A DNA stretch of 56,876 nucleotides, filler included, from Sluysia triapertura (taxonomy: Eukaryota), in assembly GCA_046118255.1 (NCBI GenBank). It is 4 parts of 4 records of this genome, joined end to end, with 100 filler letters (N's around TTAATTAATTAA, not from the genome) between each part and the next. Parts side by side here need not be neighbours in the genome. Positions count along the whole stretch, not along the records: positions 1 to 17,442 come from JBJNIA010188720.1; positions 17,543 to 28,662 come from JBJNIA010188610.1; positions 28,763 to 41,031 come from JBJNIA010124191.1; 1 more part is not named here. One strand, given 5' to 3'. A model generated the notes under the pieces. It ran no database searches. It saw only the letters and a list, made by a program, of their open reading frames with translations, and was not told the DNA's origin. Every line of letters starts with the position of its first letter. Position 1 is the stretch's first letter. A program made the translations under genes and the position numbers. Positions 1 through 56,876 of this stretch are shown in pieces.

Positions 1-7
1 TTAAAAT

Positions 8-43
8 CCAATGGCTGGCCATCGCTGGTAAGTCCAGTACGTT
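8..43 (+). repeat. Bulged stem-loop motif, subfamily 1 (3' end degenerate)
   Basis: CCAATG GCTGG CCA TCGC TGG TAAGT CCAGT A CGTT. Confidence 0.75.
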
Positions 44-71
44 TATACTATTCTCACACCACTTTTCACAT

Positions 72-106
72 TATTATTGTTGTTATTATTATTATCATTA
101 TCAACA

Positions 107-157
<51 letters not shown>
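72..157. repeat. (ATT)n microsatellite
   Basis: Direct reading. Similar tracts at 2808-2857, 4288-4380, 16025-16085, 16225-16280, 17374-17442, 33650-33712, 34688-34735, 37746-37808 and 56828-56876. Confidence 0.95.
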
Positions 158-158
<1 letters not shown>

Positions 159-1931
159 ATTTAGGTTTTCTGTTAGAAATGTCTGATTTAAGTGTTATTG
201 TGTTTAATTTTAAAGAGATTTAAGTACTTCATTTGCATTTTGACATTGTTTTATTTTAAATTAGATATTTACATAAAATCTGTATGAATCAATTGAAAAT
301 ATTTAAATATCGATTGCATATTCAACACTAATGGCGAAAAAAATTAACTTCGTGACTTAGTTTTTTATTAGTTCGTTCCTTAAAATGGCCTTATAAAGTA
401 TAGATAAATTTAGTGACATTGAAGCAAGGAAAATAATGTTATATATAAATTAAAAATTAAAAATTTTATTTTATATACATAAATTCATGAATTTGTACAT
501 TTATTAAACATTTCCTTAAAAATGACAAAAGAATAACGAAATTTTTCAAAAAAGAAAATTGTTTTCGAAAAAATAAAATAATGTTTATAAAATAGAAATC
601 GAAAATTCTAGAATGTCCTGAATTCTCCTTAGTTGCTAGTATATATACTGGCATCAGTTCAGTTACCACAAGAATTATCACAATTTAGTATTGCAATTTA
701 AAATCTCTATTTCAAGATTTTACAGAAACAGTCATTTTAATTTGGAAATATTAATTTTTACAGCGATAATCATTTTAGTTGTCTCATTTCAGATCCATTT
801 ATTTATTTGTAATTTGGTAAGTTATTTTATTGTAAATTCGATTTCAGCCTGACTTAGTGAGGGTTAACATCTGACTTAAAATATTAAATTGTACAAATTA
901 AACGTTCAAAAAGGTAAAAACAATTTAAGAGAAGTAAATCTTCTACATAAAACCCTCCATCAAATTAAGTAATACGTACAAAATTGATTTCTCGTTGATA
1001 AATTGTCATTTATAGTTCAGGAACGTCCATAAAATTACAGAAAATTTATTACTTAAATGAAGATTAATTATATATTGTTATTTTACAAATTTGATATAAT
1101 CCTTGAAGGTTTAAATTTAATTTATCTAATAATCAAGAAAACTTAAGATCGTTCATCCAGTTTTGCGAATTCGTATTATAAGAATACTAATTTATTCAAT
1201 CTCATATTGTTAAAATTAACTACCACTTAAACTACTTCAGATATCAAAATATCATATCCAGTTTACTGCTTTGTACATGAATATGAATATCATTAATATG
1301 GGCGGATAATAGACTTTCTTTAGCAGCTGGTATATGGGCTTTAGATCTATAATCATTAAAATCAACCAAATTGGAAGCTGATATATTAATCAATCTTGGT
1401 AATTTCTGATTACATAAATACTGTATCTGTTTAGAATTTAATTCTGTTTCGTAAGTCATTTCTACTCAGTTGTTTTATTGATTAAACATTTTTAATTTTT
1501 TAATAATAATAATACATAAATAAATTAATAAAAATTACAAAATTGAAAGTGAAAGTAATAAGCAGAAAAACGTAAAACACGAAAAAATGTCAAAAAATCA
1601 ATTTTTAAAATAGTTCTGATTATGATTATTTGACTGATTGTTGAAACAATCTAAAATGCCATCGTCTACATTGTCACTATTTAAATTTTGTGTTTCTTTA
1701 TTATTTTTTTAACTATATTATCGAATGATTTCGAAAATACACTACTACCAAGACTATCTTTTTTTTCGTCGCAATATATTTATCAGTATCACTTATGTTT
1801 CCCATTGTATTATGTTTAAATTCTAAATCTGAATTCGTTTGATTATAATCATCATTATCTATCGAATCATAATCACAGTCATTTAAATTATATGTTGATG
1901 AATCATGATTCATGTCTTAGACTTCATAAAA

Positions 1932-2616
1932 TGGATTGACCGGGGATCGAATCCGAGATCTCTTGCTTCGCAGTTCGATGAATTTAACACATTTATTTCA
2001 ACAGAGAAACAAGTTGTACATATAAAATATAGATAATCAAAATATATGTATAAATATAAATAAAGATAAATTGTGGGGATCATAAGAAGGATTGTTACTG
2101 TTAGTGACAAGAAAATGTTAATAAAAATGAAAAATGCTGCATAAAAGTTGATGTATAATGTGAGTAAACAATATACGTGTCTCACAAACATTCAATGAAA
2201 TTGATAAGCAAATAAAGTGGCTATGATAAATATAATGAAAGACAAACATACAAAATAATGATACAGAAAATGTGAAGGGGAAGGAAAAATACATTTAAAA
2301 AATGAGGAAAATACATAAACTGAAAAAAAACAGAAAACGGAAGAAGACAAGAAAAAGGGTAAAGATAAATGAAGAATTCAATGAAGTGGAAATATGTAAA
2401 AGAAAAAAAGCATTTTAAATTGTTTTTGTTTTATTTATTAAAAAAAATAAACACTAGGATGAAATTAAAATAAAAGACTGCGGAAATAGGGAAAAATAAA
2501 ACAAATTGATTAAATTATAAAGGAGAGCATAAATAAAGATAAAATAAAACACCCAGAGTAGGATATAAGAAATCCGCCAAAGGTGAAAAACAATTTGCAA
2601 AACAATACGGGTGTCC
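1932..2616 (-). pseudogene. tRNA-like copy interrupted by a 632-bp insert (1981-2612)
   Basis: 1932-1980 matches the 3' two-thirds of the 31790-31861 gene including the TTTT-ATGAAGTCTAA tail. Homology resumes at 2613 (gtcccgtctaacaatt...agtcaat) and continues into the shared upstream flank. Confidence 0.75.
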
Positions 2617-2808
2617 CGTCTAACAATTTAATGTAGTCAATATTATACATGGCACTTTAGGCCTTCACCCCAACGCATATAAGAACTCTTAGATTTTTGT
2701 CGTTTTGAAATGGATTTTACAGATCTTGATTTAGTATTAATTCTTTCACTACTTTAGCTAGTATGTCTCATATTTTTGCTATTGTTCTATTTTTGTTATT
2801 ATTCTGTG

Positions 2809-2858
<50 letters not shown>

Positions 2859-3395
2859 GTTCTTTAGTTATATTATCTTTTTTTCAATCTTAATAACGTT
2901 AAATAAATTTTATTATAATATATTTTGTTATATGCATCATCGCGATAATATAACTAGTTTCTAAAATAGTATTCGTTATGTATGGTTTGTATTAGTTTGT
3001 ATCTCTATTTTATCGAAATATTCGACCAATACTTCTCGACTTACTAATTAAGCTCAAATTTCCTTCAAAACTACTTAGATATTTTTTAAAATCATTAAAA
3101 ATCATTAGTTTGATTTATTTTTATGAATTATTTCAACGGATGAATTAAAAATTAATAATTTAAAAAAATTTCAGTATTTATTTATTATTTTATGACAATT
3201 ATATTATTAAAATATAATATTAAACCCTTAGTATTTCCAAACTCGAAATAGCTTTTCAAATAAGGTTTCTTTCCTCGAGTTCAAGGAAATCGTAGAATTT
3301 TCACACGTTTGTACATCTTTTGTACAGTTATTTCCTAGGTAAAGCCACGTGGTTACAAAAGCTTATAAAAGAGGTATTTATCACAAGAACTAGAC

Positions 3396-3772
3396 CATTG
3401 GTCTTCACACTTTTTGTACTGCGACCCACTTTACGAGTCCAAATTTTCACGCAACCCCTAGGGACCAAAATAAAAATAATAAAGTAAATTTTTTAGCACC
3501 TAAAAATTAAAATATATTTAATAATAACATAATAGAATGTACTCTTGTGGAGACTGATTTTTGCATTAAGAAAAAATTTATTTATTTTGTCGTCTAATAA
3601 TATCAATAAAATAAAATAATAATTGTATTAAAAATTATTTAAAATTAAACTTCTCCTATTTAAAGAATATTTTCTTATGAATACTTTATTATAACTGTGA
3701 AATTTCTCGTAACCCCAAAAAAATTTTTTGCTACCCACTGGTGGATCGCGCCTCGCCTTTTGAAGAACACTG
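3396..3772. mobile_element. hAT (Charlie-like) MITE
   Basis: Termini CATTGGTCTTCA / TGAAGAACACTG, 8-bp TSD aactagac/aactagat (7/8), subterminal GCGACCC-type motifs. Confidence 0.85.
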
Positions 3773-6476
3773 AACTAGATAATTGTCAATATCGATTAGT
3801 ATGTATTAGCTATAATAATAATAATATCTAATCGCAGATTATACCTAGTTGAACTGTAATTTGTGACACATTGTAAGTATATTGGATTTTTTCATTATAT
3901 TAAATGCAATAATTTAAATAGTAATTTTATATATTTATTTAAAATATAAATGTGTCTATCTCAATTCTAAATACACATTAAATATAGTAAATATAAATAT
4001 ATTTAAAATAAAATATTGTGAAGTCTATATTTATTAATTAGTTATATTTATATATGTGATAGTTAAATGAGATGCTTAAATAATACCAAAAAAGACAGAA
4101 GAATAAATAAAGTTTTAACTTTGAAAAATTTATATATAACAATTTATTTATAAAAATATCAATTAATCTACACTTCGTGTGTAATCGAATAAAAAACATT
4201 GATACCAAATGAATTAATAAATGTAACATAACTTTCTATTTTATTATTTTTGTAGTTATGAAATTATGCACATCTTTAAACAATCAAATTATTATTATTA
4301 TTAATATTATTATTATTGTTATTATTATCATTATTATTATTGTTATCATTGTAATTATTATTATTATCATTATTATTATTGTTAGAATATAAATGGAAGT
4401 TGTTATGATTTTATAAGATTTTATGTCTTTGATGATGACTTCTACTTTGCTTGTAGGTGTTAAGATTATAACTTGAGTTTAAGATGGTTATTCTAACACT
4501 AATAATACTACCTGGATGTTACTGTTCACTCGTCTCTGGTGTAAGAGATGGAAATGTAGCTTTATTTGATTAAAAATCTCTGTCCTCTCCTTTTAACTAA
4601 ATGAAATAAGGTAATCGAAACACACTAAGGTTAATTTATCAAATATAAATGCAAAGCCAAAAAATTTGGATAATATTCGCAATATAAAATAAAATACCAC
4701 ACGTAGTTATATTTTGGGTGTTCGTGAATATTTTAAAACTATGTTTACATTTAACACTTTAATTATTTTAAATGTTATTCTGATAAAGATAAAATAAAAA
4801 ATATTTAACTGTTAATGTAACTCAAATCATAAATGCCTTCGATAAAAATCTTTACTCGAGCTGCAACTGAATATCTTAGTCTCTTCTCCAAGTAACACTT
4901 GAAATCTCCATTTTTGAATAATAATAATTATACCTTCTTCTTCTTCAAATAATAATTGCACCTTCAAATAATAATAATTTCTCCTTTTTGTTGTTTCTTT
5001 AAATAAGCTTTTTTGGACTAATAGTTCTTCTTATCTTTTTGTAATAGTAATTTTATTATTTTTATTTTTATTATTTTAAATTTATTATTTTTTCTGCAAT
5101 TTAATTTATTTATTATAAGTTTATTATTATTCTCTACAATGTATATTGATTATTATTTTTTTCATAAAATAATAAACCTTTAATAATAATAATAATGAAG
5201 AAAATGACAATAGGCTTTTGTTATTACTTTTTATCATTACAATGGATACTTTTAACTATTTACTATAATGATGATATTAATAGGTTTTTATTTTTACGAT
5301 ATGTGCTTTTATTGACTATTCGCTTTTGCAGTGGTCCTTTGTCATTACTTTTATCATTATTCTATTACAGTCTCTTAGGACCATTGTTCTTTAGAATATT
5401 ATTCTTGTATTAAGTATTTTATTTTCTAATTTATTTTAAATTTTGATTTTTTGTTTTTGAATTTTAAAACGAAAATTTTTTAAAATATTAATTTAACATA
5501 ATAATATTAATTCGATAATATTAAATTCAACATTATCATCATTAAATTTAAAAAACAATTAAATTTACAATGAACCTTATTTAATTGAAGTCTCAAAATG
5601 TCATAAAAAGTAGTTGCACATACACAAATATTTATATTCCATTTTTAAATCCACCAATTTCTTATTTTATGAATTGGCGCCTTTTATTTATCATTTATAC
5701 ATTATATAATTTTATATAAAATTATACCTCATTACACATCACTTTTGTTATTTATTTATTGTATTTATCAACATTTTCAAAAAAATCGATCTTTTAAGAC
5801 AATGTTAATTAAAAATGTTTTAAATTACAAAAAAACCATTATTAGAAAATACATATATAAATTTCACAACTACGCTTTAAAATAGTTTAACAGTACTGAC
5901 ACTTTTGATAAAAATATTATTGCATTTTTCATTGTTTCATGTAAGTATTCTAATAAAGAAATATCAAATATAATGAATACTTATTAAGACTTATAATTAT
6001 GAATTTAATCAATTTAATAATAATTATAATTATTATTAAATTATAAATTATTAAATTATGAAAGCCGTCATTTGCTGCAACATATTGTAAATATACAAAT
6101 ATAATATTATGCAAATACAAAGGTCATTTTGGAGTCATTAAACAAAGTTATTAAACAAAGGTCATTTTAGTCATTTTAAAGTTAAAGTTATTAAGTTAAT
6201 ACAGATTTTGATTTTAAAGTTATTAAAATTCAAATATAATATTAAAGTTTTCATTATAGTTATTGGATTAAATTTTAATTGTTGGAAATTTTATCAAATT
6301 AATTAAAAAATCGAATTAATTAATTCGTATAATCGAACCAGAGTAAAATCAGCTTTATATTATTTTCAAAATCATTAAAATCAATAAAATCATCTTGAAG
6401 CCCTAAAATCTTATTTATTAAATTGTTAAATTATTAAATTATTAAATTTGTTTTCTTGCATATAAGTGATAAAAAT

Positions 6477-6525
6477 CCAACGGTTGGCCATTAAGTTTGT
6501 AAGTCCAATACGTTGGTGGACTCAC
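6477..6525 (+). repeat. Bulged stem-loop motif, subfamily 1
   Basis: CCAACG GTTGG CCATTAAGTTTG TAAGT CCAAT A CGTTGG TGGACTCAC. Confidence 0.85.
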
Positions 6526-6874
6526 GTTTTATCTTTATTTTATTTTATTCGCAAAACTCGTAGAAACCTTGCAATAATATAAAATGTAATACAAAAAAAT
6601 TAAAGATCATTACGATTTGATTATAAAATCATTAGTTCTGTTTATTTTATTACTCTGTTCTGCAATATCTTAATTTCACCCGACTGTTATTAATTTATTA
6701 ATACATTTATATTCCTTTTTGAGTTATTATTTAATAAAGAAATTTAATAAATAATAATAATAAAATAATTGAATAAAAATAAAAATAATTTAATATAAGA
6801 CCCTCTAATTTATTTAACAAGTTTTAGTTTAAGTTAAAACATAAATGTTTTACATTAAGACTAGCTTAGAGTTT

Positions 6875-6925
6875 GTTACAGGAACGCCATCTGTACGATG
6901 TTTACTGTAACCGGGTCCTGCTCAA
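6875..6925 (+). repeat. Bulged stem-loop motif, subfamily 3
   Basis: GTTACAG...A CTGTAAC CGGGTCCTGCTCAA; the inner stem is degenerate. Confidence 0.7.
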
Positions 6926-7308
6926 TTTTTATTTTTGCCGCAAAAATAAACTTTTTTCAATGTATAGCCCGCGGGCTATAGGCAAGAAAATGCGGTATAT
7001 TATTATCGATTATAGTTACATTTATAACATTATTAATTATATATATTATCAATATTATTTTTCCTGGTAATATTAATGTTAGGTTGTCATCATAACCCTA
7101 CAAAATAATTTTAAGATGCCATGATGGCACCTTAAAGTTATTTAAAACTATTTAAAATTATCAAAAAATTTAGTAAAATCATAGAAAAGGTTTTAAAACC
7201 ATTTATTAATCTTTAAAATTACTTAAAACAATTATTTTCTAAAAACTAAAATAAAATTTCTAAAAAAGAAAATTAGCTTCTAAAAATAGAAAAGAAGCTT
7301 CTATAATG

Positions 7309-7366
7309 TTCTAGAATATTCTAGAACATTCCATCGATTTTCTCTGGATGATGACTAGTATATAAA
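7309..7366 (+). promoter_or_regulatory. Heat-shock-element array followed by a TATA box (possible solo-LTR promoter)
   Basis: TTCtaGAAtaTTCtaGAAcaTTC (five alternating nGAAn units, 7309-7331) and TATATAAA at ~7359-7366. Confidence 0.5.
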
Positions 7367-7849
7367 TTAGCATCAATACAATGAAAATCGCCATTTGTAA
7401 ATCACTGTTGTTGAACAAATTCACAATCATTTTGGAATTTAGTTGATTTTTGTACCCAGCAGACAATATCCGATTCAAAATCCATGCTCCAAGTAATCTG
7501 TTTTTATTAAATTGATAGTAACTTCATCGAAGGAAGCTAATATCTTAAAATACACTTAAATTATTATTTTATTTAGTAAAGTTTAAGTTTTCCCGGATAT
7601 ATTGAGGGCTAAAATACAGAGAAAAGTTTAAATCTAAAAATAAATCTAAAGTTAAAGATGACATTAAGTTTCAACTTTAATATATTTAACTATGCTTTTA
7701 TTTCTATCACCTTCTTTTATTTTTAGAATTTTTTATTATTTGACCATTGTAATAATTAATAAATTTTTATTAATTGAATAATTTTGATTTCGTTTATTGC
7801 ACTATCTAATTTATTAGTTAAAGATATTACGTTTTAGTTAACTCATATT

Positions 7850-7907
7850 GTTACAGAAGTGCCCTCTTTACGGCTCAAGACGCTTACTGTAACCGGACCC
7901 TGCTCAA
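7850..7907 (+). repeat. Bulged stem-loop motif, subfamily 3
   Basis: GTTACAG AAGTG CC CTCTTTAC GG CTCAAGA CGCTT A CTGTAAC CGGACCC. Confidence 0.8.
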
Positions 7908-7980
7908 TTTTCTATTTATCTTTATGTATCAGTAAAAACCACAGCATTAATATAACGCTATTAATTTTGTTAAATTACAA

Positions 7981-8229
7981 TATGTTGGCCAAAATCAAGA
8001 GTACATAACATGGGCAGAAAAAAACTCATTACAATTAACTTGGTGACTATCGACATTGTTAATTAACTTCGTGAGTATCGAGCATAATTGGTATTTGGTG
8101 ATTAATTGGCACAGTTCATTTTCATATTTCGTGGCTACTGAGTGCGATCAGATATTGGCATGCGATAATTGATTTATTTTATGATTTATTTATGGGCACA
8201 AACAAATAATTCAATTTTGGCCAACCTAT
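7981..8229. mobile_element. Mariner-like MITE
   Basis: TIRs tatgttggccaaaat / attttggccaaccta enclosing ~250 bp of non-coding sequence. Confidence 0.6.
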
Positions 8230-9461
8230 ATTTAATAAAATTATAAATTCATTATATAAATTCATTAATCCTTCTTCATTTTATCTTATTAATTATTTTG
8301 AATTAAAACCTATTATTAACCATAAATTTATCGGATGTCTAATATTTTGAATAACTACAAATTGTTAAATGATTGCAATAAAGTGTTGATTTTTAATAAA
8401 TAATTTTTTTGTTTTTTAATTTTGATTAGACGAACAAAAGGGGATGAAACCTAACGTACAAATTTCACTAATTAAGGTTTGACAAACAAAGTTTAGCGAT
8501 TAACGTTTAGTGAATAAAGTTTAAGAGGCAAAGTTATTAAGGAGTGAGACCTGATAAAATATTAAATTTATAATTTTTTTTATTAAAGAATTTCCAACTC
8601 TGACACCAGGGCTGAGTAGTGAACTCATTGAAATTATTATATTATAAAGTCAGAATTTGTTTTAATCCTCTATATGGAATACTTAGCGAGAACAATTCAA
8701 GTCACTAAATTCGATAAGAATTAAAGTTTAGAATTCATAAGCGAGTCAATGCTTAACACGTACAATTAGAAAATCTAAAGAGATTTCAAATAAATTAAAG
8801 TATCAAAGCACATTCTATTCACTAGATAAGAATGATTACGCATTTTGTAAAGCATAATAATCAAAAAAGATGTATATCAAATTTTTACACTACTTCAACC
8901 TTAATTAAACCCAACAAATTGATAAAATCGAACCACAAATTAATTACATGTTATTTCAAATTGTATTTTACTTATTTTGCCTTTCAAACCATACGCTATT
9001 GATAGATTTAATTTTGATGTATTAATTTAATCCTCAAACTTGGAATAATACTATAATAAGTCGCACTGTTGAATCGTGATGATCTTTTTTGGGACTAAAG
9101 GTTAACTTTATGTTTAGATTTTTACTTATATTTTTTATTTTAATAATTTAAGGGTAAAAAATTATTTCTAAAAATATAAATAAATGTTAATGACTCAAAA
9201 TTTTCTAACAGATGAGAGCTCGTTTTGATTAAGATATCGAAAAAATATTTATGAAAGTCTTAAAAAAGAAACATATCTGACTTGTAAATACCATAAAACT
9301 ACTTTTTTGATGTCGACCCTAGTAAAATGCTTGATTTTTGCAGAACAATTTAATGTCAAAACTAGTTCTCATTTGTAGTAAAAAATACATTTATTATGTA
9401 TCGTTCATATTTCACAAATAAAATAAATTAAACTAAATTTTGGATAATTTATTTGGATTAC

Positions 9462-10553
9462 TCAATGAATTTCATGAAAATTTCTTTTGGTGTTGGATTT
9501 ATCAATAATTTCTAAAATATTTCCAATAGTCGAATAACAATTATTAAATAAATTATTCATGTTATATTTTAATTTCTGTGGAGATTTAGGTATTTCTTGT
9601 GTATGAATATTATTTTGATTAACATTAAGGCAACTTGAATATGTATTCGTACTAATATCATCGTCATGCATATCAAAATAGGTATTTCTTGAAAAGCTAT
9701 AAAAAGTACTAATATCCCTCGAAGATAACATATTATTATTATTTGACGTTGGAGCATCTGATTCATTATTGTCCGGACCAGACATGTCAACTTCTGCATT
9801 GTAGCCTTTATTTTCTTGAACTTCACTAATTTTCGGTACACTTTGTTTTGCTTTTTGTGAAACTGTTGAAGGGAATTTATTAACACCAGACATCTCACCT
9901 TCTGCTTTATAACTAATATTTTCTTCAAATTGACTAAATTTTGGTGCACTGTTCTTTGATTTTTGAGAAACTTTTGAAGGTAGTTTACTAGCTTTTGGTG
10001 ATTTATTACTTTCACCACTAGTTTGTGTTTGACTATTTATCAGCTGAGCTGTACTTTGGCTTGATCGCTTTTCAGTATTCGTTCTGCTTAGTAATCTCTT
10101 TAGAAATAGTTGAATTTCATTACCAATATCTTCTTTGGTTAACTGTTTGTTACTTTCTTGTTTCTTCTTAACTAAATTATCAGTGAAATTTTTAAATTCA
10201 TCAATTATTTCTGATACTGCATGATCACTTTCCGCGCGTATTGATCCTCCTTGGCTACCTTGCTTTTGGCATACTTCTTTTAGTAAATTTACAATAGTAG
10301 AACAAATTTCTGGAGTAATATTCGAATTTTTCGTTTCACTTACTTTATCAATCGGACCATTAGTTATACTTCTTGAATGATTTGGCATTTCATTATAATT
10401 ATAGCAATCGAGATCATCATTATCTCTTATATAAGCCAAATGTGATTGTAATAAGCATATTAAATTATCAGACATGCATTTGAGATTTTGAAGGCAACTT
10501 TCTATATAATATTCATTTAATTCTCTGGTTCGACTTTTATCTAAATAACTCAT
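9462..10553 (-). CDS. Intronless orphan ORF, 363 aa, S/N/K-rich, with a tandem ~36-aa internal duplication
   Basis: Longest ORF in the window, uninterrupted in very AT-rich DNA. Repeat KLPSKVSQKSKNSAPKFSQFEENISYKAEGEMSG / KFPSTVSQKAKQSVPKISEVQENKGYNAEVDMSG. AATAAA about 70 nt downstream. No family recognised. Confidence 0.7.
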   Translation of the reverse strand: MSYLDKSRTRELNEYYIESCLQNLKCMSDNLICLLQSHLAYIRDNDDLDCYNYNEMPNHSRSITNGPIDKVSETKNSNITPEICSTIVNLLKEVCQKQGSQGGSIRAESDHAVSEIIDEFKNFTDNLVKKKQESNKQLTKEDIGNEIQLFLKRLLSRTNTEKRSSQSTAQLINSQTQTSGESNKSPKASKLPSKVSQKSKNSAPKFSQFEENISYKAEGEMSGVNKFPSTVSQKAKQSVPKISEVQENKGYNAEVDMSGPDNNESDAPTSNNNNMLSSRDISTFYSFSRNTYFDMHDDDISTNTYSSCLNVNQNNIHTQEIPKSPQKLKYNMNNLFNNCYSTIGNILEIIDKSNTKRNFHEIH

Positions 10554-12150
10554 TTTAATGCTCTTTAGATCATACTTTAAATATTAATAATTTTTTCTAT
10601 AAAAAATCAATATTTAATTAATATAATTTTAAATTTTTTATATTTTGTAAAATTTTATAAACTAATTTAATTTCATTTTATATCTATGTGCATAAATTTT
10701 AGGGCAACGTTTTTATTTTTAATCACTTTGTTGAATTTAAAAAATTCAAGCTTAATAATATTCAATAATTAAATTCAATACTTCGATTTCTTCTTCAAAC
10801 GATTCTGAATACTTTCTTATGTCAATAAATTAATATATACTTGTAATAATTAAACAATTAGGCTTTCAATACAAATTCTGTAAAACGGTAAATGTCTTTA
10901 AGTTAATTTATAATAGATTCCCAACTTTAGTCAATACACACCTCAGTTCTCAATAATACTTTAAAAATCTTCACTTATATAAATTAGTGTTAGTCAGAAA
11001 CAACCTAAACTTTCTATCGTTTTAATATTCAATTAATGCTTGCTTATTCTATGCAGAAGTCTGAGTTCTGATGCTCATTCCGATGACCTGGAATGGAAAC
11101 GCAAATAAGTTTTTTTGTTTTATTTGCGAGGATACTCGACTTTGATTTCGATCGTTATATGAATAAATATTATTTTGTCTCACTTTATTTTATTTTGTTC
11201 TATTTTGTTTTATCCTTCCTTTGGGTTCTCTCTTTCTACTTAACAATTAATTAATAAAGCAATAAATTCACAAAAATTTTATTCAACAAAGATTTAAACA
11301 CTTAATAACAAAATATAAAATGACGAATAGTTTAATAATGATAAATTTTAATATTAATAAAATGCAATCTTTTAATTTTTCAGACAAAAAAGGAATAATA
11401 ATTACCGTGACGTTCAATGTTTGGTCCAGTTAATAAAGTTCAGAATACTCGAACGAATTCCAAAATATGTGTGAACTAGTGTGTCAAATTCTGTATCAAA
11501 TACTATGTCAAGTATCTGTCAACTTTTAAAATTCTGTGTACTATTGTCCCGGACTTTTAGCATATGCATAGGAAAATTCTACCGCACTCAAACGGTTAAA
11601 TTAAAATATTCAATAACATGTTAATTTTTATACAATAAGATGTTAAGGCAAATTGCAATATTTCTTCAATTTGTTATTTCGATAATTGCAATTCCTCTTA
11701 GTTTATATTTAAATGTGTTTTGTTTGAATACGTTAAACAATGCAATTTGCACCAATTTTATATTGTTCTATTAATCATGCTATAAAAGAAATTAACAAAA
11801 CAATTTACAAATATATTTATGGTACTGAAATAATTTCTATTACGATCAATGCAATTTATAACTTAAGGTCAAATACGATAAGTGATTTGTATGTCTAAGA
11901 CGACTGTTTATTCGGAATAAATATGTCATTCATATGTGTAATTGTTATCACACTAAGTTCACTTTTACCTGTTATTTATACACAACATCTTTTAAAATGA
12001 ATACTCGTACATTTGATATATCAAATGATATAAAATTTTATGATGAAACATCACCTCCAGGTTCTTTAAAATGTATAGTTTTAGAAAATGTAAATGAAAG
12101 AATTATATAGGTGTGATTTTTCTAAGTTTTAACCTACGGCAAAATATATT

Positions 12151-12208
12151 TTGAACAGGATTCGGTTACAGCAAAGTACTTACAACGTATAGTGGGAGTT
12201 CCTGTAAC
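12151..12208 (-). repeat. Bulged stem-loop motif, subfamily 3
   Basis: Reverse complement GTTACAG GAACT...TAAG...CTGTAAC CGAATCCTGTTCAA. Its upstream flank shares taagaccct and tagctta with the 6875 copy. Confidence 0.7.
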
Positions 12209-13344
12209 TTTATAAGCTAATATTTTATCTGAATACAAATGCTCCGTAGTTAGGGTCTTAACAAATGCTCAAATAGTGTAATTTTCTCACAATTTTAATA
12301 ATTTACTCTAAAGATTTTAATAATTAAATAGAAACGAAAATATTAACTTTCTTACACAAAAGACAAAAGTTTTCTAGCAATAACAAAATAAAATGCAGTA
12401 TTTTAGAGATTAAACTTCCAAGAGCGTTTAATCTAATAACTAATCTAATGATTGAATATAGAAACTTATGTTGGGATTGGTGAAAGGTAAAGGTAGATAT
12501 TAAGGTTCAAGACTCAGGATAACAGAATAAGGTGAACGTTATTGAGGAATTGAGATAGGGGATTATGATGAATTGTAATGATAAGATAGGTATATGAAAT
12601 ACTTGAATCAAGATAAAACAATGAGAAATACGAAGATTTAAGTTGTCATTCCAGCTTTTGATTTGTTTTTAAAGAGTAATTTGTGTTGTTATATTGTTAA
12701 AAAGAATAATCTGTATTTTGTTATAAAGAGTACTTTGTATTGTCGTTGTCATAAAGAATAATTTATATTTTGTGATACTTCAAAGAATATATCGAGATTC
12801 TGAATTTGTTTAGTTATTGGGTTTTGATTAATAATTTGTAAAATAAAAATTATTTTATCGAACAAATTTGAAAAAATAATAAATTTTACAGACATTGTAG
12901 ATACTTTGAGAAATTTATACAACAGAACATTTTCCTTTTTTTAAACAAGCAAATGCAAAAAAATTACTTTGTAAAATGTTGATGTGGTGTTAATTAAAAA
13001 TTTTGTTTGGATTTTCAGATTATTGAGTTACGAAGAATAAACAGCTGCAAAGAAAAGAAATGAAGATGTAAAAAAACTGATGAAATAAAGAATATTATAA
13101 ATATGTATCTTTATAGTCACAAGACTGTATAAAGAAAAACAAAGAGCAGCAGAGACATCATTTTTTACTTTGATTTGGCAACCATTTTGGTATTACAATT
13201 ATATTGAATTCAGCGATTTGTTGATTTATTTAAAGCAGTTCTATCCTTCCAAATATTCGTCACAAGAACATTTTGATCTCGAGCATTCGATTAGAGAGAT
13301 CACAATTTCTAATTATCTTATATATTAAGTAGTAAGTATATTTT

Positions 13345-13640
13345 AAATAATCTGTAGACTCGCAAGAGTTAAAATATCGATTTAAACGATTTAATTTTCA
13401 GTTGGTCATTAAGGCCAATTATAAAATATAAATCCATTTTACCGAGTCCTTTGGCTAGGCCAACTTATTTAAAATTATTTATTTGTATCATTATTATATT
13501 ATCATTGCTTATATTGTTATTTTTATAAATTTGTATTTACATATTTTATTTCCTTGTGCAACGAATTTTGATATAATATGCTGTCGATAATTTTAAAGTT
13601 GTGATTTATTAGGATTTAACGTAAAAGTTACAATACAAAT
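13345..13640 (-). repeat. Dispersed repeat, decayed Gag-like coding fragment (copy 1)
   Basis: Clear nucleotide homology to 19000-19310 (ttttcagttg..., tccatt..accgagtcctt). Minus strand reads KDSVKW...FIIGLNDQLKI. Confidence 0.55.
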
Positions 13641-13710
13641 TTATTAACAATATTGGAAATGTTTCTTCTGAAAACTTCAAAATCTTAATTCTTACCTGCA
13701 AAATATCTAA

Positions 13711-14300
13711 GGAGTCTATCTGCCTAATATATACGATTTATACCACTGATGGAGACGCATTATTAGGATTTTTATAACTTATAACTTAACATTAACAATC
13801 GGTTAATGTTACTTTTAATAAATTAATTTGATTCGAGATTACAAATTATACAACCATTTTATTAAGGTTGTTTAGAAAGCAATGAATTATTTTAAGTAAA
13901 ATAAACTAATAACCCTACAAAATTTATTAACGTTTATCTTATAAAAAATGCGTATGTATAAAACGCGTAGTTTACGAGAAAACTTGTTTACAGAAAATGT
14001 AATATAATAAAAATATGCAACCTTAGTTGACTATGGATAAATTTTACTTGAAAATTACCCAACACTCTTTAAGGTGTTGGTACAAAAATGTTTAAAGTAT
14101 TTTGAGTGTATTTTGATATTCCCAGAGATTATGGTGAATATATTAAAACATATCATGTAAAAAAATTACTTAATAGTTATGGATTTTCGGCAACTTGATT
14201 AAACTTTTTTGGATTATGATTCTCTTCTAACTCTGTTTCTAATTTTCTGTCTGGTGTCCTTCTAAAAACTTTTTTAATCTATTTATATTGAAATTACGTA
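13711..14300 (-). mobile_element. Element end: CAAC/AGGTGTTG hairpin array plus subfamily 2 stem-loop (13711-13767)
   Basis: Reverse complement CCTAATA ATGCG TCTCCATCAGTGG TATAAAT CGTAT A TATTAGG CAGA. Body collinear with 25692-26500. Confidence 0.7.
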
Positions 14301-14879
14301 AGTGACCATTTTCTTAAAAATAACCTAAATAATTTATTTCTTCTTTGTTTGATTTCCTAAATAATTTTCTTTATAATTACCTAATATTTTCTAATTTTTA
14401 ACATTAATAATTTTTTAATGTTTTTTTAATATTTTTAATATTTTAACTTTAATATTGAATATTTATTATAATAATTGCAATTCATAATGTGCGTAATTCA
14501 TAATGTGTGTAATTCATAATGTAAATATGTTGTTTATAGATATAGATTTTAAATTCGTGTATTTCATAATTCAAATTGTTGTATAACTCATAATTTAAAT
14601 ATGTTGTTCAAAAATTATTTATAGATTTTAAAAGCAAAAAAATCAATATTGAATTCAATAATAACATTGTTTAATATATTTAATCTTTGGATTCATTTAA
14701 TATATTTCAATGCAAATTAGGTAAGATTTTATTTTAAATTTTAATAATTTTAATATAATAATTTTTTAATTTTTAATTTTGATAAATCTAATACATTTTA
14801 ATACAATAATTTTAATAAATTCTTTTAATGTAAAGGGGTATATTCGTTTTAATTTATTATATTTGTTTTAATTTGTATT

Positions 14880-15496
14880 GTTTTAATAACTCCAAGGTCA
14901 TTCATTTTGTATAAATAGATGACCATTTTTACCATAAAAAACCATAAGTAAATCTTTATAAAATTTTTCAATTGCTCCAAGAAGAAGGGAACTATTTTGA
15001 TTACCAGAGGATCCAATTTTTATTAAAAAACGTTATCTTTAGTTTTGTACTATTAAGTATCTTCACAGTATTTATAATCAACTTAAACTCTGGACATAAT
15101 TCCGCTACTATTTCAGAGTAGCTTATTAAAATCAATTATTTAAAAGATTATTCTAAGAAAAGATAATCTTTTATCAGTATAGAATTTTATTTGTATTTTA
15201 ATAAAATATTTTGTATTAATTGTTGAATTTTAATCACATTACAGATTCTAGTAGGAACCTTATTAAAATCATTAATTTAAAGTTTCAATTTAAGAACCAA
15301 ATTAAACTATCAACAGGTTCAAAGTAAGAACCTCAATAAAATACAACTAAAGTTATTTATCATTTTTTGTATTAATAAGAAAATTGAATATTGAAAAAGC
15401 TTCACATTTAATTAACGTCTCCATTTACTTTAAATTTTTGATAGAAAATCCAACGGCTGGCCCAAACCGGTAAGTCCAGTACGTTGGTGAACTCAC
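14880..15496 (+). mobile_element. Element end: GAACCTTATTAAAATC array plus subfamily 1 stem-loop (15450-15496)
   Basis: Body is the reverse-complement homologue of 22450-23200 and 24100-24830 (gaacc arrays, gctact...agtagc hairpin, aggtca/tgacct). Confidence 0.75.
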
Positions 15497-16245
15497 GTTA
15501 AGCTAAGCATTTTATTTTAGAATCGTAGCAATATTATTGCGAAATTTTCCTAAATAAATCCAATATAATTATTTTCAAGTCATAATAAATTGTCAGTTTC
15601 AAATTTCATTTTGCAGAATTTCAAAAAATAAATGCTTATATCTAAAAATTAAGAAATATTATAAAAACATTTAAAATTATATATTTACCAGTTTTATAAA
15701 CACTGATTAATAAAATAATATAAAACCTTACAAATAATTTTTAATTTATGTCAAACGATTTAATAATTAAATTTATTAGGTATTAGTAACATTGTAACTT
15801 ATACTAAAGTCAAACTAACATCAAAATGTATCTCTTATTCGACATTATTTCAAAATTAATTTTTCGATAAAGTATACAAAATTATTTGAATCCAAGATGT
15901 AGAAACTGTAATTCACTTACAAATTAAAAAATTGGAACCAATAAATGCAAAAATGCCACAAAATTTTTTTCTATGTAAATATTTCATTTCGACATAAAAG
16001 TCTAATCACATACATTTATATAAAATAATAATAATAATAATAAAAATAATAATATCATAATAATAATAATAATAATAATAATAATCATAAAATACATAAC
16101 AAAAGTGTTAAATATCACAAAATGATGGATACTAAATACTTAGACAAATTACAACAAAATAACTCCATTTTAAATTTGTGCGCGACGATACACATTTAGT
16201 AAAACAAAAGAACTGTGTAGTTAATAAATAATAATAATAATAATA

Positions 16246-16281
<36 letters not shown>

Positions 16282-17372
16282 TTTCAATAATGGTTTAAAT
16301 TTTACTTTTAAATGAACTAAAATATTTATAATTTTGTTATACTTTTTGAATTTATAAAATAAATATAACATTTTATTGATAAAAACTATTTAACATTTCT
16401 TTTATTCTTGTTAATATAAAGTAAAATTTTTTATAATTATCAATCTTAAAACGTTGAATTTTATTTTCGTTTGATTTTATTTACATTTATTTACTTCACC
16501 GAATACATTAATTAATTTATATAAATATTGTAATAAATGCACAAATTAATATAAATTAATATATAAATATATGCGTAATTATAAAATGTAATATAAACAA
16601 TATATTATTTTTATATTATTTAATATAATAATTATTAATAGGTGATGTATTAATTTAAAAAAACGCCAATACAATTTATATGTAATTACTCAAAATTTCT
16701 TATTGATACTTTAATTTGTAGTGTTTTCCAAAATGATATAATATTCTTTTAAATCGATTATATTCTTTGTAAACATAAAGATTAGTCTATAATCAAGAGT
16801 TTTATTATACTAAATTTGATATAAACCAATTTTGATCCTGTTTTTTAAATATTTGTTTATTAGAATAAATAATTAGAACTAAATAATTTTACTTCTTTTA
16901 CTGTATTGCTTAATAACTAATAAATCTCATTTAAAAATAGTTTAATGTACTTTTTTGAGATTCAAATATTGTAGCTTGATTTGCAATTGGAATCATTATT
17001 ATTATCTATTTGGATTAATAATATTAATAAATATTATTAATAAATACTAAAGATACTACTTTCTAAATTTTGAAATTTTTGAAACGAAAATAATATAATA
17101 ATATAATAATATAATATAAATAATATTTAATTCATGTCAAAAACAAATAAAATTTCCACATTTATCAATTAAGTTTATAATAAGTAGATGTGTAACATGA
17201 AATAAATAAACAAATAAATAATAAAAAACGTTTATTATTATCCATTTAATATATAATTTAATATGTTTTACTGCAGTGACATTTGAAGAGGCAAGTCGCA
17301 CAATTTTCAATTGTTATAGATCGAAAACCAAATATGCAACTTATGAATATAAAAATAATATTTATTATTGAT

Positions 17373-17442
<70 letters not shown>

Positions 17443-17542
17443 NNNNNNNNNNNNNNNNNNNNNNNNNNNNNNNNNNNNNNNNNNNNTTAATTAATTAANN
17501 NNNNNNNNNNNNNNNNNNNNNNNNNNNNNNNNNNNNNNNNNN
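17443..17542. other. Assembly gap with artificial TTAATTAATTAA six-frame-stop linker (also 28663-28762 and 41032-41131)
   Basis: The same 100-nt N/TTAATTAATTAA/N block occurs three times. Confidence 0.95.
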
Positions 17543-17919
17543 AAGATAAAACGTTTATCGTAGGCGAACCCATTTAAGAGTATTCATAATTGTTCTCGTT
17601 AGAAGTAAAAACAGAACACTTGATAGATACTTGTTATCAAGCTAATAAAGATTTTTTGTTATATTTATTTATACCAACATTACTTCAATTAAAACTTGAT
17701 GATAGTAATCGACAAGTATACCTTATCAGCGACAATATATTGTTAAATGTATCAAAATTAATATAAAATCTACTGTAGACAAAGTATTAAATTGAATAAG
17801 AAATAACTTTACTGATAAAAAACATTCTCAATTATTTTAAGTAAATATCTACCGAATCCAATTGTACTACGGAGCTAATTCTTACTGTTGTTCATAATCA
17901 AGTAAAGATTGATCATTGT

Positions 17920-18381
17920 ATGCTAATCTATTTCAAAAAAGAATGTTGTACATTGATACTTGTAAAATATGAACTTATTTCACATAGTTCATATCTGTTT
18001 ATGAATATTCCTCGTTACCTTGACGAAGGCCAAGTAAATAAGTATGGTCTTACAGAATATAGATGTACAACAATGAACATGGTTCTGTCTCATCCTGACT
18101 CATATAATGTTGATGATAAAGCCACGGCAGATTATTTAACATGTATTCAACAGTCTACATTTACTGACTATTCTTTTGATGAAATAAATATCGCAAACAA
18201 TCGTACTCTTCCAACAATCACATCTCTAATGGATATTTCTACAAACCAACATAAGTATAAATTTTTTCGAACAGCACAATGTCCATTCCAATTGAATGAA
18301 TTATGTGAATGCTGTAAATTTGGACAATCATGTGATTGTTACCACAACATCAAAGAAATTCGTTATATTTACAAGGTGTAA
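17920..18381 (+). CDS. Putative exon encoding an Unkempt-like CCCH zinc finger
   Basis: YKFFRTAQCPFQLNELCECCKFGQSCDCYHNIKEIR resembles the FRTxQCP...C...CxxYH..R finger of Unkempt-type RNA-binding proteins. Possible acceptor cacatag near 17987 and short AT-rich introns downstream; exon structure not resolved. Confidence 0.45.
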   Translation: MLIYFKKECCTLILVKYELISHSSYLFMNIPRYLDEGQVNKYGLTEYRCTTMNMVLSHPDSYNVDDKATADYLTCIQQSTFTDYSFDEINIANNRTLPTITSLMDISTNQHKYKFFRTAQCPFQLNELCECCKFGQSCDCYHNIKEIRYIYKV

Positions 18382-18999
18382 ATAATTTAATAATGGCTAT
18401 TCAAGTTGGTGAAGGTAAAGACAAGGTGACATTTAACAAAGATCATGGAAAATACTCAATCTATTAGCCCTTTAGACGATTTTGAATCTAAAGTAATTTT
18501 TATTTTTTATAATCATCAACTATATAATTTTGATTCTTTTTATTTAAGGAATCCACATCCGGAGAAAGTTATTAAGTGTCCAAATGCAAATAGTTCATTC
18601 AACATCATAAATGACTGTATAACTTTAAATGTTTTTATAGTATTTGAATTTAAAATAGTAAAAAATATATCTGTGTTTTGTCTCGGCCTTTTCATTAAAA
18701 AGTTAAATATATGCAACAAAATTAAAATTAATTCCTTTACATTTTTAAATCATAAAAGAGAAGTTTTTAAAGTAATCTTAATTAATTTTAACGAATTATT
18801 TCATATTAAAGACATAGTTAAAGTTTTTAAACATCTTTTAACTCCAAACAACTAAGCTTTAAAGACATCATTTTTGGTTATACAATATCAACAGTGCGAA
18901 AAAATTTAGTTATCCCAAGTCAAATCAAATTATTTATTCAATCAATATCAATTTATATTATAGAACATTGTTAAATAGTAAGTTTCCTTTAAACAGTTG

Positions 19000-19310
19000 G
19001 TAAACTTGTAAGAGCTATAAAATCAACGTAAGCGTTTCAATTTTCAGTTGATACCTAAGATCAGTTATAAAATCACTTTACACTCTAAAATCCTATTAAT
19101 TTTCGTTGGTCCATTTGACCGAGTCCTTGGACCAGGCAATTTTATTTAAAATCATTTATTGTTATTATTATTATTGTTTATATTGTTGTCTTGATAAAAT
19201 TCCAATTGTATATTCTATTTTAAAAAACAAAATTTTATACAATACACCTTCTATAACTTTTGACGAAGTGATTTGTAAAATTAACGTAAAGTTACGATAT
19301 GAATCTCTTT
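19000..19310 (-). repeat. Dispersed repeat, decayed Gag-like coding fragment (copy 2)
   Basis: Homologous to 13345-13640. Minus strand reads IAWSKDSVKW...FITDLRYQLKI. Confidence 0.55.
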
Positions 19311-19562
19311 ATAACATTATAATACTAAAAAGCTTAAATTTAAACTATTTTCGTATAAAAGCGCGTTGGTCACATTGTATACTGTGTGAATTGGGATATC
19401 GATTTTTGGCCATAGTGTCCATTAATGTAATACATATAAATTCGTGAATTAAACTTTGTTATTGTAATATTTGATACAGAATTGAATTTAAAATCATTAA
19501 AGAAACACGTCATTGCACGGACATTGTTTATATCGTTATCCCTTAGGCATACCTTCACGTTA

Positions 19563-19606
19563 CTTTCAGATACGCCATTGTTAAGACGCATACTGTAAGC
19601 GGACTC
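19563..19606 (+). repeat. Bulged stem-loop motif, subfamily 3 variant
   Basis: CTTTCAG ATACG CCATTG TTAAGA CGCAT A CTGTAAG CGGACTC. Confidence 0.65.
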
Positions 19607-21629
19607 TAAATATTAATTTATTTTTAATTTATTTATTTTGGATAAAAGAAAGAACACCAGCATTATTTTATTAATTAATCTAAAGTATTTTAAATTTATT
19701 TATTTTTTCGAATTAAATTTTGTCTAAGGTATTAAGCCTAAAAAATGTTCTTAAAATTAATCTATATTTATTTATATCATAACATAGTTAATATTTATAT
19801 CATAAATATTTTGATAAGTTTCTTGATAAAAATTTTGATACTACTAAAACAATAAATATTGAAACCCTCTCCACACTAAGAAATAACAGCCAATAAATTT
19901 AAAAAAAATAAATTACCCCGCAAAATAATTAATTTAATTTAAAGAGATAATTAAAGACCACATATACAAGGAAAAATTGATATAAAAGCTGAATAACTTA
20001 GCTAAGAAATCACAATAAAGAAGAAATAAATTAAACAGTAAGATAAATGAGTCGATAATAGTCGAAAATTATCAAATTCGATAAATGTGAAATAAAAATA
20101 AACGTGTTAGGTTTCAGTTATATGTTGAAATTAACAATTATCAAATTTATGCTAACTTATCCAGAAAGTTTTTACCTGACATCACAATTAATTGTCATCA
20201 TCGAAAATTCTATACCAGATAAATTATAATTTTTTCAACGATTATTCTTACGCATTAAATTCGTACGTTTATTATTATTAAATATAAGTTTGTTTAAAGC
20301 AAGTTCTAAAATATATTAAAAAGTTCATCTTATGACTTGAGCTAATTTAATGTTATGTATAAAATATTTCAACTTGATCTTATTTTGTATCACTTGTTAC
20401 AGAATATTTTGTTCATGATTGTGTTCTACATTTTTAGAAATTTAAATTTTTTAAGTCATTTTTAAAACAACGAAGTAGTAGTGCACACACTAATACATAA
20501 CTAATATATTGACAAAGTCACGCCTCCTTTAGGACTCATACCTTAAAATTTATTTAAATTTTTTTACAATCCCATAGGAGTTTCCACCAGTAGGTCATAA
20601 GCTACTCAATATAAACTTGCCCGTTAGTAATTTTCATTTGTGTAGGTTTAGAGTAAAACATTCGCAAATTGTTGAACAATATATTTTCGTCAATAAGTAT
20701 GTTACTTATTATGAAAAGTTAATATGTAATTAAATTGTAAAACCAGAAAAAACATTTTAACAGAATTTTTCAAATAACTATGGTGTCAAAGGATTAAAGA
20801 TAAAAACTAATTATATAAATTATGTAAATGTCTATGAAGTTGATTAACTAATTACATCTCATTTTTTACGGAATTATCATACAATAAACCTAAACTTATA
20901 CCCAATCTAACTCAGGTATTCCTAAATCATATACCTTTACATATTCTATAACTCACAACCTTTATAATCAATTAATTCACAACGTTACTCAATAAACCAC
21001 TCCAATTTTAAACCATTCAATAATAACATTATTCTGTACATCATCTTCATACTCAAACAATTTATATTTTATAAAACAACTTAATTCATTAAATTCACGT
21101 GTTTTTAAATCTCCAATTAACACAAATTAAATGCAATACTCAATGTATTTACCAAATTCATAAGCAGGTGTAAAGATTATACTTAAAATCCAAATGCTGT
21201 ATAGAGATGGACTCAATCCAAAAAGACCCACAAAAAAGACTCAGAAAAGCTTGAAATCTTAATCACTTGCAAAGATCATCAAATAATCGAAAACTTTACA
21301 CGTTTAACAATTGATTACCTCACATCTTTTAAACTCAATAATTCCACAACATATATCTATTCGTGTAAGATCATGTAGGTATAGAAATTAAAAGAAAGTA
21401 GATGAAATAAGCAATGAATTAAAAATAGTAATCAGACTTTGTAACAACTGCTTGAAGAGTGCAATTACATAAAATTACTTGTTAATTATCTACCTTTGAT
21501 TTGTATTAATAACACTTTAGAGATATTTTAGCTATATCGAATATTTGATCTTCTCTTTATTAAGATTTATTTTAATTCTTAAGATTAGACTGATTTTCTT
21601 ATCTCAACTGTGTATATAAAATATCTGTA

Positions 21630-22396
21630 CAATATACTCTCAAAATTTGGCCAATTTTAGAAAAAAAATTTTTAAAATCAATAGAAACCTAAATTTGTCC
21701 AAATTCTGCTTTTGTCCAAAGATCTTTAGATTTTACATTATATGAATTTATAATTTTAAAAACTTCAAAAAGAACGCAAACACAAATTTTTAATTAATTG
21801 ATTTATATAAATAAAAAAATGTTGAGCCGTAATGAGAAAAGAAAGATGTACAACATTATCTGATAATGAAAAAATTGAAATTTTGAAATATAATGAGTTA
21901 TATTCTTTACTTTCAGACCGAAGAATAGCGGACATATTTTCGGACATATTTTCATTTAAATGTAAAAAAACAATTTCAATTAAGTCAATTAATAATTTGA
22001 AATTGAACAAAAAACAATATTATTGAAAAATTCGAAGATACATTTTTGATCAAACCTAAGGAAAGGGAATTAAAGTTTGGAATTATTGACAATTGTAAGA
22101 TAGAATGGGTAGATTATTCAGATGGTGCAATATTGGCAGATAAAATAATGACTGAGAAAGCTTTAAAATTTGCAGAAATTCACAATGTAGAAGAATTTAA
22201 AGTTTCGCATGGATGGTTACGAAAGTTTAAGACCAGACATCATCTTGATCTTAAAAAGTTACATAGGGAAGCACAATCACATTTAAATGTTAATTATGGT
22301 GATTTCAAAAATATTCTTCAAAACAGAATCAATGCACATGAAACCGGAATTTTCTAAGTTTGCAAGAAAATGTTACGTGAAGAATAAAATTACAAG
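21630..22396 (+). mobile_element. Tigger/pogo (CENP-B-like) DNA transposon, 5' part, decayed transposase
   Basis: RCTTLSDNEKIEIL (psq-type HTH), KALKFAE...EEFKVSHGWLRKFKTRH (CENP-B HTH), INAHETGIF (degenerate NxDETG). TA-flanked TIR-like start near 21630; truncated by the hairpin element at 22397. Confidence 0.85.
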
Positions 22397-23210
22397 GTGA
22401 GTCCACCAACGTATTGGGCTTACTGACTTAACGGCCAACCGTTGGATTTATCTACTAATGCAAAAAAGGTCAAAACTTTATTTGTATCTTATAATAATAC
22501 AAGGAGGTCTTAACTCTTTTGAATAAGATTTTAATCTGATTCTTTTCTAGAACCGTTAGTAAATTTAATGATTTTAATAAGGTTCTTAAATCGAACCTTT
22601 AAATTTAAGTAACTGATTTTAATGAGGTTCTTACACAGAACCTATTAATTTAAATATTTTAGCTTGTAAGAAGATTTTAATAAGGTTCCTTCAAATGAAC
22701 CTGTTCTATTACTCGAATAAAAAATAAATTAAAAGTTAAAAGGTTTATTATGAACAAATAATTATATATGACAATTTTAAGATATACAAACGATAAGTTT
22801 AATAAGATTATATATAATCTTTAGAAAGTAATTTAGTGAATATTTTAATTAGCTATCGCTAAAAGATAGCTTTAATGAAGATAAATTTATTTTAAGTGGA
22901 AAGTTTAAAAATGCAACGATAAATGTTGCTACAAAACTTATATATACAAAACTAACGATCAAAGAGAAAAAACTGTGAAGAGTATCGTTCGAAGAGTTTG
23001 ATGAATCGTTTGGTGAATCGTTGAATGGCTTAGCACTTTGTATTCGATTTAATTGCCGAAGTTACAAGGAAGATTGCGAATATACTGATAAGATAGCTGA
23101 TGAAAATAACTTGTAAAGAGAAATCACTCGAATGTGTATAAAATTTTTTTGTGAGTTAGATGTTAATTTTTATGGTTTTTATATTAGGTCAAATGACCTT
23201 GATAGTAATT
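22397..23210 (-). mobile_element. Element end: AGGTTC/GAACC hairpin array plus subfamily 1 stem-loop (22397-22445)
   Basis: Reverse complement CCAACG GTTGG CCGTTAAGTCAG TAAGC CCAAT A CGTTGG TGGACTCAC. Three or more GATTTTAAT(A/G)AGGTTC-N-GAACC units at 22550-22705. Confidence 0.8.
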
Positions 23211-23619
23211 TAAACAAACAATAATAAAATAATTTAGACAAATAACAAAATTTAAACAATAAATATTGAAAAAGATTGTGACAAAATAATTAAAATACTA
23301 AAATGATTAAAATTAAAAATGTGACAACATAATTAAAAATTTAAAATATTAAAATGATTAAAAATAAAATTAAAAAATTCTTACTTTAAATTATATTATC
23401 CTAATTTTCAAATTAACTAATTTTTCAAATTAAAAATTATTTCAAAATGATTAATGATTTATTTATTGTATGTCTAGCTAAATTCTGTGTTTTAAAAATA
23501 GATTCTAATTTAAATGTGTGTAAATTCTATAAAGATTTGTTACAACAAATTGATTTACTAAAAATAGATTCTGATTTACATAAATTCTAATTTACTTCTA
23601 TAAATGATTTGATTTTTTG

Positions 23620-23860
23620 TACAACATCAACACTTCTAAAGGTTTTTCAAGTCAATCTCAAGCTTCCACATGATCCCAAATCTTTATATAGGTCTTTTGA
23701 ACCTTAAGATATTCTTTAGTTGTTAAGATTATTAGAAATGTTTTCTTTTTTATGATTTTTATTTCAACAATGTTTATAATATTCCATCTATCACTTCTCA
23801 TCAATTCTTCCTTCATTTGTAATTATATATGTTTTTTACTCTTATCCAAATCCAACGTTG
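23620..23860 (-). repeat. Dispersed decayed coding repeat of unknown family (copy 1 of 3)
   Basis: Reverse-complement homologue of 40340-40680 and 53237-53570. Shared frame approximately IINIVEI.I.K.KT..IILT.KEYL. Confidence 0.7.
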
Positions 23861-24057
23861 GACAATTCCATCATTATTACCAATATTATTATTTTTCTAT
23901 TTTTAATTTTTAAACAAATTTTGGCTACTTAAAATAGTAGCTAAAATTTGATTAAAAATATATAATTCTTCTGTTGGTAGTGAGAATAGCATATACTGTG
24001 AGAACAGTATATTTTGCTGGGATTTTTCTTATCCTAGTCTTAAGAATACAATTAAAT

Positions 24058-24830
24058 ATGAGTTCACCAACGTACTAGTCTTACCGGTCAGGGCTGAAAG
24101 TAGTTTTTTGTGATTGTAAAAACTTAATGATTGTGGAGGTTATTTTAAAAAGTAGTGGATGCTCTAGTCACTTAAATTTTAAGATAATCACAAAATTTAG
24201 AAGTTATTTTCATGAGGTTCATTAAAATGAACCGAATAATTTTAAATAGGAACTTTTAAATAAACAGGATTTTAAATAGGTTTTAAACTGAACCATTAAA
24301 ATTAATCAGTGTTGATTTTAATGAGGTTCTAAAATGAACCTTAACTTTTTCAGATGTGAGATTTTGATGAGGTTCCTAAAATGACCCTTAAATATTATAC
24401 TTTAATGAATTAACAATTTTTTATATTAAATAAAAAATGAAATGAATAATATTAACAAATGATAAAAATAAAAATAATACAACCTTATATGGATTATTTA
24501 CAAATAATCCTGTCTCTATTTATTTTGGTAAAATATTTTAATGAGCTACTCAAATAAATAGTAGTTGTTTCAAAAAATTTAAAAAAGTTTACGTAAATTG
24601 CTGAAAAACCATAATAAATTAAACTAACGATACCTATCTAAGTTCTGTAGGTTTTGAAAAAATAGGATTTGTAAATAACTGTCGTTGAAAGAATAGGAAC
24701 TGCAAACGAATAAAATTGTCGTAGAACAAAATGTTATTAAAAACTTTATCTTGCTAACTTGTTAGTATTGTTGTGTAAAGTTTATGTTTTGTGATGCTTT
24801 AAATATTAGAAAAATGACCTTGAAGGTCAA
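24058..24830 (-). mobile_element. Element end: AGGTTC/GAACC hairpin array plus partial subfamily 1 stem-loop (24058-24096)
   Basis: Four array units at 24205-24390; collinear with 22397-23210. Confidence 0.75.
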
Positions 24831-25691
24831 ACATTTTTTAAAACAAAATTATAATAATTTTAATCAAAATAATAAATATTTCCTTAAAGATATTAGATTA
24901 AAATTTTATTAAAAATATTTCAAATTAAATTTAAAATATCTTACTTTTTTAATATTTAATTCCAGTTATTATTTACACAAGATATTAATCTGAAAACACA
25001 TTAATTATTGATCATATATTGATTTAATTAAATTCATATTTACAATTTATTAACACACATTCAATTGATACAAATTATTAACAATCAACACTTCATATTT
25101 AGACATTTAATTGATTTTTATTTGTTTTAATTTCGTCAATTATGTTATACAAACTGGAGTTCACTGGCAGGAATGCAAATGAAGTGAAGTGTGTTGACGG
25201 TTTCAATATTTGTCATTTAAGTAATGTATTTGTGGTGGTCCAGCCCACACCTACATACACATCACATAAATCACACCAATAAATTACTCAAACCTCACCA
25301 TAAAAATTGCATTACAAGTCTTGTCCATATCATCCACAGCATCACATCATTCATTGTTACAAAATTACAGATGCCTCATCAAATTCCTTTTATTAACATT
25401 TTAGATCAAAACATTAAACAAAACGCTCATTGTCATCCTGTCATCATTATGACGCAGCATCTTCTAGTGTCTCACAGTTTTCCATTTTTATTTTCCTTGT
25501 AATTTTATAAGTGCATAACTGTACTATTTTACAATTATATATTTTATATCCCAACAATTTTATAATTTTATAGAATATATTTTTAGAAAAATCACTAGTT
25601 GTAACTAGTAAAGATTTTTATTTGAGGGCAATTAGTAGAAGCATGGTTTAAATATGCTAGTATTTTCTTATACTTAACAAATTATCCGATA

Positions 25692-26500
25692 GGTCGGTCC
25701 GCCTAATATATACGCTTTATACCAAACTTGGAGACGTATTATTAGGTTTTGAAATTTTAAAAACTTAACTTAAAGTCCAAATAAATCGACTGGTTCGAAT
25801 TACTACACTTAGTGTTTATCTAATACTTAAATTAAATATCTTACAACTAAATAAAACTTAATTCGACTATCTAAGTCGTTAGATTTTAGTTATGTTTCAC
25901 AACCCTTTTATTAAGGTGTTGTTAAATAAAAGTAGATTACACAACTCCCTTAATGAGATGTTGTATGGACAATGTTATTTTAGGATTTTACACAACCTTT
26001 CTTTAGATTAAGGTGTTGTTAGATAAAAATAATTTTAATGTTTTATTTAGTTGTTCAATTTACAATTAACTTATTTAGATTATCAAAAAACAAAAGTGGT
26101 TTAACTCTCCAAACGTGTATTCTAAATCAAAAAACACAATTCTTACAAATAAAGTTTATAATAATAATATGCAATTTAAATAATTCAACCCTGAGGTTGA
26201 TTAGAAATTCGAGTTTAAAAACAGAAATTACTCAACCCTTTCGTTAAGGTGTTGACAAAAATGGTTCTTTTAATTAAGTATGATTTTAAATATCCCTAGT
26301 AAGGTGATATTATGAATCCTATATATAAAAAAATTTCTTTGAGTTTCTTAATAACATGGACATGGAAAAGTTTTATCTATATCTGGATCCAAAATGTAAA
26401 TTCTTCTTAAACTTTCTAACAATACTAAATTCGTGTTGTCTTGTTTCCTTCTTGAGTTTAGTCTAAAATTTTATTCTTCTATTTATACTAATGTAATTTT
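25692..26500 (-). mobile_element. Element end: CAAC/AGGTGTTG hairpin array plus subfamily 2 stem-loop (25692-25746)
   Basis: Reverse complement CCTAATA ATACG TCTCCAAGTTTGG TATAAAG CGTAT A TATTAGG CGGACCGAC. About five caacc...aggtgttg units at 25900-26260. Confidence 0.75.
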
Positions 26501-27117
26501 CTTGATAATTAATATTTTTTCTTAAAATAATTTTTTCCTAAAATAATTAAATAATTAAAAATTTACCGAGATATTCTAAAAATAGATCCAGATAATTTAT
26601 TTAGTCTAAAGAAACAAATTTCTTTATTTTAAAATTAATTCTTTATTTTTGATTTATTTAAACGAATTTCTTTGTTTTAAAATCAATTATTTAAAATAAT
26701 TTAATTTAATTTAATTTTATTCAATTTTAATTTTAATTATAATAATAATATTAATAATAAAAACATTTTAAAATATTTACACATAAAAATACATAAAAAT
26801 ATAAAAACACTTTTAAAATACTTTTACAATACGATCAATGATAACGATGTAAAGAATAAAGAAAATAAGACAGGAAACTCTAATAACAATTTGAAAAAAA
26901 TGACAATGAGACGAGAAAAGTCTGTAAAAAACCCAGAGGACACCAATGAATTGGAAACTGTCATCTACACCATGATGAATTCATGTAATCCTTTACAATT
27001 ATTCAGATCTGAAATGTCGACTGAACATAATAATACAAAATTGGTCATTTCGTCAGAAAAAGAAAATATATGAATTATTTAGTAGATATAGAAAGAAATT
27101 GGTAAGGGAAAACTAAT

Positions 27118-28600
27118 ATGAAAGTTGTAATGAGGATAGATGGAACAGAACAAAAAATAGAAAATGAATTTCGTGTCGGAGTAACAGTGTCATCTCTACA
27201 GGATTTCGTAAAAACTTATTTGAATACAAGACAAAGAATAAGTTTGTATTATAGAGGAAGAGTATTGGACAGAGATTATGGACTATATTTAATTGATTTC
27301 GGATTCCCAATAAATCATCTAAGCAATGATGATGAAATTCAAATTAGAATAGGATCCCAGATTAACCATAATGCGCGGAACAACGGAAAGGCAATCACAA
27401 TCCGTTAATCGTGATTTTTTCCGTGAGGTATTTAGAGAATTATCAATAAAAAATCAACAACGAGAAAGATTACTACCCAGACGAGTACAACCAACTCACT
27501 TATTCGAAGAAACATATTATATGATGAAGCGAAGAATAAATTGTAAAAATAAATTTTGCATAATAGTAGAATTTAAATGAAAAAGTTATAAAGCATTATT
27601 AGATACAGGAGCAACCCATTCAATAATTAGATACCAAATTTTGACACAAGAAACGATGATCATACCTCATCGTCGATCAACTATAGCTTCTGTTACTGGC
27701 AATCAAATTATTTTTATAGGAAAATTAGAAACAGAAATTTCAATTTCACGAAAAGTCATTAAATGTGGAGCTAGAATACTCAAACACTGTCTATACGATA
27801 TAATAATCGGAATGGACATAATAGAGCAAATTCCGGAGATATTAATACAAAAGGGAACCGAACTATGGAGTAGAAAACAAGCACTCTTAAACGAAGAAAG
27901 AATACTAATGCTCCACAGAAGAGAACCAAGTCCACACAAACATGATAATTTATATGAATAATTGGAAGACGCGCTGAAATATCCTGTAAATGCAATGAGA
28001 TTTAAAGTCGTAATCGACATTGTTTTGGAATCAGGGGAGTTATACATGAATACTCACATCTCAAACACCGATTAAATGAAATCGGTTACCACGTCGAAGA
28101 GCAAAATATACCAACTACTCTGTGATATAAGAGATCATGAAAGATATATATAGGAAGATTGATTAAGGTAAAAGTAAGAGTGGAAGGGCAAAACATGATT
28201 TTAGAAAAGAACTTTGGTATTAATAAAGATATAGATTTGCTAAAATCATTTGTAGAGGCTCGAGCGGGTGTTTCCGAAGAGATCGAATTTGCTTGAAGAT
28301 ACATAATTACCAGATTATGGATTCCCGATAGAGTTTTTTAACCGTTCAGAATGAAATTATTGCAATAGTAAGAAATAATGAAAATGATGTTTCCTATAAA
28401 ACAAACTCTTTAACCATTATTTCGAAATGTGGAGAGAAAAAGAAATACAAAACCAGAAGAGACCGATTTCTACCGCCACGAAAAAGTAAACATTTCTATA
28501 TGGTTCAGGATAAAGAAAATCATAATACCTTTTTATCAACAATCGGATTCAATGGAAAGAAATATACAGGTCTAATCGATACAGGTGTTGCGTCTTTAAA
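27118..28600 (+). pseudogene. Tandem duplicated ubiquitin-like domain + retroviral-type aspartic protease (Ddi1-like architecture), disrupted
   Basis: Unit 1: UBL-like TVSSLQDFVK...ISLYYRGRVLD...LIDFGFPI, then K*KSYKALLDTGATHSII...YDIIIGMDII (DTG 27602-27610). Unit 2: IKVKVRVEG...LLKSFVE...LPDYGFPI, then RDRFLP...GFNGKKYTGLIDTG (28578-28586). Contains stops and frameshifts; cut by the gap at 28663. Confidence 0.7.
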
Positions 28601-28962
28601 GCTTATCAAATATCAAATTCGCTATTAAAATCTTATTTAGTTAAAATCTTAATAGTTTCAATNNNNNNNNNNNNNNNNNNNNNNNNNNNNNNNNNNNNNN
28701 NNNNNNTTAATTAATTAANNNNNNNNNNNNNNNNNNNNNNNNNNNNNNNNNNNNNNNNNNNNTCATAAAATCGATTTTAAACTTCATTGCCCCTAAACTA
28801 CTACTTTTGTTATTATTAAATTATTAATATTTTTATATTAAATTGATATTTTAAACTGTGACTATTACATAAGAACATCAATATCAACACTTGAAGTTAA
28901 CATTTGGAAATATTAAAACTAAAAATTTTTTTTGTGACCTCCATTTCATTTTTTAAGAAAAT

Positions 28963-29011
28963 CCAACGGTTCGCCATTGAGTTCGTAAGACCAATACGTT
29001 GGTGAACTCAC
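28963..29011 (+). repeat. Bulged stem-loop motif, subfamily 1
   Basis: CCAACG GTTCG CCATTGAGTTCG TAAGA CCAAT A CGTTGG TGAACTCAC. Confidence 0.85.
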
Positions 29012-31500
29012 TATTTTAAACTTTATTCTACACGTACTTTTCTTGCAAATACCTTTTAGACGGCTGAAGTAACAGAGGATTCAGCGGGACAATATGAGGA
29101 GTCGCGGAGATAGATTCATTGTAGATACTAATAATTTCATAGGTCTCAGATGGTGTGGGAGAAATTGTTTGAGGCGGAATATTAATAGGATCAACAATAG
29201 TAGCAATAGGAGGAAGTTCAGAGGTAGACGCAGTTGGATCGTTGTCAGTGGGGATTAAAGGAGGTGTGCCGTTCAAGTCGATGAATTAACAGCATTAGTT
29301 GTTAAGTTATTAGAAGGGATTGGGTGGAGAAGCCCTTTGTTGTGTAGGTGGTGTTTGTTGGTACCATCACAGCAAGGTTAGTAATAGGGGTCAGTGGGAC
29401 TTGAGGATTATTGTACCGAAATGGTTTTTTCTTCCAGTTACTTTTTTGGAAAATAATTTTGTGTCCATTGTTGTTCCTAAGTCCAGAGACTTTAGGATTC
29501 GATGTTTTAACAGACGCAGTTTTAGGACCTGTGTTATTAATATGGTTAGGCGGCTTAGGCTCGGAAGTTGTCGCATTGGTATTTCTTGGCACCCTATAGA
29601 CGGGGGCTTTAGCAATCTGAGGTCCCGAGACTTTAATATTCTTCCATTTAGTGATTACGAGTTTGTTCGATGTTGGCTCTGTACTCATCTGTTAAACAGC
29701 TTGGGCGAATATAGGTTTAATGTTGGTCCACTGAGGGATGATTGCTTTTGGCAGAGGTTGATAATCCGTTGTGGTGATATGTTAAACTGTTTGTTCTGTG
29801 GGACAAGCCGAGTCTATTGTTTAACATGTTGGGACTTTGATTCGAAACCCCTAGGACCAGATTTGACTGAATTTTTAGGGAAATTAGGTTCCGGCCTCAA
29901 GAAGCAGCGAATTGCTCGTGGATCTATGTCCATAAGGAAGTGGCACAAATCTAGGGCCTCCAAATACCCACAAATTATGATTCCGCATTCATAGAAATTG
30001 CTCTGAAGTTTAAAGGGGAAAAGTGCCTTTGCAAGAAAAGTAATGCCCTAATGTCAAGAAGGAAATAGATGCGCTGTGAAAGCCCTTTCCTTACCACATT
30101 GGTAGCTTTATTGTTCTTGCGACGCAGAAGGTCAACGACGTAGAAAGATCCATCATTGACATAAATGACATAAGGAAAAATGAGATTTAATGCAGATTAT
30201 TGCACAAATCGTAGGGCAGCCTGGGAGGTACCCAAGAATGGAACGTTTGAAAAGAATGGGATTTTTATGGTATTGGTCACACAAGGAAGTAACGAGAGCG
30301 ATAACTGGGCAACGAAGACAAGTGAAGAATGACTCTATTTCTTCTTCATAGAGCAAAAGGACCACCAAGAAGCGTATTTTGCGACGTGGGAGGAAAGAGA
30401 GGGAAACAGCAAGAACACAGAATAAAGATGATAAAAATGATTAAAATATTTGGACTACATGAAAGAAAAATACATCATGCACACATTTACAGCTCAGACA
30501 TACACAGAAAAAGGTTGGATCAAGCAGATTAAAATTAATAAAATAACGTTAGCGGCAGCAGCAAGAATGGATCTTCGTGAGCCAGGGCCAAGACCCTGGA
30601 AGAGAGTACTCGAATAGTCGATCGATCTTCGGTCACCAATTTTTATCCAACATTTGAAGACCCACCTTCGGTTTCCAAAAATGCAACAACAGTGGTAGAA
30701 CTAGATTTGTCATCCACAGTACTATCTTCATTCCAATCAGGAACAACTACTGTCTGGCAACCACGAGCAGCGAAATCTCCATCGTCTTCTTCGTCTTTGT
30801 TATGTTCTTCATAAACTGGATTTTCATCTTTACCATCACCTTCTTCATCATCTTCTTCTTCTAATTCATCCCCACCAAGGCTTCTTCATGAGCAGCTGCA
30901 TCTCTAGTACCACCTATACGTTTTCCCCTCTGGATGGGGTTTCAATATTATCGGTATCATCATATTCTTCATCAGAATCATAAACTTCGTCTTCACCTTC
31001 ATCATCATCTCCAAAGGCATTTTCAGCATCACCAGTATGTTGTTCCGCCCATGCTGAGGTTTTAGTAGCAGGATCGGTATTAGTATCAATATCATCATCG
31101 TCGACTGAATCATCCTCTAATTCATCTGAATATGGATCTACACCTTCTTCGGGATCACTAAGAACAGCATCTGCAACATCTTGGTCATATTCATCATTGC
31201 TTCACAAGGATTAGGCACATAAATGAATGTGGTATCTAGCGCAAGTGAGAGATAACTCGCATCATTTTCTTTTAAAATGGCATTGTTGTAAGTACCATCC
31301 ATCCATGCTGACCTGGAAGGTAACTGGGGATGACCATGAGGAGGTACCTCAACCAATGATCTGACAATGTTCGGCGCAGAGGTATTGTGCACTCCGGAAA
31401 AACTTTCTCAGAGTGACAAAGTGCTTTCAAAAATCCGACATCAAAGAAAAGTTCTTTCATGTGTATTGGCATTTTGTAAATCATTTCATATAATGTCACT
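29012..31500 (-). mobile_element. Decayed higher-GC element: acidic N-terminal region plus a Ulp1/SENP-like (C48) cysteine protease, frameshifted; NeSL-like or other Ulp1-carrying transposon
   Basis: Across frameshifts: IICIKSHFSL (His 30180-30182), VIYVNDGSFYVVDLL (Asp 30131-30133), FKLQSNFYECGIIICGYLEAL (Gln 30003-30005, Cys 29985-29987), the His-Asp-Gln-Cys order of C48 proteases. D/E-rich segments at 30700-31140, P/T/N-rich tail at 29030-29690. Confidence 0.65.
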
Positions 31501-31789
31501 TATTAAACGCACAAAGTATTAAGAATAGACGTCTGTGACTTCAATGTAGAAAAATCTTATTGGAATATTGTGTATGAAACGTGAAATTTTCTTCAATTTC
31601 GGACATTACGATTTCAATAATAATTGTTATATAGGGTTTTTAGATCAATTAAATAAATTAACCTAAAAACAAAAATATAAACGATATTTTTGAAAATTTT
31701 GAAAATTAGACAATCCATGCCATTTCCACATAAGAACAGTGTAAATTCCGAAAACATAAGCAATGATCAAACTGTTAGACTTCATAAAA

Positions 31790-31861
31790 TGGACTGACCG
31801 GAGATCAAACCCGGGACCTCTCTCTGCGCAGTTCGATGCTCTACCACTGAGCTATCAGTCC
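31790..31861 (-). tRNA. 72-nt tRNA-like gene (Ala/Cys-like body, unpaired anticodon stem); intact copy
   Basis: GGACTGA-TA-GCTC AGTGGTA GAGC-A-TCGAA CTGCGCA GAGAG-AGGTC-CCGGG TTTGATC TCCGG-TCAGTCC-A then TTTT. Acceptor stem, D-arm and T-arm pair, and A/B boxes and a Pol III terminator are present. The anticodon stem does not pair, so it is probably a pseudogene or tRNA-like ncRNA. Confidence 0.75.
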
Positions 31862-31939
31862 CGTCTAATAATTTTTATTTTATTATAGTCAATATTTATT
31901 ATAGCCTTTTTACCCCAACAAAACTACCATCCATAAGGT

Positions 31940-32303
31940 AACAGTAAACTCTTCCACCATTATTACACCGAACATAAGAAAAAGTACTGTTTCAGCAGAT
32001 GACAAGGAAAGAATAATCCAAAAGACACTTGAAGGATATTCTACTAAATCAATCAGTTTAATGCATAGCAAACCATACCAAAAGTTTCAGACACTCAAAA
32101 GGCTAGATTTTTTAGAGTCAATGTACATTTTTCTTAATATTTGCTCTTTCATTTCGAACGTAAGCTTAGATTTCCTATCACCTCCATATATTTCGGCTTG
32201 TACCATTGAAATTACTAGTGAACCTTGTGGATCTTTTTACTGGAAAATGCTTGGTTACATGACAGATACTATAATGGGGAAGTTATTATATTATACTGGT
32301 TGA
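31940..32303 (+). pseudogene. Internally deleted Tc1/IS630-like transposase remnant
   Basis: VSADDKERIIQKTLEGYSTKSIS (HTH-like N-terminus) joined to LDFLSPPY (cf. FLPPYSP) and ITSEPCGSFYWKM (C-terminal helix). Confidence 0.45.
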
Positions 32304-32498
32304 TTTAGTTTTATTTGTTTTGTATTTTAAGTTGATTTTAATTTAAATTCTTTTTAATACATAATTTATTAAATTGATTGCAAATATTATTTAATTGATC
32401 GAACAACCTTATACATTCTTTCGAACTTATCGTATACAAAACAATCAAAATAATATATTTTAATATACAACATAAAAATTATCGAAAAATATTAATAA

Positions 32499-33649
32499 TT
32501 ACAAAGACGATTTAGACGCTAATATTTCTTTTAAATTTTCATTCATATCATCGACCATTTTCTTGACCGAATTGGATAACGTTAAGTAGTCAGATTCGAG
32601 CGATTTTGTCGATATGAATTCACGCATAACATAATTGTTTTGTTCCAAATGTTGCCACTTTTTTTCCAAATTAATTAATTGAGTATAAGTGTCATTGTCT
32701 TCTAGCTGAGCACGTGATTTTTCATACTGTCGTGCCTGAAATTGGTTTTGTTTTTTCATATATTCACGTCGCTTATTTAAGTATTCTTTTTCTTGGTGTA
32801 GCTGAAGAAAAGTATAATATTCTTAATAAAGTAATATAATAATAATCATCATTATTTTATATGTCGATATTGATGATAAAGTAAATTTAAATGGCATAAA
32901 ATCATTTGTGAAACATTATAAAATTTCATAACTTTCGTAACTCTTATTTTAAACTATTTTTAAAAAATATATGATAAATATAATGTAATAACTGCAAAAA
33001 TAAAACTTCGTGTAGGACTTAAGTGACTTAAACATCGAGTAAGCGATGGTTTAATCTAAAACTTATGGAAAATTAATAACTGTCACTAGCAATGAGAAGG
33101 GATAAAGATAAGCGATTTGTTTTAATTGTGAATCATTCTCACGTCTATTGAAAGTGTGCGCTATATATCTAAGAATAGAAATGCGATAAATATTGTGATG
33201 AATTCAATCCAAAAACATAATTATCATAAGCAAATAACATACAAAAATCAGAAACTCAAATTCAATAAATTTTCACAATAATACTTTAACAAAACAGAAC
33301 AAATATTTTATGAAAATATTACTACATTCTAAAACGGAAAACGAAGGATTTTTATCTACTTTTTACAGTCACTAATGAATTTGTTCTATAAAATAAACTC
33401 ATTATTATTTACTTTCTATAGTCAACTTACATATTTAAAGGTTTTTATAAGAAATTGATTTTTTAATAGTGTGAAATTTTCATTGTTATTAAATTATAAT
33501 TTGTCAATAAAATAATCAAAATATTATATTTAAAATCGACCTTTTTCTTACACTCATCTGACTCTCGTTTAACTAGATCTAGATCGGAAAATTTAAGAAT
33601 ATCTTCTGTCATTTGAGCAATTTTCTTTGTCAAAGCTATTTTTTCCTGA

Positions 33650-33714
<65 letters not shown>

Positions 33715-34702
33715 CGTGTTTCTCCGAAAATAAGGCAGGGCTTATATTATTTTTTTATATTGATTATTTTCTAACAGATAGTCTAATTATTATTTGTCCC
33801 AAATAATTAAAAGCTGCGACCTTTAGTTGATTATTTATGAATTTGATGTAAAATTTAAACGTGTTCTGTCACAAAGAACATTCTTAATTTAACTGATTTT
33901 CACTATTTTAAGTCATCCTCCTCATGGATATTATGCGGAAAAGGAGAAATGCTTCGATAATTGCTAATATGAACTTGCTTGGAGGATTATCTGAGTGTAT
34001 CACAATCCGAATCTTGTTATAATTAGTCACAGTCAGAAAGTAAACCAGAATGCTTTGACAATGAAAGTATCTCAGAATGTATTGTAATTTAAAGCTAATT
34101 GTGCTTTAAAGAATGCATTAATCGCTGTCTCAAGACATTCATTGACTATCCATTGAATCATCTTTTAATACCTATATGGACCATAAGCTTCAATATCCGT
34201 GGTAAGGGTTACAACGTCATACTTTCACATTTTCAAGCCCTTTAATTTTAATTTAAAAATTTTACTCTCCTAAGTGAATAAATATATAATATAACATTCC
34301 TCTATCTTCTCCTTGTAATTCAATCTTTGTCATCTTTTCCGAATTGGTTCCTTTTTTATTTTATTTTCTCTTCATTCTTTGTGTTTTCCTCTTCGGCCTT
34401 TACCAATTAATTTGCATTGAATTAATGTTTCTCTCCTATTCTAGTAGAAGTATAGCAGATCGAGAACAATTCTGGCAACAATGGCAGCAGCAGCAGTAGC
34501 AAGTGAAACAGCACACAAGAATTATTATTAATAAATACTTATTAATAATGATCCCACTGATTTATATTTATTATTCATATAAATGGTATTTTAATTGTCA
34601 TAAAATAAAAGTTTTATATTTTTATTGTTAAATTAAAATCATCCTGAAACATCATAATAGGTCTTATTTTGGGGAAACACAGTAAAAATAATAATAATAA
34701 TA

Positions 34703-34739
<37 letters not shown>

Positions 34740-37700
34740 TAATTAAAGTTATATATTAATTATGCATTAGTTTGAATAGAATGTATTCATCAATTAAAAT
34801 AATTCTCTTAGTTTTGTACGACTAATAATTTGAGAAATTATTCGATATATCTAATGATAGTCTTTGTTTTTGTAATCCATTAAAATTTAGATATCATTTT
34901 TAAAATGGATTATGAGAGCATATCTTCTCTTAAACATGCAAATTTCAGCATACATCAAAATCGTTAAAACCTGCCGAATCCGTCCTATATCAATGTTAAT
35001 GAAAAATAGATCAAGCTGAGATAGTATCATATGTATGTGTGTATGAAGTTATTGTGGCGGCCAACCTTATCATCTAAAATTTTATCACATTATAATATAT
35101 ATAAAACCTAGTAACTTTACAACATCTTAACCATAAATTACATCAAAAACCATTAAAATTGTATTTTAAATTCAAAGTTAGTCATAAGTTAAATGGAATT
35201 TCTTTTATCGCCTTTAACTACGTTGTTATTTTCTTTTAATTTTCCTTCAACAACCTTTGTGTACAATTTTATAATTTTTATTAATAGAAATATTTTAAGA
35301 AAATTAAAGAAATAAAAGCAATGCCATTTAGTTTGGTGTTTTAAAATAAATTTAAAATGCTCATTTAATGATTTTTGATATTATTGATGCTTTTAATGTT
35401 GTAGGAATGTGAACTTTAAAGTGTTTTGATATATTTACAATTTTGAATGATAACGTTGGCCACCACAGTTATATTGTTAACTGTCAGAAATAAGATAAAC
35501 TTGGATTAAGAAACGACTGATGGAAAAAATACCAAATCGGTCAATAAAACACATTTATAAAGAATGAGAATTCAAAGATAAGAGTGCTGTCGAAGAACAG
35601 TGAAGGTATTATTCGTAACCAAAACGATTATTTCTTCAAAGATGACCACGTTTCATTAAGTTTGTAGTATTAATTTTAAATTTTTGAATAAAATCAATGA
35701 AAGTATTTCTAGAATATTAACACTTAAACCGTTGATAGATTTATTTTGCCGCCTCAATACTTTATGAATTTTCAAAATTTAACTTGTTAAAGAAAAAATC
35801 AGTATAAATTTATGACGTATTCGCTTACTAGAGAGGTAGGAATAACAAGGGTATCGTGTTACAAAGTGCAAAATACGTAGCCGGTAGTTTAGCGACCATG
35901 CATTTAGTACTCGGCCGGACCTTGAGGTGTTATTTATATTGAACTACAAATAATCACCAAATAACTAAATAGAACATTTTAAACCTATAAATAATATTTA
36001 ATTATTAATAAAGTATAACCCAATGAATTATAATGATTTAGAAGAAGAGCTGATTAAAATGAGTAATGAGAACAATTTAACAATAAGAATGTTAGGTTAA
36101 GCTAAATTATAATATGATCTCATTAAAATTTCATTTGGTAATTTTATATTTTAATTAAATATGTTGTATTATATTATTATTTTTTATTATTTATTTAATT
36201 AAACGGGGGGCAGTAAAAAAAAGCTTGATCCAAAGCCATTTTTTTATGAGTTTACATATTGGATATATTTTTCCCTTAAATGAATTTTTCCTATTTATTT
36301 TAAATAATAGTTATAAAATATTTAAAAAGAATGTCGATGTACCACAATGAAGAAATCTATGCAGATGATTTAGAAAATTCTGAAGATAAAGATTTTAGTG
36401 ACATTTCAGAAGATAGTGATGATTCTGAAATTATGCCCGACACAAAAAAACATAAAACTAATCAACCTCTTGATCAACATCTACTGATTCGGAATCGAAC
36501 ATAAATGATGTTGAAAACGATTGGTCTCAAAGTGACAATGAAGCATGTCTTGAACAATTTTTGGTAAATATAGGAGTTACTTCAAATTTCGAATTAAAAA
36601 AGCAAATAAGTGACGATTGTTAAAGTGTATCTGCGATTAAAATAATAGGCTGTCAAATTTTAATTGTGAGGTATTATAAAGACTATTTGTGTTTTATGTA
36701 TGTTGTTTGGTTATTTGATATTTTGTGTTAGATTGCGCTGAGTTTGTTTAAGATTTTATTTACAAGATATGTGCTGGATTATGTTGATGTTTGCCTATGA
36801 CTGTTTTTATCTTGAGCTCACCATATCTTTATCATTCGATTTAAATTTCCTAAATATTTTATTCTCAACCATGGAAACATTACTTTCTCAATCATTACTT
36901 ACACTGCTTAGAAAAAATATTTAATTACAAAATTTTTAATTGGTCAATAACTTTTCAATAATTAAAATGTAGAATTATTTTCAAAATTTGATATAAACTA
37001 GAGTTTTTGAAACTTTTTGGAATGCGGAACCATTCAATGCGTCAATATCAGTTGAATAGTCAATGTCGAACATTGAAAAAACTTTAACATTTAATACTTA
37101 AAATCTTATTTAACAAATAAAAAAGGAAGCACCGAATCTTTAGAGTCAAATACAAAGTGTAACAATATTACTTAATATATTATTTTATTTAAATATATTT
37201 ATTTAATTAACGATATGTCATATATAACACTTTGTATGACGAAACAAATACAAAATAACAAAACCGTATTTAATTTAGTTTCCATTTGATCGATTTTGGC
37301 CAAGTCTTGCGCTACTTTGGTACGTTCAGCAGATAAAGTTATTACTGTCTGTTCAGACTTTGATACCTCACTCGACTTAAAGCTTAATCGATCTTGTATT
37401 TGTCGAAGTTCATCTTCTGTTGGAACATGACCCATTCTGGACATATTACGTGATAACTTTTCAAGTAATGCTGTGATTTCATTTTCCAGATTATCAAGCT
37501 TAGTTAATTCAATTGTCTAATAAGTTAAAATTAAAATTATTATTATTATTTACTCGATTCTGTTCAAAATTTTCCAAAAATTTATCAATTTCTTCCTCAC
37601 GCTTTTTTAAATCACGGTATTTCTGCATTTTCTGACCTTGTTCATCTTCGATATCGCGATCTATCAACATCAGTTCATCGTGAAGAATATTTAGTCTATC

Positions 37701-37745
37701 TTGACATTCTTTGATTCTATATAATAATAAAAATAAAAATAAAAA

Positions 37746-37809
<64 letters not shown>

Positions 37810-39217
37810 TATCATATTCGAAATCAAATACTTATAGAAAAGGCTTTCTTAAAAAATCATACTTTTCAAGAATCAGTTGAAATACTCTAAATCCGTTCTT
37901 AATCTTTTAGGCATGACACACTTCAAGTAGATCGTGATGTGTAAAAATAAAAATTAACACCACATATCTACTTTCATTTAAAAGTAACAAAAATAAATAA
38001 TCCTTTAAAATATGTTCACCAAATTATCCAGTAATTTATTTGGCCTATTTATAATTCAAGACAAACAGTTTCATTAGGTTTTGTCTAAAATTAAGAACAA
38101 GTAAACCAACGTTAATAAAATAATAATCTCAGCTAAAATAACCTAAGACAAATATCGTATGTAAATAATTACTTACTGTCTCTCAATTGCTGCAATTTCT
38201 ACATTATCATCTTTAACTTGTTTCAATAGTTTTTCTCGCTCTAGTTGTGGATTACCACGTTCCTTTTCTTCTTCCAGTAATTTATTACGCTTCAATTCTA
38301 CTTCCGCTAATTCATTGTACAATTTCATAGCTTGTTGTTTAATCTAAATATTGTATTTACAAAAAATATTATAAGTACATAAGACTGTTCTAATTCTTCT
38401 TCTAAATCTATTTTACAAACACGTAATTTATCCAAATGTTGCTGCAACACACCTGATCTAACTAAATAATGTGCATTTTCTTCTTTTGCTCTTTCGTATT
38501 GATTTTTCATATCTAAAGGCATATTACTTACTAAACTCTCAGCCATTCTTCTTTCCTATAAATACTTTAAATCATCTTAATGAAATTACTTGTTCTAATT
38601 CAATTTCAATCGATTTTACTTGACTTTCTTTAGCATTTTTATCTTCAAATAAATGCTCTAACAGCCGCTCAGCTCTGTCATTAGATACTTTAATTTCTTC
38701 AAAATCGATTTCAAGAGACTTAATATCACCATTCATATTCATTTTATCCACTAAAGTATTATAATCACCTAATTCGCCCTACAAAATATTATCTTACATA
38801 TATTCTAAAATACCTGTAAATTCTTAATTTCCAATGCTAATTTTTCAGCCATTTGTTCATATTGTACAAAACTTTCATTTTGCTCCTGTACGTCAGACAT
38901 TTGCTGATTTAATAAAGCTAATTCTTTGCTAATCTCATTTATTTTTCCTCGTAATAAACCTAAATAATAATTTTTATCTTCAATTTGCCGTCGAGAACCC
39001 TTAGCCGTTTTTGGACCCCCAATTCCTATAAAAATGTTTATTTTATTTTATTTTATAAACCTTGTTGTGCTATAATACGATCTTCAACTTTAAGAGATTG
39101 ATTTAAAACTGAACTGCCAACTAATCCACCTTTTGTCATTGGTCTTTCCCCAGTAGTTAATCTACTAGCAGTACCAATCTGACGAGTACCAGCTGTAGTA
39201 AGACGCTTTGAATTCAT
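32499..39217 (-). CDS. IFT74: Intraflagellar transport protein 74 (IFT74/CCDC2), complete 9-exon gene, 574 aa
   Basis: Manual splicing at GT-AG sites gives exons 39217-39061, 39025-38814, 38778-38590, 38555-38379, 38343-38177, 37716-37554, 37516-37265, 33645-33541 and 32801-32499 (1725 nt, open frame). The translation has IFT74 motifs: [124 protein letters not shown]. Confidence 0.96.
33714..34682. mobile_element. Tc2/pogo-type internally deleted DNA transposon in IFT74 intron 7
   Basis: TIRs CCGTGTTTCTCCGAAAATAAG / CTTATTTTGGGGAAACACAG, TA on both sides, inserted into a (TAA)n tract that continues on both flanks. Confidence 0.85.
35053..35467. mobile_element. TG...CA MITE with long imperfect TIRs and 5-bp TSD (Ginger-like)
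   Basis: TGTGGCGGCCAACCTTATCAT / ATGATAACGTTGGCCACCACA, GTTAT duplicated at 35048-35052 and 35468-35472, arms inverted over ~150 bp. Confidence 0.75.
36331..36600 (+). pseudogene. piggyBac-like transposase N-terminal remnant
   Basis: Acidic N-terminus (DDLENSEDKDFSDISEDSDDSE) followed after a frameshift by NDWSQSDNEACLEQF...IGV, a pattern resembling piggyBac N-termini. Confidence 0.4.
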
Positions 39218-40339
39218 TCTATTTTTATATTTGTAAAAGTATATATTACAATAAAAAATAAAAGTGATAGCAATTTAATCATAAAATAAAAAATACAGGT
39301 GTTATACAATTATAATACTTTTTTATTAAAACTTAATAATTGACAATAATAAATAAAATATAAAAATAGTTTTAAAGGTTTTAGTAACCATAGTCCTTAC
39401 TGTGTTAAATATATTGCATGATTAAAACGAAATTCTAATTTGTTAATTTATTACTTCAAAACACTTTAATAGAATGTTTGTTGCTGTAAATTTGGTTAAG
39501 TTTTTCAACTTTGTTATATGTAGTATTGTATTAATACCATAGGAACAGTAATCTGAGTTCGTGAAACAAAGTCAATCAATTATTAAATTTAAAAATTCAT
39601 TGTTGTAAAAATATTTTTGGGATTGTTAAGATTACATAAACAAGTGTTATATTAACTTTATACATGGAATACATGTGCTGAATGAAAGAAAATTAGAGTT
39701 TGCTTTACTATGTGAAAGAAAGTTTTACAGAAAATGAGAGTAATATGTGTTTTTTAATTTCAAATACATCATCATCATCATCATCATCATCAATTTCGAT
39801 GAACATTTCCCAATGAGATCGTAGTTCTATTCCACTGCTGTGAAGATCTGGATTTGTGTAATGTTGATTTGGTAGCATCTAATTTTGAAATTCTTCATTT
39901 TCTAAGAAATGTTGCTTAAAACAAAATGCATGCAGCAACATATGAAAGATAACTAGGATGTAGAAAAAATTTCAAACTAAATTCTGTTAACATCTCGGTA
40001 TAACTTTTATGTTCCATATCATTAAATTAAACCTTTTCCATTAACCAATGCTTGCCGAACATTTAACATTTTCTTGTGTAAGCGATGTAATTACTAGAAA
40101 TGGATGTCAGACGATATATAACCGCTCAACACAAATAAACTCGCAGCCACTGAAATACATGCGCACAGCGGTCCCATAATTTCAAAACGTGTTGCGTAGT
40201 GAAAGAGTTATTGTTTCATATCGTAGGTACAGGTTTTTCTTTAAAAATTTAGCTATATTGAGGATCTCTTTATTTTAAATTATTCTTATCTTGACACAGT
40301 TACACTAAATATATTTTATTTAATGTAATCGATTATTGG

Positions 40340-40680
40340 GATTCCTAATTGTGAATCAGAAAATGTAGGAGCTATAAGATAAAGAGAGAACTGATGGATT
40401 GAAAATTATAAACATTGTCGAAATAAGAATCACGAAAGTAAAAACATCTATAATAATTTTAACAGCTAAAGAATACCTTGGCATTGAGATCTTGTGGAAG
40501 CTTGAAAAGGATTTGGAAAACCTTTGAAGGCATTAAAGTAGCTTTGAGCTTGTTAATCTTAAGATCATGCCAGACCTTGTTGACCTTTAGGTATTCTTGA
40601 AATCTTTACAAACATTGGGGATCTTAGAGTAACTGTATCAGTTATTTAAAATCTTTAAAATATTTCAGAAATAAAATCTG
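40340..40680 (+). repeat. Dispersed decayed coding repeat of unknown family (copy 2 of 3)
   Basis: gaaataagaatca...taacagctaaa.aata.cttggcatt...aaaacctt shared with 53237-53570. Reads IINIVEIRITKVKTSIIILTAKEYLGIEILWKLEKDLENL. Confidence 0.7.
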
Positions 40681-43446
40681 TTCAAAATAATAAATGTAAA
40701 GTAATTTTATGTTTTTTGTTGAATTTATTTTATTTCAAAATCAATATTGTTATTATAAAAAATAATAGATTAATAAATTTAATAAAATTAATAAAATTTA
40801 AGAAAAATTTAATAATTATTAAATTTAAGAAAATTAATAAATTTAGGAAAAATTTAATAAGACAAAAATTTTAATGAATTAATAAAATTTAGGAAATAAT
40901 AAAAAATGAAATAATAAATTAAATAATTAATTTTTATAATTTTAAAACTTGAAGAATTTTGTTTTAATAAATTAAATAATTAATTCTAGAAGAATTTGTT
41001 TTATTTAATCAATTTAATATTTAGAAGACATNNNNNNNNNNNNNNNNNNNNNNNNNNNNNNNNNNNNNNNNNNNNTTAATTAATTAANNNNNNNNNNNNN
41101 NNNNNNNNNNNNNNNNNNNNNNNNNNNNNNNATTTAGATTTCAATAATTACATATTAGTATTTGTTTATATTATTATATGTTATTATTATATGTATGTAT
41201 GTTGACATTTATGAATTAAAATATTAATTAAAATTAATATTAATTATTTATTAATTAAAATTAATATTAATTTTTTATTAATTAAAATATTAAATAAATA
41301 ATTTAAAAATATTAATTTATAAATTTTTAGTAATTTTATAAATCTTAAGAAAATGGAATTCAAATGTTTTCCAATATTAAATCATTAATTTTAACAAAAT
41401 AAAATATTATGTAATTGTTTGATGAATCAATTTTATTTTTAAGATGGCTGCCACATTGTAAATTCACTATAAAATGGGTGGATTTTCAATGTGAAAGTCA
41501 ATAACGGAAATCAATCATATCAGAAAGACAAATTTAAAGATTCCATGAAAAGTTATATCATTATTTTTAAGTTTTGAAAATCTTCATTGTTTCAATTCTT
41601 CAAATAATTTCACCGTTTGATCAGATGGAATTTAAGTTAAATATTTATTTACTAATCTCGAATCAAACATATCGATATCTTTAAATTATTATTAACTTCA
41701 TAACTTATTTGGAAAGGTAAAGTCTAGTTTCTTCGTGATCATCAAGGAAATATAAAATTAATCCTGAGATTAAAGTATTGCAATATAGCAATATTTTAAT
41801 TAATATTGTCCATTTTCCTAATATTTCTATATAATAAACATCATCATTTGAGTGATCACATTTTATAGGTTGGTTTGGCGATTCTTCTTTAAAATTTGTT
41901 GATGTAATTGGTCGTACTGTCATGTCGTGATCGTTAGGTCTATGATTGATATGTAAGACATGTATCGATGATTTTGACTTTCTTTTGAAGTCTTTGATAA
42001 TAATATAAACTTTATCATGATGAGATTTAAAGCAGCACATGATTTTTAAATTTTTTTAAAATTGATGAATAAAATTACGCCTGAACATTACGTTTAAAAA
42101 TTGTGAATGAATATTGTGATTACGTTTGGTTGCTAAACAAACTAAAACCCAATTTCCAAATTTGTACGACCAATAAAAAAGCAACTATTTTGTTGCTAAC
42201 ATCATTTAATATAAAATTTCAATGAAACAAAACTATCAAAATTGACAGATTAAACAACTAGTAATAACATTAATAATAATAATATGGATAATCATAATGA
42301 TAATTAATAATAATGTTTAATTAAAAATACAAATAATAATAACAATGAAATAAAATTAACAATAAAAATAATATTAATAGCATCAATAATAATCCTTATA
42401 AATTTTTATGCTTCAAATTCACACCAGTTATTCAACATACTCTCAATAAAGTCTTGAATCTCCTCGATAGAAGTGTTACAATATTTATTTTCTATTTCAT
42501 CGTTTATCTTCGTTTTCACATCTTCGTATGGTATATTTTCTTCCAAATTAGTTACACATTTAGTTGCAGTGTCGCCATTTGCAATATCATTGTTTTCTTT
42601 ATGGTCAATCAATTCATTTGTATTTATCATAGTATCAGAAACTTCTTTATTATTCATATCACTTTATTCTTTATTAATGCTATCGATTTTCATTTTTAAA
42701 TTCATTTTTAGTACTGAAATTGTGCTCAGTTTACCGTAATCTTTCATTTCGATAATTTCGTTATAATCTTTTCTATCTTACTCAGTTTAGTTTCTACTAT
42801 CTTATTGTCTTCTTTTTTATTATCCTGAATTTGAGTAAAATTATTCTGGTTATGATTATTGGTTACATTTAGATGTTCTTTCGCTTGATATTAAATGAGT
42901 TCTGGATTCTGAGTAAGGGCAGCATAGTAAATCACTGGTTAATGAAATATTCGATAATAGTTGAATCACATGAGCTTGTTTAGAGCGAGTAGAAACATGG
43001 ATAATGAATTAGTAATGTGGAAGACGATCTTCTCGTTCGTTGTTAGGGAAGGAAGAGGAGGTAGCGTAAAAACAAAAGATAAAAAATTATGAAAGAGTGT
43101 CGTGAGAGAGTATTAACAAAGTTAAATGTGTTAAAAGAAATTCCATTTAGTTTGTTATTTTTTGAAATTTAAATTACAAATTTAATGATTTTTGATGTAA
43201 TGAATGCTTTGAGTGTTGAAAAAATGTGATTTTTAGTGTACTGTGATGTATTAAAATTTTGTATGATTACGGTAAAATCCTGTGCATAAGCTGCACATTA
43301 TAAATTTTTTTAAAACGATCTTTTTCTTTAGATAAGCCGTGGTTTATCCATGGAAACATAAAATTTGAATAATTTAAGCCTCATTTAGATACACACTTAC
43401 ATATGTCAGTTTAATGATTCTTTTTAACTTTATAAAGGTCATAAAA

Positions 43447-43795
43447 TGGACTGACCGGGAATCGAACCAGGGCCCTCTCCCTGCATAGTTCGATGATTAT
43501 GATTAAAACATGTATTAATATAATAGTTTTAGTCTCTTTCTCTTTTTTTAGAGAAGAAAGGTAATCTTCCTTCTTCTATTCAGGGACCTTGCAAAACATA
43601 GTCACGGTATGCGTTGTTCGAGGACTCCACAGCTAGTCGCACATACTGTCTTGTGGAAGCCAAGTGCCTTGAAAAGCCTGTCAATCTCGTGATCCCATGA
43701 CCCCAAGGTTCCAACGACGAATGTATCCAGAGATACCTTGCACTTCAGTTGTCCTTTAGTTTGTCCTGGAGATAGCATACTGAGCTATCAGCCCC
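43447..43795 (-). pseudogene. tRNA-like copy interrupted by a 283-bp retrotransposon fragment (43496-43778)
   Basis: 43447-43495 is the 3' part and 43779 onward (actgagctatcagcc) is the 5' part; 7 nt (GGTAGAG) of the D-arm are missing at the junction. Confidence 0.8.
43496..43778 (-). mobile_element. 5'-truncated 3' end of an RLE-type (R2/NeSL/Utopia-like) non-LTR retrotransposon
   Basis: Minus-strand translation of 43778-43602 includes VSLDTFVVGTLGSWDHEIDRLFKALG, then after a frameshift YVRLAVESSNNAYRDYVLQG*. The VVGxLGSW motif is typical of the C-terminus of restriction-like endonuclease domains in R2/NeSL-group elements. A short 3' UTR follows. Confidence 0.75.
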
Positions 43796-45775
43796 CTCTA
43801 ACAATTTTATTTTATTATGGTCAGTTATACTTTTATTACTATGTGGCACTTTAGGCCTGATCCTAACAGACACTATTAAATCTTTATTTAAAAACTATGT
43901 TAAACTTCGCTTTTCACAAACTAAAGTCGCAGTAAAGATTAAAAAACAACTTTTTTCCTTAGATAAGTCGCGGCTTGTACTCATTATTAACAAGTTTAAA
44001 TTAAGAAAAAATAATCACAGTTTTATTAGAAAAGTAACTTATTTATCTTGCGTACTGTCTCGACAGCAACTGGGCAGTTTATCATGTGATATTTATATGA
44101 TATGTAATTTATATCTATATTTTTATATATAACATATTGCTTCTATAAGATATTTTCATTTCTGTAATTCATACATTACAACATCTTATACTACTGTCAA
44201 TAATAAAATTTCAACTAACGTGCGTGTTTATTGGAGTAGTCATGTGTATTGGAATGCCAACAATAAATAAATATGTAATTGTGTCAACGATTAAATGCAT
44301 ATATTAAAACAGTACAAATAAATATTCAAATTAAAACAGAAATGCAATAATTATGTAAAAATAGAACTGTATAGTATTATTACTATAATTTTATTTGATA
44401 AATATTTTAATTATTGGATACATATTTTAAATCGTAACTAACAATCAAGGTCATTTTTAAAGAGTGTATAAATACCTAATGAAAAGTGAATTTTTTAGAC
44501 AGTTTTGTCGAAACACTTATAGCTGAATACATTGAAAATTAGATACAGAAAATTAAGAGGAGAATCTTTAGAAGAAACACATCGTCATCAATAAAAGGAT
44601 TTTCAATATTTATAATTTAATCAGTTGTTAGTTATTATTTTTAATAGTTATTGTAAATTATAATCTTTCATTAACTGAACTTTTTGATATAATTCTTTAA
44701 AATCAAATTTTAAAAATTTCGCCTAAGATTATACATTAATTTTTAATAATATTCATAATACATTGTATATTTTATTTTTATAAACTCGTGTAATCTTATT
44801 CATTTAATTAATAAATATTCATTAAAATCTCATCGTTTCTTATTTGCTGTAAACCGATTTTAATTTATCGGCAGAAAAATCACCTACTTAATATCAATGA
44901 ACGATTCTCAAATTGTTAGAAACCGATTATACAGAAGTAAAATCATAATATACCGTTTTCAAAAATACGGTAGTAAAAATTTTATAAAATTCTTTGATAA
45001 TATTAAAATATAATTGCTGATAAACTTCACCAAGGAGATTGAAACAATATAACACATTATAAATCATCGATATAAGCTTGATTGGATTAGTAATCAGCCT
45101 TGCAAGAAAACTAGTTGATCTTTTATATAAGTAAAATTTGCTGATACCTAGGATCGCAGGGGACTCACGCATCATATTTCATAATACAAATCACAGAAAA
45201 ATCTAGCACCGCGTATGGCAGCAAGTAGTAAACAATTTCTGAACGACTTCCAGTTGTTATTTACATAAAATTGTTGCAGAAATTTCAACCATGAAAAAGA
45301 AGTAAGAGTAAAAAATTGTTTTAATTATAGAAGTTAGTTTAATTAAGTTTGAAAACTGAATTTCGGAATTTTTGTTTGATTAAGTTTAATGTTTCTTTCT
45401 TTCATCACAACAGGAAATTGTGCAAAATGCAAAAGCAAAATTGAATTTATTATATGTACATAGATACATAGAATTTATTATTTTGTCACTGAATTTGTTT
45501 CAAGCTTTTTTCTATAACTCAATAAAAATGCACTCGTCATAATATATAAATTATTATTATCATTATTATTATTCTTAATATCACTAATAAAATTATTAAT
45601 TAATCCATTCACTGTCAACCACTAATATACTCGTGATACTTTCAATATGTATTATAACCTACAACTTATGGAGTGCTTGCAAATCTTTTATGGCTACAAA
45701 CATAAATAGACAAGTGTAAAAACTTGAAAAAAAGCTACAAATAAATTGTTTTTACAAAAATTGTGCTTTATTTAT

Positions 45776-45818
45776 AGTAACAGTAGTAGTAGAAGTAGTA
45801 ATAGTAATAGTAATAGTA

Positions 45819-45872
<54 letters not shown>

Positions 45873-45934
45873 TAATAGAAGTAATAGTAGTAGAAGTAGT
45901 AGTAGAAGTAGTAATAGTAGAAGTAGTAATAGTA

Positions 45935-45973
<39 letters not shown>

Positions 45974-46030
45974 TAATAGAAGTAATAGTAGTAGAAGTAG
46001 TAGTAGTAGTAGTAGTAGAAGAAGAAGAAG
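45776..46030. repeat. Compound (TAG)/(TAA)/(GAA) microsatellite
   Basis: Direct reading. Confidence 0.95.
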
Positions 46031-46175
46031 TTTATAAATTACTATTAAGAATAGATACCCAAATTGTATTGTACGACGATTATAAGTATAAATTAAGAAT
46101 CCACACTGTAATAATGACATTACCTAACGACTTTAATGAATGCATGGCTGAATTAGCAGAGTTATATGCCCTATG

Positions 46176-46660
46176 ATGGCACTATCAGAAATGAGAAAAT
46201 TTAATAGAGAAAAGGAAGACCTCTGCGATTTCCTATTTGAATGCGATAGTATCGTCGAAGCAAACGGCTGAAAGAGGCCGAAAAATTAAGATAATTCAAA
46301 ATTATTTAACTGGAGTGGCGATCCAGACATATAAGAAATTAAATAATAATGATAAGCAATCCTGAAATGTGTTTGTAAGCGTCTTTACCGAGTAAATAGC
46401 ACTTGATGAGAGGAAAATACAATGTTAAAATGCTAAAGTAAGAAAACGAAAGCCAAATGAATCTATATATGAATTCGCTTGTGCTCTTAAAAGCCTTGTT
46501 TCCAGAACAAAAGTCCCTGGAAATAAGAAGGAATAAGTATTAATATATAACCTAAAAATTGGCTTACGTCCACAATTAAGGACCTACGTTACGTTAATTG
46601 AAGGTAAACCTTTTAAGAAAGTAATTAAAAAGTTAAGAAGTATAGAACGATCTTATATTG
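46176..46660 (+). pseudogene. Ty3/gypsy-type Gag (capsid) relic
   Basis: MRKFNREKEDLCDFLFECDSIVEANG*...EKIKIIQNYLTGVAIQTYKKL...KRKPNESIYEFACALKSL...IGLRPQLR, with stops and a frameshift. Confidence 0.75.
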
Positions 46661-46885
46661 ATGATAAAGATAACATTAACTATGTAAGTGATAAGGAAGT
46701 TAAAAATGTTTATATGAAAATATTATCTGCATATCATATTGTTTCTGTGATATAAATATCATCCACTCATTATTTGGGCCAATCAGATTTTAATTGGTCT
46801 TTAGAAAATATCAATTAATATATTAATTAATCTACTTACTAATAATAATAAGTAGATAATTACTAACTAAAATTACTGAACTAAC

Positions 46886-47055
46886 CTAATTGCCAATTGA
46901 CACACAAGTATAACGGGAAAACCAAGTTTCATATACGGATTCGGTGAAAATCCGAGAGCACATAAAACAGACAATTGAAGGATTTGAAAAAATGTAAACA
47001 AATGTAACTTTCTTTGCGGAACTCGACGCAGATAATGTGATGGTGGATAGGCAGA
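46886..47055 (-). CDS. SLC4A11: Near-C-terminal exon of an SLC4A11-like (BTR1/NaBC1, SLC4 family) transporter
   Basis: Exon bounded by tttcag| and |gttagt encodes [56 protein letters not shown], matching the SLC4A11 C-terminal transmembrane region (YPPxHYxRRVPQRKxHxFT...PYMKxxFP). Other exons were not identified in the window. Confidence 0.88.
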
Positions 47056-47769
47056 CTGAAAGTGAAATAAAATAAGAAAGGATAATTCGAAATACATGGT
47101 AATTATTGAAATTGTTTGTGTAATATCTACGATATGATTGAAGTTTGTTTAGTAAACAATATAATCTATTTAATAAAAACAATTAAATACTATTCAGAGT
47201 TATTTTTTAATAATTAAAAACTTATACTACTTAATTTTATCAGTAATTTGTAATTGTTTATTATTTAAGAAAAAATAAAATTAAAAAGCCGGATGTATTT
47301 AAAATTATTAAAAACGGATATTTTAAGATGTATCGCTGTTTTTTAACAGGATGATTTTGTAAATGATAATAATAATAATAATTTTAAATGCAGCAAATAA
47401 AATTTACAAGATCTATGATAAAATACATTCATGTTATATCTACTCACTTTGAACATATTTAAGTGTCATCTTATTTGTTAGCTTCTTCAGCTTATAATAA
47501 GTGATTTTTGAGACGAATTGAACAATCTATTGCTTAATACAATTGTTTATGTATTTGTTATTTTATTGGTTGCTTTCTAAATGTTTTCTCGTCAACACTA
47601 ATTTCGAATTCCAAACTGATCTTTAAATAATCAATAAGGAGATTGAATAACTTGGATTTCTGCTAATATACAAGTTACAAAATTTGACTCGGTAAAACAA
47701 ATTTTTATTGTTACAATGTTTGTTTGTATAATTTTTAATTTTAATAATGTATTTAAAAAGACATTTTGC

Positions 47770-48250
47770 TTATTATAATTATGATTATGATTATTATTCT
47801 TATTATTCTTATTATATGATGATGATTATTATTATTATTATGATTATGATGATTATGNNNNNNNNNNNNNNNNNNNNNNNNNNNNNNNNNNNNNNNNNNN
47901 NNNNNNNNNNNNNNNNNNNNNNNNNNNNNNNNNNNNNNNNNNNNNNNNNNNNNNNNNNNNNNNNNNNNNNNNNNNNNNNNNNNNNNNNNNNNNNNNNNTT
48001 ATGATGATTATTATTACGATTATTCTGATTATCATAATTATTATTATTATTATTATTATGACGATTATTATTATGATTATGATTATTATTATTATTATGA
48101 TTATTATTATTAATATTATGATGATTATGATTAGTATGATGATGATGGTGATGATGATTATAATAATAATTATTATTATGATTATGATAACAATGATGAT
48201 TATAATTACAATAATAATAATTATTATTATTATTATGATTATTATGATTT
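47770..48250. repeat. Compound (ATT)/(ATG) microsatellite spanning a gap (47858-47998)
   Basis: Direct reading. Similar tracts at 52180-52248 (next to the gap 52249-52545) and 53063-53237. Confidence 0.95.
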
Positions 48251-48259
48251 TGGGTAAAT

Positions 48260-50108
48260 GATGATAATTATTAAATTATAATTTTTGTTAATCGAAAGAT
48301 TTATTATAAATTCGAAATGTCTGACATAAAGTTTAAAATATTTATACCTAAATTTATTTGTAAAACAAAATAATATCAAATTTTTTTTATAAAATTGTTT
48401 GTTGAATTTATGCTTCAAGACGAGTTCAGGACATGCTATTGTAATTCTGGCCTTGTAAGTTCTGAAACAAAAATTAATCATATAAATTAGTTCGATCAAA
48501 TTAAAATTAAGGTTTACCTCAGGAGGATTGTTATCAATAAAACAGTATACTGATAACAATCTACAAGATATTTAGTGTCTTGTAATATATTCTACATTCC
48601 GATCGACCATGCTATCTTTTACAATTATATCATCATCGTCCGGGTCGGTTTGAACATCAAATCTAACTAACGTTTGATTAGAAAAAAAGACGATTGTAAG
48701 AAATATGTAGATAACATAGTGATTCATACTTAAGAAACGGTGGCGGTACAACATTGATCATTTTGCCGTTCACCAAAATTACTCGACTAAGTTCTGAGAA
48801 ATCCTCAGCCGAAGTACTAATACTTTCTGCGATGCTACGTTTGAATTCATTCATTATTATGTCGACCGATATTCTATGTTTTACATTTAGATGTGAGTTG
48901 TTGAAAATAGCAGTAATGTTGTTTCGTAATTTTTGACTTAATTTTGCCGCTTCAGATCGAGTTACACCTTTTACATTAGTTTTATTCACCATGACAATTT
49001 TGTAACTGGTTTCCAGATTTTCATCTTTAGAGTAGATCAAATATTTGGTCTATGCGAATACTCGGACAAAAAGATAATCAAAATATATATAATCAAAATA
49101 TAATAGTAATCTAAACAGGCAGAAGTCATAGTCGGATTGATACCAAACACAATCGATCTAAAGTTTCACTTAAGTAATCTGGTAATGTTCTCTATATGAT
49201 TTCTTCCGTCATTCCATCGTACTCATCCATATGACTTCGATTCTCTTTAATAATTGCTTTAATTATTATAGGGTTTGATGCAGATATTTTATCGGCCTTG
49301 TTAACTTTTGGACCGACAGTAATAAGTTTAACAGACTATTGATTTATAAAAATTGCAATAAAATATGATTTAGAAACATCACCAAATTCATAATGGTGTT
49401 GATCATTAACAATTACCGACATGGTTAAATCCAAATTAGATCTGCTTATCTTTAATCTTCTTTCTCTTGCTGATTTTGTTACTAAATATTCTCGAATTTC
49501 TTGATAAATATCTGCTGAAATATAAGACAACGATGCAATTCAGATTTCTTGAGATAATACTCCGAGAAGTCTATTGATATTACGTATAATACAGATTTAT
49601 CATTAAATTGTAGATCAATGTCATTGAGCAAAGAATTGAAAATATGTTTGTGAATTCGAATTAATAACTTATCATCTATATTCTTTAAATCACTTATGCA
49701 AGTATAATTTTCTTTATATTTGAAAATCTATGGCTTTTTTGAACATTTCTGATAAAATTAATAAAATGAGTCGTACTGCTGCCTTGTAACACGGACTTAG
49801 CAATATATGCGATAAAAATACGTAATTATTTTGATTACGTATTATGATTAAATTACTTCAGTTAATTGCCTTCGACTACTAACAACTATAATAATTATAA
49901 AACCAATGAATTGATTTGTTATTTGAGATGATTGGATGTCCAATCCAAGTACAGCGGTAGCACTGATTGGACATCCAATCAATTGCTGTTTTTAAAACGT
50001 ATAGACATACCGAATTAATTGTCTGTCAACTAGCTTGAAATGTAATTAATTATCATCAGTCGACAGTTAATAAGGGTTGTTAAAATGTTTTAAATTAAAC
50101 TGTCGACT
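48260..50108 (-). mobile_element. Unclassified element: inverted repeat, CCAAT palindromes and a ~1.5-kb frameshifted intronless ORF
   Basis: AGTCGACAGTT...AACTGTCGACT (50058-50108), inverted pair GATTGGATGTCCAATC / GATTGGACATCCAATC (49930-49980), consecutive minus-strand ORF pieces from 49530 to 48242. Second copy at 56020-56700. Confidence 0.55.
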
Positions 50109-50329
50109 CTTGTGACAGGGTGTGATTACACGATTCAACATTCGATATAATTAATTTGAATAAAATACGATAAAAATAATAATAATAATAATTATACCAA
50201 TTAAATTGAAAAGAATTAATAAAAATAATAATATTATTAAAAATCTATTTTACTGTTTACACGATCTTTCTTTTATTAAAAAAACTTCTGAACATACTTA
50301 AATTTTCTTTACTTAATATAAATATCTTA

Positions 50330-51251
50330 AGAGCTGAGTGTTAAAAGATTGTAAGCTTGTAATGTTTTAGGTGTAAATGTGATGGTTTGAGATGTAATTT
50401 TGATTTTAATGTTATTAAATAATGCGTAAAAATGTTTTAGCTGAGTTTAAAAATGTGGATTGATCGTTTGAACTGGAGGTAATGTTAGATTGTTGAAAAC
50501 TGTAAATCAAAATGTTTTGCGATCTGAAAAATGATTTTAGTGAATCTGAAAGAAATAAAATATAGCGAAGTTTTTGATACATTCTAAAAGGTAGTTGTGC
50601 TATGTTAACAAATATAATTATGATTGTATTCTTATGGAACTATGAATAAAATGTTTCTAGTGAATCTTATATGTAGGTTGTTAATCTGAAATAAATGTAG
50701 TTTTAATGATATACAGTTATGAATTAAAATTGTTTTGAGAAAGTGGATATAAAGTTTGCAATATTTTAAATTAATTTTTTGTTTATGTGTTTGATAATTT
50801 TCGTTATTGAATGTGGAAGAATTAAGAACTAAGATGTTTTAGATAAAATCTGAAAAGTTTGTTTAATAGTTGTTACATTGAATTGTAATTTTGATGTTGT
50901 GAAAATATGAGTTAAAATGTTTCGAGGGAATTTTATGTACTTTATTAGCTTTGAATGTAAGTGTGATTTTAGTGTTGTAAAACCGTGATTTTAAAATGTT
51001 CTGACATGAGAACAGTTTTAGTACATCTAAAAAATAACGTATAAAGAAGGTTTTGATACGTTCTGAAAAGGTACTTGTGCTATGTTAAATAATGTAAATT
51101 TGGTTGTAATGTTATAGAATTATGGGTTGAGTGTTTTGAAAAATAGAATGAAGGTTTTAATGGGTCAAAAGGTGAAATATAAGGTATTATGAGATGTACT
51201 ATTTTGTGAGAAGGAATGATTTTAATTTTGAATAAAAGGTTGGCCACCACA
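50330..51251. mobile_element. Longer relative of the TG...CA element, with an internal ~480-bp tandem duplication
   Basis: Ends in AGGTTGGCCACCACA like 35467. The block gaag(t/g)ttttgatac...aaggta(g/c)ttgtgctatgttaa recurs at ~50567 and ~51046. A related arm lies at ~43135-43270. Confidence 0.55.
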
Positions 51252-53236
51252 ATGATTATTACGATTATATTTATGATTATTTGAATTTCATTTGTGAATT
51301 ATTACTTGGATACCTCGACTCTTTCATTGCTAATATTAATCACACATAACGAAAGTAAGTTGAATTTTAATCACAATTAATTTAAATAAATATTTTCTAT
51401 TTTGTTATTACTATCGTACTATTGCAACTGCAGTACATCTAATAATAGATTTTATTTAATCTAGTTTTTCTTTATTTTCTTTGAGACTCGAACAGAAAAT
51501 GTTGTTATCACTCCATGTTTAGAATCGTGATTTATTAGATAAACACTGTTTACATTGCGGTTGTAAAATAATCTCGTTGTAACACCTTCAACTGGATCTA
51601 TTATAAAGTTGAATCAGAGGAACTACAAAGAATGAAGAATGAAAAGTATAATAACAAGGTTTGCGATCATCATAAGTTATTAATTATTAACAAGTAATAA
51701 TATAACATTATTATTAATATAACATTTTTATTCCTACTTAATTAGTGTAATAATAATCCTTAAGTTTTATGAAAAAATGTACTTTTACAGTAACAATGTA
51801 CCTTTTAGTGGAAATCTTTTGTAAAACTCGACCCTTTTCTGAGACAACAATTTCTATTTCAGTTTCATCACTGTAACAAGCACTACATATTGAGAAAATA
51901 CATCATTAAAAATGCTTAACTAAGTTATCTAGCTAATACAAGACAAAGAGTATTGACTTCTGTATTGATTAAATAATATTGTTTTTATATTTCATTATTT
52001 GAATACTATCTTTCATCAGAAAATAATTAATAAATAATAATTAAACATTTTTAAATATTTTTATATTATATTATTTTGTAAATCTATTGTTGTCGAAGAA
52101 ATTGAAATTTTGTGATTAGTCTTTATTATTATAATTATAATTACAATTATTATTAAATAATTAGAAATAAATAATTGAATTATAATGATAATAATAATGT
52201 TAATAATAATGAAAATAATGATAATAATAATGTTAATGATAATAATGANNNNNNNNNNNNNNNNNNNNNNNNNNNNNNNNNNNNNNNNNNNNNNNNNNNN
52301 NNNNNNNNNNNNNNNNNNNNNNNNNNNNNNNNNNNNNNNNNNNNNNNNNNNNNNNNNNNNNNNNNNNNNNNNNNNNNNNNNNNNNNNNNNNNNNNNNNNN
52401 NNNNNNNNNNNNNNNNNNNNNNNNNNNNNNNNNNNNNNNNNNNNNNNNNNNNNNNNNNNNNNNNNNNNNNNNNNNNNNNNNNNNNNNNNNNNNNNNNNNN
52501 NNNNNNNNNNNNNNNNNNNNNNNNNNNNNNNNNNNNNNNNNNNNNTACATACGCTACGAATTTATGAAACTCCTTCATTATTGATAAATTAATTTCAATT
52601 ATGTCATTAATAATTATTTTCAAAATTAATTTTTATTTATTCAAATATTTGTTCTATTTTAATATTGTTTAAGCTGTTACTGTTTAATAATTTTTTCTAT
52701 TTTTTAAATGTTTATTTAATATTTTTCTATTATTCATATTATTTCCAATTTATGTGATTGTCGAATATTACACATATCAATTTCTTCTATGTTTGTGGTA
52801 CACGTTCTCCTCATAATCAGATAAGCGCATTGGCTCCACGATGGAGCGATCGAGATCATTTTTCCATATTATGCTCAATCATTATTGAATTTAGCTTTAC
52901 TTGTCAAAATGTATTTAAGAAATTGTTATGAACTAGAGTTGTAAATTGAAAAAGATTATCCGGATTTTAATGATTGACTTCTTGCAGTTATGATTATATT
53001 TCTTCTGGTGCTACAGCTGTTGGAACAACTCTGATAAATACTGATAAATGTATTTAGGAAACATTGTTATTATTATTATTATTGTAATTATTATCATCAT
53101 TATTATTATCATTATTGTTATTATCATTATTACTTTCATTTTTATTATTATCAGTATTATTATTATTATCATTGTTATTATTATCATTATTAATATCATT
53201 ATTATAGTTATTATTATTATCACTATTATTATTGTT

Positions 53237-53570
53237 GGGATTGCCCAACTGGGAAACATATAGAACTACAAAATTAAGAAAGAACTGATACTAAGTGACG
53301 TATTGGACATTATAAGCAGTATTGAAATAAGAATCATAAAAATTAACATTTATAATAATGTTAACAGCTAAATAATATCTTGGCATTCCAAAGATCTATC
53401 AAAGATCTTTATGGAAGTTTGAGATGGACTTGAAAAACCTTTTGAAGTATTAAGGTAGTTTTGAACTTGTGAACTGTTAGATTATTTGAGACCTTAAAGC
53501 ATCAATAAGCATTTGAGATCCTTTAGTAATTTTATAAAGTGTGTGAAATCTTTAAAATATTTGAGAAATA
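53237..53570 (+). repeat. Dispersed decayed coding repeat of unknown family (copy 3 of 3)
   Basis: Collinear with 40340-40680. Confidence 0.7.
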
Positions 53571-56019
53571 CAATCATTGTCGTTGATATTAAGAATAAGT
53601 TTAGCATAGTAATGATTAACATAAAGAAATAGAAAAAGGAATTAAAGCGGTGAAGGTGAAGACATCTAGAGCCTCCTGAATACCTTATAAATTACTAAAT
53701 AGCTTTAGAACCTCAATAAAACCTTTAAACATAAAATAAGATTAAGTCTAAAAATAGAATTAATTAATTAAAATCTTAATTAACCTAATTAAGAAAAAGT
53801 ACGTTTTGTGAATAACTTTTGAATGCGGAATGCTATGTTAAATTTGGAATTGTGTATGTATTTGTTTCGGAAAGACCTTTCGATGAAGGTATGGTTTGAA
53901 TAATTGTTAACATCACTTGAAATCAAATTCGAAATTCTGAATGAAATAATTGCTATTTATCTTCTTTTAAAAAATCCATTAGTATCTCTATTTTATAATC
54001 AAGAATCCATTAATGTCCAAATGGATTTCATTAATTTAATTGACTATTTTATTTATTTCATTAATTTAATAGATCTCTGTTTTCATAAATTCTTAATTAC
54101 TTTTAAAATTTGTAATTCTATTTCAATTTAAATTTTGCATACAATAATATTATTATACAATAATAATACAAATTCGTATATAGAAAAATGCACTTCTTTT
54201 TGTGACAACGTAAGAGATTAACAAATGATTAATACATTCGACGAAAGACTTAATTTGATAAATTCTGAAACAAATTCATTTGTTTGTGTCGGTATTTTGT
54301 TAAAAACTGATTAATTTATTCCGCATCAATATTGTTTCGCAATATTTAGTTAAATTTGGATTACGTGTCTCCACGCCAAAATATATTTTGTTTTATTTAC
54401 CAGTATTATTACGTATCACAATTAATCTTAAGTTTTTTCACTTTCAATATTAAGTTTCAGATTTCATTAGTACTTCTATCCTTTACAGCAGAAACAAGTA
54501 GTGTTCCAACTTGCAGATAAGGATGATTTATAAAAGAATTAAACTATACTTATCGATAAGTTAAATTTGAATATTAATTAATACTAAAGTGAATGACTTA
54601 TTACTCAAGTTTTTATCGGAAGTTATTAAACAACGTTTATTTATTAGGAGTGCAAACACAAATTTCTATTTAAATGTTTTAATTTTACATCCTGAATAGA
54701 AATGCAAAGTTAGAGTTGAACACTTAAAGTAAAACAAATACATTCAAATTTTATTTTTAAAAATAAATTCCGCAAATCGCTAAAATTAACAAGTGATAAT
54801 AATAATACTCTTAATAAATAACCAAAAATAAAAAAATAAGTAAATGAAATTCAAAAAATTTATTAAATAACAACTTTACAAACTTTGATATATTCACTTA
54901 TATTTATAAATTTTATTATTTCAGTATATATAAAAACTCTGATAGGATTGATAATAATAAACAAACAATAATGATTTTAAGATGACAATAGGGAATTACA
55001 GTAACTGCACGGGAAGAAAAAATGAGGTTTAATAGAAAGAATTACACAAACGGATTCTGTTGGGAAGAATGGATTGATAAGATAAAAACGAAAACTTCGA
55101 GGTGATATGAAACACATACAAAAACATGGGGCAAGGGAAAAACAGTTATACAATTATTTTATATATAAAAATACAACTTAAAAAATTAGAAAAATGACAT
55201 AATACGATTAACGTTAAATATATAATAAAAAAATTAAACTTGTAAGGGAGGTTTTTTGAATAATACCTAAAACTAATCACATAATATAGTAAGTACTTTT
55301 GACACTTCTGAATCACATTAATGTAACTTGGTATAATTGTATTAAACATTGTTGTCACAATCTGTTGTACAAACCGTAATTTTAAATACTCATTATATTA
55401 AACATCTATTCTAAAATTAAGACATTTACAAAAATATTTTGTGCTAAAAGTACAAATATTTGAATTTTAAAATCTGAGATGCATACACAATAAACTGTGT
55501 GTATGCGTGTGTAGTATGTGTGTATAGTAGACATTTTGCAATACAACTATACCAATTAATTAATAAAGGTCATTTTTCAGATGAAATTTCAAACATCATT
55601 GTTAGAAAAATACTAAAATAAAATATATATGAATAACACAAGCACAAACTAAAATAATTAATGTGTAATTTTTTAAAAAAACAGAACAAAAATAGAAAAG
55701 AAACACGCTATTAGTATTTCATAAACTACATTTTAAAAATAATAATAATATAATAATAGTAATAAGGAAATAATAATAATGATAACAATTATGTGAATAT
55801 TATGTTTATTAATACTGAAATACTTATGTTGAAATTTATTATGAGAATTATTATAAAAGTTGTTATAAAAGTTATTATTTGATATTTATATTATACAACA
55901 ATAATAATATATACAATTATTATATATATTTTAATACGATCTGAATTTTAATAATAATAGCCATAGTTCATGATAATTAGATGTGATGGTCACGTTCGTT
56001 TTTGAATGAGTTTAGTAGT

Positions 56020-56700
56020 TTGTTTAATAGTCTGTGTATATGTGAAGTGCTTTTGTATGATGGATTTTGTGTGAAGAATTCCCTACAGTAACATCATCTT
56101 TATTGAAGAAGTTGACATGTGAAAGTAAATGCATTGACTTTTAGATTTATTAAACATTTTAAATGTTTTTCGTAGTTCTTCACATTCTTCATCAGAATTA
56201 TGAAATTATTTTCGTTTTTGTTTGCTCAATTTCGTTGACTTTTTAAACATTTTACAATACTAAATGACAGTAAAATATGACAACAAACGTGTATTTTAGT
56301 TTCTAGACAATTTTATTAATATTAAAGCTAATATTATGTTTGATTTTTAATATTAACTGCTGCAAGATTACTTTTTAATTCACTAGCTCCAGTTGTTAAT
56401 AATTCTAAAAAAGTATTATATTCTTTGTGCGTTTTCTAATTTTTAAAATCAATTTCTGGATTTTATTATGTAACCAATAATTTTTCTTTGCTTAATGAGA
56501 ACCTCTCTGTTAATACTGTAATTTTTCTTTCTAAACTAAAGCAAATGATTGGACAACCAATCGATTATGAATATTTTGCATTCAATCTATGTGGTAACTG
56601 TTGCTGCAACAAAGAGATAAATTAACACACCAAGCAACTGCTATCAGTCGACAGTTAGTAAGACATCCTAAAGTGAATTTAATTAAACTGTCGACTGGTT
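56020..56700 (-). mobile_element. Second, more decayed copy of the 48260-50108 element
   Basis: CAGTCGACAGTT...AACTGTCGACTG (56645-56697), GATTGGACAACCAATC (56547-56562), and 56260-56310 aligns with 49512-49557. Confidence 0.55.
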
Positions 56701-56826
56701 ATGCTATATAATAAAAAGTAATATTTAAGTGTTGAGTGTTTAGTGAAAATGATAACGTCAATGAAGATACTAATGATAATAAATAATATTAATAATAATA
56801 AAATATTAATAATGATATATAAAATA

Positions 56827-56876
<50 letters not shown>

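Follow-up and report, generated by a model that had tools for sequence, protein, structure and literature searches.

A bulged hairpin with exchanged stems in three repeat subfamilies of Sluysia triapertura, a candidate end signal of mobile elements

Introduction

HINEs, non-autonomous relatives of Helitron2, have tandem repeats at their center and a palindrome that lies 8-35 bp from the end, and they lack a TSD, according to the available part of their description (PMC4067079), and compensatory changes are recorded at Helitron2 ends in the accessible portion of another report (PMC3627910). In the sections available for other rolling-circle systems, tandem binding repeats are paired with a nick hairpin at the pMV158 origin (PMC10288648), and Replitrons are placed in plants, algae and protists (PMC10288648, PMC5714925). 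Structures that are read as RNA offer a second set of comparisons. As far as the available text of these papers goes, the bulge of the UnaL2 tail is required for retrotransposition (PMC1636434), stems can be exchanged between LINEs provided that pairing is kept (PMC4176376), and spliced-leader (SL) RNAs of flatworms have the donor in the first of two hairpins, after which comes an interrupted U tract (PMC12582326).

Here we describe a recurrent bulged hairpin in 56,876 nucleotides of DNA, filler included, from Sluysia triapertura (GCA_046118255.1), which consist of four parts of four records joined end to end and are referred to below as the window.

Results

Copies of the hairpin

A preliminary description of this DNA had listed twelve copies of the hairpin, all of which we confirmed at the positions given. 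Ten are intact and could be tested, and two are without one arm; they fall into subfamilies F1 (six copies), F2 (four) and F3 (two). Plus-strand sites were right as reported, whereas the minus-strand figures proved to be left ends, P1 starting at 12208, 13767, 22445, ~24104 and 25746. The clustering of the copies within 1-29 kb has a P of ~0.004 under uniform placement. The copies, and a borderline thirteenth, are as follows.

8..69, plus strand: F1 copy; 3' arm of P1 lost, continues into an (ATT)n tract
6477..6556, plus strand: F1 copy; hairpin at 6477-6516, then tail and a U-rich stretch
6875..6938, plus strand: F2 copy; short loop, A-T(n)-G site 19 nt past P1'
7850..7912, plus strand: F2 copy; loop has GC where others have GT
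12138..12208, minus strand: F2 copy; G at the bulge, A-T(n)-G site at +19
13697..13767, minus strand: F3 copy; A-T(n)-G site at +18
15450..15496, plus strand: F1 copy; hairpin and tail
19563..19606, plus strand: F2 copy; terminal P1 pair compensated, short loop
22360..22445, minus strand: F1 copy; downstream end adjoins a truncated Tc5/pogo-like ORF (22007-22357)
24058..24104, minus strand: F1 copy; 5' arm lost
25677..25746, minus strand: F3 copy; clear second hairpin, A-T3-G site at +19
28963..29048, plus strand: F1 copy; downstream end is the start of a GC-richer block, upstream part over an assembly gap
41425..41496, minus strand: borderline copy; 24.5 bits against junk matches of up to 18, new P1 sequence, poor fit of P2 and tail

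The layout proposed earlier (stems P1 and P2, an apical CC..GG hairpin, TAAG-N, a single bulged A between P2' and P1', and a YGRAC-like tail) holds with some corrections: the copy at 12151 has a G at the bulge, that at 8 is without most of P1' and that at 24058 without the 5' arm. Of the other features, the CC..GG at the apex is whole in 6 of 12 copies, and TAAG and YGRAC are each exact in 8 of 12.

Fold, covariation and conservation

Among the ten intact copies, 112 of 120 stem cells are paired (93.3%), as compared with 65.9% in shuffles (0/500 as high) and 30-43% for slid partners; the excess over shuffles is not a probability, because the shuffle ignores relatedness and the copies represent only three lineages. 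Both sides have changed at 10 of the 12 stem pairs in these copies, and the earlier claim that stems were replaced with pairing kept is confirmed. RNAalifold recovered the same helix unprompted, and compensatory changes occur inside subfamilies (one pair in F1, four in F2). A structure descriptor, tuned after the copies had been seen, gave 7 matches in the window against means of 0.13-0.18 and a maximum of 2 in three sets of 60 shuffles.

When single copies were folded on the written strand, the gain over shuffles was modest (z from +0.9 to -2.2). RNA parameters favour the written strand (mean pair probability 0.73, against 0.51 for the other strand), whereas DNA parameters give no such preference (0.58 against 0.60). 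The one-strand bias reported for G.T wobbles is present, at 12 G.T to 3 A.C cells, but 7 of those 12 come from one position.

In the four intact F1 copies, identity is 93% in the stems, 100% at the fixed loop bases and 93% in the tail, as opposed to 44% in the variable loop, 59% in the flanks and 52% for random pairs, which supports the earlier proposal of a selected single-stranded structure. We conclude that this hairpin motif, with its stems wholly replaced and its shape and a few unpaired bases kept, is under selection.

The hairpin within a larger repeat unit

The hairpin sits close to one end of non-coding repeat units of roughly 0.5 kb, as a module conserved in shape, and its place as one module of a larger unit is new beyond the preliminary description. 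Three F1 copies share the same order of upstream palindromic modules, A-B-C(n)-hairpin, over 350-460 nt (A at -345, -424 and -459; B at -303, -373 and -404; C from -310 to -108), and all three matches to module B in the whole window belong to these copies. Of the 20 matches to an upstream motif, 12 lie on the strand of a copy and no more than 600 nt upstream of it, where ~6% would be expected. Both F3 copies have upstream palindromic units; clear upstream modules were not found for the F2 copies. We read the spacing from modules to hairpin as variable, in contrast to an snRNA promoter. The upstream features, and two smaller hairpins that are probably related to the main motif, are as follows.

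15104..15345, plus strand: F1 upstream modules; A at 15104, B at 15146, three C at 15244, 15281 and 15315
22530..22871, minus strand: F1 upstream modules; five C, B at 22806, A at 22852
24205..24566, minus strand: F1 upstream modules; four C at a period of 45-46 nt, B at 24492, A at ~24550
13849..14080, minus strand: palindromic units upstream of the F3 copy at 13767, at about -100 and -310
25897..26255, minus strand: palindromic units upstream of the F3 copy at 25746, from -170 to -505
13392..13430, plus strand: smaller hairpin; covarying 5-6 bp stem, TAAG-N at the loop end, within a separate 390-bp repeat
19038..19075, plus strand: second copy of the smaller hairpin

Downstream, the copies at 22445 and 28963 cease to resemble each other at the same point, 86 nt from P1 and ~40 nt beyond the hairpin, a shared end that is defined by two copies only. 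In one copy this end adjoins an interior point of the truncated pogo-like ORF, in the other the edge of the GC-richer block. The downstream end is defined, and the upstream similarity is ragged. Copies occur in both orientations amid TE debris, with no young near-identical pair in the window. No long A-tail or terminal repeat is present at the shared end in either copy, no convincing TSDs were found around the copies, one test for an empty site was negative, and no full-length pogo relatives turned up for mapping the insertion. A Pfam search of 84 reading frames found no Rep/helicase, other HUH, RT or recombinase ORF, and ORFs of unassigned function had no informative match in NCBIfam or Atlas. 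Membership of a mobile element, as suggested earlier, draws indirect support from the collinear upstream modules and the one shared end, but not from TSDs, an empty site or an RT, HUH or recombinase ORF. The window also holds an IFT74 exon, which is nearest to animal proteins (best 56%).

A candidate end signal of mobile elements

An end signal of some mobile element, HUH-type or LINE-type, is in our judgment marginally the probable nature of the hairpin. Tentatively, we favor the end signal of non-autonomous, probably rolling-circle (HUH-type), elements. On this reading the hairpin would form on displaced DNA and act as a single-stranded end signal for the copying of the elements by a partner enzyme, which would probably be an HUH nuclease of the rolling-circle type. 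The upstream palindromes may serve as binding sites that differ by subfamily, and the shared unpaired bases (CC, GT..AAG, the T-A bulge and YGRAC) may mark or position the nick or stop point. Every subfamily would derive from its own master lineage, and this proposed descent would explain why the stems differ and the shape persists.

Compared with Helitron2/HINE ends, a subterminal hairpin (~40 nt from the shared F1 end) and internal tandem repeats (45-46 nt units upstream) are both present. The pair of asymmetric or subterminal inverted repeats of 8-15 bp expected there was not recovered: in 10 of 10 copies there was no consistent 12-mer inverted partner within ~1.5 kb, apart from two isolated matches, in a search with words of at least four G/C. 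These elements insert into TT without TSD; here TSDs were not convincing, and the one empty-site test was negative. The CTRR of a Helitron1 (HLE1) 3' end, expected ~10-12 nt past a short hairpin, is missing or scattered (6-66 nt) in ten copies. In right ends of the IS200/IS605 type, TCAA/TCAC comes after a bulged hairpin whose 5' foot has a complementary 4-nt guide; here TCAA/TCAC lies at +4 or +10 in 6 of 10 copies, but the foot bases do not fit this rule and the similarity extends beyond. F3 and F1 as paired ends of one element were rejected, the arrangement being seen twice with unrelated interiors, as was a solo LTR (no TSD).

Relation among the subfamilies

Common ancestry of F1, F2 and F3 is likely, not proven. 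The three had been expected to score under one covariance model, which they do by construction only; in hold-out models the other subfamilies ranked high without significance (best E 0.53 with an F1-only model; three of four F2 copies listed at E 0.06, 0.16 and 3.7 with an F1+F3 model). This shortfall, together with an identity of only 7-9 of 24 stem positions between subfamily representatives, would suit three unrelated repeat families, each with its own hairpin and with a common layout due to convergence or pattern-seeking. We find that improbable, given that helix lengths, bulge, R.T and G-C pairs and tail are all in register across subfamilies, that F2 and F3 share a P2 sequence and a site at +18/19, and that F1 and F3 share the upstream motif.

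Alternative functions and database searches

A gene family of spliced-leader-like RNAs, with which several features agree, was not among the candidates first put forward. On that view the copies would be a cluster of divergent SL-like (Sm-class) small RNA genes and pseudogenes. The first hairpin would hold the GT donor at which a leader of 17-24 nt ends, a small second hairpin and an Sm-like site would come after it, and the upstream motifs would be promoter elements. GT lies 6-8 nt ahead of P2' in 11 of 12 copies (GTAAG in seven), 7 of 12 have a predicted small second hairpin, and the clustering and the RNA strand preference also agree. A-T(4-6)-G occurs in 4 of 12 copies against a background of 0.11 per 60 nt. 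In four of the six F2/F3 copies A-T(3-6)-G starts 18-19 nt after P1', ~38-40 nt from GT, which falls inside the default Sm-site distance of 20-60 nt in the available description of SLIDR (PMC7986045). However, conservation is lowest at the 3' end of the putative leader (44% among the four F1 copies), with T, G, C or A directly before GT, and a canonical Sm site is present in 0 of 6 F1 copies. The third hairpin is not consistent, no promoter element at a fixed distance was seen, Rfam SL families gave no match, the window holds no leader-only relic, and the hairpin loops of the upstream units and the 390-bp repeat also end in TAA(G), there outside any donor context. We regard this explanation as doubtful, though a serious candidate.

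A SINE-like retroposon, whose 3' recognition stem-loop is read as RNA by the RT of stringent-type LINE partners and has its own stems in each subfamily, would account for the same strand preference, for the defined limit downstream and the ragged similarity upstream, and for the UnaL2-like anatomy, in which two stems are stacked and one base is bulged; one (broken) copy even runs into (ATT)n. It is nonetheless unlikely: L2 tails take their specificity from the loop, most of which varies here within a subfamily, the bulge is on the 3' rather than the 5' strand, ~40 non-repeat nt separate stem and end with no terminal repeat in the two end-defined copies, and a convincing TSD, an RT ORF and an upstream tRNA head were not found in the window. 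Ribozymes in repeats typically have wholly different stems around common unpaired bases, and an undescribed self-cleaving ribozyme with the shared unpaired bases as its core would match that pattern; a loop-to-tail pairing of 2-6 bp can be drawn in F1, as can an opposite-strand fold. This is very improbable: the pseudoknot has no covariation across subfamilies, there are only two stacked helices, Rfam ribozymes gave no match, and core patterns of hammerhead, twister, hairpin and HDV ribozymes, as generally known, are missing in 12 of 12 copies. We agree with the initial view that the motif is not hammerhead, HDV, twister or SECIS; a loose SECIS pattern matched only in the two broken copies.

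No Rfam family matched: no copy reached a gathering score, and with the limit raised to E 10 the only matches in eleven copies were two weak overlaps with unrelated families at 6477. The F1 core had 0 matches in viral contigs, and the 5' arm was present in 0 of the 31 matches to a metagenome pattern. Unpaired-base patterns hit at least 143 loci in viral contigs, the best with 7 of 10 pairs among the matches listed, and the absence of a structural match there also speaks against a ribozyme. Of at least 121 GTDB loci with the F1 pattern and 2 viral F2 loci, none listed has the full P2 and loop features. Several other candidates were ruled out: tRNA, standard or armless (a 7-nt loop is lacking), micro-exons (whose splice sites do not agree between subfamilies) and, by the usual criteria, attC-like sites (no unpaired spacer), Y/sbRNA (U-tract away from the stem foot) and K-turn (no tandem G.A).

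Comparison with known systems

We think it rather doubtful that the motif stands for a class not yet described. Such a class might mark the ends of a new HUH-type superfamily of mobile elements in animals, with iteron-like arrays and a bulged hairpin, or consist of small structured RNAs of a new kind, be they self-cleaving ribozymes or SL RNAs whose leader ends vary freely. As a mobile-element end, the hairpin would provide a structural entry to a group of unclassified elements, in an animal lineage that has been little sampled, and could itself serve as a substrate in the search for the enzyme; as an SL-type RNA it would imply trans-splicing with unusually variable leaders in that lineage, and as a self-cleaving motif a new ribozyme class.

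The comparisons that follow are with the available portions of the cited papers. At the DNA level the locus resembles flatworm and nematode SL RNAs (PMC12582326, PMC7986045, PMC7668243) in that the first hairpin contains GT, a second, small hairpin is predicted, a U-rich candidate for an Sm-like site comes 30-50 nt past GT, and several divergent types occur in a cluster. It differs in the variable leader 3' end, the missing canonical Sm site in F1 and, from flatworm SL RNAs, the missing AUG leader end. With L2-clade tails (UnaL2, ZfL2) it shares two stacked stems, one bulged base and a pairing that outweighs stem sequence (PMC1636434, PMC4176376), but its bulge is on the other strand, its loop is variable, and it has no adjoining terminal repeat, RT or tRNA head. 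As in Replitrons and plasmid or viral rolling-circle origins (PMC10288648, PMC5714925), repeated binding sites would lie next to a hairpin at one end; unlike in those, no Rep ORF was found in the window and no short direct terminal repeats were seen. Known HUH end hairpins are simpler than the present one. Against the non-autonomous Helitron2/Helentron elements HINE and DINE-1 (PMC4067079, PMC3627910, PMC5148889, PMC11417382), the hairpin exceeds theirs in length, its bulge is fixed and its loop bases are conserved, and the ATIR/subTIR pair and a RepHel partner were not found in the window. Like them, the present repeats are non-coding units with internal tandem repeats and a hairpin set some tens of nt inside a T/A-rich end, with no convincing TSD, and their families are alike more in structure than in sequence.

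Structure and covariation of the stem-loop

The ~50-nt bulged stem-loop is a real, selected structure without family assignment; conclusions on it rest on 12 copies within the window, where every copy claimed in the preliminary description was found. All lie within 1-29 kb of the window (P about 0.004 if uniformly placed). They share an outer stem P1 (6-7 bp), an inner stem P2 (5 bp), a loop of 12-20 nt, P2', one bulged base, P1' and a YGRAC-like tail, and are divided into three subfamilies, F1 (n=6), F2 (n=4) and F3 (n=2).

Pairs were counted in a MAFFT alignment of 10 copies, leaving out the F1 copies at 8 and 24058, each of which has lost one arm. In this alignment 112/120 stem cells are paired, as against 30-43% with slid control partners, and both sides differ in 10 of 12 pairs, which bears out the claim that the stems change yet stay paired. 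In RNAalifold the same 11 pairs were recovered, the covariation term being -3.9 kcal/mol. Since the copies represent three lineages, the shuffle count for stem pairing should not be interpreted as a probability. More telling than the shuffle comparison are the compensatory changes within subfamilies, at one F1 pair and four F2 pairs, and the contrast in F1 identity between stems (93%), fixed loop bases (100%) and tail (93%) on the one hand and the variable loop (44%) and flanks (59%) on the other (random, 52%). A descriptor free of stem sequence, tuned after the copies were seen, gave 7 matches vs 0.13-0.18 in shuffles. Single copies are only modestly stable.

Some parts described as conserved are so in only a portion of the copies: the apical CC..GG is complete in 6/12, and TAAG and YGRAC are each present in 8/12. 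The reported wobble bias is visible in the counts (12 G.T vs 3 A.C), but comes mostly from one position, an invariant R.T pair beside the bulge. GT occurs 6-8 nt before P2' in 11/12 copies, and an A-T(3-6)-G site begins 18-19 nt after P1' in 4/6 F2/F3 copies.

Relationship of the subfamilies

Homology across F1, F2 and F3 is likely but unproven. A covariance model of F1 alone gave copies of the other subfamilies no E value better than 0.53, and a model of F1 and F3 listed three of the four F2 copies (E 0.06, 0.16 and 3.7; ranks 2, 4 and 16 of 22 non-training matches) and missed one. The all-family model added one borderline match (41425-41496), in which P1 fits and P2 and the tail do not. Convergence of unrelated hairpins on a common layout appears improbable.

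Upstream modules and downstream end

An AT-rich 12-nt motif beginning ACCT lies upstream of copies on the same strand, 12 of its 20 matches in the window falling within 600 nt of a copy (~6% expected). In three F1 copies the matches form the tails of short palindromic modules, whose order is fixed: A, next B, and finally C units, three to five in number with a 45-46 nt period. The modules extend to 345-459 nt upstream and are separated by spacers without alignable sequence. Each F3 copy has palindromic units of its own between -100 and -505, and F2 copies show traces of modules at most. A palindrome at 23853-23870, with an A-type module at 23924, resembles an F1 hairpin of which only the P1 arms are left. 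At 13690-15500 and 25680-29050 a minus-strand F3 copy is followed by a plus-strand F1 copy, their upstream modules face to face and their interiors unrelated.

The copies at 22445 and 28963 resemble each other downstream as far as 86 nt from P1, where the former adjoins a Tc5/pogo-like ORF, cut at what we take to be the start of its expected catalytic domain, and the latter meets a GC-richer block. A 14-15 bp inverted repeat built from the F1 downstream end, possibly by chance, occurs ~1 kb apart (29035-29048 and ~30028-30041).

Sequence setting and neighbouring repeats

The window has about 25% GC, (ATT)n tracts and gaps.

Features in the window
13303-13654 and 18943-19318, plus strand: 390-bp repeat pair, 65% identical
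27106-28600, plus strand: two tandem units, each a ubiquitin-like-looking frame followed by a retroviral-type aspartyl protease
29050-31560: GC-richer block; its reading frames are broken and it includes an acidic stretch
31790-31861, minus strand: tRNA-like element scoring 42.5 bits in Rfam, without an ARAGORN call
32500-39220, minus strand: IFT74 gene, last exon 52% identical to fish IFT74

The introns of IFT74, read from the sequence, are ~35 nt long. Together with the presence of this gene, they make a ciliated animal of compact gene structure the most likely host; the protein libraries contain no close relative (best match 56%). Donor sites of the gene are weak, and an AG precedes its likely start codon by 1 nt.

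The separate 390-bp repeat, without an Rfam match, includes a covarying hairpin of smaller size, its loop likewise ending TAAG-N, and a second conserved GC-rich foldable stretch (~13435-13465 and 19108-19138). The tRNA-like element, possibly a tRNA-derived SINE, has partial copies at 1917-1980 and at 43439-43495 and 43779-43823, one split by a ~280-bp insertion. Pfam gave no match to the ubiquitin-like-looking frame, which was read by eye, and neither Pfam nor NCBIfam matched the GC-richer block; the second aspartyl protease stops shortly before the F1 unit at 28963. A broken frame at 46140-46750 (plus strand), gag-like by eye, adjoins a bicarbonate-transporter fragment at 46876-47148 (minus strand; Pfam E 1.6e-13), and a long inverted-repeat unit, variable in its centre, occurs twice (50055-50108 and 56643-56696; 81% identical).

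Possible readings of the motif

No copy matched Rfam at gathering score. In a scan at E up to 10 of the 11 copies from 6477 onwards, those in 6.8-29.2 kb were without match and two weak unrelated models overlapped the copy at 6477. When viral, metagenome and prokaryotic collections were scanned for patterns of the motif, the matches listed were all chance ones. The literature was compared by family terms, and the motif may already have been published; it may also match a catalogued TE end (Repbase, Dfam).

A small RNA resembling a spliced leader (SL) would account for the GT, the second hairpin, the fixed U-rich site, and the strand bias and clustering of copies, and its anatomy agrees with section 7 of PMC12582326 (see also PMC7668243, PMC7986045). 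However, the putative leader end varies and F1 lacks an Sm site, and we consider this reading doubtful. Somewhat less probable still is a LINE-type 3' tail: the two-stem, one-bulge design is that of UnaL2 (PMC1636434; see also PMC4176376), but neither a conserved loop nor a terminal repeat, TSD or RT goes with it. A new ribozyme seems the least probable of these readings, very unlikely on our estimate.

The motif is most probably an end signal of mobile elements, in a new form. A non-autonomous element would fit its modular conservation, its variable spacing and mixed orientation, and the end that two copies share against unrelated broken sequence. Palindromic sites arrayed beside one structured end, with neither TSD nor terminal repeat, suggest mobilisation by a rolling-circle (HUH) mechanism. 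On analogy with the systems named below, we tentatively suggest that the motif may be the end signal of such an element, lineages of which would retain only the signals recognised by a partner enzyme; every step of the rolling-circle mechanism is our inference. Folding energies favoured one strand with RNA only, which speaks against a DNA end signal. No partner ORF was found among 84 reading frames of the window, and the copies passed neither the Helitron1 nor the Helitron2 end test. That the motif marks a new superfamily of elements or a new class of RNA is rather unlikely.

Comparison with known systems

Three systems offer analogies for a rolling-circle end signal: non-autonomous Helitron2-type elements (HINEs), with central tandem repeats and a palindrome 8-35 bp from the end but no TSD (PMC4067079; also PMC5148889, PMC11417382); Helitron2 ends, with compensatory changes (PMC3627910); and the pMV158 origin, where tandem binding repeats accompany a nick hairpin (PMC10288648). 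Replitrons and rolling-circle origins (PMC5714925) and the paper PMC4758252 were also part of the comparison.

Follow-up and report, generated by a model that had tools for sequence, protein, structure and literature searches.

A NeSL-type RLE element probably joined to one D-arm base of a tRNA-like cassette within a high-copy LTR-like repeat

The DNA analyzed here, a stretch of 56,876 nucleotides with filler included (the window), carries on its minus strand three copies of an approximately 150-bp LTR-like unit with a tRNA-like cassette, two of which are interrupted with the same 3' junction. The best explanation, which we consider probable, is that the unit is a high-copy LTR-like repeat and that a NeSL-type RLE element of the planarian LIN kind is joined, in many copies, to one D-arm base of its cassette, site-specific target-primed reverse transcription (TPRT) being the most likely route. 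GC content is ~24% across the window, and the content of the window is animal-like: an IFT74 exon (whose protein matches were to fish only, at 52%), an SLC4 transporter exon, and Tc5 and retroviral-protease remnants are present. An assignment of positions 48681-49049 to PICK1 went unconfirmed on checking. The GC content and the LIN-like tail of the copy-3 insert hint at a planarian host, which is no more than a guess. Low GC has been noted for planarians in the Dugesia genome preprint, the available part of which makes no mention of a comparable repeat.

Within the window, BLAST with the intact copy returned a 73-nt self match, two 3' halves, and one 17-nt 5' piece (43795-43779), giving one intact and two interrupted tRNA-like copies on the minus strand. 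The three copies of the original prediction, with the intact one at 31790-31861, were thus borne out; Rfam also scored this copy (copy 2) as a tRNA, at 42.5 bits, with the anticodon arm skipped. The predicted junctions at 1980/1981 (copy 1) and 43495/43496 (copy 3) proved correct, and CATCGAAC forms the first letters of both 3' halves (1932-1980 and 43447-43495). Of the break described at GGTAGAG, the CATCGAAC side is present in both copies, but GGTAGAG itself is retained in neither broken copy, and that side is therefore deduced from the intact copy. Homology had been said to resume beyond the insert after a variable deletion, and it does so with a measured target loss of 7 nt in copy 3 (resuming at 43779) and of 19 nt in copy 1 (resuming at 2613), where the earlier figure was ~20. 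The chance of two identical 3' junctions, given an interrupted unit, is ~1/71 to 1/147. Homology between the copies reaches far past the 72 nt of the cassette, taking in ~60 nt on its upstream side and 17 nt on its downstream side. Pairwise identity over the 3' part of the copies is only 45 to 49 of 57 positions, indicating that the copies are old and independent.

The intact cassette (31790-31861, minus strand) forms 7/7 acceptor, 4/4 D, and 5/5 T stem pairs and is followed by TTTT, and the anticodon stem forms only 1/5 pairs in all three copies. It contains an A box (TAGCT plus TGG), and the B box is degenerate, with GGTTC found in one of three copies and one change in the other two. ARAGORN called no tRNA gene for the intact copy. 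A functional tRNA gene was rejected on the basis of the broken anticodon stem and the lack of an ARAGORN call. Judged from its sequence, the cassette is a non-functional tRNA look-alike and not a free tRNA gene, and the "tRNA-like gene" first named as the target is instead such a cassette within a high-copy LTR-like unit.

The intact unit (copy 2; 31773-31920, minus strand) is 148 bp long, runs from TGTTGG to CTAACA, and resembles a solo LTR. It lies between the two members of an exact 4-bp target duplication, GTTT/GTTT, at 31921-31924 and 31769-31772 (4/4). The corresponding duplications agree at 3/4 positions in copy 3 (TGTC, 43869-43872, and TGAC, 43438-43441) and in copy 1 (TATG, 2676-2679, and CATG, 1911-1914); the joint chance of 4/4, 3/4, and 3/4 is ~1e-4, before allowing for boundary choice. 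TG…CA-type termini are complete in copy 2 and show one change per end in copy 1, and copy 3 stops 12 nt short of the unit's end. The terminal inverted repeat of the unit is ~6 bp, and an internal inverted repeat places TGTTAGAC ahead of the cassette and GTCTAACA at the end. All three units in the window are single, and neither a two-LTR copy nor a PBS or PPT was found there. A Helenus-type TRIM, present as a solo LTR, is the likely identity of the unit. As described in the available part of PMC10886601, Helenus TRIMs/TRIMp3 resemble the unit in that their short LTR carries a tRNA-like sequence that is probably not functional, the A and B boxes are conserved, animal families have 4-bp duplications, and solo LTRs occur. 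Their tRNA-derived boxes are given as A (TRGCY, YGG) and B (GGTTC), and the full form as two LTRs with a PBS and a PPT, non-coding and under ~1.3 kb. The largest Helenus number reported there is 5575 LTRs, with the apparent copy number of the window unit near or above it, and six animal phyla are listed, flatworms not among them (PMC10886601). When five motifs of the unit were compared with the Helenus supplement, the four family-specific ones were without a match and the fifth, a generic A-box, had four matches, of which the two seen were fungal families.

In copy 3, a 283-bp insert of 41% GC separates the 5' part of the unit (43779-43868, TGTTAG to the A box) from the 3' part (43442-43495, opening with CATCGAAC), all on the minus strand. 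The insert is oriented as the cassette is and comprises a 5'-truncated, frameshifted coding end with a beta-strand and an LG.W motif, a candidate RLE C-terminus (43580-43778); a 78-nt 3' UTR that ends in ATGTTTTAAT without poly(A) (43502-43579); and 6 extra nt (43496-43501) that make a tandem AATCAT duplication over the 3' junction. FVVGTLGSWD lies in the tRNA orientation at ~43721-43692, and the insert reads …VSLDTFVVGTLGSWD…, a strand followed by G.W, and then a frameshifted helical tail with a stop at 43580. Such a frame would correspond to a NeSL/Utopia-type C-terminus. In position, the LG.W of the insert matches by eye the RG.W motif that follows beta-strand 4 of the R2 endonuclease (available part of PMC4838377), so that the fragment would start at approximately beta-strand 4.

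Searches with the 58-aa frame gave no match in Pfam, among longer proteins, or among proteins of near length; against PDB sequences, they gave two chance matches only (E 0.78 and 1.8). There was also no match among phages, and 0 of 26 pattern matches in viral contigs and 0 of 533 in metagenomes were confirmed. The Atlas held unnamed clusters only, some at 0.93 to 0.95 (eukaryotic where recorded, and below the recognition threshold) and others at <0.9. The structure model of the frame, at pLDDT 44, was too poor for fold comparison. RLE peptide motifs had no match in 10 supplements of PMC4640811 or in the paper library searched. Neither the fragment nor Pfam scans of 120 window frames contained an RT, and RT, CCHC, and PD..D motifs fall outside the retained fragment. 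Of the co-oriented, 5'-truncated RLE C-terminus originally proposed, the orientation, the truncation, and FVVGTLGSWD stand, and the RLE label was matched by no database search; on sequence, the coding end is likely to be an RLE C-terminus.

Copy 1 was found to be interrupted differently. Its 5' part (2613-2675) ends after cassette position 4, and its 3' part (1915-1980) opens with CATCGAAC and ends in CTAAGA; between them lies a 632-bp insert (1981-2612) with no recognizable coding, 25% GC, and 52% T on the minus strand, on which all three lie. Homology between the 632-bp and 283-bp inserts was rejected (best local scores, 22 to 23), and the similarity of the insert tails was not significant, 4375 of 112046 background 20-mers (3.9%) scoring equally well. 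Insert 1 is therefore not a second hit by the copy-3 family, and a double hit by one family is not supported. No duplication is present at the ends of insert 1. Its 5' break, at cassette position 4|5, coincides with the LIN25_SM site, which serves as a lead only. Insert 1 would probably stem from another RNA or family that used the same cut. Candidate origins are a second family's long 3' UTR, an RNA that was copied in trans at this nick, or chance.

All genome-wide evidence came from one public run (X1), of unrecorded kind and matching 0.54 of words, which is possibly the source sample. When contigs of this run were aligned to 43380-43900 at 80% likeness, 5315 matched. Summed depth was 2.6e5 to 6.4e5 on four cassette bins and 7.5e3 to 3.7e4 on the insert body; the lower cassette values of 4.9e4 and 3.1e3 belonged to bins in which copy 3 diverges or which cover the junction, and the eight long pieces listed had depths of 11 to 27. 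Although summed depth does not equal copy number, these values suggest that units number at least in the thousands and insert copies at least in the hundreds. The cassette continued intact across the 5' junction in 331 contigs, and units without an interruption are therefore common. In 180 contigs the unit ended at CTAACA and mixed flanks followed (agreement, 0.54). Joints from 43439, 43441, and 43442 to 43873 (5, 5, and 4 contigs, among the 15 of 136 joints listed) skipped the whole unit and represent empty sites of the repeat that surrounds it. Depth fell to ~314 at the window's 5' junction from ~12,000 adjacent to it, so that this junction is not common to most copies.

The 3' flanks of other insert copies were assessed by aligning the run to 43487-43562, which includes just 9 nt of target. 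A total of 217 contigs were placed at the insert 3' end, 89 of them in part only. The largest exit among the 6 of 26 listed was at 43505, where 43 of the 217 contigs left the insert; their plurality continuation was TTAAT|CATCGAAC and then cassette over the 30 letters shown, at an agreement of 0.53, which means that many junction contigs differ. The next exit, with 6 contigs at 43506, had another or a mixed flank. A rough model, in which agreement is assumed to be mean per-letter identity, put 30 to 50% of the 43 contigs in register, compared with <0.004 such contigs expected under random flanks. Copies with the same flank collapse into few contigs, and the share by copy may consequently be higher. 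The proposed check on flanks thus came out in favor of the prediction, with the plurality beginning CATCGAAC. Since this flank occurs outside the window, a site preference of the copy-3 element is supported; what did not hold in the claim of a site-specific element was the nature of the target, an LTR-like repeat cassette and not a tRNA gene. The AATCAT duplication is absent from the plurality junction of the other insert copies and, together with the rarity of the 5' junction, fits a truncated insertion of independent origin rather than a composite that was amplified. A search of metagenomes for the exact junction pattern gave 0 matches.

In the mechanism that we propose, the endonuclease would nick the strand opposite the cassette sense strand at GAG|CATCG, and the 3'-OH would prime reverse transcription from the 3' end of the element RNA, which would account for the exactness of the 3' junction. 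Early termination, along with a second cut that varies in position, would then explain why the insert is 5'-truncated and why 7 nt of target are lost. A Gypsy-type integrase would have dispersed the unit itself, whose cassette would act as a putative Pol III promoter, and the element would gain thousands of dispensable targets.

Precedents for such an element exist among tRNA-associated RLE families, as had been suspected. The available part of PMC4640811 places LIN15_SM in tRNA-Arg, LIN25_SM in tRNA-Glu, and NeSL-1_TV in tRNA-Pro, and LIN families belong to the NeSL clade, transposons being listed among known targets (available part of PMC5035012). LIN15_SM (NeSL clade, R5/LIN lineage, Schmidtea mediterranea; PMC4640811, S6 Fig) lies closest, in the D-arm of tRNA-Arg and one base off: its site, ATAAG|GCGTC on the 3' strand of the D-stem, is 23|24, whereas that of the window element is 24|25 in our numbering. 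Both elements are co-oriented with the target and have a precise 3' junction and a short AT-rich 3' end without poly(A), alike by eye. The listed targets of LIN15_SM are functional tRNA-Arg genes and its single listed 5' junction duplicates target, whereas the window element targets a non-functional LTR-like cassette and loses target bases. LIN25_SM, a planarian tRNA RLE element, is a partial precedent in that it also occurs in tRNA-like stretches of Polinton-4_SM (PMC4640811); its site, however, is 4|5, and among the junctions listed for it those in a transposon form a minority and concern a DNA transposon. NeSL-1_TV of Trichomonas is likewise tRNA specific and loses a short piece of target at its 5' junction, but it inserts into a real tRNA gene, in the T-arm, unlike the D-arm cassette of the window. 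The window element likely works as LIN15_SM does, and membership of the element in the NeSL clade and of the unit in Helenus is likely. No element targeting a Helenus cassette is reported in the available part of PMC10886601, and no RLE element targeting a tRNA-bearing LTR was found in print, Repbase and subscription journals lying outside the search. The pairing of a tRNA-targeting RLE element with a tRNA-bearing LTR repeat therefore appears unreported, with precedent for both ingredients.

Several other explanations must be weighed against site-specific insertion into a repeat-borne cassette. The element could be an ordinary LIN15-like element that specializes in real tRNA genes, with the LTR cassettes as bystander decoys that share the D-arm and are hit by the same mechanism. 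The tRNA-Arg site of LIN15_SM, one base off, and the presence of LIN25_SM both in real tRNA genes and in Polinton-4_SM make this conceivable, but the plurality 3' flank is of the cassette type with the broken anticodon stem and the cassettes apparently number thousands, and we hold this explanation to be rather unlikely. The common junction could also derive from amplification, the LTR element, or read-through transcripts with the cassette 3' half, having multiplied one old insertion as a composite. A mobile unit could carry passengers, and outside the window 3' junctions alone were seen. However, this is improbable, and the least probable of the alternatives considered here, given the depth of ~314 against ~12,000 at the window's 5' junction, a plurality flank unlike copy 3's own, the two halves of a single unit in copy 3 with a duplication and empty sites, and the different insert behind the same 3' junction in copy 1.

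Doubt also attaches to the class of the unit and to copy 1. The 148-bp unit could be a miniature Ginger-type DNA transposon, with TGT…ACA ends, or a SINE-like repeat. The single units, the TGTTAGAC/GTCTAACA inverted repeat, and the failure of all four family-specific motifs in the Helenus supplement are compatible with this, but a terminal inverted repeat of just ~6 bp resembles LTR ends, the ~60 conserved nt ahead of the cassette are unlike a SINE head, and the 4-bp duplication is the animal Helenus value; we regard a non-LTR unit as unlikely. That the break in copy 1 was a coincidence or a repair event, apart from the retrotransposon, is somewhat doubtful: it would account for inserts without homology, for a tail similarity at the 3.9% background level, and for the lack of coding signal, but less readily for a 3' junction exact to the base (~1/71 to 1/147), target loss on the 5' side as in target-primed insertions, and insert ends without duplication. 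With insertion into the cassette as the preferred reading, we tentatively extend it, as a possibility that falls short of even odds, to a tRNA-targeting RLE lineage that moved its main target from tRNA genes to the putative Pol III promoter cassette of a TRIMp3 LTR, a pool replenished by another retroelement, with each insertion splitting the A box from the B box and perhaps more than one family using the site.

One genomic parasite thus apparently uses another as a landing pad. A recognition sequence common to tRNA genes and to a transposon's tRNA-derived promoter would provide a route for target change and harmless landing sites by the thousand, and each insertion would inactivate the putative promoter of the host repeat. 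The finding adds a natural RLE specificity that is relevant to R2-type insertion tools, and, in such a genome, tRNA calls numbering thousands may represent LTR cassettes. If the reading is true and the host is a flatworm, Helenus-type elements would be extended to a new phylum.

Several remnants of other mobile elements were detected in the window. A retroviral-type aspartyl protease remnant (27581-27958, plus strand) was identified by a Pfam RVP match, and a second protease-like motif (28332-28625, plus strand) was recognized by eye; both pieces are likely decayed Gypsy fragments. A Pfam scan also revealed a Tc5/pogo transposase DNA-binding domain remnant (22007-22354, plus strand). Host exons of IFT74 (32502-32822, minus strand; 52% to fish proteins) and a bicarbonate transporter (46876-47148, minus strand) were present, and a 373-aa open frame (9465-10583, minus strand) gave nothing over the cut-off in a Pfam scan.

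The block at 29000-31400, a short way downstream of copy 2 (the intact copy of the solo-LTR-like unit), has elevated GC (34-38%). Its plus strand carries a 226-aa frame (29314-29991), and its minus strand has frames with an acidic product. Frames of this block had no Pfam match, and it is probably an unclassified mobile element. Within the unit, an inverted repeat (31773-31780 and 31863-31870) was observed, present in copy 1 too. The TGTTAGAC-like stretch directly 5' of the tRNA-like cassette pairs with the unit end GTCTAACA, lengthening the cassette acceptor stem.

Copy 3, the unit split by a likely RLE insert, sits within another repeat (window self-matches, 43114-43271 and 35069-35455); thus, three elements are nested. 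Empty sites of the surrounding repeat in public contigs also support copy 3 as an insertion.

The 5' break of the interrupted copy 1 (2612/2613) falls at cassette position 4|5, the same position as the insertion site of the planarian element LIN25_SM on its target tRNA, as drawn in S6 Fig of PMC4640811. The 19 missing nucleotides therefore span the interval from a LIN25-type to a LIN15-type site, and two site-specific cuts may have been involved in copy 1.
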